DNA of 64,000 bases from NCBI GenBank assembly GCA_036172245.1, contig JAYWIR010000038.1, forward strand, positions 1,550,001 to 1,614,000. The letters run 5' to 3'. Of this stretch, positions 1 to 64,000 are shown one piece after another. The notes under the pieces were generated by a model. That model worked only from the letters and a program-made list of their open reading frames with translations. It had not been told where the DNA came from and did no database searches. Source of the stretch: Raillietiella orientalis. Taxonomy: Eukaryota. Made by a program: the position numbers and the translations under genes. Each line of letters opens with the position of its first letter. Positions within the stretch are counted from its first letter, which is position 1.

Positions 1-1299
1 GTTGCGGGATCGATTCCGTCGGTCCGACCCTGAAGCATCTTGAGGATGCAGTTCTCCCGGAGACGAGGTGCCAGAGCTGATCGTACTGCAGTCCCCAGTT
101 CAGAAACAGCAGCAACTCAAGGACGAAACACAGAAGTTTCCGGACTCAAAAGGAGGGGACCCTGAGTTCTTCGGGGGGCACACGAAGGAGTTTTCTCGGC
201 CGAAGCAGTCCCTTCGCTTAGGAACGAGGAGCGGCTGTGACCACCATCTCTCTCGTCTTCCAGCCGTCAAAGAGTTTCGTGACTCCTGCAATAACTCAAG
301 GGAAACTCCCACCCTGCCGGTAAGCTACTGTCGTTGTTTGCCCTTAGGGCAGGAGGAAGAGCAAGTGCGGCCGAACGAGTAAGACGCTCATCCTCTGCGC
401 TTACAGCGAGGAGACAGCGACCTTGCACCCAACAGTTAGCACAGGTTGCCTCGCAGTCATGCAATACATTCCATAAGATGGCATCGTAGGCGTTCCCATG
501 AGAACGGAATTTCGCAACCTGAATCTCTTCGATGCAATCTTCGAAAAACAAGGATGAAGAAGACCTAGAAAGCGATGACGGGGATTAAAGATCACTTTAG
601 AGATGAGGACAAGTACAAGGAAAGAAGAAATCAAGAGTCTGATTTGAGGCCCCGGTGGAAGGATCTTTTGTCACTGAGGGTCACTCATGAAAGTCTCTTC
701 GGGACCTTTTTAGCGATCAGATGCTGCCACTGTGCTACTTCTAGGAAAGCAGCGCAGTGACAGTATTTGATTGCTGGGTCACGGTACTCCACGCATGCCT
801 CCGGAAGAGGAGCACCTGAGAAAACCGTCGCGTGATTCTGGGAACAGATTTTTCTGGGTTCAAAAGCACTTCGTCTCCAAGTGGGTTAGACACTGAAAGG
901 AACTAAAGTGGTGTCTTGCGGAGAAGGCATGGAGAGTTCTCGAAAATGCAGCAACCAAACGCCAGCAGCCCGGAACCATCTTGAGCATCTCTAGCGCTGG
1001 TTCTCCGTTCTCCACCCACTTGGAAGCACCAGCTTGCATTCTCAGTATCTTTGGAAGATTTCTGGAAGTGCTTTGGTTTGTTGTCTTTTTTTTTCTTTCA
1101 AACTGACTGATGGGTGATTATCGCCGGTGTTATATTCGACTACTGCTCGCCTTGTCTGTTGATGTCTAAAACAGATTCCTTCAAGAAGGAAGATTCTGGA
1201 AGAAATTTGGCAGATTCCCGTTCGATCTTTTCCTTTCAGCAGACAAGTAGAGAAATTCACTTCATCGGCGGGATACCTAGCTGATTATCCACAGGAAGC

Positions 1300-3560
1300 T
1301 CTGAGAAACCATCAAAGCGTGAGAAATGCGAAACCAGCCGACCATCGGCAAATGGAATAAGAGCGTCTTGCAGCATCCGTCCGTTCTCTTCGACGCTTTC
1401 TGCCTCGCGCACCGAAAACCGCTGCTGTCTCGTCCCAGGAAGCCGAAGAACTGCCCCGCGATGTGGCTCGGGATTTTGCCGCCTATGACCCTCCTATTCC
1501 TCCTCTATTCATCTGTCCCAAATCTGCTGGATTGTTTGCTTCCCCTTTCCAGCAGACACGATGCAACCAAGGCATCTCCGAGTTGCTCTTCCTCAAAAGC
1601 CACCATTCGAATGTCGGGAATCCACCTCTTTCTCTGGAACGTTTTCCCATTCCTGAAACTCACTTTCAATCTTCCATCTCTCGAATTGGTCCTCCTCTAT
1701 TTCTGTTTCTCCAAGTGACAGAGAAAAGTAACGAGAAAGCATCCACAGTGAGGGATGAGCACTCTTCTCTTTCTGCTTCCCCCTTAGTAGTGATGATGCA
1801 AGACACAACAACTGAATTCCCGTATTTATTTGATCATGGGGTCAACGGATGAGTGGGATGCATCCAAGATGATCTTAGAGTGGGATAATGAGCAGAAAGT
1901 CGATTCAAGGACAGGATGCCTAATGGAGGTTGTAGGCAGATGTCAACCGACAACCGGTTGGCTGTGGCATCCAGCGTTTCCATGGCATCGGGCGCATCGC
2001 TACCGAGGTATCCAAAGGGTCCTTTTTCGCGATGAAACTCGGCTAGAAAGAACGAATGAGCTCGTCAGAGCTCTCCGTGCTCCCGAGAAAGAGTTTTCCA
2101 GGTCTTCCAGACGTCGAATTTCTTGCTAAACTTCAGGGCTCGATGCCTGCAGAAGCGTTCGCGCCTTTGTGGTCCCTTAAAGGGAGTTTTCTCGTTGGCT
2201 GTAGTCGCGCTGCAGCTCGACTTCTTGGATAAGGACTCCGAAGCAAAAAGTGGTGACGGCATCAAAAACTTTCGACGTTTTCGGAGAAAGGCTAATCAGA
2301 CATCATCCAAATCATCAATGAAGTTTTCCACAAAAATCTGATGCTTCCTCTGAAGTGAAAGTGCAGATCGGAGAAGCAAAAAATCACGACCACGCCAATG
2401 GATGTGATGACTTTGTTTTTGTCCTGTTTTTTCACCCGTGAAGATCATTCTCAGATGGAAATTCACCAAGTGTAAATTTTGCTCTTCGTGAACCCCTGGT
2501 TAGGACACCAGCTGATAATCTCCAAAAGAATGTTGCCGTTTAAGGATCGTCGAAATTCCGGAACAGTTTCTGTTTCTTCACTTCCTGGAACATCCCATCA
2601 TTTTAATTATTAGAATTGCAATGTATTGATGGAAGAAGAATTTTACCACTACCATAGTACTAAAATAGATGATGCTAGCGATCTTGCAATATGTTCTCAG
2701 TACTCCAGTTCAGTGCATCTGGCGTTTGGCTTGAAGGTTTCGAGCATTTGGATGCAGATGCACTCATCAGTAAAAGTTGCTCTCATCGCAATTGCAAGAG
2801 TGCTGCTTCGACTCTCGCAAGCGGCACTCATGATTTCATGAGGTCCAGAGTGACTACCTGGCTCTCCCAAACTTCCCCTCAAGCTGATGAAATGCTTTTT
2901 CTACTTCCTTCGGTCATCTCTTCCCTGCACTCCCAAAATCCTTCAGAGCAGTCATCCGCAAGACGCAATCGATTGGAATCCCGGTCCGATTTTAGTTGAT
3001 GCTGAGGCTCTCAAGAATCTCCGCCTGCAGTGAATCTTTCCTCGTTTGCAAATCAGGGTGATTGAAAAAGGAGGAGGAAGTGAATTCCAACCAAAGGTCC
3101 GTTCTTCCTTCCTTCCATGAACCCTGAAGTGGGCCCATCGTGCTCTCAGAAAGGTACTGTCACAAAACTTCATACTTCGTTCCAAATGCTCTGCAAAAAG
3201 TGGTTAAGATGGGGCCACGATTAAACTTTGTAAAAGCCAACCACCGGAGTGAACTAAAGAGATTTCTAAACCATCGAAAAGAAAAAAAGTCTTTCCAGAA
3301 GACGATGCAGAACTTAGGAGTGCGTTTCTTTGGATCCAATTTCGCGACTTTGTCTCCTGATATCCGTCAGCTCATCGACGAGCTTTCTTGTGGAGCCTCA
3401 TCTGGATTCGCTTCGAAGTACCTCTTGTGCTCATCATTTTTCCCTGTCCAAACGGAACGTGGAAGAGCACACGCTGGAAGATCTTATCGAAGAGAATTCC
3501 CTACCCAGTTCTTCTTGGAAACCACTGCGTACCTTCAATGGAGAGTGAGATGATGCATCG
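1300..3560 (+). mobile_element. Possible degenerate RT relic
   Basis: EQKVDSRTGCLME (for QKGF..GCxE) and weak neighbouring motifs only. Confidence 0.3.
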
Positions 3561-3955
3561 GCGCTCAAATCTGTGAGGGTGGAGAAGACTCAAGAATCCC
3601 TAGGACTACATGCTGCTGGTGAGCAGCTGGAGGACACGCACGTGTGACGCTGTTACCCTATGAAGAAACCAGCAAGGATGGCACACGCATGTTCAGAGAT
3701 TTCTCCCAGGGAAAGCAAACTGAACTCCTGCAAAGCTACGCGGGATTCCACCTCCCACTACGATTCGGGCGTCCTTTCCTGCTCTTGATTGCATTCGCAT
3801 CTGAGTATCCCAGTGACTGGCCCTTTTATTCTTGCTCCAAATAAATCCTAAAAGTAAGGGAGGACGAGTTGTTGCTGTGACAATGTTACGCGGCAGATTT
3901 TTTTATTTTTATTTTTTTCCTATTTGCGCGGGTGCTCTGGGCGCGCAATCCCCCG

Positions 3956-4217
3956 GAACGAGGAAGTATATCACCGCGAACTACCTCAAGGGTGCCCTCT
4001 GCGTGGTGGTGGCAATCCTGCCTGCACGTGCTCTCGGCATGCGGAAGCTGGCGCCGGAGATAGGAACGAATCGCCGAGGCTCTCCGGCTCTCCTGTGGTG
4101 CCGCCCCACAGGACCTACATGAAAGGATGCTCCCTCTTCCAGGCTCCTCCAGCCGCTGTCTCCTCCCTGACGATCCTGCACCACGTGAGAGCAGCGGTGG
4201 ACGCCAGAATGGAAGAA
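3956..4217 (+). repeat. ~260 bp dispersed repeat, copy 1 (copy 2 inverted at 35080-35335)
   Basis: Both copies translate HRELPQ.C.LRGGGN.ACTCSRH...SVVPPHRTYMK.CSL.QA.P...VRAAV.ARME. Confidence 0.9.
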
Positions 4218-5949
4218 GGGCGTGGTCGCCAGCCCGCGCAGCTGCTTGCGGCGGCCGTCGCTGACACGCGAACGGCGACGAAATGGATCAATCCGGGATG
4301 TGAAGGTGAAAGGGAGTTTTCGGACGATCGTGAGTGCAGACTGACCGATGGCGGGTACCTCAGTGCCCCCTTCCGTCCCTTCCCGAGACCAGCTCCCAGG
4401 AATAACGTCGCTCATCTCGATGCAGGCTGATCTCAGTTCCTACTTTTTTTTTCTTTTTTTTTTTCAATGACCACCGAACCTCCCTCTTTACCCTCTGCCC
4501 CTCCTAGTCGTGTCCCCAGAGAAGCCAGTTCCTTTGGTTTTAGCCCGGCCCTTCTCACCCTGAACGGATTTTGTTTATTTATTTCAAGTAGATAGGCCAG
4601 CAACCTTTGGATGGAAAGGAACTCTCGTTCTCAGTCTCACCTTCTCGTCTCTGCAGCCTCACCGTCGAAGAGGGTGCCGCACAGATAGGAATGCCGCTGT
4701 CATCCTTATCCCGTTGTCAGTGTTCCCGTGCTTCGATCTTCCCATGTTGTCTGTAAGAAGGATTGCATGAGAAGCTGCGCGAAAGCTGCCTTGTGAGTCG
4801 TATCTTTTGACCCGTGACCTCTAATGGTGGCTCTTTGTTTCCTTCCATTGCTGAAATTCCGATTTCGTGCCGTCCTGCCTCGTTCTGCAGCTGCGAAGGG
4901 ACAGTTCCCTTAGTTGAGGTTTCTTCACTCCATAGGGAAACAAGAACCCGTTTCTGCACTCCCGCTTTCCCCCGCTTTCGGACACTTTCATCTCGGCATT
5001 TTCACGTGCTTCTATCACACGAAAGCTGACGAAGACCCTAAAAAAGAGAGACCCTCTACTAGATCCGACTGGGAACCACTTGGGATCCAAGACGAAGCCG
5101 GCATCGCATTTTCGTGACTTCAGAAGCGCAGGAAGAATTATTCCTGAACGAAGAATCCGACAGGAGCTTCCAGTCGCGCGCGACTCCACGCGGATCTCGC
5201 TGACGCGTTTGGGTGGTCGGCTTTTGTCTTGCTCTAACAGGTGGCTGCTTGCGAGCTTTTTCCACCGTTGCGAAAGAGAAACAAGCAGATCCCGGGCAAC
5301 CGCCCGCGGCGCGGTTCCACGTTCGCTGACGCTGCAAGGGAAAAGCTGAAACTTGCACCCATGTCGTTCCCTTGCCCACTGTCCTTCTCCGATGACTCCA
5401 CTAGCAGCGAGGAGCAGCAAAAGTCCGCGGACACGTTCGTTACGTAACGCCTAGCCATAAAAAGCAATAAAATTGGATTCCAAAATCTTTGTTTCTGCAC
5501 TGCAGCTCTGCTGACTGACTGACCCCTAGCAGTTTACATACATCCTTTGCTGCGCCCCTTTTGCCCTTTTGTGGGGTTTTCGAAACTGTCGCCAAGAATA
5601 TCAATACCGCTGATCCCACCGTGCTTTCTGTCGTATTCCTCAAGCTGATAAATTCTTAGGCAGGCTGCTCAAAGGCTCGCGGCCATCAGAGATGACAAGC
5701 ACATGTCAGAAACAGTCGCTGGCTACGGTCATCTTCGCGAAAGATCACTCCGTGTAAAATATCTCTAAGGTCGGAAGCGAGATCGGAAGCGCTTTCCGCT
5801 TCGAGTTTTCCTTGAAGATCCATTGAATTTCCTGAAGGTGTCTGCCATGCATAACGCGATTTGGCGATTGCAGTGAAAGTCAGGAGGTTACTGCCATAGG
5901 GATCCAGCTTTGATGGAGATGCGAACGAATGGAGTTGGGAACGGAGACA

Positions 5950-8204
5950 TGTCCAGGCGTGTGCAGAGCTATCAATCAAATGAAATGGGTTTCGTCTTTA
6001 AGAAACAATAAAAACACCGGTTCTCAGATAGAATTTTCAGGGTCAGATAAGGATCTGTGATCCAGGATCTTAGAAGAGCCAAAGACTCGATGCAAGCTTT
6101 GCTGTTTTCCAGGTGAACAGATGGTCATAAAAGTAATTTTCAAGGATGATGCCCGTACACAGAACAGGCCATGCAGTGCACATTCTGGACTGGATAGAGC
6201 AAATCACGTGACTCGAGGAATATCTTCGCTTTCGGATAGGAAGAGTGGCCTTGAAGAACTGAGATTCTCCAGACTTTCTACAAGCGGATGCACGAGAGCC
6301 ATTCTCCACTTTAGTCACCAGACATGGAAGCAGGAAGCATGCTCCCAGACTCCTGCATTCATTCCCCTGACAACACAGGAATTTCCGTCATGCTTCAGCT
6401 CCAGGCGTAGCAGAGGTGTCTATTTAACTAAGTGGACTTTCCTCGAAGCAGCATCCGTGTTGTGGACGAGCGACTGTAGAAAGATTAGCCCTAGTCCACT
6501 TGGCATTCGCTTCGCCCAAGAGGAAGCTACAGGGAACGCCTGCTGCTCCGTGCTGCAGCTTAGCATGACGACTGAGATGTCTTCGGTGCTTTTGAGAAAC
6601 GTGAACCTGTGGCTCAGTGAGCTCTCTGGACTGTGGGACCTCGGTCGCCTGTACTCTTGAGAGGGAAAGCGAAAAAATCCACCTCCGAAGAAGCGAAGCG
6701 TGCTGCTCCCGATCAACACCATGGAAGAAGACCTGCTCTTTGTGCATTGCCAATGTGTGATGTGCTTTAGCAAAAGGACGTTCTTGCAGCTATCCCTTCC
6801 TTGAGCTGACTTTGAAAAAAGAAATAGAAAAAAAGGCACATTCCACCATCTGCGGATAACTGTTGGAATGACCGTGAGATGCAGGCACAGAGGCTGACGG
6901 GCATCCACAAGCTCTCACCGTCGTCCTGTCTGTTTCTTGCTCTCGGTCAGAAGGAGCAGATGGCTGAATCGATAGGGAAAGCCTGCAAAGGAACTCTGCT
7001 TTCTTGCACAGCCACTGAGTCCCTTGAAAGCTCAGCAGCGACCAACTGCGCGTGAAGTCTGCAGTTGGCCCAGTACGCTGATCCGAAAAAGGATGCACTG
7101 CAATGTGATCAAAATAAATACGCATAGTCGCACAAAGGCTGCCACTTTCCAACTGATCTGCGCCTGGTGATTGGATGGAAGATGCACTTAGTGACTCCGT
7201 CAAATGATATCCTTGTACTCCGACAGCATTCGATTTCAAATAGCTTGACGGGGACCAATTCGAAATTTCAATAGATTCTTTCTTTCCTTCCTGTAACCAT
7301 CACTGCAAATGTGAGTGAAATGCAGCGTGCGTAATGATGCAGCATTGCGGCGGCCGTGCTGCTTGCAGAGATCTCTGTCGGAATCATGGCGTCCAGTCGT
7401 GTAGCTGGACAGCAAGCAGCACCCACAGAAAATTCGAATTCACTCAGGGTTTTGTTGTTGTTGCTTTTCTTTCGCACCTTGGAAAAGAAGGTGCAAATAA
7501 TCCGACAATTGTACCCAAGAAGTTGCACTGCCGTCTTTAGATGGATTACCGCACCTTCCATTTGCAGCGTTAGAAAAAAAAAGCAAATTCTAAAAAAACG
7601 GAATTCTTTGAACTCGGTGCTTGCCTTTCTTCCCCTCGGGGCAATGCGACCATCTATGCAAACCTCATGCTCACTGCAGACTACAGGAACAAAATCAGGA
7701 ATGAAGAACACTTAAATGGAAGCAGAGGAAGATTCTCACCAGCGTCAATATGCCGAAGAGTCTACTTGAATGCTGCTTTTCATTTGATGGCGCTGATGAA
7801 CAGTTCATCTCTTTGAGGTGCTTCACGATTCGTTTAGAAAGCGAGCGTCATCCGGACTCCAAGGAGTGGACTTTGCAGATCCTTCGTATTGCTCTTAGAA
7901 TGACCAGATCCACAGTAGTCAGTGATGCAACGCATGGCTTACTGACATGCATAGCTATCGACAAGAAACGGGTTGATTTGTTTCCTCGGCGAAAAGGATG
8001 GCCAAACATTTTTTGCTTTGCTACCTGTGAGGCAAGAGATCCAAGACCAAGCAGCCAGCACAGTCTTTAACGGATTATTTTCTCAATATGGAGAATCACG
8101 ATGCGTCCAGAAATGCAGCGACCCTTAGGGATGAAACCTGCCTTGGTGCTGTTGGAGAAAACTCTCGCAATAGCGCCAAGGAAAAGGAAACTGAAAAGAT
8201 GGAG

Positions 8205-8237
<33 letters not shown>

Positions 8238-8460
8238 CCTGTCAGGGTCCTTCCTCTGTTCGAGAAGCTGAAGACGAATCGCGAGGCTTCGAACAGCTGA
8301 TCGGAACAATGGGCTGCAGCCAAAGATGTGGAGCCGCGTGTTTACATGCTTGCTTCTTTTCAGCATCGACTTTTCCGACGCGCAGCTTCCCATTTCGTGA
8401 TGTCCTTGTGGTAAAATGGCTCCGTCTTCTCCTCGAACCAAGAGCTCGCCATTCAAACCT
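5950..8460 (-). mobile_element. Degenerate Utopia/NeSL-like retrotransposon
   Basis: In order: RKDPDRP, KAGFIPKGRC, HYARCISL, RKVHLVK (for RFIHRAR), HVICSIQSR (for DVTCPFENR) and VFGSLRSW (one indel). Confidence 0.55.
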
Positions 8461-9576
8461 CTGCGAGCAGAAGAATTCCCTTATAAAAATAAGTGGATGT
8501 AAACAGAAGGATAAAAAATCGGATGCTTTCGAAAACGAAGAGTGGAGAGACTCTTCGTTTTCGCAGGCGTTTCTTCGAGGAATCCGTGCACTTACAGAAA
8601 CCAAACAAGTTTTTTCTTTTCCTTCTGCCAAACAGCCACCTACTCAGAGATTTGGTGGCCGGATTGCTTACTGGGCAGGGAAATCGCGGCATATCGGTGT
8701 AAATCAACTGTGCATCCTTCCCAAGTCCCACCGTCTCCGGAACAGACCTCCAGCGCACCTTTTCGTTCACTTCCTGCCCGTTTCAGTTCCCCTCAGTTTC
8801 AGTTTCCGACACAGATGGGTTCTCGGAGGCATTGCCATCCATCAATGCCTGACGGTTTCTTGTATTTATTTATGCATTTTTTGAACGCTCCCTCACTTTT
8901 TCTAGGTACTGTATTTTTCTCCACCTCCGTCTGTTGCCTCCCTCTCACCTCGCTGAGCAGGTTCCACTCCCGGAAAGACGTGGGTTGGATTGGGACCGCA
9001 ACGTGCGGATGCGACTTTTTCTGGTATGGGAGTTTCGACAGTCTCTCCTTTCTTGAGAACTAGTTTGCCCTGCCATCGACAACTGATAACAACACTGGAA
9101 AGAAGGAAGACGGTGCAATTATCTTCCTTATCGTATGGACGGCATCTGCGCAATTTATCGGCAATGATTGTGCTGAAAAGCCCACTCAAGGATAAATCAC
9201 ACAGATGCTTTCACATTGTTCTTCGACTCCCGCGTTCGTCTAAACTAGAAGGAAGACTCGTGTTGGTGACACAGCCTGCTTGCGTGGGTTCTGGGCAAAG
9301 AAATACACGCGCGGGCGGATGTCTGAGCAGTTTTCTGAGAGGGCAAGCGTCCTCATCCACTGAGCCACATCTCAGCGACATCTCGCTTGCCATCAACCGC
9401 GAGATCACCACATACTTCCTGCTCGCTGCCGTCTTCCTGCAGTCCTTTCGTGCTCTCCCTTTGGTCAACTGCAAGCGCTCTCTGTGTTCCTATGGAAACG
9501 TGGCAATCAGGAAACCTGCCTCCCGCAAAAAATGTTGATGAATCTACCGAATGATGGATACCCTGCTGCCTTCACA

Positions 9577-9600
9577 TTAATAATAATAATAATAATAATA
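9577..9600. repeat. (TAA)n microsatellite
   Basis: ttaataataataataataataata. Confidence 0.9.
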
Positions 9601-9601
9601 C

Positions 9602-10491
9602 CAGTGCGCTTTCGATATAGTCACGTTTGCTGGAATCGGGATTTTTAAAATGCTGCCTTTGTAGAATGTTGTTGATTGTATCGAGATGGGTAGTCGAAGT
9701 TGAAAAAAAAAATAAAAATAATTTTGGATAAAGAAATAAAGGAAACCAAACTGTTGAACCTCAGAAGCAAATGAACAAATCAAATGAACAAATTTAGTGA
9801 CCTTACAAAAGTGAAAATAATGATAGTGTATGGTAAGTAACGATGAGACGATGTAGAATTTTATTCAGACTTCTTCACGAATTGCTTTTTCCCGTAGTCT
9901 TCCCAGGAGGAGGACATCACGAACAGGAAGGCGGGCACTTTCTGACCACTCAGTGGCTAAATTGAAAGAGTGTCAATATCGAATTTTTGATCATTCTCAC
10001 TCCCATCCCAATTCTCTTCTGCATGCTCCATAGGAGCTTTCACCATGGTATCCAGATCATGAAGCGTGATTTCATTCGTTTTCATCTTCCGCCCATTCCG
10101 CCCATAACCTCAGAGTCACTTGCTACATCCTCTCCTATCATGGAATTGAACAGTGTTGCAATGCGTGTGTCATCTTCATCAGCGAGACAGCCGATCGGTA
10201 AATTCCACTGGATCTCTTGAGCTGGCGAATACAGCCGCTCAGATTGCATGTAAATTCATGTTGCATGCAAATCTCAAACGCATCACTTTTACCTTCGTTT
10301 CATTCTCGATTCCACGTAAAATATCCAACTTTTGCGGAACAGCTGATGATTTTTTCTCTTATTTTTTCCCATCTTCAGCGCGGTCGAAAAAAAGTTCCTT
10401 TTGTCGAGTGGCAGAAGACTTAAAGTGTTGACTGCACCAAAGGTTGCTCGTGTCGAAAGTTACCGAAGGTGACTCCGTCGAGCGCGCGCTT
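9602..10491 (-). mobile_element. pogo/Tigger-like DNA transposon relic
   Basis: Minus-strand QKLDILRGIENETKVKVMRLRF (HTH_psq-like) and WSESARLPV..LREKA (CENP-B HTH-like). Candidate TIR CAGTGCGCTTTCGATATAGTCAC at 9602, next to a (TAA)n tract, with a degenerate partner at 10469-10491. Confidence 0.5.
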
Positions 10492-11349
10492 CGATGATAA
10501 TTCTGCGGAAGTGCGCAAAGAACGAACGCGCAAGTGGGAGATGAAACAAACGAACAAGAAAAAAAAAAGAAGAAGAAGAAGAGGAAAACAGCACTTTTGT
10601 TTTCCCGATCACGTGCAGCCTGCTGACCACACACACGGGCGTACGGCATGGTGTACGATTCAGTTGCATAGTAGTTGGCGCGATGGGGCCTACCACCCGA
10701 CCCGCGTGCTGGTGCAGGGAAACACGCGTTGGGGTTCGGGTGGCAGTGCACCGACGGCCGTGTTTCGCGTTTTCTAGGGACCTCCCTCGATGCGCAGTCA
10801 TTGCAGCTCGGGAAGAGTCGCGTGTATCCCGGTTGCTGCTCACGCGGCAGTGAAATCTCTGGGAAGGTGAGTCGCTTGCCAACGTCTCCTTGGAGCGGCC
10901 GGGGCTCCGTACGCTGCAGATCCGGCAGCTCTCCCCCTCGCAAATGAAGCCGAAGGTGACCAACTGAAATAAAAAAAAAAAAATCTCCGCTCCCTTTCCC
11001 GCGTTTACCGACAGCCCTTCCACTTTCTGCTGGATTTATTGTCCAAGAAGGGTGACCCACGTGACCACCAAGAGGGGGAGCCTCGAGCGAGAGTATTGAA
11101 AAGTAAGCAAGGAAGGAGGTAAACATCCTAATGAATCACCAGGGAGGCGATGCTCTTCCTGTAAAATGGAGCTCTATGCTGGATGGCAGGTTTCCTCCTT
11201 CCGCACCCTCCCTTTCGCACCCGAGGGGACTCGGCGTTACGGTCAAGCGAGCGATCTCCTGAGAGGATTGCGCGCGCGGATCAAGGTTTCGTCTCACGAT
11301 GGCAATGTTAATGGGCTGTCGGAAGATGGGCGCCGTGTCAGCGTCGTAT

Positions 11350-13600
11350 GATTTATTCCAGCATCCCGAAAAAATGCAGCCGGCAGCCGGAGCAGTTGAT
11401 TGCGTTCGACTCGCTTCTTAGCCTCGTCTTCTTTGCCGATAGAGAACGAGGCGATGGCAGGCTTTTCCTACGATGGCCGGACTCCACCGTGAAAGGCCAC
11501 CCCGCCCCTTGTGCGCTGCCTCCTGCCTTCATTTCCTTTCTCTCTGGAGTGCGAAACACGGATAGATGCCCTGGAGAGCGCGGAGGATCATCGGAGGATG
11601 CATCGCTGTTACCAAGGAACGTCGGTCTATACAAGCGGACGAGTGGGAGGTGACCGCCTACGAGCTTTCTTCCAGGGCAGCCGGACGAAACCCCTCATGA
11701 CCCTGTGCACAGGGGAGGGAAAGGATGTCCAGTTGTATCCAGAAAACCAAGCATTTGCTTTGCAGGGCCAGTCCAGGTTCCAGGATCATGGAAAAGAAAG
11801 GGTTGGCTTCCTTGCTTCGAGCAGCTGAGCAATTGGGCCAATGGAAATTGAAAGAAGGGAACGACAGGCTACAAGAGGGGGAAAAAAGCATATACCTGGG
11901 ATGTATCCTTTCTGATGCAATCGCAATGTAGTGAAGCCCTTGAGGCTGTCACCCGGAGACATGCGATTCTCTTCTCAAACGACGGCTCTCCTCTTCCCAT
12001 TGAGCAACTACTGGAAGTAAATGGCTCATTTTCCCACCTGAAGAAATGGCTTGGCAGTTTGCCAACAGGCACACCTAAGAGTCGTGGATCCATCAGGTGA
12101 TGGTCAAGACTCTGGAATGAGATCCTCACGTCTGTGGCCATCGCTGGATCCTCCTTTAAGTCGCTGAGGACTCCGCACGAAGGCAAGCTTTTAGGGAAAC
12201 GAAAAGAAACAAGCAGACAAACTGGGACATCCATCTGACGAGGACTTTTCGAATTGGAGGAGGAGAAGGAGGAGGAATGAGCCACAGATTTCTCAGATCG
12301 AAGGACACAGAAGCACGGAGGAAGGTGAGGAGGATGGCGATGAAGAAACGGTCGGGGGGTGGGGACTCGCAAGTTTCACCTTTCGCCCGCCCTGCGGCCT
12401 GCATGTGATGCAGGCAGCGTTCCCCTGCATTCGTTGCTGCAGACAAGGCCGTTTCGCCTCATCCCTCATCACCATTCCATCCTTGCTGGCACATCTGCGT
12501 GCACCGCGAACCTACCATCCTCCTTGTGCACTACGGGATTGAGCGATCGGGGAGGAAGGAGAAAATCCGTCACCCGTGAAGCAGAGCCGCAGATCCTCTC
12601 TCAGCGTCTCTTCAGAGAGGAGCAGGACAGAGGCCGAGGAGCTTCCAAACACCTCAAAGGGCACTACTGACTACTTAACGAGGGATTGGGAAAACGGCGT
12701 CGAACCCACAACGCTCTGATCCACGGTGTTATTGAGAAGAGTGCCGCTGCTTTGGTCAGCATGAGAAAGCTCGACTTCTCTCGATGGATGACAGAATTCT
12801 CAAGAAAGCAGGGGAACAGCAGACACTGTAGCGGTTTCACGCGGTGGCTGACTGCGCAGGTGGCTCAGCGTGATGCGGACTGCCACAAAGAGTAAGGAGC
12901 ACTGCTTACCATCTCCGAAGCTCTGTGCTCACTCGGAAGCAACTCCAGCTCCATCCGGACCACTTTCGGTCCCACATCCTACTTCTCTGAACCTTCCTTA
13001 ACCTAGAAAGCTCAAATTTTGCGTGCTCGAGAATTCTTTACACGACATGCTGGCACAAAAACGGTCTCTGCTGCAGTTTTCTTTTCGATTCTTCCTGCTT
13101 CTGTTTTCTTGTGCTTGCACCAAGTGACTCGGGTTGAGTGCCTCCTGTCTTTCGGTACTTTTCCTCTAGGAGTCTGTACTGAAGACCGCACATCTGGCAG
13201 CCCTGGTGCAAACGTACCTGCCGTCGGCATCCAAGAAACCTGGGTCGTGTGCTGTTGCTTGGGGCGAATGCTTAAAAACTGATAGCAAGAAGAAAATGCC
13301 AAAACAGTCCATTCTCTCTGGGATAGGACTGCACCACATTTGCTGCCACTGCCAGCATCACGAGAAACGTTTGATGAAAGTCGATGCTCTCGTGAGGGTC
13401 AAGACAGTCTTTTCCGCTTTCGAACCCGTACTGTTCTTTTAATCGAAGAACACAGCAGCTGGAGCGAACATCTGGATGCAGCCGAGACACTCGTACTCCC
13501 AACCCTTAATGGTGACACTTCAGCGGATTCCGGAACGTTTGCATCTGGGACGCACCCATCGAAGATTGCGAAAGGTCAAGCCTGAGGTGTGGAGACCGGT
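11350..13600 (+). mobile_element. Degenerate RLE retrotransposon
   Basis: In order: IAFDSL, EGEKSIYLG, SPLPIEQLL, SRKQGN, HQVTRVECL (for HRARLNxL) and GIQETW..C. Confidence 0.55.
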
Positions 13601-14999
13601 CTCAGCGCTGCGAAGCGACTTAAATAGCGACTGCGAAGAGCATTCTCAGGCATGACTGTCCTCAGGTAAGCAAACGACTGAAACTAATAAAACTCTACCG
13701 CTTGCTAGTTGGGGCAGAGGCAAACGTCACCGTAGCCTCCGCGCAAAGAGCATCTCTGCTTCAAGAAACGGACAGAACCATGGAAACGTAGCGTTACTAA
13801 CGCTCTCAGAGCAGTTCTCACCGCAGAAAGCACGCTGCCATCTCCAGTGCAAACTTTCGAGAACCTCGTAATCAGCCTCCTCGCTGCCTTCCTTGAAGAA
13901 TGTGGCTCCGAGAGAACGTGCCGCACGGCGTCTGCAGACATCGATCCGGAATCCGGAATCTGAAGTGGATCTGTCTTGCCGGAGAACTTCAGCTCTGCTC
14001 TGTGAATAGTGGCGAGTGATCCTTTCCTCAGTTCGTGTCATCATCGCCAAAGCATGTCATTGAAAGATGATATAGGTCCAACAACGAATTCGATTATAGT
14101 GTGTGTAGTGTGTGCATATCTTATCGGTGTCGTTCATATCTCTGTTACTCTTTACTTATTTATTTTTTTAGGCTGACTGCTCTACTGTTGCCATTGATTA
14201 CGTACTTGCTATCGAATACATCAGGACTTACATCGATACATCACTATTGATCGTATCACTCATTTGATCAGGAGTCTCATAGATGTCGTTGCTTCAGCTC
14301 TCTGTCATCAGGATTAGGTTGAATAGCTTTTCCATCCTTACCTTTGATTTCTGGTACACTTTTGCACCATTAAGTATCTTCAATCTTTGGGGTTATTGCC
14401 GGCGATTAATGTTATCGTTTATTGTTTCCAAATTATTCCTTACTTATTACTTATTAACCTTATCATCATGCTTCACCCACTGCTGCTCTTCATATACCTA
14501 ATATCCAAAAATTTTTATCAAATTAATAAAATATCAATATTAATTCAGTTTTTATTATCGCAAAGAAACACTGAGCTATCATACCCATACGCCTGATCTC
14601 ATGCGTCTCATTATGAATTTCGTGATGTCAACTTATCTGAGGCCTCCACTGAGCTCAGATGAGATCCCTACCGAGCACCCCTTCCCAGTGAGAACGTACG
14701 AAGAGGAAAGTCAGAAGGGACAAGAGACGCGATCGGTGAACGTCCGCAGCGAATTTTTTATAGGGAGGCAACAGCCTGGGAGGTGGGCACAACAAAAAAA
14801 TTGTAGGGACTTTGGAGGGAAGCAGCAAGGTTGCTACTTCCCAGGGTGAAAGAAAAATTTCGACTCCCCCGCTAGATCAGCTGCTTCTGATCCTCATCTC
14901 TGGCATCTGCTTCCCAGCGAGCGTCCTTGTCACTTGATGGAGGGCTATCCAAAGTCCGATTTACGCGTGGGTTTCTCCTCTGCCGAGGAACGTTTTTGC

Positions 15000-17900
15000 C
15001 TAGCAGAGAGAAGCGGCGTTCAGTCTCGGTTTCTTCCGGTTCACTTCCCTCTCAAAGTAAATCGAAAAGGATAAATGCTGTCGATTTCAAGGACGGAACT
15101 CGGTTGCTATTCTTGAATTGAATCCAGTTTCCAGAACATTCCTGGGCTTGCAAAAAAGGCTATGTTCTTTCCTGCATCCTGTTTCCTAGACGCTCATCTC
15201 CTCCGCATTGTAACATGGCAAAAGGGAAATGCAAACTTGGAAAAGGAAGCGACTTTTTGGTATTAGTCGATCCACAGCCATTTGGCATCCACGGTATGCA
15301 CCCTCTTTCTTCAGCTGCCATCCTAGTGTCTTCGGATTTTCCTCCGCGAAATGTTAGGGGATGAGCAGAAGGCATATCCAGATTTGGAGGGAGTTTCGTT
15401 TCGCAGCAACAACAGCCCTTGTGCTCCCTCGCCGTCCTGTGACAGGAAAATTCTCTTCTGGAATGTTCTCCTTTGGCCCCCAGAAAACCATTGCTATCCC
15501 TTGCATCCCCTATGCTTCCAACCGACTAGTCACCGAAAAGGCAGGAAATCCTGCACGTAAAGAGTGAAAAATTCGCCCCCAAATCTTTGGCTTTTAAAAG
15601 GGAGAAAGTCGATAATGGGATACTCACGAGTTGCAGAGTCTGCCCCATTTCCCTCATTCAACTCGCTTCTTGGGCCTGGCACACTCTACCAGCACTTATC
15701 AACACAGGCACGCATTCTTCACACACGTTTCTTTGTTCCTCCGAGGTGTCTTCTGATTGCGCGAAAAGCAGTGGTTTCCGCCTTCCTGGATTTGTTAGAA
15801 ATTCCATCAACAAGATGTAATTTCTTTCCCATGTTTTCCCTTCCCCGTTAACACAGTCATCGACAATCTGATGAATAATCATACTGTTGACGATCTTATC
15901 AGCAAGATTACGTATGCCGTGATCAGTTGGATCCTTCCCACAGGCTTTTTCAGAGAAGTCAGCGTCCTGACTTTCTGCGAATGAGCTTTTGGGTGAAGCA
16001 TCGCTTGCCAAGATATCAAGTGCTACTGCAGTACCACAGGCTCTGCTTGAGCAGAGGATTCCCTGAGCTGCTCCTTGAACCGGGTGTTCCCTTAGATCAC
16101 GCAGAAGTGTTTCCCGAACTCAGCAAGAAAAGGGATGAACAGAAGATACGTCCAGGTTTGGAGGGAGTTTCTTTTCGCGCCACAGCAGCTCATGTGCCCC
16201 CTCACTGTCCTGTAACAGGAGGACCCTGCCTCTCCCCTTTGAAGAATAGCTTGCACCTTCCCTGGAACCTCAAAAGGAAAAGCAGCGAACAGGAAGATGA
16301 AAATCACAGCTCGGTTACTGCGTCCCCCGCGCATTTTCTTGCCGGCTACCATCCCTGCGAAGTGGTGATCAGCACGCAGCAGGGCAGTTTCGTCTCCAAG
16401 AGAGTGAACCACGGTTTCCAAGGCCAAGCTGATGCATTGCCTCCTCAGAACTGCGATGAACGTGGGAACTCGCGACCAGAGGATTTGCCGGACACGACAA
16501 ATGTGAGGAAAAGCCCGAATGAAAATCCCAGTGAGAATCTTGATGGAGCTCTTCTTAGGGGCGTAGGACCGAGCTGCCATCCTCGCACTTTTCTTCAACA
16601 TTCAGAATGTGACCATTTTTGTGTGTGTGTTATTTTCTTTCAGTTTGTTTTTCACGTTGTTTCTTATTCTGTTTTTTTCTTTTTTTTTTCGCGCCATTCT
16701 CTCGTTCAGAAATCACAAAGCCTCGACCCACATCGGAAATTCTTCTCCGTCGATCCTCTATGGATTTCCGTTTTCCATGGATCCGTCAGGAGCTGGGGAT
16801 CTTGGACCCCCTCGCCTGGAATTTCAGGACAGCAAGAGGCTGCTCGTGTGAGACTTCACGAGGAAGCATCCGCAGATCGACAGCCTGCCCCTACCAGAAT
16901 GCGGGACTTGCCCTGGGGATTATCGTTGTTACGGGAAGAACAATCATATGGACCGAACATCTGATCGGTTCCTCTTGTGGAGTCTGCGTCCCAAATTACT
17001 TCTGAAAGAAACTTATTGTGGAATGCTGGTCATTTCCAGCAAGAGACTTTCCTCCACCGGCCATCTCAATGAAAGCTGGCTGTTCGTTCCTCAGGAATCA
17101 GGATGTTCTCGCTTCACTTTCTCACCTTGGAGCAGGATATTTCCCTTTTCTCTCTCTCGAGATTCATTTTGGGTTTCATTGGCTCTGGCTGCTGTCTTAA
17201 ACCCTTTGATTTTCCCTAGATAGAAGATGCCTTGACTTTTCAAGACCTCCTTCCTCACGTCTCCATAGCGACAAGAATGTTCTGAACTGTGGATCTGATT
17301 TCGTGAGCTTCCTCTTGCAGGAACTTCGTACAGGCTCCCTCATCTTCAGTGCGTCCATTAAAGCAGCAGTCCCCACTCAGGACATTCCACAACCGGAGTT
17401 TCTGTGACCGTGGCACCCGTCATAGTTACGAAAATTTCAGTTTCTTCCTTTTCTTACTTTAGAGCAACTGAACTCCTTCGGCCCTCTGCTTTGCTCATCT
17501 GGGTTCCCAGGAGTGGAATATTGGGATCAGCAAAGTGCAAGAAGGGGCTCAGTAGGTCATCATTCTTCGAACAGAGTCCAGCATCTCTTGGTTTCCGTCC
17601 ATACGGGAGGATGGGAATTCTCGATCACCTGGTCCCTGCCTTCTTTCTCCGAAAAGCCTCCCGCTCCCATGAACGTTTCTTGGGGCGATTCTCGGGGTCC
17701 ATCTTTTTCTCATGACATCATCTGTCACGACTATCCAAGCAAGGCACAGACCAGAAAGCTTCCGACAGGCTTCCTAACCCCTGCGGGCCTCTTCCGAGGC
17801 AGTCGCGGCGGAGTCTGCAGCCCTGCGACTCGCGCGCCTCCTGCAAGTGGCGATGCGAAAACCGCTCTCCTCCTCCTTCTCTCCACACCCGTCCCTTCCT

Positions 17901-18300
17901 GCCCGGCGGCGGCGCGGGTGCGAAAGGAGGGAGGAGTCCACGATTCCGAGGCTCCGAAGAGCATCTTCGGGAGTTTTCGCGCACGCGAGGTGGGGAGCAT
18001 CCCCTCAGGGGCACCCGATCTTTCACGAGCGGAGAGTCTTCGTCTCTTGGCGAGGGGGGGGGAAGAAGCCTCCCGCTCCCTCGCGGCAGCAGCATCCGAC
18101 CTGAGTGGGCACACGCTGAAAACCCGGCGGAACCCGTGATGCAGACGGGTACGGGTGCCATCCAGGGAATTTTTTTTTTCCTTGGGGACACCCTCCCAGC
18201 CTCGTTGCCACCACGTCCGTCTCGCACGGGTTTCCAAGGATGCAAGCTCGGAAAGGTGCTGATCGAGGAAGGATGCGTCTCGAAGGCATGGTTACCCGGC
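15000..18300 (-). mobile_element. Degenerate non-LTR RT relic
   Basis: PWK...RKKK..W, FSACAHSGR, KDRVPLRGC (for QKGFxPxxGC) and NDDLL (for ADDL). Boundaries uncertain. Confidence 0.45.
15368..16222 (+). repeat. Diverged direct duplication of ~80 bp (15368-15450 and 16141-16222)
   Basis: tccag(a/g)tttggagggagtttc(g/t)tttcgc...tgtgc.ccctc.c.gtcctgt.acagga occurs twice. Confidence 0.8.
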
Positions 18301-18745
18301 AGCGGACGTCTCTCCGTCCTTGAGAAACGAAAGTGACTCGGAAACAGGATTGCCAGCTGGTGCTATTCCGCATGGTTTCAAGTTCTGCCGGGTCCTTGTG
18401 GAGACCTGGGGGGAGGAGGAGGGAGGGAGGGGAGGAAGAACAACGATCGTCTCGCCCGCTGCCCTCAGGACGGCAGGAGAGAATTATTCCATGTTCTTCT
18501 TCCGCCCAAGACTGTTCGGTAGCTGAAACTTCCGGTTGACTTTCATTCATCATGAGAACGCCTCCGTTTCCGCGGAAGACGGTCCCCTCCTCCCTTTCTC
18601 CACCTCCATCTCATCCCACCTTCCGCGACGGGCACAGCAGAGGCTTCGCCTCCAAAGGGCTTTGGGAAACTTCCAGCACCTGGAAAGCAGGAGAGCCGGG
18701 TGGTTCCTCTCCTGGCTCGCCGCCAACTCATCCAACGAGGAGGAG

Positions 18746-19049
18746 CGCCAGGGTCTCCATCTTTTCGTCCGTCACCATCTTCTGCGAAAGAGGGCGCAGT
18801 GAGTCCCTCCCTTGAGTATCTTCCCTTCCGCTCTCCTCTTCCACCTTCTTCCCTCGGAAACGCGGCGTCGAGTTGCTCCCAGAACTCTCCTGTCGATCCA
18901 GGGAGCCCGCCGCACTTCCTGGCTGGAGAGCGGGCGACGGCTGGGCGGTCGCACGGGGAACAAGGGCGGTCGCTCGGGACTCGCCGGGGTTTCCATCTTT
19001 TCGTCCGTCACTGTCTTCTGCGGAAGAGGGCGCAGGGAGTCCCTCCCTT
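18746..19049 (+). repeat. Local direct duplication of ~68 bp (18746-18813 and 18982-19049)
   Basis: gggt(c/t)tccatcttttcgtccgtcac..tcttctgcg(a/g)aagagggcgcag(t/g)gagtccctccctt occurs twice. Confidence 0.85.
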
Positions 19050-20667
19050 TCTCTGTCCTCCTCTGCCATCTTCCTCCCACCGACCCGGCCGACCTCGCTG
19101 CACTCCGAACCTCCACCGGCCTGAGGAAGCCCACCTGCCCTGAATCCGAAAGGGCGTCCCTTCAAGTCTTCGGGCCCAAGGTGCACCTTTCCGTGCCTAT
19201 GCCCCTCCGGGATCCTGCTTCCGGGTTTCAGGATGCTTCCTGGAAAGCAGTTCTCCCGAGGACGCTTCCGGTCGAGAAAGTGAGAGCGCGCCCGAGGCGG
19301 GGTCTCCCGTGGCAACGGTCGAGAGTTCCCACTCCTGTTCCCTCGTCAATGAGCCTCCTGACCCTGCGAATCCTCGGTTCCTCGACCTCTGCGCATTCTA
19401 CCGCCCTGCAGTGCTTTCGCAGCATCGCTCGGCTTTCTCTGCATCCCCACCGTGCCAGTACGCAGGAACCTCGGCTAGCGGCAGCGGCGGAGGTGGCTGC
19501 AAAGAGGGACGGGAGAAGAGCGGACCGTTTTTTGCAGACGTCTTTTCCTCGAGAACTCGGGGTCGAGCTGCTCCCGGGACTCTCGCGCCTGATCCAGGTA
19601 GCTTGGCTCTCTTCCTGGAGACTGAGTGGTCATGCGGGAGGTGGGGAGTCCCAGGTGAGTTTCTGCCTCTCCTGGAAGCTGTTCCCGCTCCCGCTCACCA
19701 CTTGACTTGGAGTGAACCGCGACCAGGAGAACCGCGCGGTCTCCTCGGATGAGTCTCTCGAGGTGCAGGTGTGCACCTCATCCTCACATGTGTCCCACAG
19801 GGTGCCCGTCCCCTCCTTCCGAAGGGAACCCCTCAGTGGGCGGGTCTTTCCTCCAGAATGCAAACGATGGAGAGGAGGATGCGAAGTCGTCGGGAAAAGA
19901 TCGGGACCTGGAGAGGTCTCTCCAGGTTTCTTCCTGCGGGAACCACCCGGCTCCAGAAGGATGCCCCGCCCTTCCCGTGGAGGGAAGCTTCTGGACACAG
20001 AAGGATGCATCCATTCGAGCCCCGTCGCCTGGGCGAGCTCGCGGGAAAGGCAGGAGAGAGCGAGTTCTAGCGATTTTTCAGAAGGCACGAGCGCGGCCCC
20101 CTCGCGCCCGGCCACCCTCTCTCTGCCCGAGCTTTTCCCGTGCAAGTCCCGAATATTTCCTGGGAGCTCCCTCGAAGGTTCTCGGGAACAGGAAAGGACG
20201 GAGGGGAAAGGATGATCTGAGAAGAGGAACGTCTGAGGGTCGCGAGACCAAAGGCGAAAGATAGCGGCCGAAAGCGCCAGAGGGATTTCCGCGCTCCTTC
20301 CGGTGGACGAAGACGGCGAGAAGTCGGTGGGTGACGCAACCTCGACCGAGGTGAGAAGATGGAGGAGGGGAGAGGAGAGGCGCGTGGAGACCACCTAGAG
20401 GAACAGGTTTATTCCTCTCCTCTTTTTTTTTCCTCTTCCTTCTTCTTCCTCCTCCTCCTATTTCTCCTCCTTGTCATCATTGTCGTCGTCTCCACCGCAG
20501 TCTTTCTCTCTTTCTCGCCTCCCTTTCCCTCTCCTCTCTCTCGTTCCTCCTCAGCGCAGCCTTTCTTTCTTCCTCCCCCCCCCCTCCGATGCCTCGCGTT
20601 CTTGCGGCAGGGAAAGCGAGGAGAGCGCGACCGTTCGCAGCGACCACCGCGGGCAGTCTCCCACCAT

Positions 20668-20704
20668 TATATAAAGGCGGGACGCGGAGGACGAAGTCTC
20701 AGCT
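20668..20704 (+). promoter_or_regulatory. TATA box plus Inr-like element of cuticle gene 1
   Basis: TATATAAAGG at 20668-20677 and TCAGCT (Inr-like) at 20699-20704, about 30 bp apart and about 90 bp upstream of the ATG at 20791. Confidence 0.7.
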
Positions 20705-20790
20705 CCAACCGTCCGAACAGACCTCTCGTCTCCAAGAGATCCCCATAGGCGCATCTAGAGAGGCAAAGAAGAAACGAGCGCCGCCCAAGC

Positions 20791-22174
20791 ATGTGGTTTC
20801 TGCAAGTAGCGGTAAGTAAAGAGTCCTCTGACTCGCCCCCGCCGCACCCTCGCCTTGCTCGGTCACCTTCCCCCCTCCCTCCCTCCCACCTTCTGGGGAG
20901 AAAAAATCCTCTTAGGCTTGCACCCTGAGGCCGGAAGTCCACGCGCTCTTCCCACTCCCGCCTGCCAGCCCCTTTCCTCCTTCTCCCCCGTGAGAGCCGA
21001 AGGACGACTCCTCCGCGGTGGAAGAGGAAAGGGGAAGGGAAGGAGGACTTAGGACTTCTGGAGGTTCCCCCTCCGTTTCCTCCAAGAGGATGCTCTCATA
21101 AACCGCCTTTGCTCCCCCGCGTCCCGGAAGGAAGCGCAGCAGCCCCCTCCCGCGTCCTCCTATGTCTTCAAAGGCACGACGTTCGAGGAAGGGAAGAAGA
21201 GGAGAAGGGGTGGACGAAAGGATGCCTTTCCCCCACTTCCACCTCAGCTTCCTGTTCCACAGTTCCACGGCCCCAAGGAGGAAAAGATACAAGGGGGAGC
21301 AGCCGCTGCTCGTGCCCCGCCCACCCCTATTCTCCTGGTTCCCGAGAGAGGTGGTGCCCTTCCATTCAACAGGAATAAGGGTCAGGACGCAGTGTTATGC
21401 TGCGGAGAATGTGGGCTGCTTCCCTCCCTCCCGAGGCACCGCAGCGATCGCAGCCGGAAGGGAGGAGAGAACGTCCCGAAGGACCGGAAAGAGCGCTGCG
21501 GCGATCATTGCACGCCTCGAGCGGGCGCGCGCGCGCGCGTCCCCTGACCCCTTCTTCGTTCCCATCCGCTCCTGGGTGCTCTTCCCGACTCTCTCTCATC
21601 GCCTCCTTCATCTTCCTCGTGCCTCCAGGTAGTGATACTGTCGACAGTCTTCTGCACAGCGAGGCCCCAGAAACAGGATGTCGATCGTTTCGATAGACCG
21701 CCGTTCCCTGAAAGGGGTATCAGGCCGGCGCCCCATGTGAGGCCGCAGCCGGGCATCCCCTACAGCAGCACTGCGAGGATCCCCATTTTGAGCCTCAAAT
21801 TCAATCGCGAGCCCAGATCCTACTCCTACAGGTATGTTGCACCCTCCGTGCCCTCCTTCGTCCCTCATTCCGGGCGCTGTCTGGGCTCCCCTCCGCTCCT
21901 TCCCTTTCCTGCTCGCTTCCGGCTTCACCGCCGCCTCTCCTTATCCTCCAGCTTCCTAACCGGAAACGGCATCTCGAGTGAAGAGGTTGGAGAATTCCTG
22001 CCCGGAGAGACCGAGGAAACGGGCACCTCAATTGTCAAGGGGTCCTACCGCTACACGGCTCCAGACGGGAAGGAAATCGTGGTCACCTACATAGCAGACG
22101 AGAACGGGTTCCAGCCCACGGGCAATCACATCCCGAGTCTGCAACGCAAGGCAAGGGCCGTGCTGATCCAGTAG
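20791..22174 (+). CDS. Cuticular protein, RR-1-type chitin-binding (Rebers-Riddiford) domain, 3 exons, 148 aa
   Basis: Exons 20791-20811 (MWFLQVA|gtaagt), 21629-21831 (ctccag|VVILSTVFCTARPQ...IPILSLKFNREPRSYSY-AG|gtatgt) and 21952-22174 (ctccag|FLTGNGISSEEVGEF...KGSYRYTAPDGKEIVVTYIADENGFQPTGNHIP...*). Splice phases match (0, 2). The joined N-terminus is a signal peptide ending ...FCTA-RPQ. The R&R consensus GSYxYxxPDG...YxADENGFQP is present. Confidence 0.93.
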
Positions 22175-22442
22175 GAGGCCTTCCTCTCGTCTTCCTTCGT
22201 CTCCTGAGATGGTTGGAGCATCCTTTAGATGTTGGTTAACAGAAGCCTTCCGAGAAAACCCCTCCCCAAGAATGTAGCAGCAGCTGGATGATAAACTCTC
22301 GTTGATTGGTCTATTTATTTATTTATTTTTCCTTCGCCTCTTTCCATCCTTTGCTTCCTCATTTCTTCTTCCCTCCCCTTCCCTTTCGGTTCTCCTCTTC
22401 CCACTGTTTCCATCGAGGAGCAACCTTTTCCAGCACCTTGCA

Positions 22443-22581
22443 GTTGCCCGTGGGCTCCAGCCCTCGGGCAACCGCATCCCGAGCCTGCAGCTCAAGGTGC
22501 AGGCCGATCTTCCATTAGCTGAGAGGCCAGCAGTGCGAGCAGCAGCAGATCCTCTTTCAGAAGCAGCAGCATCACTACCAG
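22443..22581 (+). pseudogene. Partial duplicate of a cuticular protein 3' end (pseudo-exon)
   Basis: Translates ARGLQPSGNRIPSLQLKVQA versus ENGFQPTGNHIPSLQRKARA in gene 1. After a frameshift and stop there is a Q-rich tract (QQCEQQQILFQKQQHHYQE). Confidence 0.65.
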
Positions 22582-22622
22582 GAGACTTCACTTTGATCTT
22601 AGCCAAAAGGCCAAGGAGCGAT
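22582..22622 (-). ncRNA. U2: U2 snRNA 5' fragment (about nt 1-41), truncated and non-functional
   Basis: Minus strand reads ATCGCTCCTTGGCCTTTTGGCTAAGATCAAAGTGAAGTCTC. The U2 5' end, recalled from memory, is ATCGCTTCTCGGCCTTTTGGCTAAGATCAAAGTGTAGTATC, giving 4 mismatches. Similarity stops there. Confidence 0.85.
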
Positions 22623-24229
22623 TTCTGAACGAAATCCACGGGAACGCGGAAGGCCTCCTCTCAGGAGATACGGATGGAGAGAACGTGCAAGCTGAGTTGA
22701 CGGTCGTTCCTGCAAGGTCCCCTCTCTGCAAGGTTTCCTCTATGAGAACATGAAGCCATCCACCTTTCTGGACATTAGTTCGATAGGGTGAAGGGCAACT
22801 CGATCTCAGAATCCAGCGGTGCACAACCGCTGTCGGCATCCCCCTCCTTCATCTTCCTCTTCCTCTCCACCTTTTGTTTTTTTTTTTTTTCGCTTTCCTC
22901 TCGCATAGCCAGTAGCCAAGATGAGGCACGCCGCAGCCAGAAATCTTGCCCGCTCCATATGCAGACAGACGCATACCTTTCTTGTAAAGTTCACAAATAA
23001 CGCTTCCCTCCCGCCCAATCTTCATTCCTCCGGTACCGTTGACGATCAACAGCCTCTTCTCTCTTCTGCTTCTTTCATTGCTCTCTGTCGAAATCAAATC
23101 CCTTTTTTTTTGTTGCTGTTGTTATTGCTTCCTTTTTTCTTCTGTGAAAGGGGTTTCGTGGAGGCTCAGGTGAGAGGTATGCTCTCCAGCACACCACGGA
23201 GGGAGCACCTCTACCTGCATCTCCTCTAGCTCTGAGCAGATGCGACGGGAGAAAAGAGGAAACCATTTCTTCATTTCCTGGGAACTCTCCTCCAATGGAG
23301 TGGATTCGCCGACCAGCAGAATCACCCTCTCCTCCCCAAAATAGACCCACATGAGCTGCCATCCCTCAGAGCCAACCAGCCAACTGAACACACCTGCTCT
23401 TTCTCCTGGGTTGCTGCAAACGAGAGTTAGATAAGAAAATTGTGTGCTGAATTTTCTCCAGACGGGGTGAGTGAGGGAATTTCTGGAACAGCTGGTCCGT
23501 TGGTGCAAGCACACACTGCGTCTTACCGCGTCCTATGTACACCCGGAGAGCAGCGACCTGTAAGCGAGACGGAAGACACAAGAAAAAGGAATGTCCTGTC
23601 AATTCATGGAGCGTTAGAAGTCTCGGGATATAGATGGAGAAAACTCGTGATAGCTGCTTTTCCAGTTTTTTCGTTCGTCTCTGCCAATCATTCTATTCTA
23701 TATGAAATCTCTCAGTTGTTTCAAAGCTCCTTGCCCTCTTGCATTCAAAGAGCCTACTGGCAACACTGGCGGGAGATACCGCAGCTGCTCACACGGGCTA
23801 GCAACCAAACTGGGCAACGTGACCTGCTCTTCCGTGAACAGGGACGCGAATCCCTCCCTTATTCTTCTTGGCCACTTGCGTGCCGCAGGAGAGAAAACGA
23901 CCTCTGATGACTCTTCGGAAGGATTCCTAGCTTCCTGAGAAGTCAGGCAGCTTCCTCTTGCCTCTGGCAAGCACCAGGAGCTTCATAGGTTCTGGACATT
24001 CTCGAGCAGTCCTTTCCCAAGAAAAGACGGCTAATCATGCCTGGTGCTTGCCATGTTAGCAAGCATCCTTTAACATTACACGCTCAACACAGAACAGCCA
24101 GGCGCTTTGTATTGCGACAACCATTTTCGCTAATAAAGTCTCAGAGTTTCTTCTTGGAAGGAAGTTTCCATCAATCACAGCATTTCTTTGTTCTACACCA
24201 GAAACTAAAACACAAAAATTTCAGATGAA

Positions 24230-25230
24230 TATTCCTTGAAATTAGCTTAACAGACAGCTTCATGCTGATTGGCTCAACACATTGAATGAACCATTTAGAA
24301 GATCAAGAAGGTGGAACCATTGAAAGTATTTCAAGTTCTCTGTTGGAAAGAGGCCACCATACCTTTCATCTGCAATAATAACTGAACATGGTCCAGGTTC
24401 TTTGCCTCAGTGGAACCAGATGAGCGATAATACGAATTATTTGAATCTTATGATGTTCTGGTGCCTTGTGACCAGTGACTCCCGGAAATATAGGCTCGAT
24501 AACATCTCAGGAAACGTGGCAATAGTGACGGTACTAGTTCTGTTCTGCCCAGTTGCTCAGGTGTCATCTCTCTTTTTGGAGCACCTGCTTTGGGCAGTTC
24601 AGACATGGGAGATTCATTTGCAGCCACTTCTAGTATTTCAATCATCTTATTATTGTCCATGGCTCTTTGTAACTCAGTACACCAGCGCAGCAGGTAATTA
24701 TATCAGTTGCTTCGCCACTCGTGGCAATCCCGTGATGAATATCTGCAACTATTTAAGTTCATCTTCAGCTTTGAGTGGGTCATCGGCTTCCGATGCTAAT
24801 ATGACACCTCGGCAGAGGCAGCAGCGAAAAGAGCAACTCGACTTTTCACTTGGGCTGCAGAAGATGCTATTCCCTTGATAGTGGAGTCCTGTTGAGACGA
24901 TGGGTTCCACTGTACCGCGTCAATGCTATCAAGAAGCGCCATGATTGGATAGAGTGATGCGTCCATGGGTTTCAACGTGATCAACAGTCAAAAGATCACA
25001 CCACGCAGTCTAGTATTCGATAAATTCATTTTCCAATGACATGAATTCATCTCTTGTATCAGTACAATCGAATACAAATTGCAGCATGGGTTTCATCACA
25101 AATGACGCAGGAAAAACGCCATGCGTTTGAACAATGCGGGAGCCACATCAGAAGATGAGACATTTAGATAAACTCTGCAGCCATCTGTTCAACAAGAGCA
25201 GCAGCAGATATCTGGTGGCATATCAGCGGG
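24230..25230 (-). mobile_element. Degenerate hAT-family transposase relic
   Basis: FKRMAFF, KMNLSNTRL (for LKxLSxTRW), LYPIMALLDSI, and LPK..KR...CYRAYI (for LPR..RQ...YYR..I). Contains stops and frameshifts; no TIRs identified. Confidence 0.45.
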
Positions 25231-26079
25231 CAATAAGAAACTCAGTTTGGTTTCTGTGAGGGATTTGTCACTTCCCAAAGTCCTGTGCAGGTTTCAGCTT
25301 TCCTCGAAAACCTGCAAAGTAGAGGTGTTTTCCTCCTTAAGGACGAGGAGGGCCTCTGCTAGGAACCAGTTCGGATGTGCCAAGATGGTGTTCCTGAAGA
25401 AATTATTTGTCCTCTTGAAGGATGTGAGCACAAGAAATAGGCCTCCAAAACGTTTGAAAATCCACAGACGATGGCTATGGAGTCTATAGGATCTTGATCA
25501 GCACTGTCGACGGCAGCCTTGTCGTGATACAGCAAAGCTTTTATCTTTCGTGCTTCGCACCTCCTCTTAGGCACCACATCGGAGTATCTGTATGACTGTA
25601 TTTTCCTTCGGCACACACAGTCATACTCGCCAGCTTCCTTTTCCCTGGCATACCCCACGGTGCATCTAACACCAGAGAACACATCTGGTAAGAGGACGGA
25701 TGGGTGTTCCTCCGCCCTCTTGTACTCTTGCAAGTAGCCCAAACACAGCTGTCAAAGGAATTGAAAGCCGTGATGTGGAGATGGTTAGAGAAAAAAAAGT
25801 CCCCATGCCCCCTTTTTCTCTGCTTCCGGAACAGGATAGTCAGATTTCTCCCGGTCCTCGAGCGGTTCACTCGAGGGAGGAGTAACACGCTGGAAGTGGC
25901 AGAACTGACTTTGCTTCCGGACTGTGTCCAGATGCAAACCAGAAAGCTGCCCTCATCTCCTCTGCATCCTTTTAGACACGTCGTCTCTCTCTTTTTCCTT
26001 TGAACGGCAGTTCGGATCTCAGCACTGCAGCCTCCCGAAGCGAGGGTGACTCCGAAAAATCAAGCCGTCCTTTCGCTAT

Positions 26080-28320
26080 TCCAAACTCTCCTCAACAGGA
26101 GTCACAGACAGGCAGAGTGATCCCCTAGTAAGCAGCTCAAGAGTCTTTCTTCCCTCAGCCTCAGGGATGAATACAACAGACTCCAACTGGTCTCCTCCGA
26201 CACAGACGGAACTTATCTCACACGATTCCACTCTTGTTGGTAATCGGAAGGAATGCGGCATCCCAGGGCACTCGAACAGGGCTCGCCTCCGTAAGATGAA
26301 ATCTTCTTCGTGATTCTTCTGCGAAAGCCTCGAATCCACCAAGGAAGGTTTCGAAACTCCGCCCTTGGGAGGCTGATCACCTGAGAATGTACCAAACATC
26401 CCGCATTGTCTCTGAAATCCAAGCGATGGAGGAGGGAGAGGACGGCAGCCTCTCAGGCAAAAAAGAGATGGGTCCTCTCCCTATCCGCTACTCTCTTGAC
26501 TCCCGACAGTCCAGGGTCATCAGACGCTCATTTACGGCATCTCACCCATCCAGAGTGCTTTCAGTGGAAGGAGGGAAGAATTTGCTCCAGAAAGAGACCA
26601 CCAGTAATTTTGACGTGCACTGGATGTCGGAAGCAGCAACGAATGCCTACTTGTACTTTCGTTAGAACGAAAGTACCCCTGCGGGAAGAATGTATGTCTT
26701 GTAGGCTTCAAGCTGTAGGAAGGAGCCTTCCTCGAGAGACAGAGAAGGAACCCTCAGGAGAGACCACGTCTTGTTTCTGTTTCACTTGGACCCTTCCAAG
26801 GGCAACGAACTCCACGCCGACAGCCACGCAAGCTGGAAGACGCTGCTGCGCGTCTCCGGGAGTGTTTGGCATTAGGTTGCGCTCTCCTAGAGACCTCGAG
26901 TTCCCTCATTACCCTGTTTCTCTTCAGAATTCCTCAAACAAGCAATGGGGAGGAACGAACTACGGAAAAGATCGCAGGATCAACTTCCGCCGTAGGCCAG
27001 ATATCCACAGCATCCAGAGGAGCAAGAGAGGGCGGCACCCAAGGCTGTATCCATGGAAAAAAACAAACCTCAGTCCAGCTGCAAGGCAGAGTGAATCTCG
27101 GACGGAGGAACACTTACAACGATGGAAACCGTGGAAAAGCTGTATAGAGACTTCTGCCGCTGCACAATATATTCCTGAAGAAGGAAAAGCAAGGGATCTC
27201 CTATTCCTTGCTCATTTCTTCTTCTCCTCCCATAGATAGCAAGGATTCGTTTTGCTGAGCAGGCCTTCCCAGAGGCACTCTTCTTCAAGAAAAAGGGAAA
27301 AGAAGGGATTTCGTTTTCGTTTCCTTTAGAGATCCGACCTCTACAGCTCGTGGGACACAAGAAGATCGAGTGGTAGCTGAGACGGAGTGTTATGCGTTCC
27401 TGCTTCCTTGGAAGGATAAATTAGAGTTGGGTGGCATCCCGCTTGTCGGCTCGATCTCTTCCCCTTCCTTCTAGTGTTTAGTTACTGGCTGCCTCCGTGT
27501 CAAAGAGAACACTGCTTCTCTGACCTTCGAGGGGATCTCGGCAGCACGCAAGGACGTGCGCCTCTCCGAGAGGGCTTCTCCCCTTTCACTTTCAGTCACC
27601 GGTTAGGCGCTCCTGACCTTGAGTAGTCGGTCACCCGCACGCTTGCGCTCTCGTCAAATTCCATCGGATGATGGTTGTCATCTTTCCCGAAAGTGGGTTC
27701 CTCATCCATTCTCGACTCCATCCCTCCACCCGGCCTTTTTTCTCTCCTGGGTAGAAGAGCAACTCGATAGTTACTCTCTGAAGCCTGTACTTGTTCCTCT
27801 TCGCTCGATTTTTCGACCACCTGCATCCTCGGGGATTGTGCGAACTCTCACTCCCTGACCGAGATAATGTGGACACCCGAGAAATGATGCGGAGAAGAAA
27901 GTGCGAGGGAAGCTGAGAACCCGTGTTGTTCCGAGCAAGGGGACCCAGGGGAATGTGCGGACCTGCACTTTGCGAGATACACTCATTCTATGGACGTCCA
28001 CCAATCTCTGGACTCTTCCATCTTTCAAGAAGGACAAGGGACTTTCCTAGCTCCCAGAAAGCAACCTTCCACAGAGGCTCATTGATAGTGAGAAGGGTGA
28101 ATCTTCTTGGGATGTTGCTGAACCACCGTCGGAGAAGCTGCGGCAGGAACGGAAAAGGGCCACTTCTGCCTAAGGTGAACTCCAGACACAGACAGCGAAG
28201 CAAGAAAGATCCTTTTTAGTGCATGCAAGGGGATCGAGAGGAAGACTTTAGCACACCACAGTCTAACAGATTGAGGATCCAGGAACAGATGATCTTGGTT
28301 GGTGGGCCTCGTCTACTTCG
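26080..28320 (+). mobile_element. Degenerate Utopia/NeSL-like retrotransposon
   Basis: In correct order: GVTDRQSDPL, IQAMEEGE, EAATNAYLY, KPWKSCIETS...HFFFSSHR, then finger and RLE remnants at 27900-28320. Confidence 0.6.
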
Positions 28321-28596
28321 CCTCCGGCGGTGACCTGCTCACCCTTTCGATCCAGCTCCAAGGCAGGAGACAGTCGAGTTCAGAGACAGGAAGACTGCGC
28401 AGCCGAATATGCTGAGTAACTAGGCAGCTCCTGATTGCTTGTTTGAGGAATTCTGAAGAGCAACAGGGTAATAAGGGAACTCGAGGTCTCTAGGAGACGG
28501 GAGGAGAGCGCAACCTAATGCCAAACACTCCCGGAGACGCGCAGCAGCGTCTTCCAGCTTGCGTGGCTGTCGGCGTGGAGTTCGTTGCCCTTGGAA
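26794..28596. repeat. Inverted repeat pair 26794-26946 / 28434-28596
   Basis: Near-identical apart from about 2 substitutions and a 10-nt indel at the ctcct microhomology. Confidence 0.95.
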
Positions 28597-28599
28597 ACT

Positions 28600-31000
28600 T
28601 GCATCATTCAATAATGATTTTGTGCACCGCGCAAGATTAGAACGATGGCCCCGTGGTGTCATCACTGGAGAGTGAAACCAACACTGAGGTTTTTGTTTTA
28701 TTCCTGACGATAGCGTTGGGACTGACTGTATTCCAGCTACCAAATAAAAAGACCTCCGAGCATCCCCGTGAACTACGGATGTTTGGATGACCTCCATAGC
28801 TCCAGTAGTTGGCTCTTCGCGGTTCTCAGGATAGAGAATTGATGAGAAAAATGAAGATCCTGCAGCCGTACCTCGACGGAATGAGCTGGATGCCCCTTCT
28901 GGCGTTGCTTTTTCAGAGTGCTAGCAATGGGGCTTCCTACTGTTGTTCCTAGGATAAGATACAGCCGTGGTGACTATTATACCCACAAATTGGGAGATCT
29001 CGCTGATGAAGCAAACGCCCAGGACATTGACATCCAAGTGCATTCAAGTTAGGTACTGACCGATGAGGATGTGGGCGGAAGATACCCGGAAATTATTCCA
29101 TAACCGCATGAGGGCAGAATAAGGTGGGCATGGTGGGAAGGCAAAGGAGGCCCTTCAATCCTCTATTCGACATAACCCCCTCCGCTCACTCAACAGACAG
29201 AATTGGAACTGAAAGGCAAACATCTCAAGGTGGGAGCTGCACGGAGCTTTCGAGACCAAACAAAAGACATTGCCTGCCTAAACTGTCTCAGCCTTGAACT
29301 TCGATTAGGATTTGATCCAGGTGAGATTGCTGGACCTCAATAAAGCTTTATGAGTCTTCTTCAGTTGATTTCTCGCCCCCGGCCTGCCTGCCGATGTCGT
29401 CCAAATTCCTTCCGAAATGTGAACTTTGGAATTTGATGATCAAACATTGAGAACTCAGTGGCAAGTGTGGATCGCTCACAGGGAGTGGATCCTCTCGTTG
29501 CGATCCACAGATGCAGGGGAAAAAAAAAGATGCAAGCGCATACAACTTCTGAAAGGAAGTGCTCCTCTCACGTGCACCACCATACCGAACCGACAGATTC
29601 CACGCCGGTCCGAGCAACCGCAAACCAGCTAAATCCTGGATGTTCCAGAAATAAATGCGCCGTAATGTTTTACAAGGAAACCATGTTTTATCGGTTTGCT
29701 CCATTGGGTGACAGGGAGAAAAAGCAAGTCCGAAGATGCAAGGATAAGAGAGAGGATAGAGATAGAAAGAGCATAGATAGAGAGAGCATGATCAGTAATC
29801 CTTGGGGTGCTTCCACGGACGGTTTCTTGGCCGAAATCGAGCAGGGAGTTGAGAGGATCACCATTGAAGAGTACATCTCGGAGGCATCACGTTCTCGACC
29901 ATGCTGCATCCTCCCGTGTAAGGGGCTTCAGAATCAAATGATGACCACACTCAGTCTGCAACGACGTTGCGCGAGGCGCTGCAGGTGTAATCGAGCCCTC
30001 GGAGGTCAGTTCTTGAGTCCACGGCCGAGGAGTATGAAAGGGTCGCAAGCAGCGGGGCAGAATTGTTCACATCACTGGCGGTGTGCTCTGCTAAGACGGG
30101 CTGTGCGCATTTTCCTGCCCAAAGAATGAACCACATGAACCACCACCCCGGAATCAAAAACCCGTCGCCAAGCCGAGTACACGAAAGTCCGGAGATGCAG
30201 GTGCCCGAAAGAGTACCTCGATAGAATTCCTCCGATACCAGGGCTGAATTTCGGGAGATCCCTGCTTGAGAAGAAAAAATCGAAGCGCTTTCGAGACAGA
30301 GGTATTCCAGCTTACTAAAAAAACACGCAAAGTCTTCCGGGCTAAACCATTAAGGAAGGATTTCGGAAAAGACCAGTAGACCCGACGAAGAGCTGTGGGA
30401 TACCAAAGCTGCACCGGATCAACACGAATAAGCAAACCATGAGGGTTGTCCATGGCTTCGGGGAAACTCAGTGTAGCATCGCTGCTCTCGTTGACGAAGA
30501 GCACTTCAGGAATATATCTGAATCCGTAAATCCCTAGTTACCCAAGGATGCTGTAAGTATCAGGAAGAACATAAGCACCCTGGCTGACCTATCACTCTTG
30601 ATCAGGTTGCCTGCATCCTGTAGGAAACCGAAACTCCGCTTCCGGTTACGACCGTGTTCATGGTCGTTCAGACGAAAACCCCGTTCATCACCCTTAAAGT
30701 ATGCCTTCAGATTGAGATGTTGGGCCCCTCTCGTGCCAAACGTCCCCAGATGGAGGAGGACGTTTTGTTTCATTCCAGATGCATTATTCTGACTTATTTG
30801 CACAAGATTTCCATTTGCATTGTTTCTTGGCTAAGAATTTCGCATACTCACAGGAGACTGATTGGTGCTGTGAATCCAATATACTTGATTAGAAGGCAAC
30901 GCCACCAATGGATTTCGGGCACCGAAATCCATTGGCAGAGTCTCCCACCGAATTCGCTGGAAGCAGTCGGAACGGCTGCCTGGTAACACACTAACCTTTC
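28600..31000 (+). mobile_element. Degenerate R2-like retrotransposon pieces (RLE end, then RT of another copy)
   Basis: DIQVHS (for DAQVV) and KVGAARSF at 28900-29300. VERITIEEY, RIFLPK, a GVRQGDPLSP-like remnant and ILTYLHKI at 29800-30850. Confidence 0.4.
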
Positions 31001-31120
31001 CTCGGCAAGAAAAGTTTCCCCTCTAGGACGAGATGCGAGTGGAAACCTGCATCTGAGTCGATTCTGAAGAGCGGGAGCGGAAATCTTGCAAGAAGGCCTG
31101 AAAGCAAGAGAAGGCGGAGG

Positions 31121-33480
31121 ATGGATTCGGAAAAAGGACATTCGGGACTCCAACAGGGATCCGTCCACCTCGATTTAGTCCAGTTCCCGTGCTTCAAAGG
31201 AGTATTGAGGGGAGTCGAACAGCAGTGCCCATTGAGCACCCCGCTCTTTAACTTGGCCGTTGGCTTCATCTTGGGTTGTCCCTTCCGGAAGGCCCATTTC
31301 AGCGTGAGGGTGATCCAGTCATGTGGGCCAATCCAGAAGAGGGGCTACGCACTCGTCACAGACTCTGAGGTTCTGCCAAGCGGATCGTAGATTCAATCAA
31401 GAGCAGACGCCTAACAAATTCATCTTCAATTCTGAAGCTGCACTGCCAAGAAGAACCAGAAACACCGCCTTCAGGATTGGCGGACGCGTGGCACCAAGCG
31501 TTGTAGGTTCGAATCCCGCCTGAGAAAGGAAGGGCCGACTCCGAGAAATGGGTTTCTAATCCCCCCGGATTCTGGTTAGCTTTGCGTGCGGCTGCCCTGA
31601 TGGAATCCGGAAACCCTCGGATGTCTGGGTTGACTGGCCTGGATTGAGAGTGGTCCTCTGGGATCGTTCCAGGAATCAAGGAGCGCTGGTTCCCTTCGAG
31701 GTTCTTCTCCGGTTGTGAAAATGGACCGTCCCATTTTTCTGGATGGACGACGACTCTCTATCGCGTGCCATGGAGTTGGTCGACACCCCTCTCTGGAATC
31801 GCTTCTTCGGAGTGCCAGAAGCGCACTGCTCCCTTCAGGGAGCGCCCCTCAGAGGAGGGAACGGAGAGCGGTTCCCTTGCAGATGTCCTCCGGAGAAGGA
31901 ATTCCAGGAGCGGATCCTTTTCGGATTCCCTCTGGAATTCCCTTCAGAGACAGCCAGGGCGTTGTCTCCGAAGAGTTCCCGCAGCTTCCTCTTCGGCTCT
32001 AGAGATGCGTGCAAAAACTTCGGAAAGTCTGTCGGATGTGGAAGCCTCTCGGCAGAGCTTTTCAAGCACCAGCTGCTGGGGAAGAATCCTCACTCTTTCC
32101 TTGGAGAAAGGTGGATGCCATGAGAGCCTTCTTCTTTCCATGACTCTTGCATTACAAGAAAGTCGGGCCGTTTAAGAATGGTCTCTCGAGACGCCAGCGT
32201 CCGCCGGCAGACTGGAAAACGTCGGATGCTGCCAAGTCGAGATGCAAGTGATTCTGTACACATAGAACGATTCAGAAAATGCTTCGGCCCTCGCGACCTC
32301 TAGGCAGAGCAGACAACTTTGTAGCTGCTTCGAGCTGTGGACTTCAGGAGATCCGGAAGCTCGAGAGCGAGCACAAGGCACCCTGAGGGCGGTAGCCAGT
32401 CGTGTTACATGTTGCAGTGGACAAATGCATCGGATTTGGCACAAGGAATTTTCAGACGACGGGGTTTCGAGCCTCCGGGCATCTGCGGGCAATCTGGCAG
32501 TTCAGTAGCGGCAGGTCCAAGAATCGCCTCCTTCCCTGAACGCATGCGCGGGAAACTCGCATTGAATTGCCCACGCTCCAGAGCAAGGCAAGCCACCTAG
32601 GAGGCGATGTTCTGCATCGGTTGGCATTGCGCTCCCTGCCGCTTTCTCTCTTCCGACGACAACTGCGCTCATTTTACCGATTAGCTTCTCGACGCTTGGT
32701 TCCACTTCTGGACGAGTCACGTCAACCAGGGACGATGTACAGAAGGCGTGAGAATCAGAAAGAAGATTTTCGGCAGACCATCAACCATTGCACCTGTAAC
32801 TCCTATGGAATCGCGAAGAGTCACGATAAGTTGACCTGAAAGGTCAAGAGGATCACCATGTGCCAGCGGCAGCCGCTCCCCTTTAGTCGGCTCATTCTCA
32901 GAATGCACTTCAGCCTTCCTTCGCAGCCGGTGAATCAAAGATGAGATCGGGGCATCATGCTCGACCTAACTTGCTATTTCGAAAACTAGACGTGAATTAT
33001 AGGAGCTTCCAGGAAAAGGAGGAAGGGACTCTCTGGAACGTTTTCCCGAAGGAGTTTTCACTTCGGAGCGTTCTCTCGATCTCTAGGCCCGTGGGACCTT
33101 CGGTTCCTCGAAACAGAGTCCTGCAGGAAGCAATGATCCTGCAGAGGCAAGTCGATCTTCTGAGGTGGGGAATGTTCTTTGGTCGCATCCGGAACTCCTG
33201 CTTGATCTATTGAGAACATCGCTTGGCTTACTTCCAGTATGGTGCATATCAAAGCAACCCCAAACACCAAAATTCCGAACAATAAAAAGCCCGACAGATC
33301 CTAAAAACATATTAGAAATTAAAATAATAATATGTATGTTAAAATAAATTTGCATATTGATCTATATGTAAGTATATATGTTAATAATAAGTACATATAG
33401 TAATTTTATAATCTTTGCAATATATATTATTCTATGAATTAATCTATACAGAAATATACATATTAACATATATGTGTTTA
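31121..33480 (+). mobile_element. Degenerate Utopia/NeSL-like retrotransposon(s), RT to 3' UTR
   Basis: RGVEQQCPLSTPLFNLAV is a clear GVxQGCPLSPxLFN RT motif. The C-terminus reads ARPNLLF...VGPSVPRNRVLQ..RIRNSCLIY*EHR. AT-rich 3' UTR at 33280-33480. Probably two nested copies. Confidence 0.72.
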
Positions 33481-33559
33481 TTTTCAAGAAGGATTTTGGG
33501 TTGTTCGGTCTTTCGAACCGAATTCCATTGGGTAAGTTCCCAGCCCTACCACCTCCTAG

Positions 33560-34800
33560 GAAGACACCCAAGGAGGCATTTGTGGAAACCTATAACAGCC
33601 CCTATGAATTCCTGGACCATTCGTAGAGCCTTTTGCGGGAACTGCTGAGCATCACCCATTAGCCCAACGAGGCATTTTCCCGTTACACTCGATGAAATCT
33701 CATGGGGGCTCACTGGCTAGCACGGAATCACCCTCAAGAACCACAGCCTCTTTGGGCGGCTCACCCATGTCGGAAAGGAGACAGGAAGAGGCCAGACGGA
33801 TGGCGGAGAAGAGTGGAAGATCAGTACCATCATGGTCGCAGTCCACTCGGTGGCATGTGTGGACCAATTGCTGCTTCCTGCTCTGATCCCGAAATGCAGA
33901 GTCCCAGATTGCCTGTTCCAGCCCTACTACGTCTTCCGACCCTGAAGGTGTCTTCCCTTCCGAGGAGCTGCCCATCTGCTTCGATGGCTTTCTGTGTTTG
34001 CGTCTTTTGCAATCTTCCCATGGAGCGAATCGGGGTGGAAAATGAGCCAGACCAGGCCACGCCTCGAACAAGAGGTGGTCCCATTTCTCCTTCCTTCCTG
34101 GTCCGAGCTGTTCTGCCTGAATGAGTGGACGACCCCCTGGAGCCCTGAGTTTCCATGGGGACGTATGCATCCCTAAGATTGGAGAAGTCACTCCTAGCCC
34201 TGGGGCATCTTCGTTTTCCATTGCAAAGGGTGTGCAGCTTATCCGAGCTTTGCCCGCACCGACGACCCAGAGCGACTTCTCCGCTGCCCTGCGCGGTGGG
34301 CGACCCCAGGCCGGCCCCTGTTGTCCAAAGCCTCTTGGGGACCGCTCCCTCCCTGGGCCGACATGTGCAGTAGGCGTCTCCCCCATACTGTGGAAGGAAA
34401 GGGGGTGAGAAAGACTGAGACAAATAGAGGGAGGGGAAAGTTTCCCCGAAGCGTTTCAGGTGTCCATCGACGGCTGGAACGCGCGCCTCCTACGGGACTG
34501 CAGGATCCACCGCCCTTGCATACGGGAGATGCGTGACAGAGACCTGTCTTCAACAAAGCAGCAGTACCCTCTGCCCAGGACCCAGTGAGGTCTCCGAGAT
34601 CCTTCCGCTGCGACGGTACAGCTCGCCGCGTGGGGAGGCCCACAGGTCTCTAAGGCAAGTGGGTCGGGCCCCTTGTCGCTTCAGACTTGTCACCACCAGG
34701 CGTACGATCGCCCTCTGCACGTCCACTGTACTGACCAGCTTTGTAAGGGGACAAGGAAGCATCGCAGGATGATCCTTTCTCCCCGAGTTGACCAGGCTAG
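33560..34800 (-). mobile_element. Degenerate RT fragment
   Basis: ARSDFSNLRDAYVP (for AWLDLxNAFGSVP) plus weaker flanking motifs. Confidence 0.35.
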
Positions 34801-35079
34801 TCATCTAAAGTGATGTTTGCAGCTGGAAGACCGATGCGTGCATGAACGAAGCCAAAGGGACCGCTCTCGCCAGGGGCACAACCAGGAGGAGAGGAGGTCA
34901 ATGAGGGACAGTCAACAGACTAATAAGTGGGAAATGAGGTGGGCCAACCCATGTTGAGGGCACCCCTGTCGGGTATTGGGCGAGCCGACCTGCTCGCAGC
35001 AGCTCTTGGTCTCCCCGGTACTCCGCTTCCTGAATTAGACGGCGAACGGGATTCTCCCCTTGGAGGAACTCCCGTTCTC

Positions 35080-35335
35080 TTTCTCCATTCTGGCGGCCAC
35101 CGCTGCTCTCACATCACCAAGGATTGTGTGGGAGAAGGCAGAGGCCGGAAGAGCCTGGAGGAGGGAGCATCTTTTCATGTAGGTCCTATGGGGCGGCACC
35201 ACCGAGGGCCTCGGCAATTCGCTCCCATCGCCGGTACGGGCTTTCTCATGCCGGGAGCACGTGCAGGCAAGATTGCCACCACCACGCAGAGAGCACTCTT
35301 CTTGGGGTAGTTCTCGGTGATGTGTTTCCTCGTTC
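35080..35335 (-). repeat. ~260 bp dispersed repeat, copy 2
   Basis: Reverse complement aligns with 3956-4217. Confidence 0.9.
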
Positions 35336-35399
35336 AAGGAGAGCGCGCGTCCGGTGCATCGGCACATGGTGAGGCGGTCAGCTGGCAGCATGAAAGGAG

Positions 35400-38100
35400 A
35401 AGGTCGAGGTGACGATGAGAAAGTCCGGGGGTGCTCTAAGTTTCCTCCTAGCTCGGTTCATAGAAGACTCGGTCCATCTCTGCGGGCCCTCGGCATTAAA
35501 ACACAGACTGTCAAGATCGTGTTCATCGAGAGAACGCTTCGCCTACCCCCTCCCCATTCTGATTTACCGATGTGGATCCGTTGGCCCACCCACTTCACTG
35601 CCGCTCACTTCCAAGGTGGAAACGCCCCGAGGATGGACGGTTCCCGTATCAGAGGTAAGTTGACCTTCTCTTTAAAAAGGAAGTGCCATTTGCTTGTTTA
35701 TTCAAATAGATGGCCCGAGGCAGCCGGGACGAGCATGGAATCTTGGTTGGAGAAAATGCGTCCCTCCCTCAGTTCTTGGGATAGCAAAAAAAAAGGCAAA
35801 GGAGTGGATGCAATGAAGAAGTCTACTTGGAATGTGAAGAGAACGGGATGAGTTGAGCTATCTTGGTGTTCCCGAAAGGAAACGACTCCCAGATGCCTTC
35901 TTCCGCATCTGGTTCGTTCCCGGAATTCGCTGGACCCGGCCCATTCTCTTTGCTAGCCGCCATTCCCAAATCCTCCAGTGACGTCCCCGGTGCAGGATTC
36001 ACGGACAGCGAATCCTTTTTCACCTGAATGCAGACTCTGGAAGCATCACGGGAACGGGATCTTTTCTCGGCCCCTTTGGGGAAGAGTCTCGCAGGGAAAG
36101 AAGGGACGGGGTCGTCCGGAGCCTCCTTTTCTCCTTCTTACTGCGCTTGTCGCGGGCATTGGGAAGCGGAGCTTCACCTAGGATTCTTCCTCCCCAGAGG
36201 AAACGAAACACTGCTGCGGGTACGCATCCTCACCTCTGGCTCGTTTTCTCGTTCCTGGCCCCATCTTCCTCGACCGTGGATACGAAAAACGTTCCCTGTC
36301 CTCTTCGCGGCCGGATGCTACACGTGTGCGCCTCGCAGATTCCAATAAAACCCTTCTTCGCACCTTTTTTGACCCCTTTAGGAACAGTTCCTCATCTAAG
36401 GCGTCTTTTCTGCGTATTACCTCTTCTGGAGGGTCCCGAAAAGGAACGAGAGCCGGGTGCGTCGTGTGTTTCGAGTCCTCCCCTTAGAACACTTGCAGGC
36501 TCGTGGGCTCCTGTTGGACACAGGGATGACGCTTATGCACTCACAAGACTTGACCGTCGACTAGCTGGAATAGAGACCCTTTTAGAAGTAACCGGAGCTT
36601 CCGGGTTCCGCTCCAGTTGGTGTCAAGAAGTCGATACCCCGTTTCGGGATGCTCTCCATCGTGTCATGTGGAATGGCTCTACCCCTATGGAGCGTCCCCT
36701 CCAGTTCGTGGGCAGCGCACTCCCTTCGGAATTCTCTTCGAGGAAGTAAAACAAGGAGCGGTCCTTTCCTAGGTTTCCCAATGGCTGGGTTACACGCAAC
36801 CTAGGGTGGCGTGACCTTGTTCAAAAGAGCCTATCGAGATGTCGCCGAGCCCGCTCGATACCCTGTCGGGGTGAGTCGTTCCTGAGTACTTGGAGAACCG
36901 AAACAGAAAGAAGCACGCACACGGAGATGCTGGAAGGAAATCTGCAAATAGCAGAACGCTGAAAGCAATTTTCCCATCCTAGGTCAAATGGTAACGATCT
37001 CCTCGTGAGGTCGCTACTGTGGTCTTTTTTCTAAAAAAAAGGAAAAAAAAGAAAAGAAAAAAGAACGAACGATTGTGCGGTTTTACTCCTTGATGCACCC
37101 TGGGAGAATAATTTTCATGGGATGCAGTCTCCTCCAAACAAGAGTTGGATTCTGTGCCCGTAGACGCGCGCGACCCCAGTGCAAGTTTCAGAATTTCCTC
37201 TTCCTTCCCCCTCCCATTTTCCTCGTCTCTGCGCTTTGTAGCCACCCGTGCATGGAATCCCCCCTTCCCTCAGTTCCTGACGCGCTGAGAGTTTCCGTTT
37301 CCATGGAACACACAGCATCTCGTAGATGCAACTTTCATGACCAAGACGAAACGAATCTCATAGAGATCGGATGCGATGATGAAGATCAGTAGTCACGGGA
37401 CGGAGGATTGCATGGACCAACGTAGTATACAAGGAGGCCAGAAGCGCACCGTATCGCAAAAGAATGTTGCACAATGGCTGTTCCTTTGGCCGAGCACGGC
37501 AGCTGCACGGCGCTCACCTCGAGGATCGCGTATTTCCCTGGCCGCTGCTTTCGGGTCTTCCGGAACGGCGTGCTTTGTTGGTTCACCGGGCAGCGGGCAG
37601 TGGGCTCACCTCCCTCTGCATATCTCCTGCCTGGCGATAGTCGCGCGCACATCGTGATGCGGCAGGCGAGATGCAGCGATGAGCTTCAAGACTGGGGCGG
37701 CACGGGTCCGTCCGTCGTGATCGACCTGGTCCTCCTTGGAATGCACCTGTCCGGGTGCATCTGCTCCGACACTCCGCGGATGCCCATCGTGCGCCTCTCT
37801 TCCTCCCCTTTTTCATGCTGCCTATATGCGGCGTTTCTCTGCTCCTTGTCTAGCCTTCTTTGCTCCCTTCCCGCTATTGGACATGGGAGTCACCGCGCTC
37901 TCCCGTTCTCACGACATGTGCGCTTACCCGCCACCCCAACCCCGCCCTACATCTGATGGCACCCAGCGCGGGTAGAGAGCAGTCGAAAGCATCCAAGCTG
38001 GGAGAGGCTGCTTCGAGAGCTCCCGCGGGGTGCACGCCGTTCATTCAGCTTCTCCTGCACACCCGTCCGGTGCGCGTGCGGTATCGAGATCCAAGCGGTA
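35400..38100 (+). mobile_element. Degenerate non-LTR retrotransposon (RT to finger)
   Basis: Ordered remnants FAGPGP, LWK..QGKKG..RP, SPEETK..G, AGIETLL and a YLG-like motif. Heavily frameshifted. Confidence 0.5.
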
Positions 38101-39899
38101 TCAGAAGCCAGACGCTAATAATGTAGGTTGCCGGGGTTACCATTTTCCTTAAATGGCGTTTCGAAGGACGACTCTGAGCGTTAACAGCAGTAATAAAATG
38201 GAAATTTTCATCTCGGCAAATCGGGGAACGATCTGTCACTGAAAACACAAGAGCGACTCGAAAAAGATCTGATAAGACCTCGGGTGCCTGTTGTTGCTGG
38301 GAAGGCCAGTGTTGCACCTTTATTGGAAGACGCGCAAAAAAAAATTCAGCTTTCTTTCTTCTTCTTCTTTCTTTCTTTCTTTTCTTGCTTTCTTTTTTTT
38401 TTTTCTTTTTTGTAAGTATCCAGCTGTTGAAGCTGTGAAATGTGTCGAGTCTTTTCCTGCTTCTCAAAACCTGTCGTTTCTTTGCGTTCGTTCTCCGCTT
38501 CCATGGCACTGCATCCGTGGTCGAAGAGAAGCTGACTAGAAAACGAGCTGCTACGAGAGCTGCCTTCTGACTGATCTTCCTGCTAGTTTCTTCCTCCAAC
38601 ATTCAGTCTGCCCCGGGATGGGGGGGGAGGACTGGAGCGCTGCACAAATTCGCCACCGCCTCTGAGATTGCCTTTCAGCGCTCAACCCTCGGTAGTCTTC
38701 AGGAGGGATCAGTCCCGTTCTCTAGAATGCTCGCTCGCTTGAGTCGCGGTCTCAGCCACGTTGGGAGTTCCGACAGGAATCGAAAATTCGGCAAAGATCG
38801 AAATTGGACAGTCAGGAGTAGAATCCTTCCAGTACCTCACGGAGCAAGGTTCGTCCTGGAGTGAATCGAGATCAGCAATGGAAATGCTGACCAAGGATGG
38901 CTTCCATGCTTGCCGTTGTGATCTTCGGTCTCGGTTCTTTGAGAATGAGAAAATTTTTACGAACACATCGCTCTTCACCTTTTATTTGCCGCTATTTTGC
39001 CCTGCTGGGTTTATGCGCATCTTCGAGCCATCGGCTTTCATCTTTCGTGCCCCAATAGAAACCGGTAAAAGAAGGGTAAAGCAGACCTCACGAAACACGT
39101 CTGAAATGGTAGTAAAGCTTGCGAGCGAGAGGCATACGGATGCAAGCACGTCCCCCTATCGCAACGTTACCTGGTAGCGAGCAGCCGTGGTACCTGGCTG
39201 CCGCCACCACTCTGTCGTAGCAGAAAGGTCCCTTCCACTTCCCACGTCAGACAGACTGACGTCCAGCCTCCCAGGAACATCAGGAGCCGAAGGCTTTCTT
39301 GCAGGCTGGTGGGAAGACAGGGTCGAGGAATCGAGCGCTTCCAGACGAAACCGCGAAGTCTGCCATCTTCTGGCCACTGTTCCCGGTCAGCCTTCATCCC
39401 TGGTCCGTCGCTCTCTCCCCGTAATGGTAAGGCGAAGAGCGCCGCACGAGCTTTCTCGCATCGCTGTGCGTTTCGCGTATTGACATTTGCAGTGTTTGCA
39501 GCAGCCGTGCCTCTCAACTTCTGTTTTTTGTGTACTGTGTGTATGTGTGTTTTTGTGTGTGGTTCCATTTGTGTGTGGCTGATCGAAGAACAAGTACGAA
39601 GCTACAAATCCAGTGAGAAATCGATCATCTGAAAATAACGGTGGCGATGCAGGGATGATACTTCAGCGCCTCCGTAAAGCAGAGAGTGGGGCTGCCGCTC
39701 TTGGAATTCTTCCAGTGTCCGCGCGAGGTGGATGCCATCCCGGAGGCATCCACCAAGCATCGGTCGAATTCGAGTCGAGATCGACCCTTCCAGACGACCA
39801 CCTACTCTGCCTGCGTCGTGGCGTGACGGTCCTCCTGCTTAGACAACAGCCGGGCACTCCAGATGTCTAAAACTCCCGAACTCTTCGAACCCGAACGAT

Positions 39900-40500
39900 T
39901 CGAAAATAGTTTTCCGATGTTTCTTGAGCTTCCAGCAGGCAGCTCCAGGTGCATTCGCGCACGTGCCATTTTTTTAAAAAATTCACCAACCGATTGAGGG
40001 CTCAACAGGGTGGTGTTATCTGGTTTGACATCAGGGCAAACTGATTTGCCTCCATTCTGAACCCTCCGTCTCGTACCATGGAACTCGTGGATAGATCATG
40101 TCTTTCCAGAGTGCAGTGAAGCGTGCCTCTCCCTTCAGGGAACGCCCCTATTGAGAAAATTCGGAAGCGTCTCTTCGGGGTTCTCTTCAGAGGAGGAAAC
40201 CAGGAGCGGTTCCCTTGCGGGTGCTCTCCATAGAAAAAATGGAGCGGATCCCTTCAGGGGTCCGCTCCATTTTTTCTCCATTATTTCCCTCCGGAGGGGT
40301 CCCTCCGGAGAGAATAAGGAAGAGGTCCCCCTTTGGAGACAACCAAGGTGGAGATTCCCTTCGGAATGCCCCAGGCGTGAGAGGAACGGACTCCCTTCTC
40401 CGGAGCCCTTCCTGGATTCATAAGGTAGTTCCCTCCCGGGGTTACGCCCTAGCTTGAAAAGTCACACGCACCCCCGGGTGTCATGGACAGGTGCCTTGTT
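39900..40500 (+). mobile_element. Degenerate RT fragment, related to 31600-32000
   Basis: VIWFDIRAN (for WLDLxNAF). Direct nucleotide similarity to about 31775-31960 (cccttcagggarcgcccc...gagcggttcccttgc...ggagcggatcc). Confidence 0.5.
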
Positions 40501-41749
40501 TGATGACCCTTCTAGTCAGCTCCTCCCAACAAAGCAAGCAAGCCTTGTGTGGATAGGAAACTGAAACCTGTGGCATCCAGAGCTGCCACTCTTTCCCCGT
40601 CCACATTGTGTGGATGGCAATAGTGCGGACGGTCGATGATGTGTTCTCAGGTACGATTTTCCTAATGGAGTACCTACTCACGCCCTTCACGCTACACCTA
40701 TTGTTCCCTTTAAGAGAATAGGGAGCTACTTTTCCAAGAAACTGACGTGAAATTCTAATTCATGGTTTTTTTTTTCTTCCGCTACACACTTGCCTCTTCC
40801 ACCTGCGTGCGTGGAAACATGCACACACTCTGCACACATGTGATGCGCCTTCTGATGAAGTAACTAGAACTCGGTCAAGAGCGCCAACTGAAAATCATAG
40901 GGGATTGAGGAGTCGTGATCCAACGTGACCAAGAGTATACGAAAATTGTGTTCTGGAAGGACATGCAGTGGGAATCTCTACGGAAACCACTCTTCGTATT
41001 TCGATAGGAGTTCCACCAACTACCAGCTACCAAATTTCTTTTCATCCCATCCATTTGATAAGCAAAAAGCACCTTCAGTTCAAGGTTTGGCGAAGAAACC
41101 TTGAAACGCGTTCCGGTCATCTGTTTTAATGATGAAAAGTTCCTATAATCGAATCCTATTGACCCTAGGTCAATAGGTGATCTTCAATGAGCACTGACGC
41201 CATCTTGGTTCAAAAGACGTCTTACAGATACGCTTTTCTATTGGCTTTTTTATTTCCAACACCAAATTATAGAGTGCAACTAATTAGAGCTATAATGACA
41301 TCCGACGAAGGCAAGCACCCCTATTTACGTATGTTCATTTTTAGGCTCTTCACCTGAATCCAATTATAAGAGAAAGGAATGCCACATCAGAATATTAGAA
41401 TACATTTATAATTACCTATGGATGGGGGCCCAAATATACTGAATACTAAATGAGAACGTACTTGGATCCAATAAATCGGTGTATTTATTGTTTTTGTGGT
41501 ATACCACCGTTTAGGTTCCGCATGACTTCTTCATGTCTTGCAGATTGCAATCCTCTCTTGAGGTATGGCGGCAATTACCACTACGTGCAGTTCAGGTATC
41601 ATTCAGAATAGTTATTCATCGAAACAAATGTGCTGAATTCACACCTCATCTGAATAATGCACCTAAATCAGATTTCAGTGCAAAGAAACTGAACTCCAGA
41701 AACCTATCAGCATCTCAATCTTACAATAAGCCTTCAGAATGAATTTTCA

Positions 41750-42560
41750 TTTTCTCGAACTTCCAGTTCTCCTCTTCCAATGACCAATGGCTCATCTGAG
41801 GGAGGGGTCCTGATCTGTTTTGCTGAACTGGAACGAACTCAATCTGCTCCAGATGAAATACTTCCCGTTCTTGCCTTCTTCCGTATCCCCCAGAGGGACA
41901 GAACAAGTGTTTTTGGGTTACCTGCACCTCTGCCTGTTCCGTTCCCGTTTGCAAAGCAGGCAGGAACGAAGCCTTGACTTGAGCTGTGGAGGTCTATCTG
42001 AGTCATCATGCGTACGTTGGATCACCAAGCTCTCTTCCACGAGAGCTGGTCCTCCAAATGATTTGACCAACTCAGCATGGCCAGAGGATCGATTCGAATT
42101 ATCCCTTCGTCTCAAAGCTGCCGAAGCAATAGAATTCCTAGCTATCGTCTTTAAAATGAAAAAGGGTCTTTTCATGAGCTACTAAATGATAGTTCTGGCA
42201 AGAACCATTGAGTATCCAGAAACTGACGATATATCTAAGAAATGCACCATGAAGACGTAAGAAGAAATTCTGCTCTTCAGCATGTGTTCATTACTTGCTC
42301 TAGAGCGGATGGAAAGTGTCCTCAAGTGAGTTCCTGCCTTACTCTGCACGGGGGGCGCCAAGAAACGAGCTACGAAAGCTGCAGCTTGTTCCTTGGCTTG
42401 CTGCGAGACAAGGACCTTGTATGCTTTTAGGTAAAGCCGTGAACTAACGGAAAACACTCGATTCAAGAGATGGTTCCTCTGAGGCATTGCTCGTCCTAAG
42501 TCCTAGGATATGTCTGACCTATCTGGATCCGTCTGGAAAGTCCGACGTAACTCATGGGAA
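41750..42560 (+). mobile_element. Degenerate RLE retrotransposon 3' end
   Basis: Weak remnants of the RLE DVT..K..KY, VGxLGxW and SRDIY (S*DMSDLSG) motifs. Confidence 0.35.
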
Positions 42561-42739
42561 CTCTAGCTTCAAAGCTCGTGCCAGCTGAGGATCCACTGGA
42601 CTCCGGTCTTTAAGCATTAGTCTAGAAGCATAAGTCTTCTGCACATAAACCTTAAGCATTCCCTTCCTTGTAAACAGAGATGCACATCCCAAACAGCCAC
42701 CCAAGGTCGTGCTGTTAGGATGCTGAGGACAGTCGACTT

Positions 42740-44700
42740 ATGTAGATATGTAGTTTAATGTAAATTTCTTTCGGCATACATTTCTATTAATAATGATTTA
42801 CATGCACATTATCAATATAATTAATAACATGCATTAATATATCTCATTGATATTTGTTAAAGATTATCAACATATATTAATGTGTTTACTACGTATATTT
42901 TATTTTTGTCCACTATTTCTAATTGCCACTACTGTCTTTTATTTTTTGCAATTCGGTATTTATATATTCGTTCAATTTATAATATAAATATGTATTTATA
43001 TTTTAACCCTTAATAGATATATTGATGATATGTTGATAAATATCAGCAGTTATATTAATAAAATGTATGTTGATAAATATCAATGTGCATGTTATGATGA
43101 AATCAATGTTAATATTATATATGATAATAAATATAAATATTTATAGATTATATGTTAATAAATAGTACTAAATATGTGTGCTAGAATAAATTTTCAATCA
43201 GTTTCAATGGAAGTTTTACATTTTCAATAAACTTTCATTAATTAACCTATACATAAATATACGTTTTAACATACACAATGAGCATACATGCTAATTTTTA
43301 AGATCTTTATGAGATACATTAACCTATATATAAATACAGGTTACATTATATTTGTTATTATGTTGATATTTCATATTAATCACCATAAGTTACAGTAATT
43401 ATATATCAGTATACATAATGAGCATGTGCATTTACTTTTTTATGATGTCTCGAGATTTCTGCGTTCGGGATTTTGACCGGTACCCGGCTCTGCTCCGGTT
43501 GAGATGCTGCGCCTCCTCCACAGTCTGGTACCTCTTCCCGGGGCCCTCTCGATGGTAAGAAGAGCTTCTTCCCACGACCCCTTCTGCCAAAGCAGCAGGC
43601 ATCAGGAGAACCGCCAATAGAGAACAGCTTCCGTGGTAGAAAGTAAGAAACTGAAATTCCAAACGAAGAGCATCGCAAATTGGTGTCTCGTACTTGACCG
43701 ACGATGGATGACCTCACCGTGCAAGAAACAAGAGTGCAGACCTCTTGCTCCTTGCCTCCGAACCAGCGTTTCTTCACCTTCGTAGTCTTTGCGAAACGGA
43801 CGCCTTCAAGTCAGAGCACTGCAAGCAGGTAGACTGACTAAATTTGTTAATAATATCCATGCTCATAGATTTTAAATATACATACATTATAATAATATAA
43901 ATGTTGATCTTGTGAATGAATATTAAGAAATATGTATGCTAAAATGAATTTGTACATTAATCTACCATTAATATACATATGTATATGTATATGCATAATA
44001 AGCATATATATTTATTTTTTAGAATCTTCATAACATATGTTAATCTACATATAAATATATAGAACAAACGTATGTATTCATGTCTTTGGACCTTTTCGAT
44101 ATTCGGGATTTTGATCGGGACTGCTGAATTGCATCGTGGTAACATCTGGTGCTGAAGAGTATTTGAACGAAAATGGAGGGCGCTTCCATGATGGTGACGA
44201 GCGAGCAGCTCCTTTTTGATCCTCTCAAAATCTACAAGATGTCCGTTTGCTTGCCAGCAGCCCAAGAACTGGTAAGAATCTTTGCTCCAAGGTGAAATGC
44301 TAATCGAAAAAGAGACAGCCCCGTTCTCATTTGGGGGGCGAAAAGCGATCGGAAAATTTCCGCCACCACCCCTTCGGGAATGGTGAAATTTCGCTGACGG
44401 ATCCTTGATTTCCAGTGCCGTGTGCATTGCACCTTGGATCACTCTGTCCATGGGAGAATCCTGATTTCATGCTCTTCGAAGAGTGCTGAGGATGGCGAGA
44501 GGGTTCCTCCAGAACGGTTCCTTTTAACAGCGCGCAACAGATTGGTTGCTTCCCGTCGTGATGCACTCCTCTCACCTGCGAGCTTGAAGAGCTCCACGCT
44601 GGAAATTCTTTACGAGATCGGTTTTTTGTCACTTGGTTGCCGTTGCATTGAGTTCGAGATGAAATGAAGGTGATAGTGGCTCTGAACCTGCTTGTCCGAA
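42740..44700 (-). mobile_element. Two tandem RLE retrotransposon 3' ends with AT-rich 3' UTRs
   Basis: 43957..44451 reads SYQFLGCWQANGHL...FRSNTLQH then IKIPN and an AT-rich tail (43840-44080). 43406..43777 also ends VKIPN followed by an AT-rich tail (42740-43440). Confidence 0.55.
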
Positions 44701-46499
44701 CAGTTTGTGTGTCCTTTTAGAGTCCAATCACGTGACAGTTCGACCCGAAGAGTACAACTGTGAGAGCGAAACAAACGCCCCTGCCTCCAATAAAGAGGAT
44801 TCTTATGAAAGCGTCGATCCATCACAGTAGAGTGGCAGAACCTTAGGCAGTAGGTACGAACCGAAGTACCAACGCTTTAGAGAGGTTTGATCGTTCCCAC
44901 CAAGACCATCAAGACCCAGCTGTAAAACATTCTTCCGTCCAGAGACAAGCGCGCGCTCTGAATGAAGGCTGGCTGCCGGCCTGTAACTGAGGAAGAGTGC
45001 TGGAAACATCTCTCTCCCTCTGACAAAGTGAAGCGAATCTCCTTTATTCCCTTCAACTTTATCGAGGTCATTGATCTTGATTCCTTCTTCACAGATTACA
45101 GTTCAGTACCTCTTTGAGGAAGAATTCCACAGCTGCCTGTTTCCTTAGGAACGCATGAGCAGGCGTAGACCTTCTCGTTGTCAACGAGGAGCATAAAAAA
45201 ATTTCCGGTTAGGCGAGTCCTCAGACGAAGACATCACAACTCGGTTCCTCCGAAACGTTTCAACTTTCACATCCGAATTCTGCATTGGTCGAGGAACATT
45301 GCATACCAAAACTTTAAATGGCGATCGCTATTGCTCCACGGAAAGAAAAATGGTCTCGTGAGATGCTGGCTGGAGCTCTTCCTGGGGTTCAGGTTTCTCA
45401 CTCATCTACAAATCCTACTCAAATATAAAATGGCTGAGTTCCAGACGATATAGGAATAGGGAGTTGCTGTGGTTTGAAGCTCCCCTTGCATGCAAAAACA
45501 AGATAAAAAAAGGAACATTCATGTCCCTGATAAGACGACAGTCCAATGCCATCTCTGCATTGCTGCATCTATCTCCAATTTCCTATTTCGTTCCTGTTTC
45601 TGCTAGCTGGCTCCTCTTTTGTCCCCGATCCAGACTTGAGTGCACAACTGGAACAGTTCCCACTGCTTTCCTTTTCTTAGACTGAAGAAAATGCAAACTC
45701 TCTTTAGCATTCAGAGCTACAGAAAGAGAAAATTGAAAAAAATTGCGATGCGACTCAGTCTTCTGTGGCATTCCGGATTCGTGATGCTTCACATCATGGA
45801 TTCGTTGTTCTCGGGTAAATGGCATCACTGACTTGGCAGAGCGATGGAACCTGGCCCTTCTAACACTTCTGCCCATCCGATGAGGCAGATGGCTGGCTGT
45901 TCGTAGGGCATATGGTAGTTGTAGCTATCAAACAAATCGAAAGGGATGACAACAAAACGCAGGGAGACGACTGCACCCAATCGACTGATCCTCGGAGAGG
46001 ATTCCAGCCTCCAATCTGACCCTCACTTGCCCTCGAGACGAATGGACTGCACTCGACGTAAGCCGACGTAATTGCGACGATGCAATTACACTCGAAGTAG
46101 CCTGACCATTCGGGAAGAGAGCTCAGCTTCTCAGGGAGATCGCAGCAAGAGGGAGAAAATAGAATTCTGGAGTCTCTCCATCTCCTTTTGAAGGAAATTT
46201 TCCTCCTTGAAGTATGGTGACATCTTGAGAAAGCTCTCTTGCTTCCGAAGCGAATCTCCGGGGTACTTGCCGAATCGTTTCTTCGTGCGGAATGTATTTT
46301 TCGTCTGCCACGGTGGTGGCCAACGCTGGTTTTGTCCTCGGAATAGAGACCCACCTTGTCGTGTAGCCGAATGGCTCCGGCAGTTTGGGACTCCTCCGTG
46401 ATGGGCAGGGCGTCGAAGTGGTGCGCTACTGGAAATCGTAGTAAAGAAGGAGGTCACCTGCATCTTGCGTGGGCTGTAGAAGGCACGGAGAGGCCAGCC

Positions 46500-48700
46500 C
46501 GATGACCCACTGGCTCACCTCCTAAACAACGTAATCTTATTTATTTTTTTCCTCTGCTCTCTCCTGGCGACGGTCTCCGCCAGCAGCCCACCCACAAATG
46601 GAAATCCACCCTTTCCTGACCCAGCGTAGCACCGCGCTTCCTACTGGCGCGTCGTCTCCTCTCCTAGCAAACGTCCTGGGGAGCCTGGGAGAAGCAACAG
46701 AGCCAGAGCGCAATCCCAGAAATCCTTTCCATCAGCGATGCATCTGCAGTCCGGTAAACATGAGCTCGTCTGGCGTGTCCGTCTTCTGCACGGCATTCGT
46801 CCAACCTAGGCTGTGCATCGGATGACACGAGAAAGGGATTGTGGCCTGGGAAACTGAGGATGACAATTTACACGTTGGGAACGAAAGACTTGACCCATCT
46901 CTCCAAAAATGTGACTGAAAAAGACACCTCAGAAGATCCGACATGAGAGCGCAGTCACATCATCCACGAATGTCGAAAGCCCGGCACATCTTCCCGAAAA
47001 CCTCTTCGGAATAAACACAATGAGCACCGCAGGGACGACTCTTATTTACCTCCCGGCTCCTTGGACCAGGGTAGCGACAGGAGAGGACGCGCGTTCCTGG
47101 ACTCCGGGAACACTTCCGGTCCAATCGACCCGCATGCGCACTGCACGACGGGCGGCGAGACCCGGAGGCCAGCGGCGTCCCTCCCCATCCGCCCAGACAT
47201 CCGCCGAGGGCAGCGTCTCCGCCTCCTCCGCGCTTCCAGCGTCGCATCCAGGTTCGACGCCGCCTCTCCCCTCCCCTTCCCCCCCCCCGCGGACTCCACG
47301 CCGTGCTGCCGCAGAGCCGGCGCTCGTGCTGCGGCAGCGCGGGGCAGAGGCAGCCCGGCTCGCAAAGAGGAGGCGCCCTTCATCCCTTTCCCGCTTTCTA
47401 GCGTGGGAATGCCGCGAGGTGCCCGGGACTTTCTCCTCTCCGCCGAGGTCTCCTCGCAGGCCCGGTCGCTTCTCGCCCGCACCCACGCGAGCCGTTCGCC
47501 GGACGCTCCCTGGACGCTTCCGAGTGCCGCCGCAGAAGGCCTTTCTTCGGCTTTCCGGTTTCGTCGCGCTGGCAACCGGGGAGGGAGCTCCTCGACGCTG
47601 CAGAAAACGAGGGAAACGAACCGTCGGAGTTGCTAGGCAGGAGCCAGCTTGTCCGGCTCCTGGCGGGTTGCAGGAAGGACAGGGCGCGACTCCAAGGTCC
47701 CCCTCCGAAGGCTGCGTGCGAGGGCAGGCGACTCGGTTCCGTCGGCCGCCTGTTGCTCTCTCGCGCGCGCGCAGACGTGGTGGTGGCGCCGCTCGGGGTT
47801 GGCGCATGCCTCCAGGCGACGGCGAAGCCCCGCAAGGACACTGGTCTCTCTCTCCAGAGGTCTCGTTGCGCGCCTTCCGCAGTCTTGCTGCGCGCGCCCC
47901 TTGCTAGCTGCGGGGGACGCGCAGGGGCCCGCTCGTGGGCGGCGCACGGCAACAGCCTCCAACTTGCGGGCGTCCGCCTCCCTCGCGCTCCCGTTGCCCT
48001 TCGGGTTAGAGATGGAGGTCGGTGCTGGCGTCTGCGCCGGCTGCGCCCGCCGGGCTCCCGAGTAGGCCATGTGCTCCCGAGTGCCCTGCGTTGGCCTTCC
48101 GACAGGAGGGTGTCGATCCTCCGGCATCGAGCACCGGTTACTTTTCTTTCCGTCTTCCTCAGGCCCTTCGCGAACCCCGGGTCTGCTCTTCCGCGCCACC
48201 ATCCCCTTCCGGAGGAGGAAAGAGGTATCCCGGAAACCACGTGCGGCGAGGAAGGGGGAAGGAAGAATTCACCTATTCCTCTCCCTCTGCGGAGACGGAG
48301 GGAGGGGAACAGGAAACTCCCGGCCGGGTCTGATTCCTGGGGGATCTGTCGACCTCTTCCGCGAAAGATGCTGCGTGCAACAACAGCACTGGATCTTGGA
48401 GATTCTATCAGCAGAGCGCCCGAAGGCGCAAGCTGGTCTTCGGCAGGAGGTTGGGTTCTTTGCCAGCTCCAAGCTTGCTTTGGTTTGTGCGTGGCACCCG
48501 ACATGCGTGACCCCTTCTATTCCTTGATAATCCTCACTCCTATTTCTTTTTTTGAATCCCATATCCTTTGGAAGATGGAGGGTTGCAGGCTCCCCTAGTC
48601 GCCTCAGGCGTCCGCGATCCGAAAAAGGTTCACATTTGTGTCGAGCTGGTTGGATCAGGGAATCCGGACTGGAGAGGTCCTGGAAGACTAAAGAGAGACG
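46500..48700 (-). mobile_element. Degenerate RLE retrotransposon containing the left IR arm
   Basis: Beyond the arm the reading continues RPCGAHCVYSEEVFGKMC (finger) and SQATIPFSCHPMHSLGWTNAVQK (for DVTIPFE..AR..K). Confidence 0.55.
47066..48441. repeat. Left arm of ~1.38 kb near-perfect inverted repeat
   Basis: Reverse complement of 52589-53963. ORF-track translations 47633..48202(-) and 52827..53396(+) are identical. About a dozen differences seen by eye, clustered toward the arm ends. Confidence 0.97.
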
Positions 48701-49699
48701 CGCGGAACGGGAGGAGCTGCCCCTCCTGTGGGAGTTTCTCGTGGACAGGCCAGCTGGGTAGTGCAGGCGAAACTGAGGTTAAGGGGTTCGACGGAACCAC
48801 AACTTAAAGGGAAGCTCCGGGCAGCTACTGGAAGATCGCTCCCTGTGAACCAATCGCCAAGAGAAGAAGCAATTCAGGAGAGGGGAGTTGGGGGGAGGCA
48901 TCAGAAAGCGCTCTCCCGTTGGTTGCCTTAATCCCAGCTCGGCATTCTGAGGGATGACGAATTCGCCTCTTCTTCAGTTGTTCTCGACAGCATGGAAAGA
49001 AATAAAACGGGACGACGGTCTTTTTTACTCGATGCTGTCCGATCACACGGTGACGAATTTCTTAGCTGAGTTGGGCAAAAGGTCCAGGTGAATAAAAAAC
49101 GGATGCTGCCTTTCAGACTGGGAAGCGTCTTCGCTTACAGAGCGGATGAAGCAAAAGGCACAAATAGTGCAGCATGACGAGAGAGACGGATTGTTTGTGG
49201 GGACCGAGATGGATGGTCTGAAGGTGGTTAGTGGTAGGACGACGGAGGATTTGGAGATTCAAAGAGGCGAGGCGCGAAAGGGGCATCCATCTGGAATCCA
49301 TCCGCTTCCATTCTGATGCACCTGACTCTTGCAGTGCCGATCTGAGAGCATTTTCCTCTCCCGAGCGACTTCTTCCTCCTTGCAGATCGCGACTCCGGTT
49401 GGGTGGCATCCTGGCACTCGCGAGAGAGGCGTGCAACCCGGATGGGCTTGTGCATATTTGTGGACCTATGAGATTTTTGCCATCTCGGGTTCCCTTGAAA
49501 CTCTTCCGCATCTTTCGCAATCTGTCATCCTGGTTGGCCGGCGGATCTCGGCTTTCAATTTCTGAAAGTCGTATTTCATTCGACCGCACCACTCTTTTTG
49601 TCGAGTGATTAAAGACCGCCGGAGACCGGTAGGGAGAAAGTTTCATTCTTTTTTCTTTTTTTTTTTTCCTTCTCATTTTTGCTCTTCTTCGCTGCTAGG

Positions 49700-49739
49700 T
49701 ATTTAAGGTACGGACATCAAATTGACCCGCGAGACAGTC
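49700..49739 (+). promoter_or_regulatory. Putative TATA-like box and Inr of cuticle gene 2
   Basis: TATTTAAG at 49700-49707 and ACAGTC at 49734-49739, upstream of the ATG at 49789. Spacing is slightly long. Confidence 0.45.
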
Positions 49740-49788
49740 TGTTGGTTCCTCTCGTAGATTTGTTTTGCTGACCAGCATTGGACTCACC

Positions 49789-52262
49789 ATGCGCTCTTTA
49801 ATACTTCTGGTAAGTCAGTCCTGTTTTCGGATCCATTTGTCGACTCTTTAAGCGAATGCCGTGTGCTGCTACGCAGAGCCCAACTTTCCCTTCCCTGTGC
49901 ATCCGGGTCTCCGTTACCGCTGCTGCTGCTCTCGGTTTGCTCCCGAACGACCGTCTCTGCAAAGACCACCACCGCCGGGACGTGGTGGCCACGTGTTAGG
50001 CGTACTCGCGGACCCTATTGCGAGGGGGAATCGCCAGAGGGCACTCGCGTCTCTTGCGAACGCTTCCGTGCTGTTTGCAGAACGCGTACCGCTCTAAGTC
50101 GGCACTGCCCTTCGCCGACTCCCGCCTGCAAGAAAGCGCAATCCCTATCGATAGGTGAGTGGACTTTGAATGGCCTACTTGTCTGAAGCCGTCGACTTTC
50201 GATGCATTCCCTGCGCCGCCTCCGTGCGGAAAAGCGCCAGATCTCTGCTTCCAGGCTGGGGGATCCAGGAATCCCGTTTGGGGGACGCACACTTGGTGCG
50301 TGTCCTCCGCAGGGGAGTTTTCGCTTGCGCAGAATCCGTTTTTTGAAGTGTCGGAAGCTGAACTGATCCGCTATCCCTCTTCCTGACGGATGGATCCCTG
50401 TCCAAGTTGATAACTAGATGGCATCCGTCGTTCAGATGTGCATCGAGGTCTCTCTCAGCGCTCGGAGGCGTGATTGCTGGCTTGGATCACCGACCAGTGC
50501 GTTTGATTCTTCGAATGGAAGGCTGTACGGGATGGCTTGAATGCTCCTCCGACGCGCGAGGATTCTGGAGTTGGCCGCCTCCTCGCGTAGCGATCGAAGG
50601 AAACATTTCCTCCTGGGATGGAAACTCGAAAGATGGATTTCGGGACAGAAGTTCTGACGCACTCCTGAAGCCCACGATTTCCAGGATCTCGTTTCTCTTT
50701 GATGTCCTCTCTCGTCACAGATCTATTCGGATGAGTTGTCGCAGGAACCGCGTGAAGAAACTGCTGCTTCTCTATATGTATATATAAGCAGACAGGTATA
50801 CACTTGTTCTTGCCCCTATTCGTACATGCCGAACAGCATTTCTCGAAAGAGGTACTTCGGCATGTCGAACTCAAGTAACGTAGCAAAAATCTGGTTATCA
50901 AGCCGTGTATGTCAAAAACAAAAAGTGTTTCTTCTTGGAGATGCCGCCGCATCTCAGTATCTAAGCAAAATCTTCTGAACGTGAAGATCAAGCGCAGTTG
51001 CTGTCGGGAATACAGACAACAGGCTCTGGGCAGTGCGGGGGATATGTTCTGTATTAAATGGACCCGATGGGTTATCTATGCGTAATATGGTAGTGTTTTT
51101 AGAGGACGTAAAACGTACCTCATACGTCATAACAGTAGAAAATGCATTATTTCACTTTGAAAGAAAAAAATTGAGGATGTTTATTTAGCTTGAAGCAGTG
51201 AAAAGCTTTTAAGAGTTCTGTTTTCATGTAATCGATCCAGATGATCGCATAGCTTCACCTCTATCGTGCTCTTTGTCGAAAAGTGTATCTTCCTGCGATG
51301 TCTTCCTGACGAAAATTTGAATGGAACCCAGTCGAATCACATAATCGTGTATCCTGGAAGAAGAAAAAAATACAGCATCCCGGCTGACGCAGGAGCACTG
51401 CAAAATTGAAATTTACCCACAGAGGCGAATGGAGATCACCGACTGCATTTTAGGAGGACGGCCGTCATTTTTCTGCGCGTCGACCGTCGAATCCGCGTCG
51501 CCTTACAGTGATCCGTCGACTTGCGCTCCTGGGAACGACGTGCTCCAGCCACCGGGATCCACGCGGATCTTCCTGCTGCTCCGTTCGTTCTCACGTCCTC
51601 CGACGGTCCGTGAGCATCCGCAGAGGTGCGCTCATGAGCAACAGCACTGCAGACGCGCTCTTTAGGATTCCCATGAGGCACTTTTGCTCGAACAGCACGC
51701 GTGCGCCACGTATGTGGCGTGTCTGTGTGGGGACCAAGTGTGCCAACTGTCGTGCGCCGAGTGCATGAACGCGCGGAAAGCGCCTCGGGACTTTGCGCGG
51801 AAATCTGTGACACGTGGCAAGAAAAATTTACTGAAGTGGTTTTTTGGCATTCCAGTTCTTGGCCGTCGCTGCAGGAATCATTTCTGTCTCGGGAAGACCT
51901 CAGGACCTACCTTACATTCCGATCCTTCAGTACAGATTCGACTACAAACCGGGGGAATCCTACTCCTACTTGTAATGCACCCATTTGACTCTCCACCTAC
52001 TGTGGCATGGCTTTCTTTCTCTCTCCCTTCCCCCTCCCTCCCCTCTCTCTCTCTTATTCTGGAATTTCCGATCAGGTACGAATCGGGAGACAAAACCAAG
52101 AAGTTCGAAGACGGGATCCTGCCCAAGACTGACCTCGAAGCCATCACGGTGAAGGGAGAATACAGCTACGTCGACCCGGACGGCGGCTTCAACAAAGTCA
52201 GCTACATCGGCGACCAGCAGGGCTTCCGCTCCAACGTGGAACTGAACTTCAAGCAGCCCTGA
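49789..52262 (+). CDS. Cuticular protein, divergent RR-1-like chitin-binding domain, 3 exons, 107 aa
   Basis: Exons 49789-49809 (MRSLILL|gtaagt), 51856-51971 (ttccag|FLAVAAGIISVSGRPQDLPYIPILQYRFDYKPGESYSY-TT|gtaatg) and 52076-52262 (atcag|G-YESGDKTKKFEDG...KGEYSYVDPDGGFNKVSYIGDQQGFRSNVELNFKQP*). Phases match and the signal peptide ends ...VSG-RPQ. AATAAA at 52341-52346. Exons 2-3 are strong. Exon 1 is inferred from signal-peptide fit and from matching the architecture of gene 1. Confidence 0.88.
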
Positions 52263-52559
52263 GCCACTCCCAACGTGCGAGGCACCGGAACGAGGGGCAG
52301 CAGAGCGTCGAATACCGGACAGCGCATGCGGCAATGAGCAAATAAATGACGCGACAGGAGAAATTGGCCGGCGGAAGTCGAGTTCTTTGATAGAAAACGC
52401 TTCCGGTTCCAAGAGACGCCTTTCCTGGTTCAATCCGACTCGCCCTCGCATCACCTGGACTTCCTCAGGAGACCCGAGACACCTCTTGTGCAAAAAGACA
52501 CTCGGTTTAACTCGCTCCGGTCCCTCTCAACAGCTCCAGTTCTTCCCGGAAATTCATGG

Positions 52560-54545
52560 CAAGCGCGGCACTCGCCTCCTTCGCGTTGGAAGCCCACTTG
52601 CGCCTTCAATCGCTCTGCTGATAGAATCTCCAAGATCCAGTGCTGTTGTGGCACGCAGCATCTTTCGCGGAAGAGGTCGACAGATCCCCCAGGAATCAGA
52701 CCCGGCCAGGAGTTTCCTGTTCCCCTCCCTCCGTCTCCGCAGAGGGAGAGGGATAGGTGAATTCTTCCTTCCCCCTTCCTCGCCGCACGTGGTTTCCGGG
52801 AAACCTCCTTCCTCCTCCGGAAGGCGATGGTGGCGCGGAAGAGCAGACCCGGGGTTCGCGAAGGGCCTGAGGAAGACGGAAAGAAAAGTAACCGGTGCTC
52901 GATGCCGGAGGATCGACACCCTCCTGTCGGAAGGCCAACGCAGGGCACTCGGGAGCACATGGCCTACTCGGGAGCCCGGCGGGCGCAGCCGGCGCAGACG
53001 CCAGCACCGACCTCCATCTCTAACCCGAAGGGCAACGGGAGCGCGAGGGAGGCGGACGCCCGCAAGTTGGAGGCTGTTGCCGTGCGCCGCCCACGAGCGG
53101 GCCCCTGCGCGTCCCCCGCAGCTAGCAAGGGGCGCGCGCAGCAAGACTGCGGAAGGCGCGCAACGAGACCTCTGGAGAGAGAGACCAGTGTCCTTGCGGG
53201 GCTTCGCCGTCGCCTGGAGGCATGCGCCAACCCCGAGCGGCGCCACCACCACGTCTGCGCGCGCGCGAGAGAGCAACAGGCGGCCGACGGAACCGAGTCG
53301 CCTGCCCTCGCACGCAGCCTTCGGAGGGGGACCTTGGAGTCGCGCCCTGTCCTTCCTGCAACCCGCCAGGAGCCGGACAAGCTGGCTCCTGCCTAGCAAC
53401 TCCGACGGTTCGTTTCCCTCGTTTTCTGCAGCGTCGAGGAGCTCCCTCCCCGGTTGCCAGCGCGACGAAACCGGAAAGCCGAAGAAAGGCCTTCTGCGGC
53501 GGCACTCGGAAGCGTCCAGGGAGCGTCCGGCGGACGGCTCGCGTGGGTGCGGGCGAGAAGCGACCGGGCCTGCGAGGAGACCTCGGCGGAGAGGAGAAAG
53601 TCCCGGGCACCTCGCGGCATTCCCACGCTAGAAAGCGGGAAAGGGATGAAGGGCGCCTCCTCTTTGCGAGCCGGGCTGCCTCTGCCCCGCGCTGCCGCAG
53701 CACGAGCGCCGGCTCTGCGGCAGCACGGCGTGGAGTCCGCGGGGGGGGGGAAGGGGAGGGGAGAGGCGGCGTCGAACCTGGATGCGACGCTGGAAGCGCG
53801 GAGGAGGCGGAGACGCTGCCCTCGGCGGATGTCTGGGCGGATGGGGAGGGGCGCCGCTGGCCTCCGGGTCTCGCCGCCCGTCGTGCAGTGCGCATGCGGG
53901 TCGGTTGGACCGGAAGTGTTCCCGGAGTCCAGGAACGCGCGTCCTCTCCTGTCGCTACCCTGGCCCAGAGAGCCAGAACGGAGGGCATGGGTTCCTCTCT
54001 CGTTTCTCATAGGAATAGCGGAGATCAGAATTGCTCCTCCTGTGAGTTTCCGACGCCCCTCCTCAGACGGATGGGTCACCTGGATGGTGGATTCATGGTG
54101 GGAGTGCTTCCCGCTCAGAGGAGGCATGCAGAGGAGAGTCGGCGACGAACCGGAAGTGTGACTTCCGAAGGGGAGTGCTGGCGGCCCAGCAAAGAGGGCT
54201 CGGTGGCACTGCACAGGAGAGGCGAACGCGTAAGTCATCTCCTCCGCTCTCCGTAGTGGCGAAAGCTGCGGAGGAGGGTGAAGAGACAGCAGGAAGTTCC
54301 TCCCTTGCTTTCCTTCGCGTGCTCCAAACCCCCGGAGCGAAGGGATGGTGGGGATTCCGCAGTTTGGGTCTGAACATGGCGGGGCGTGTTGGCCGGCATG
54401 TCGAATCTCCGAGGGATTCACGGATGGCGATGCCCGGAGGGGATGCCGGCACGCACGAAGGTTGGGGATAGGAGAACTCGTTCGAAGTCTCTGTTCCTGC
54501 CATCGCTCCTCGTTTCAGCATAGTGGGTAAGGAAATGAAATAAAG
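52560..54545 (+). mobile_element. Degenerate RLE retrotransposon containing the right IR arm
   Basis: Beyond the arm the reading continues QNCSSCEFP...QRRH (finger/RH) and PGAKGWWGF (for GALGSW), ending AAATAAA at about 54540. Confidence 0.55.
52589..53963. repeat. Right arm of ~1.38 kb near-perfect inverted repeat
   Basis: Reverse complement of 47066-48441. The ~4.1 kb spacer contains all of cuticle gene 2. Confidence 0.97.
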
Positions 54546-55228
54546 TGAGTTGGGGAAAAGCAATCTCCGGGAGTCACCGAACCCACGTCGAGGCCGTCAG
54601 CTTCCCGTTGAGGGAGGCGACCGTTCCTTTAGTCCTGTGCTACTCCACTGAGCAGGCATCAGCGGTTTCCATAGAGTTTCTTCGAGAAAGGTCGACGAGG
54701 CTCGACGAGGTCCCGGATGGATCCGAGAGATTTTTCGACGTCTGTTCTGGATGAGGCGTGTGGCGCGTTCCTTTGCTTTCCTTTGGGGGAATTTAGCGTT
54801 TCCCCGGTGACCCGTGCAAAAATCCTGCCCTGCTCCTGCTGCGCATGCCTTCAGCGTATGGCGCGTCCTTTTCGAGGGTTGCGCGACCGAACGGGAACCT
54901 ATTCTGGAATCCATCAATCTGGGGCCTCAGGGACCGCTTCGCCTTCCGCACGCCTCGCAGACGTCCGGACTACCTGGGAACGCTGCAGGCTCCTCTGGCT
55001 TCCGGCGGATGGCTCCGAAATCGTCCTCGGTCTCTGGCGAGTTATCTTCTCCACACTCTCACCGAATGCGACGAACGGTACGGGTGCAATTGGTGCGCCC
55101 GTACTCGCGACTACTCGTGGAATCAGGCGTTCCCACAGAGGTCGTTCCGCTTCCGCGGAAGATGCTGTGGGATGCTAGTCGCCCCGGCCAGCTTTCTTCT
55201 CTTATGCTGCCGCGGATTCCCCCACTTT

Positions 55229-55268
55229 GATACACACTTTGATCTTAGCCAAAAAACCGAGAAGCGAT
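55229..55268 (-). ncRNA. U2: U2 snRNA 5' fragment (about nt 1-41), truncated and non-functional
   Basis: Minus strand reads ATCGCTTCTCGGTTTTTTGGCTAAGATCAAAGTGT-GTATC, i.e. 2 substitutions and a 1-nt deletion relative to the U2 5' end. Similarity ends after GTATC. Confidence 0.88.
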
Positions 55269-56349
55269 CCGAGTGTATCCCCCGAGGAATTTCGTAAGGC
55301 CAGGCGTCCTTTCCCCTCGCTCGTGAGCAGAGATCGCATCCTCATTTACGTGCACGCGTGCGCGCTTTCTCGAGTGCTTCGCAGAAAGGAATGCCACTCT
55401 TTCAACCGCTCACTTGAAAAACCGGTTCCGGTGTTGCCAATACAACTCGCGAGTTTGTTGCCGAATCCCTCCCCCCCCCCTCCTCCCTTTGGTGAAAGAT
55501 GGCGGCAAAACCTTGACTCTCCATCGCGTCGTTTGAAAATCTCGGAATCTGGAAAAGCAAGGTCGGTAGCACAGGGAGTGCACACGGACCCGTCGAGACA
55601 GCGTCACGTGATCCTAACCTGGCGCACAGGAAAACCTCTGCACGCGGCCTTTTTTGCGAGGTCTCTTTTTTTTCGCTTCTTCTCAAAATCGAGAGCTCTC
55701 GTGCCTTGAGGGCTGAAGTACCAATCTCTTCTTTCCCCAGCGCGCAAGGACGGCGTTTTCCTCGAGCAGAAAAGTTGACAATTAGGGGAGTCCACCGAAA
55801 GTGCCTCAGGTGACCTCCGGTCACTCAACGACCAAAAGAAGGCTTTTACTGATCCGGTAGTTAGGATCAGGCTTTAATTCACGCAGCGGCGGGGCAGAGG
55901 GAGGGCGCCACCGGAAAGGCGCCGAACAGCCACGCGAGCGCCCTTCGCAGACACTTCGAGAACCCCGCGGGGCCGATGAGCAAGTCCGCTAGACTAAAGT
56001 TAGCGCTCGAGCCCGGGTGTTCCAGCAGACCTGGCCGATCGCGCGAGCACAGGAGAGTTCGGGCCTCTGTTCTCACGCAAAATGTGCAACTTTTTTACCC
56101 TGGGCGATGTGCGTTTTGCGTGTGCGCGCCTTCCTTGTGGCTTCAGCATGCCTCGAGCCATTTTAATTCATGGACGAACTGGAGAAGAGAGAGGAAAAAA
56201 AAAAAAAAAAAAATTCGGAAAAGCGTCACTCAGCTACGTGAGGCTGCCAGCCGCACGTGGCTAACCAGGTTCTTTTGCGCACCACAGACTCGGCATTGGC
56301 GGCCATCTGGCTGCGGGCTCCGCTCGAGCGGTACTGAGCGTCGCGGGTT

Positions 56350-56950
56350 CGAATCCCTCCAGGGAGACGATCGACTCCTAGCAAATGGGTGCGTCGTCGA
56401 TTGTGAGTCCTGCCTCAGGATGACGCTGGTTGGGCTCGGTTGGCTCCGGATGCAGCACTGGTGGAAGCCGCATCACCCCATTGACTGGTTGGGATTGGAA
56501 ATTGACCCTGCATGGTCCTTCCAGTACATCAAGGAGCTGATTCCTTTCAGGCCCCCCACTTGCTGTGCAAAAATGGATCCCCATCAGTGGTCAAGACAAC
56601 TCCCCTCCCTTTGAGGTGAGCTGTCTCTCCAGCTAGCAAGAAGCGCACTGCTCCCTTCGGGGAGCGTCCTTCAGAGAAATTTGGAAGTGGCCCTTCCGGG
56701 ATCCCCCCAGAGAAGAAATGAAGAGTGCTCCCCTATGGGGGCAACCCCATAAAAGTGGATGGCACCTCCGGAGGAAATCACATTCGATGTTCTTTCTCAA
56801 GCGTGAGAAAGGAATGCACTCCTTCCTCCGGAGCCTCCCTGGGTTCACAGGGTGGTTCCTACAGTTCACAGGTTGCCCCCTAAACTGAAGAGTTGAGCGC
56901 ACCCTCGAGTGGCGTGAGCGGTGTTCAGAAGAACTTCGTTAGCTCCTGCC
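56350..56950 (-). mobile_element. Degenerate RT fragment
   Basis: Weak remnants, in order, of the YADD region, QLLD..VNFQ, and HLLGV (for YLGV). Confidence 0.35.
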
Positions 56951-57499
56951 TAAGGAGGCGGACAGTTCTTCAGAGAACCAAAAGAAAAAGGGAATGCTCA
57001 AAAAAAAGAGGAAGAAGCTGCCAAAAACAGTCTTTGAGCTCTCTGAGGGGCCGATCTTAGCTAATGAGAGTTGGTCCGCCGACAACAGGACAAAAGAAGG
57101 AGGCAACTTCCGTGTTGTTCTTATGGTGCTGGCGAGATGTTCGAGGAGGAATTTGAAAAATTCACAGCAAAAAAAAAAAGGAAGATGGCGCCGACTGGCC
57201 TACGACTTGCTCGGAGCTAAACGCGCTGCACAAAAAACCCCAGGGAAAACAACAACCACCTCTTGTTCTCTCGTACGTTGCTCCTTTCCAGTGAGGGGGT
57301 CTACCAACCAATCTTTGAGATTGGGGTACATTGAGCTGCCCACACTGTCCATCCGAAGATCTGGTGGGGAGGGGGAGCGAAAGTTTCTTTCAGGGCTCAA
57401 GAGGCTCCGCTCGTAGTTGGTATAGGGAAAGAGAAAACTTCGGCATTTTAAGAACGCCGCCGACGCGATGTTGGTCGTTCTGCTGGTGGTCCAGTGACA

Positions 57500-60400
57500 C
57501 TGCGTCAAAAAAATTTCCTTTTTTTCCCCCCCCCTAACGTTCTAACGTCACTCACTTCCCGAGTTTCTCTCTTTCTTCGTTCCCATCCTGATGCACATCG
57601 GGATCCCCGACGCTGTTCCGTGGAGGTGAGACTTCGGCGATGAAAGCTGCAGTTACGAGGAAGGCTGATCGGCCGGAGGCGGCGAAACAAGGATCGCCTC
57701 AAGAAAAGACCTCGGCATCTTGGAAAACTTTCGGAGATAAGACGAACCCTCGCTGGGAAGATGGCGCGCAGCACGTGTGAAGACGGTGGATCTTCCTCGA
57801 TCTACAAAGAGCTACGGTGCGTTCTGGGTAAGAAAGGTGGTTCCAGAAGGACTCTGGGGGCTCAGGGAAGAGAGAACAACAAAAGATTCGAGAGTTAAGA
57901 TAAAGCTGGCCTTCAAGTGTCCCGAAGCGTTGAACATCAGGAAGAGTACGGAGTAGAGGAGCAACCTTCTTCCTAGCGAACCAGAGACGAAGAGTCCTCT
58001 TCCTCTGCTGCTTTTTTAAGAAGTCAAAGCACGCGCGTGTTGCAGTGGCCATCTCCTGCGCGGACGCTGCTTCATTGTGGACAGACATCCGAATCCAGCT
58101 GGTGGGCACACGCGTGCGTGAACATGGAGCCTTCCAATCAACCAGGATTGCGCAAAGGTAGCGTTCGACCTTCTAACCCTCGGGGTGGCTTTCAACGGTT
58201 TTCCTCCCCGGGGCCAAAAAATTCAGAAGCGAATTTCTGACTCTTTCAGTAAAAGCAGAACCCCGCTTGTTTCCTGACTGAAGTGCTCATGCTCGCTTCG
58301 CGGCTGGCCATCAGGAACGCCCTCTCTTGGTCATCGACATTGCGGTCGGCTGCAGGCGAGCAGGAGCTCCTCAGATTTCCTGGTGTTTTGCAAAGAAAAT
58401 GCTGACGGTGTTGAGGAAGCTGGGATGGCAGGGTGAGTTGTCGATCCAGGTCCGGGTCATGACGCAGACAAGGGGAAAAAGTCAGTCTCTTGAGGCTCCT
58501 GGTTCCAACAAAACTTCCCTGTTTTTCCCCCGCAGATTCGAAGGTGCGCAGCGCCCTCTTCAGTGGCGGTTTGTTTTGGTCAGTTCTATTTCTCGAAAAG
58601 GAAGGCCTCTCATTCCTTGGATATGACCATGGTGACTCGGATCGACTGAAGGATCGCTTGGATTGCAAGATGGAAGCGCCTGATTGTTCTGGCCGCAGTC
58701 GGCATCATTCCTTCTGTTTCTACAGGAGTTGGAGGAAACTGACACCGAGAACTTTGCCTTAGGGCTCGAGTCTTCATCCACACAAAGGAATTTCCTTATT
58801 CTCTTAACAGCCGTCCGGACCCTCTGGGGCTAAAAGACTGCTTGAAGATAGGGACAACGAGTGGTGCTGATGGTCGGAAGAAGAGTCAGTCACCACAGCA
58901 GCCAACACCCGTCCAGAGACCTAGGTGGCGGAAGGCGGCATCATCAATACAAGGTGCAGACCCTCCACTTCGTTCCAGAAGCGCGTCTTGGTGACCTCCT
59001 TGGCACCTTGCGCAGCATCAACCCTCTGAGTGCTGCAGAACGGTGTACGATGCCAGATGGGAGAGGGAGAGGGATGTTCAGTGGCTAAGTAGAACTGCGC
59101 CTCCAGGATGACCTAGGAAAAGGCTAAAGTTCCAGGGGCTGCTTTTCAGCGTCCCTTTTCCGGAGAATCCGTGTTTGTCCCCCCTGAGAAAGGTGAAGAC
59201 TTTTCTTCGAGGAGGAAAAGCGATGAAGCTGTCGTCAGAGCGGCGCCACCGTTGAGCTCGCAGAATGCACTTCCACAGGGAAAAGACGGGATTTTGACCT
59301 CTTCCTTGTGCAATGGTTCGTTTCCGGAGTTTCTTCGACTTGGTAGGGCTGGCGCATCCCACTCACCGGACTCCTGCTGGACTTGATGAGATCTTCGAAG
59401 CCAAACACATGTCAGAAACAGGAACTAGCGATCCAGGCTTAGCCATCAGCATTTTCTTTGGCCGCGAAAGGTTTCCGGGAATCCGCCGTTCTCCCTCCTG
59501 TCGCGGGAGTCCGCCGCCCTCGAAAACTCGGAGCACCCTCCATGCTCTGCAGGCGACCCTCTCAGAAATCGGATGAGCTTTCTTCTTCGGGACTGCTCTC
59601 CGCCGAACGTTCATCCTGGATGCGGGAGGGAGGAAAGACTTCCCTCTCCGGGAAGACGTGCGTCTTTCCCGGCGATCGAGACGCCTACCAGGGGGCGAAG
59701 AAGCAACCTTCCTGCTGGAGGCAAACAGAGATGGAAGGCGAGGAGGAGGAGGAGGAGGTGGTGGTGGAAAGCATTTGGATGATGATGATGTAGGCTCTTG
59801 ACCTTGGCAGCTTCCACCGAATCCAGACCATCCGCCTTCCGGTTCCTTCGCACACCGCTTCTCCTGAGTGGGCGTCCGTTCCTTCCTCTCCGTGCATTTC
59901 AGCCCCGTTTGCCTCCCTAAGTGATATTTGTTGCCACTCGCCAGAGACGGGTACGCTATCTTTCGCGTGCCACCGGTGAGTGCACTCGTGCCCGCGCGCG
60001 CTCCCGCAGGTGAAGGGAATGTGACTACTCATGCGGCGGAGTGATCGGGGTAGCCGGGGACGCGCTACGCATGCGCATGCTTACGTGATGTGGGTTACGT
60101 TCGATGGGGGCTGCCTCGAACCACTCGCGTCCGATTCGCGTGTGGACCTGAGCTGAAGGGTCGAGGTGCACGGGTCGAGGTGACCCTTCAGCTCAGGTCA
60201 TCTCGACCCGTGCACGACCACAAAATACCCTTCAGGCCAATGCGCGCGCACTCTTACGCATGCGCAGGAGCTCTCGAGAGCGCATTTGTGCAGGCAGGAC
60301 GAACGGACCTTGGCTAGCGAACAAGAACAGACCCGAAGGTTTCCCTCCCTTCTGTGTCCTCTTTGAGGAAAGGGACAGCCAGAAAGAATTGTCGAGAGCG

Positions 60401-61670
60401 ATTCCGAGAAGCGAATACGGGATCACGAGTGAGGGCACAATCTTTCAGGATTTCCCTTGGCTTCTCAAAGTGGCATATTCTCCCCTCTCCCCTCCTCCCC
60501 TTCCTTCCCCGAGCATTCTGGAACAGCAAGGCTGGCGGCGTAGCGGAAAAGGTGTTCACCTGGAAGCCTGGCACGATCCCATCTTGAGGTCGGCAGCGGC
60601 CACCACGCCGGAGAGGCTGCAAGAAGCGTTTCGGGTTCAGGGGGAATGCAGGAGCGAGGCTTCTAATTGGGAGTGCGTGCGGATTCGCACACCCTTTCCA
60701 ACGAACCAGCTCGAAAGAACACCGTCACGTTCGTTACACTCTCTCTTTTGCAGCTGCCGGCTTCAAGCTCTCAGAGACCGGGAACCATGCTTCCGAAAAT
60801 TGGCCGTCTGAAGCTGCAAGCATCGAATCGGGCCGTCGCAAACTCTCCGGGACCATTCTGTGAGCAGCGCTTGAGAAAGGAATGCAACGGACACCTTCCA
60901 CAGACCTCGGGGCGTTCACGTCCGGCATCACGCCTGAAAATCTGATCATCCCGAGCAATAGCATACGCAGCACATGCACAATAGGTCAACAAACTTTGGA
61001 CTCGTGCAAGTGCTCTGGACCCAAAAGAGCAACCGAAGGACTCTCCTCTGATGGACACCAAAGAGGTGCAAATTCACGTGTGGGGTAGATGCGCGCCCCA
61101 GTGCAAGGAAGCCCTGCATTTCTTCATCAAGCAGCACTCAGCAGCCACCACGCCTTGTATTGGACAGCATTGTACGTCCAGACGCTTCTCTTACACTGGG
61201 GACCACCTCGGCTCCCGCTTCGAACCCGCTTCTCGTGAGAGCGGCCTCCTCAAGAACGGGGACTCAATGTGCAGGAAGTGCTCGGCACTGCCTTGACTGC
61301 TCCAGCAAAGCAATCGATCCCGGCAGAAGACTTGAAACTCCGACCGGACCTGGCGATCCTCAAGGAGAGGAAATTCATCATCGAGGCTGACCGGGTTGTG
61401 AGAAGATTCGGAGGCGGTATTGAAGGAAGAGCATCAAAACAAAGAAGAGAGAGAGAGAGAGCCATTGAAACACAACTGCTTTTCTTTTTCGCCGAGAAAG
61501 GAGAGTCAGATTTGACAGGAGGTGGCTCGCCTAGAAGTGTGGGACCCAGCAGCGACCTGACTCTCAGACAACTCGGTATTCTTCGCACGTGGGCAAAAAA
61601 AGATGAAGCGGATGTTCTTCTACGCCAGCATCTGACGCATCCTGGTCACCGGACAGAATGAACTGGCTGA
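57500..61670 (+). mobile_element. Degenerate RLE non-LTR retrotransposon (RT relics plus RLE domain)
   Basis: ORF 61269..61661 contains LRPDLAILKERKFIIEAD...GGSPRSVGPSSDLTLRQLGI (RLE), preceded by the finger-like GRCAPQCKEALH. Weak RT-motif remnants lie at 58450-59300. The 5' limit is uncertain. Confidence 0.65.
60145..60215. other. Interlocked inverted repeats (A-B-A'-B')
   Basis: A = 60145-60162 and A' = 60182-60199 (18 bp, perfect). B = 60166-60179 and B' = 60202-60215 (14 bp, perfect). Confidence 0.9.
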
Positions 61671-61699
61671 CAGGAAGCTTTCGGCAGGACAGCAGACTG

Positions 61700-62410
61700 C
61701 AGTAAGTTTCCATGTGCGGTGCGCTGCGAATGGTAATCATTAGAAGACGTTCGCTTGCCTTTCCATCGGGTGTGCAACTTTGCGGAGAATTGGAACTCCT
61801 TTTTCCAAGATTCCTCTTTGCTACGCGCGCCACCCTGTCGTCTGCCACAATTGATCCGAGCCAATGAGCTTGAGCTCTACCTACCAAAGGAAGGCGATGT
61901 GAGGATGATTCGTCCAACAGAAGCAGCCCGAAAGCGGTACGAGTCCCGAAACTTCAATCCTGCAGTTTCGGGACTCGTAACGGAACGAGGTTTTCGCGCT
62001 TTGGCCAGTGCTGCACTTGGGAACCGAAGCGAGGATGAAGGTGGTCCTCGTACCGGAATGCTGGAGTTCCGAAACAGCCAACTGCAACGTCGGAAGAGGA
62101 TTTCGGAATCTGAAGAAGTGCAGGCATCCGTGAGAAACTGCCAGACGAAGTGCACTGATCCCTGTCGTTTGAGAGAACCTGTGCATCAGGATGAGAAACC
62201 CGCTTGCAGACGGCGTGTAAGCGACTTCAACGTTCGGCTTCATCCCGGCGAATGGCCCGCGCACATGGTTGGATCCCGAAACTTGTCTTTCGGCATCTTC
62301 AGCCACCCGCGGCGAAACCGTTTCGGCCGCTGTCACGTGTACGGCGTTGCCGTACACAGTGGCATCAGGCAGAACAGCTTAAGTCCTCTGCTCTTCAGAG
62401 TCGGCGCTGA
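61700..62410 (+). mobile_element. Degenerate RLE retrotransposon 3' end
   Basis: Remnants GWIPK (for GSWxPxN) and HVYGVAVHSGIRQ (for IYxEHxxGxRQ). It lies tail-to-tail with the element at 62420-63880. Confidence 0.5.
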
Positions 62411-62419
62411 GGTTTTGTT

Positions 62420-63880
62420 TATTACGACATTCTTGTTGCATTTGTACCTTATATAAAAGTTAGTTTTGCAATATGTTTGTAAAGTTCATATTTCACAGAA
62501 GTTTGAATTGTCTTTGAATACACAGCTGTTGGGGATGGAACATGAAAAGAGGGTCAGTGTATTAAAATAGCACTTAGAGGGACGTTAGCACCTGAATAGC
62601 CTCTGCTATTGGAGATGCGGAAGGATGTCCAAAAGGATGTAATCTGCTGGTGGACCTATACTGTGATGGGGGAGGACTGCTGTTTGTATTTGGGATATAG
62701 GACATAGCTCTCCATGTGTTTGGTACATATTCTCATGACAACAATTTCCTTCGAGTTTTTCTGCTGGATACGAAGAAGGGTTGGGCGTGGAGAGATGGTC
62801 GATGTATATGTCCCGGGAGAATTTTATAATTTCTGTTCATAGATGCCTAGAGATCGCGGCAATTGTTCTTTGAGAGATTGCGAGCTATTTTAGGAGCTTA
62901 TCGTTTTTGGGATCCCATGAGCCCATCTCAAATGCTTGGTTGATGGTGCGCAAGCCTTGATTCCTGAGGGCGGTCTCGATCTCCGCGTACTTCAGGATTT
63001 TCGTTTGCCTTGCATGCTGTAGCGATGATGTACGATTTTCGAAGGAGACCACAACGTCAGTGATAACAGCTGTGGGCAGATTCTGTAAAAATATGTCGGG
63101 GCGAAGAGTGGAGTTTAACACGTCTACTCGGCGATCCTTTTGGGCAACGGGCCATCGAGGGGAGAGGATCCTGAATAAGATGTCGACGACAACGCTATGT
63201 CGTTGGGTGATCATTGTCCCAAGATAAACTGGACAGCGCCACAGGACTTGAGCCTATGATTCTTCTACGTAATCACATCTCCGGCATTGCTCAATTTCAC
63301 TAGGCGCTTTCCGATTTCCGTTGAGAAAGGAGTGGTTCAAACGGGCACGGTGTACAAATCTCCAGTCTGCAAAGCGGAATGCATCACATGCTGGCAGGAA
63401 TGACATGGAGGCTCGTGGAGGGCTACACATTCTATTGTCCTACCTTGGTCTGGCTCGGCTAGAAGTGATAAGCGTTTTTGCTCTCTTAAGTGAGCACGCA
63501 TCGTTCGTGCCACTTGTCGCCACTGCGGAAAGGAGATTTTGGGGTTTTCATGTTCGAGGAAGGATAAAGAGAGCGTCGCATAATTGTCATCGAAATTCCA
63601 CGTTATGGGAAGGTGCTTCGTAGCTTCCCGGAATGTGGACCACATCGTGCGGGGATCACCACTTGGGCGGTCTAAGGGGGACGAACAGCATCCATTGAGG
63701 AACCGAGTGAACAGAACCACGTTTGGCGGCACATGAGCCTTCCTACGTACGGCGTCGAAAAGGGAGGAGAAGGAGAGATCAGTCACATGGGAATGCGGAC
63801 ACGTTAATAGTTTGAACGCAGAGTCAGCGATCCCTGCTGGTGCTTCTTCGACAAGAAGCATAAGTTCCCGAGGCATCCAT
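62420..63880 (-). mobile_element. Utopia/NeSL-like RLE non-LTR retrotransposon, 3' portion (inactivated)
   Basis: Reads DSAFKLLTCP...LLAEPDQGRTIEC, then a frameshift, then FRFADWRFVHRARLN. Next come a damaged CCHC finger CRRC-DYVEES*AQVLWRC, ITQRH, LRPDIF..ITDVVVSFENR..ARQTKILKY, GSWDPKND and SRDIYIDH. An AT-rich 3' UTR ends AATAAACAAAA near 62420. Confidence 0.9.
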
Positions 63881-64000
63881 CACTTCCGTATAGCTGTTCG
63901 TTTGATGATCCTTGGGTAAGCGGGAGAATGCTTTGCTTCTGCGTATTCCATATTATTTTATCATTTCCATATTATTTAATCTTGACCCATGACGGTAGTG

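Follow-up and report, generated by a model that had tools for sequence, protein, structure and literature searches.

Two short U2 snRNA fragments in Raillietiella orientalis are members of a genome-wide population of probable U2 retrocopies

Tailless retropseudogenes were surveyed by Noll et al. 2015 (PMC5322556) in 12 vertebrates and three plants but no invertebrate, and tailless U2 retropseudogenes are described there from therian mammals and the anole, with 666 U2, 143 U6 and 13 U1 copies in human (file S1). Utopia elements belong to the NeSL clade of RLE non-LTR elements and insert into U2 (Kojima and Jurka 2015, PMC4640811); their target site is at 38|39 in U2, and in arthropods they reportedly leave no target duplication. 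Two further products are relevant, namely the template-switch chimeras, SINEU heads among them, in which snRNA 5′ pieces are added by a LINE RT (Kojima 2015, PMC4494074, in the part seen), and twin priming of L1, which leaves inverted and sense pieces of one RNA with a short overlap (Kojima 2010, PMC2912911, likewise). R2 is a precedent for an HDV-like ribozyme at an element 5′ end (PMC5035012). The nucleotides of U2 that recognize the branch point extend from the BSL loop, which counts for the explanation preferred below, whereas protein cover of the loop bases in the 17S particle, described in the same paper (PMC13019295), counts against it.

The window, the whole stretch of 64,000 nt analysed here, contains two minus-strand U2 fragments, A and B, which are ordinary members of a population of several hundred short U2 retrocopies; neither fragment forms the front of a U2-targeting element. 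Our preferred explanation is that both are tailless retrocopies not specific to Utopia, which is probably correct. U2 positions are numbered on this genome's U2, whose extra A at nt 31 places the Utopia site at 39|40; the reference was assembled from the two halves of one copy (L004), and no intact U2 gene was found in the assembly, which is counted against the preferred explanation. Fragment A (22589..22622, minus strand) matches U2 nt 1-34 at 32 of 34 positions, has no poly(A), and continues after nt 34 with AAGTCTCC, without ATC. Its four bases after nt 34 resemble nt 35-38 (3/4); they are flank and not U2, since from nt 34 on the sequence is identical at 10/10 positions to two other loci (L173 and L175). 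The main part of fragment B (55229..55268, minus strand) covers U2 nt 1-41 with C13T, C14T and A36 missing, and its last three bases fit nt 39-41 and nt 26-28 equally. It is followed by AAAGTG (55228-55223), a repeat of nt 29-34, and the second U2 copy (55223..55231, minus strand) holds nt 26-34 again; this copy would be the first-made cDNA piece, laid down before a slip back along the RNA, and repeated junctions of this kind also occur in L095, L038 and L314. Since A covers nt 1-34 and the repeat in B ends at nt 34, both inserts end on G34, not nt 41, an agreement expected by chance in ~15% of pairs of random copies among the 73 in the end-point histogram below. The first-pass annotation had both fragments stopping right after GTAGTATC, which is incorrect, as A lacks GTAGTATC altogether. 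It was right that both are minus-strand matches beginning at U2 nt 1, as seen in the sequence and in Rfam U2 matches (E = 0.22 for A and 0.54 for B, under the gathering score because the fragments are short), and A and B are not chance matches, since a 20-nt motif common to them has 455 genome matches at ≤1 mismatch and its reversed control has 0.

An inverted U2 piece at B (55266..55277, minus strand; nt 36-25, 10/12) overlaps nt 1-3 of the fragment, and its score was reached by 2 of 340 random control flanks. Inverted U2 junctions are also found in L063 (17/17; inverted nt 41-25), L116 (12/12) and L321, and twin-priming-like inverted pieces in three U6 copies. We infer a twin-priming-type junction at B, which here, as in L063, L116 and L321, would concern 35-40 nt of a non-coding RNA, unlike the L1 case in the consulted part of PMC2912911. 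No target duplication was found around A, and B has, outside the inverted piece, only a possible 6-bp low-complexity repeat noted by eye (left copy 55278..55283, right copy 55218..55223 overlapping G34 by one base, both minus strand), which lies below the detection threshold and was not called by the duplication screen; the missing duplication at A and the weak one at B are counted against the preferred explanation. Both fragments are nevertheless tailless copies as defined in the consulted sections of PMC5322556, being 5′-complete, ≥30 nt long (A nt 1-34, B nt 1-41), 3′-truncated and free of an oligo(A) tail. As for the 8-35 bp target-duplication filter given there, A falls outside it, though built like that family, and B has its 6-bp repeat.

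The 3′ flank of A (22520..22589, minus strand) runs for ~70 nt antisense to a reading frame rich in glutamine and is found in two further copies (L173, L175), and the match to these begins exactly at G34, its first five bases agreeing with U2 nt 34-38 at 4/5. Judged from these bases, the agreement is likely a priming overlap, and A may be a template-switch-type chimera with a 70-nt piece of glutamine-rich sequence. A patch that replaced ~95 bp of glutamine-rich sequence was also considered for A and rejected, since the far-side similarity failed to reach significance (matched by 92 and 187 of 500 shuffles). The 3′ flank of B (54400..55222, minus strand) is single-copy sequence; when 54400-55700 was compared with the genome, the only match elsewhere was the U2 piece (40 of 64 candidates scored). 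The proposal that 54550-55228 is an element 5′ end was not borne out, as this stretch has no repeat elsewhere and no similarity to the Utopia-type 5′ end of L145/L142 or to Utopia-type proteins. Neither 1.5-kb downstream flank of A and B has a Utopia-type protein match or a match to the L145/L142 5′ end, and the U2 3′ part (nt 40 onward) is absent downstream of both, as had been stated. The earlier statement that promoter-like sequence is missing upstream also stands: against the flank upstream of U2 in L145, the 290 nt upstream score 21 for A and 18 for B, versus 158 for another promoter-linked copy and a median of 17 (maximum 30) for 60 standalone copies.

An RLE-type (NeSL/Utopia-like) non-LTR element, a broken 3′ part with zinc-knuckle and PD..D..K-like motifs, lies at 62430..64000 (minus strand), with its RT just outside the window. 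Its 3′ end has no U2 after it, nor has that of its close relative L334, and the element is Utopia-like only. A "Utopia-like element field" around the fragments was overstated, since in the window tblastn gave one element end, which lies 7 kb from B at ~62770-63970, besides a faint remnant at 32084-33240. These results bear on whether A and B are Utopia 5′ junctions or remnants of U2 genes broken by Utopia, the element itself having since been lost by decay or deletion. Utopia-broken U2 sequences are indeed many, as all of the 30 top Rfam U2 matches lack nt 1-39 and 13 of the 30 have Utopia-type protein matches upstream. However, A and B show no promoter similarity upstream and no element similarity downstream, A adjoins identifiable unrelated sequence, and the U2 pieces have diverged by just 6-7%, too little for a joined element to vanish, so that this origin is highly improbable. 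As 5′ junctions of U2-element co-transcripts, which the first-pass annotation had offered as one origin, A and B fail in the same way, with no Utopia-type sequence downstream of either and, in the B region, no match elsewhere beyond the U2 piece. Unlike the Utopia junctions in the consulted part of PMC4640811, they have no downstream element, U2 3′ part or promoter, and their inserts end at nt 34.

Genome-wide, 73 exact and 18 one-mismatch copies were examined out of 208 matches. The end points of the 73 copies with perfect 5′ ends were tightly clustered, 65 of them at nt 33-38 (nt 24: 1, 28: 1, 29: 2, 30: 1, 31: 1, 32: 1, 33: 4, 34: 14, 35: 12, 36: 11, 37: 17, 38: 7, 39: 1), that is, 1-6 nt ahead of the Utopia site. 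Such a histogram had been suggested as a check, and the clustering was confirmed; it does not discriminate, because ordinary tailless U2 pseudogenes cluster too. Among 119 human U2 rows (of 676 listed copies, taken from some chr1 rows, chr2 and chr3 of the part of PMC5322556 file S1 consulted, and giving hit lengths, not exact ends), the peak was at 35-36 nt, with 78 rows within 32-37. The same file part has 35 of 119 human rows >38 nt, as against only 1 of 73 copies past nt 39 here (L085, with nt 39-44 altered), a difference of P = 2e-7 between counts made by different methods. This shortfall, the lack of any exact match to U2 nt 19-40 in the assembly, and the lack of an excess of A, the base of intact U2, after T38 (C 13, T 5, G 4, A 3) are all counted against the preferred explanation. 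That the hotspot is shared with human suggests that it stems from U2 RNA itself and not from mammalian L1. The shortfall past nt 39 is the only feature that might indicate a Utopia-specific template.

Of 83 standalone U2 copies, 18 have target duplications of ≥7 bp (control mean 0.2, maximum 1) and 14 have duplications of ≥8 bp. The 18 are 7-17 bp long, 15 of them share 1-6 nt with the end of U2, and the truncated U6 copies carry the same footprint, with duplications in 6 of 28 (control 0.15) of 8-15 bp and an overlap of 2-6 nt (Fisher P = 1.0 for the duplication rate of U2 versus U6). Left out of these counts were L110 and L150 (duplicated loci), the Utopia-joined L095, L124, L145 and L142, two full-length U6 genes and, in the later duplication count, L085 and L087. 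About 78% of the standalone copies have no duplication by the criteria used, which is likewise counted against the preferred explanation. Target sites compared across 15 duplicated copies yield no consensus resembling U2. As in the consulted sections of PMC5322556, the copies are 5′-complete, 3′-truncated at ~33-38 nt and without oligo(A), the population has target duplications and target complementarity at the 3′ end (15/18 overlaps; 4/5 bases at A), and U2 is far commoner than U6 and U1 (455, 64 and 52 motif matches, motif lengths differing). By comparison with the same sections, the host is an arthropod, no TT/AAAA-like target consensus was seen, far fewer copies pass the hotspot, and the likely enzyme is of Tx1/L1 type, not mammalian L1.

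A U2-targeting RLE element had been postulated for this genome and does exist in it. Elements elsewhere (e.g. L095) have an RT, a zinc knuckle, a PD..D..K endonuclease and a 3′ end at U2 nt 40, in line with the consulted part of PMC4640811; their best protein matches, at ~40% identity, are proteins labelled R2 from spider, tick and beetle, and their 5′ junctions at promoter-linked copies fall at nt 33 (L124), 36 (L099), 38 (L095) and 38 (L145). U2-capped off-target copies, also foreseen by the first-pass annotation, occur elsewhere in the genome (L085, L087, L142, L043 and L322), not at A or B. L087 consists of U2 nt 1-35, then 5S, then a Utopia tail, and L322 of U2 nt 1-38 joined to 90 nt of Utopia tail, possibly with a 9-bp duplication; these and the Tx1-type copies with U1 heads resemble the chimeras in the part of PMC4494074 seen, whereas LINE and SINE bodies are lacking at A and B. 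A U2 cap directly adjoins a Utopia-type piece in only 6 of the 73 perfect-5′ copies, plus L043 and L322, and none was seen at a junction with a Tx1-type piece, an asymmetry counted against the preferred explanation. In six short stretches of young Utopia-type copies no U2 was found, at least two of the stretches not clearly reaching the element end.

These caps, together with L087, L322, the 5′ junctions at nt 33-38 and the commonness of off-target Utopia-type copies (143 matches), would fit a Utopia-type RT that makes the same product in trans, meeting U2 RNA preferentially and priming or template-switching at nt 33-38. We consider this unlikely, since U6 copies are equal in duplication rate, length and overlap, the targets are not U2-like, arthropod Utopia is described without target duplication in the part of PMC4640811 consulted, the capped tails are explicable by co-transcripts of truncated copies in U2 genes (e.g. 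L095), and candidates for Tx1-type elements outnumber those for Utopia about tenfold. First-look candidates numbered 6187 of Tx1/L1 type versus 498 with a Utopia-type C-terminus, APE-RT elements of Tx1/L1 type made up 18 of 20 hand-picked RT loci, and intact Tx1/L1-type ORF2 is abundant. The suggestion that U2 pieces were retroposed in trans is supported, but not its specific tie to Utopia, because U6, U1 and 5S yield the same kind of copy in this genome, the targets are not U2-like, and the same hotspot exists in human. To our knowledge, no Utopia has been reported in humans.

The sharp 3′ limit, with the missing exact nt 19-40 and the co-transcript-type copies L142 and L085, would also suit a leader template, in which U2-Utopia co-transcripts driven by the U2 promoter are cut to release a short piece of U2 (nt 1-38 and a few further bases) that is then retroposed, the cutter perhaps being an HDV-like ribozyme at the element 5′ end. 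By eye, the Utopia-type 5′ end in L145 and L142 has a short hairpin, its loop reading CCTCG, and further on GGCTAA, an order we take to be that of HDV-like ribozymes. Yet no Rfam ribozyme match was obtained at this end, the folding z of the L145 stretch after nt 38 is -1.0, the loop and the P1.1 pairing are non-canonical, and only two copies have such a 5′ end. The mode of the end points is nt 34-37, not 38-40, copies to nt 40-42 exist, and B is most simply read through nt 41. A "CT" after nt 38 was tried as a signature of released leaders and rejected as not significant (C in 8/19, P = 0.11, joined and duplicated copies removed). A leader template is accordingly quite improbable, and equally so the wider scenario in which Utopia broke many U2 genes, co-transcripts became common, and ribozyme-released capped leaders of ~38-40 nt were retroposed in hundreds. 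If true, it would account for the abrupt halt at the Utopia site and give Utopia an R2-like cycle of co-transcription and self-cleavage, for which our literature search found nothing in print.

Under the preferred explanation of tailless retrocopies, the insertion was very probably RNA-templated, and intact U2 was likely the main template. Some copies extend to nt 40-42, and the target duplications overlapping those bases in L315 and L317, with the inverted nt 41-25 of L063, require a U2 RNA intact across the Utopia site. A LINE reverse transcriptase would prime from a nicked or broken chromosomal 3′ end, a few bases of which would pair with the exposed nt 33-38, the nucleotides that recognize the branch point, and copying from there to the RNA cap would leave a 3′-truncated, dead retrocopy. 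The stop position would then reflect U2 RNA structure and chance complementarity, and the Utopia site 1-6 nt further on would not be its cause. Internal priming on intact U2 and, at B, the slip and twin priming are inferred. The enzyme is somewhat more likely to have been of Tx1/L1 type, presumably the abundant ORF2 protein, than Utopia, which is a candidate since it is present in the genome and joined to some U2 copies.

A and B amount to neutral debris. The population extends known biology modestly, with hundreds of tailless U2 copies in an arthropod, the same hotspot and a roughly mammalian density (214-469 duplicated copies per Gb versus 233 in human, criteria differing). A literature search of incomplete coverage gave no report of tailless U2 copies in arthropods and one survey, of vertebrates and plants only. 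As a caution, neither Utopia nor Keno can be deduced from a U2 piece that ends near nt 38. Two motif matches in one 64-kb window have P = 0.009 at the genome density, and ~29 such windows are expected.

Both U2 snRNA fragments in the window (G000:C38:1550001-1614000 of the 210 Mb genome) lie on the minus strand and match U2 from nt 1, as the first-pass annotation had described. The U2 of R. orientalis has one additional A at nt 31, and the Utopia site falls at 39|40 in its numbering. Fragment A (22622-22589) corresponds to nt 1-34 with 32/34 identity, and fragment B (55268-55229) to nt 1-41 minus A36, after which nt 29-34 are repeated. The exact GTAGTATC, right after which both had been said to stop, is absent from both fragments, and the insert ends on G34 in each, so the earlier observation was borne out in part. 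The flank of A matches two other loci (L173 and L175) starting at G34, with its first five bases agreeing with U2 nt 34-38 at 4/5 positions. Upstream of B, an inverted copy of U2 nt 36-25 was observed (10/12; 2/340 control flanks score as high), with a weak 6-bp direct repeat outside it. No U2 promoter was found at A or B, and neither of the elements in the window, a faint remnant (32084-33240) and an RLE-type element end (62430-64000, with its RT just outside the window) that does not terminate in U2, is joined to them; the proposal that the fragments are 5′ junctions of U2-element co-transcripts was rejected. Beside A, a partial duplicate of a cuticle-protein exon 3′ end (22400-22528 versus 22040-22180) has a candidate reading frame that crosses the antisense fragment and reaches a stop just beyond it.

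The genome search revealed 455 matches to U2 nt 15-34 at ≤1 mismatch (control, 0) and 208 to nt 1-24, including 73 exact copies. The histogram of 3′ truncation points suggested earlier proved clustered, with 65 of the 73 ending at nt 33-38, seven earlier and one at nt 39; only L085, where U2 resumes beyond altered nt 39-44, was counted as passing the Utopia site. Utopia-type sequence is joined to six copies, three preceded by the common U2 upstream flank (L095, L124 and L145) and three off target (L142, L085 and L087), while the remaining 67 have unrelated flanks, one duplicated pair excepted. Target duplications of 7-17 bp were detected in 18/83 standalone copies (66 exact and 17 one-mismatch; shuffled pairs, 0.2), overlapping the U2 end in 15 of these 18, and a stricter call gave 15/68 against 0.23 in the control. 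No U2-like and no TT/AAAA consensus was seen among 15 target sites, and three loci (L063, L116 and L321) carry inverted U2 pieces ahead of nt 1. About 29 windows of 64 kb with two motif matches are expected across this genome. The published duplication filter for tailless retropseudogenes is passed by the population but by neither A nor B alone; A and B are worn members of this known class. Retroposition in trans, the other origin previously envisaged, was supported, and none of the results tied the fragments to Utopia in particular. Our literature search found no report of tailless U2 copies in arthropods.

Noll et al. (PMC5322556) describe tailless retropseudogenes as L1 products of internal priming at single-stranded regions, with 666 U2, 143 U6 and 13 U1 copies in human. 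Among 119 human U2 rows from that list, lengths of 35 (36 rows) and 36 (17 rows) are commonest and 78 fall within 32-37. Mammals are absent from the Utopia host list in PMC4640811, so neither the U2 excess nor the shared hotspot requires Utopia. This hotspot spans the branch-point-recognition sequence, and some of that sequence extends from the BSL loop (PMC13019295). Only 1/73 copies pass nt 39 here against 35/119 human rows >38 nt (P = 2e-7, with human lengths being RepeatMasker matches and our ends called differently). No exact U2 nt 19-40 occurs anywhere in the assembly, and A is not in excess after T38. The template could be a leader released from a U2-Utopia co-transcript, accounting for the limit, and non-canonical candidate motifs recalling an HDV-like ribozyme lie in the Utopia-type 5′ end of L145 (329-410, plus) and L142 (1405-1486, minus). 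However, Rfam gave no match there, folding was unsupportive and this 5′ end has just two copies in the genome. Five one-mismatch or 5′-worn copies (L315-L318 and L326) extend to nt 40-42, so intact U2 has served as a template in at least some cases.

In all of the best 30 Rfam U2 matches, nt 1-39 are missing and an A-rich element tail stands directly before the U2 part, with Utopia-type protein matches upstream in 13. These dispersed 3′ halves from nt 40 (L001-L030) lie behind diverse Utopia-type tails and have up to ~150 nt of 3′ flank in common, which may reflect 3′ transduction or a large number of dead U2 loci. L095, a 5′-truncated element carrying RT-distal, zinc-knuckle and PD..D..K motifs, is flanked by U2 nt 38 on one side and nt 40 on the other. 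A cluster of promoter-linked U2 5′ pieces (L099, G000:C30:2721800-2731000, and L124) also includes several Utopia-type RTs that differ in orientation, and one of the U2 pieces is joined to an antisense element. The assembly contains U1, U6 and 5S genes, whereas no intact U2 gene was found anywhere in it; an assembly gap is the probable cause.

Truncated retrocopying is not specific to U2. The 5′ motif searches gave 64 U6, 52 U1 and 36 5S matches, genes included; 28 of 30 U6 loci read are 3′-truncated, and truncated U1 and 5S copies were observed too. Six U6 loci show duplications of 8-15 bp with overlaps of 2-6 nt, at a rate equal to that of U2 (P = 1.0). Four loci (L087, L073, L276 and L191) present small-RNA chimeras or neighbours, comprising a U2-5S-Utopia tail chimera, U2 beside a U6 5′ piece, and back-to-back arrangements of U2 with a U1 piece and a 5S copy. 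An apparently truncated U4 5′ fragment (L093:9745-9823, plus) lies 4.7 kb past the window end.

Both Utopia-type (143 matches, 498 candidates) and Tx1/L1-type enzymes are present in the genome, the latter with intact ORF1 and APE-RT ORF2, 6187 candidates and 18/20 hand-picked RT loci. A Utopia-type enzyme might have made the U2 copies, as U2 caps adjoin Utopia-type pieces and none sits on a Tx1-type piece at the junction. However, the Tx1/L1-type enzyme is favoured by the lengths of the duplications, by the parallel with U6 and by its abundance, and arthropod Utopia is reported in PMC4640811 to leave no target duplication. Tx1/L1-type elements frequently carry a U1 head. At L291 (G000:C71:407300-413400), an intact element with ORF1 and a 1177-aa APE-RT ORF2 directly follows a full U1 and precedes U1 nt ~23-164 plus the same leader. 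There and on C51, C188, C189 and C220, such U1-headed units of ~5.5 kb are arranged in tandem.

Insect-type cuticle-protein exons (PF00379) were also found in the genome, as fits an arthropod, and one in the window (~52000-52260) is enclosed by a 1378-bp inverted repeat with 99% identity (47055-48432 and 52597-53974). A near-perfect inverted repeat of ~165 bp (26794-26952 and 28428-28596) is separated by 1.5 kb. Another repeat, abundant and dispersed (31485-31902, 40061-40481 and 56293-56980), carries a tRNA-like T-loop motif and is perhaps a SINE family.

Follow-up and report, generated by a model that had tools for sequence, protein, structure and literature searches.

In the palindromes of the primate X and Y chromosomes, a unique spacer separates arms that are near 99% identical, arm GC exceeds that of the flanks by 4-5 points, and arm-to-arm conversion is frequent; at the human Y palindrome P6, conversion has a GC bias and inversions are few, with three among 378 chromosomes (PMC8981503, PMC3723533). 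Biased conversion accounted for at most 19% of the GC excess of primate palindromes (PMC8981503); therefore, high GC alone does not prove GC-biased conversion. In Drosophila, staggered single-strand breaks flank an inversion with inverted duplications of single-copy DNA (PMC3355041), and conversion between neighbouring repeats (Alu) works within about 10 kb (PMC8230782). Among the RLE non-LTR retrotransposons, R2 has a variant of the PD-(D/E)xK endonuclease core, and the spacing CX2-3CX7-8HX4C defines the LINE zinc knuckle (PMC5678591).

We analysed a window of 64,000 nucleotides from Raillietiella orientalis (contig JAYWIR010000038.1, positions 1,550,001 to 1,614,000), which contains a palindrome that resembles those of the primate X and Y in its arm identity, unique spacer and GC-rich arms. 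However, the arms are far smaller (1.4 kb) and non-coding, the gene sits in the spacer, and arm GC surpasses that of the four 500-nt flanks by about 12 points. The Drosophila inversions are chromosome-scale and proven against a non-inverted species (PMC3355041), whereas the segment described here measures 4 kb and its inversion is putative. Homogenisation among old L1/Tx1-like copies of the present genome depends on chromosomal closeness, as in the case of Alu (PMC8230782), but the palindrome arms have no recognisable family, and the tracts found in our genome sample are 0.3-1.2 kb long with partners up to 130 kb apart. The likeness to R2 consists of one translated arm stretch with the zinc-knuckle spacing; the arms differ in having no reverse transcriptase (RT), endonuclease core, family copies or match to solved R2 proteins.

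Structure of the palindrome and its edges

The two arms (Table 1) were aligned without gaps over 1378 nt each, with 15 mismatches (98.9% identity). The sequence-only reading had reported near-identical, GC-rich arms of ~1.38 kb; both properties were confirmed, and its interval (47066..53963) is the core of 47055-53974. Arm GC (0.685) lies at the 99th percentile in a genome sample of 864 kb, against 0.515 in the left flank and 0.583 in the right flank, and the GC step at the arm border is sharp on the left and mild on the right. At seven of the eight isolated W/S differences the left arm carries A/T, numbers that are too small to interpret. Tandem repeats were absent from the arms, Rfam and tRNA scans of the whole window gave no match, and the spacer had no repeat match in the genome sample apart from simple tracts. 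No 300-nt arm window exceeded a coding-periodicity chi2 of 12.6, and the value for the whole arm (15.0) is at a level exceeded by about 12% of 300-nt background windows; the long ORFs in the arms were put down to GC content.

Table 1. Features of the palindrome and of the enclosed cuticle gene (positions in the window)
Feature	Position	Strand	Remarks
Left arm	47055..48432	+	Non-coding, GC 0.684; own genome gives just two matches
Right arm	52597..53974	-	Reverse complement of left arm, GC 0.686
Run common to both arms	47497..48203	+	707 nt without difference; partner 52826-53532
Second fully matching run	47179-47495		317 nt, left arm
Inner arm part	48204..48432	+	9 of the 15 differences, GC about 0.60; more diverged and poorer in GC
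Spacer between arms	48433..52596	.	Single-copy, 4164 nt, GC 0.522; segment that any arm-arm crossover would flip
TATA-like box	49700..49706	+	89 nt upstream of start codon of cuticle gene 2; putative promoter, inside spacer
Cuticle gene 2, coding exon 1	49789..49809	+	21 nt, as long as the first exon of its paralogue at 20791
Cuticle gene 2, predicted exon 2	51856..51971	+	GT-AG borders, open frame
Cuticle gene 2, exon 3	52076..52262	+	Chitin_bind_4 (PF00379, E 2e-9) and stop codon
AATAAA polyadenylation signal	52341..52346	+	250 nt before right arm
C-x3-C-x7-H-x4-C spacing in translated arm	53665..53718	+	Mirror copy 47311-47364, minus strand

The arm ends are sharp, and the flanks are unrelated outside and nearly so inside. 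Both outer flanks had been read as continuing collinearly into zinc-finger and RLE remnants, a claim that was confirmed on neither count: past a T-rich tract the flanks gave no blastn, tblastx or nhmmer match to each other (global alignment z of -1.0 to 1.6 for lengths of 50-800 nt), and none to any repeat family; the quoted peptides are present, but stops or shifts interrupt their frames, their spacing departs from CX2-3CX7-8HX4C, and they match nothing. A methyl-CpG-binding domain in a left-flank peptide (E 0.11) was dismissed as chance. The proposed fading of homology at the inner edge holds in so far as a faint tail is present (z about 2 over 50-200 nt, p 0.015-0.06; lost at 300 nt); identity sinks from about 96% to background level over 10-20 nt.

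The spacer carries the predicted arthropod-type cuticle gene with its putative promoter and all three exons, as had been proposed, including GT-AG introns, and the predicted product has 107 aa. A homologue search among longer proteins with exon 3 as query scored none. A paralogue with the matching three-exon plan sits 27 kb away, and the gene therefore looks native; it would be a bystander within the spacer. Inversion of the spacer by crossover between the arms, giving an invertible cassette, is possible, since the geometry allows it. After such a flip, the gene would still have the identical 1.4 kb on either side, and thus a strong expression effect is not expected. Long hairpin RNA from cuticle read-through, which had also been suggested, does not follow, because the cuticle promoter lies within the spacer and the transcript would cover one arm only; to fold back, a transcript would have to begin left of 47055 and run through both arms.

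Origin of the arms

The arms had been proposed to derive from two dead RLE retrotransposons, and apart from one CCHC-spaced motif in the arm this origin is not supported: the ends are sharp, the flanks are unrelated, and RT and RLE were found by none of the Pfam, PDB, own-genome and profile searches. No match to RVT_1, RLE or the knuckle was found with Pfam among 118 ORFs of at least 55 aa, and phmmer with one arm frame against 1.84 billion proteins gave no RT, RLE or knuckle match; a protein-atlas query with one arm frame gave no usable hit, a result that carries no weight. The PDB search with seven ORFs gave no RT, RLE or knuckle match (the control query recovered R2 and L1), and the frames after the CCHC-spaced motif had no R2 match in PDB. 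The tblastx search against 30 RT loci of the own genome (30 of 150 scored, all seemingly APE-type, with no RLE family of this genome among them) gave no match (best E 0.43). Four DNA profiles of old repeat families gave no match, and the best score of a knuckle-region profile of old repeats (8 segments) was -0.7 bits. The PD-(D/E)xK pattern occurs four times in the window and nowhere in the arms or outer flanks, the pattern scan being not exhaustive given the variant core of R2. The best non-self protein match in the own genome (E 0.018) was compositional noise on inspection. The arm motif fits the LINE zinc-knuckle spacing and reads outward; it was obtained in 1 of 1000 shuffles and 6 of 619 sample windows (0.1-1% per pattern, with four motif patterns tried), finds no counterpart in PDB, Pfam, profile or own-genome searches, and is without the E-S/T pair that 11 of the 23 sample matches carry.

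Arm copies in the own genome numbered two only (DNA, 22-nt pattern and six protein-frame searches), copy counts being lower bounds in that the DNA search scores best candidates only and overlooks diverged copies; this agrees with the earlier statement that the arms are not a young repeat family. Likewise, the exclusion of a TIR element stands. Long inverted arms with a gene between them would be accounted for if the cuticle gene had been captured by a DNA transposon of foldback or Mutator-like type, whose terminal inverted repeats are long. However, a search for target-site duplications beyond the arms, covering every symmetric end with offsets of 6 nt, gave none of at least 4 nt, the 22-mer at the outer terminus has two exact copies and no third (three-mismatch matches numbered 3, against 4 for the control), and the gene looks native. 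This explanation is largely refuted, and we give it hardly any credence.

We lean, with some reserve, towards an inverted duplication of single-copy non-coding DNA in one repair event, followed by short-range ectopic conversion between the copies. The source would be a non-coding segment of 1.38 kb that was at first single-copy, and the repair may have proceeded through a small inversion whose break was staggered, or through a template-switch copy inserted reversed 4 kb off. Later short-range conversion would have homogenised the copies; it may be most effective in the middle of the arm and fail near the ends, so that new mutations would survive mainly at the edges. The described central identity with differences at the edges was recovered: in addition to the 707- and 317-nt runs, the nine core differences avoid the arm centre (longest gap, p=0.0125; mean edge distance, p=0.0028; 50,000 simulations), p values that are inflated, as the locus was chosen for its edge pattern. 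Arm-to-arm conversion is therefore favoured, with the locus data being one haplotype. The faint inner tail and the CCHC-spaced motif point to an older, longer homology, contrary to the duplication of single-copy DNA that we prefer.

If the duplication were young and of an already GC-rich segment, without later conversion, the 15 differences would be ordinary mutation plus error-prone junction repair. The 98.9% identity and the sharp ends agree with this, and the genome does contain GC-rich non-coding DNA that could serve as source (GC of 0.68 is attained in 34 of 1724 one-kb windows, several of these being without partner or coding periodicity), but when the terminal clusters are set aside the core differences still keep away from the centre (p 0.003-0.013) and reach 230-440 nt inward from the arm ends. 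Junction repair errors usually extend less far than that; moreover, given the observed S-to-W excess, GC-rich DNA should mutate faster, not slower. We consider such a history quite unlikely. Still less probable is an effect of assembly or polishing, either a real repeat whose centre was made identical by a collapsed consensus or a wholly chimeric inverted copy. No difference is more than about 440 nt away from unique sequence, a distance that may correspond to the reach of short-read pairs, and mis-assembly is stated as a source of false palindromes (PMC7953838); on the other hand, both arms have unique flanks on each side, differ at 15 places and contain no N, unique sequence would not return after a simple fold-back chimera, and polishing cannot yield the 97-100% islands in copies 65-80% alike that are seen at other pairs.

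A stronger competitor, although in our judgement an unlikely one, is that two very old inverted repeat copies (of a retrotransposon of any clade) 4 kb apart were retained in their shared part by conversion, which raised the GC beyond family likeness, while the flanks decayed. The sample shows conversion of this kind at its old L1/Tx1-like copies, and converted LINE pairs fall from about 98% to 55-70% identity within 100 nt; sharp ends are thus compatible with an old pair. The faint tail at the inner edge, the outward-reading motif and an arm GC far above the dead-repeat equilibrium also fit. Against it stand the consistently negative Pfam, PDB, phmmer, RT-locus and profile searches, the absence of PD-(D/E)xK from arms and outer flanks, and flanks that match neither one another nor any family; with four motif patterns tried, a single 1% match is weak.

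Local pairs and GC bias in the genome sample

The census of similar pairs was performed on the 864-kb sample, in blocks. All 33 perfect runs of at least 100 nt joined places within one block, and 12 near-identical local pairs (10 inverted and 2 direct) were found, about one per 70-80 kb, with none between blocks. Alignments of at least 200 nt reached 90% identity or more in 15 of 230 same-block cases vs 0 of 549 between-block cases. At three of the six LINE-derived pairs, an island of 97-100% identity lies inside homology that extends on at low identity, the copies being elsewhere 65-80% alike; a near-identical island in low-identity homology is the usual mark of conversion. Among transposon copies that lie close together, non-allelic gene conversion was reportedly described for Alu by Aleshin and Zhi in 2010. 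The arm-to-arm conversion of the sequence-only reading thus gains support from the edge clustering together with the like pattern at other local pairs, some in old LINE copies, and it is probable that the arms stay similar because one overwrites the other; this process is known and seems common in this genome.

By itself the palindrome is ordinary and small; its value is that of a clean example of a seemingly dense genome pattern, namely, near-identical local pairs, mostly inverted and often GC-rich. It is doubtful, and we put little weight on the idea, that unusually intense short-range, GC-biased ectopic conversion acts genome-wide and makes long-lived GC-rich palindromes, unlike their source, out of old duplicates and dead elements, with enclosed genes such as the cuticle gene in repeatedly flipping, orientation-polymorphic cassettes. 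If so, the palindrome would be one readable case of a system and no isolated oddity. If GC-biased conversion held at thousands of pairs, this genome would offer a handy arthropod system for non-allelic biased conversion beyond mammalian sex chromosomes, and repeat ages estimated from copy identity would be wrong in it. No paper on GC-biased ectopic conversion of inverted LINE copies in crustaceans was found in a literature search that covered few subscription papers.

GC-biased conversion at the palindrome is plausible and fits the high arm GC, which may come from such conversion or from a GC-rich source segment, and probably from some of both. The equilibrium GC of dead repeats in this genome is about 0.41, and the arms are far above it. 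Across six converted LINE tracts the test gave a weak trend only: the W>S:S>W ratio was 43:81 vs 825:1892 (p=0.32), the W>S rate was 5.0% vs 5.7% (p=0.40), and the S>W rate was 5.9% vs 8.2% (p=0.0015).

Arms, spacer and cuticle gene

Near-identical inverted arms around a whole cuticle gene, with promoter and three exons in the spacer, had been claimed from the sequence alone, and both claims were confirmed. The arms (1378 nt each) align gap-free with 15 mismatches, and the 4164-nt spacer holds a TATA-like box and three exons with GT-AG introns and a Chitin_bind_4 match, which when joined give an open frame of 107 codons; a paralogue built on the same three-exon plan begins at 20791. The gathering of differences at the arm edges also held. 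Arm-to-arm identical runs were 317 and 707 nt, and with the terminal clusters excluded the 9 core differences kept away from the arm centre (longest gap, p=0.0125; mean distance to the edge, p=0.0028), although these p values are flattering because the locus was chosen for that very look.

Features of the palindrome and of other loci (plain coordinates, window; G000, own genome, GCA_036172245.1; C, contigs; L, fetched own-genome loci)
Feature	Position	Strand	Basis
Left arm	47055-48432	+	repeat finder, base-by-base comparison
Right arm	52597-53974	-	repeat finder, base-by-base comparison
TATA-like box	49700	+	in spacer
Cuticle gene exon 1	49789-49809	+	GT-AG introns, open frame
Cuticle gene exon 2	51856-51971	+	GT-AG introns, open frame
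Cuticle gene exon 3	52076-52262	+	Chitin_bind_4, E 2e-9
AATAAA	52341	+	in spacer
Near-twin arms	L079:2173-2951 and 7567-8345 (G000:C1 about 3042-3048 kb)	inverted	sequence comparison
LINE island pair	G000:C10 2012473-2013017 / 2030608-2031151		267 nt perfect
LINE island pair	G000:C1 3139292-3139971 / 3141150-3141825		298+167 nt perfect
LINE island pair	G000:C5 1116612-1117911 / 1152223-1153524		1200 nt perfect
U2-like fragments	55235-55268 and 22589-22622; L006-L024	- (both window copies)	sequence match

Ends, copy number and the search for a retroelement

The proposal of two dead RLE retrotransposons was not upheld. Pfam was searched with 118 stop-to-stop frames of at least 55 aa from 45.3-56.2 kb (frames wholly within the right arm were omitted as duplicates), and the cuticle exon alone passed the cut-off. 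Seven frames, including those carrying the peptides cited in the sequence-only reading, had no R2 or L1 match in PDB at E up to 10, where an own-genome RT used as positive control matched five R2 and five L1 entries; a single frame had no match among 1.84 billion proteins. The palindrome region had no match among 30 own RT loci (taken from 150 that were scored, out of 3358 candidates), whose frames suggest a single APE-type family. It also matched none of four DNA profiles built from old repeat families in our genome sample, profiles that do detect remnants elsewhere in the window; the knuckle-region profile of those families scored -0.7 bits at best in the arm. On these searches we do not file the palindrome as an RLE element. 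Members of a family of short, old interspersed repeats (65-80% alike, dozens of sample matches) lie at 56293-57019, 40099-40546, 31591-31973 and 36756-36971, none touching the palindrome.

Collinear continuation of the outer flanks into related remnants was likewise not found: over 3 kb per side, blastn, tblastx and nhmmer gave no homology (best matches: with blastn, a T-rich tract at E 0.026; with tblastx, E 0.11), and anchored global alignments of 50-800 nt had z of -1.0 to 1.6 against shuffles. Identity drops from about 96% to noise over 10-20 nt at both ends; of the gradual inner fade a faint tail survives, with z about 2 at lengths of 50-200 nt (p 0.015-0.06, 12 tests made) and no signal left by 300 nt. 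A search of the 210-Mb own genome with the arm gave two matches, and six long frames match the arms alone below E 0.01; such searches score only top candidates and would overlook relatives that have diverged. The view that this is no young repeat family therefore stands.

Local pairs and base composition

The sample (864 kb) comprised a 264-kb block holding the window and its surroundings and three 200-kb blocks, one from each of three other contigs, all picked by round coordinates. All 33 perfect runs of at least 100 nt connect sites within a single block; they form 12 pairs (10 inverted, 2 direct; two may be one nested structure). Among alignments of at least 200 nt, 90% identity was reached by 15 of 230 within blocks; between blocks, none of 549 did so, the maximum being 87.6%. 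One pair, a near twin of the focal palindrome (779 nt, 98.7%, spacer 4.6 kb, GC 0.68), has no copy in the rest of the sample and no Pfam match in frames of at least 150 aa. Six pairs sit in decayed L1/Tx1-like copies (RVT_1, zf-RVT). In three, an island of 97-100% lies within low-identity homology that extends beyond it (two have flank z of 5-12, and one has a 60-75% tail), the neighbouring copies being elsewhere only 65-80% alike; these perfect islands are good material for studying conversion. The other three showed no such continuation, and local duplication would explain them as well. The pattern indicates that local homogenisation is general in this genome, the focal pair being one case, and it merits more attention than the focal locus.

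On the same contig, 28-71 kb right of the window (C38 about 1641810-1684880), lies a palindrome with 14.2-kb arms (99.3%, ordinary GC of 0.55), a 6.9-kb spacer and, further out, a 1.3-kb inverted pair (99.5%). Within the window, 26794-26952 / 28428-28596 (spacer 1.5 kb, copy-free in the rest of the sample) is inverted: 95 nt are identical, and past an indel of 10 nt a further 65 nt are about 94% alike. The inverted pair 3925-4218 / 35079-35366 (79%, 31 kb apart, GC 0.61-0.64) has a third copy, 88% identical to 35079-35366, some 11 kb beyond the right end of the window.

GC was 0.684 in the left and 0.686 in the right arm (outer 1035 nt, 0.71; inner 332 nt, 0.60), 0.522 in the spacer and 0.515 and 0.583 in the left and right flanks, placing the arms at the 99th percentile of equal-length sample windows (99.9th in their own block). 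Dead repeats drift to about 0.41 (a rough value, with changes polarised against the majority state of the other copies), so an arm GC of 0.69 calls for a source rich in GC or a force that favours it. The proposed GC-biased conversion fits the high GC, but its direct test gave a weak trend. In six converted tracts the rate of G or C to A or T changes was lower than elsewhere (86/1463 vs 1903/23326, p=0.0015), the reverse rate was not higher (43/859 vs 835/14564, p=0.40), and in five tracts A or T to G or C changes stood to the opposite ones as 43:81, vs 825:1892 elsewhere (p=0.32). Twelve of 13 other pairs exceeded the sample median GC (p=0.003), but six are LINE-derived, with a family mean of 0.57. 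Three points speak against reading high GC as diagnostic: GC of at least 0.68 occurs in 34 of 1724 one-kb windows, several without block partner or coding periodicity; the arm peak takes in the outer end, where differences persist; and in primate palindromes biased conversion accounted for no more than 19% of the excess (PMC8981503). AT-rich islands (42501-44000 and 33001-33500, GC 0.24-0.37 in a 52% GC window) resemble each other and islands on other contigs.

Origin of the palindrome, and U2-like fragments

We somewhat favour an inverted duplication of single-copy DNA by a repair event, followed by arm-to-arm conversion. The copy may have arisen by a staggered-break micro-inversion, a kind documented at Drosophila breakpoints (PMC3355041), or by pasting in reverse; the arms, 4 kb apart, would then pair when breaks are repaired and convert one another, with the weakest effect close to the ends. 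GC falls smoothly on the right and in a step on the left, a hint that the right arm may be the one at the original site. An old repeat pair worn beyond recognition is a minority possibility. A translated C-x3-C-x7-H-x4-C at 53665 (mirror 47364), inside the arm and reading outward, is spaced like the knuckle of RLE and APE LINEs (PMC5678591) and is weakly suggestive of such a pair; the motif, one of four patterns tried, turned up in 1 of 1000 arm shuffles and in 6 of 619 sample windows, and the E-S/T pair seen in the sample's true knuckles is missing from it. A young duplication without conversion seems improbable, and an assembly effect more so. Palindromes are known from other invertebrate assemblies and can be errors of assembly (PMC7953838). 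Least credible is a TIR element, which the sequence-only reading had rightly dismissed: neither the whole unit nor either arm showed a target-site duplication, and the outer 22-mer has two exact copies, with near matches at chance level. We do not file the palindrome as such an element.

Under repair duplication with conversion, the structure is best read as a small conversion-maintained palindrome, a known kind, which may work like those of primate sex chromosomes. Crossover between the arms would invert the spacer, and the entire cuticle gene along with it; in the human Y palindrome P6, inversions are rare although conversion is frequent (PMC3723533). The suggested hairpin RNA by read-through from the cuticle promoter fails, because the right arm alone would be copied unless a transcript started left of 47055.

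The U2-like sequence (34-45 nt), which we take to be the 5' end of U2 snRNA, had no Rfam match at gathering score and was present at 40 of 40 scored places, the best 40 of 64 candidates genome-wide. Flanks are mutually unrelated, and short local duplications, direct or inverted, border many of the copies; the fragments resemble U2 pseudogenes that were truncated, or inserts from templated repair. At 22452-22600, just downstream of cuticle gene 1, lie a direct copy of a piece of its last exon (46 nt, 85%) and next, beside a U2-like fragment, a minus-strand stretch resembling the start of its second exon, possibly remnants of a rearranged paralogue.
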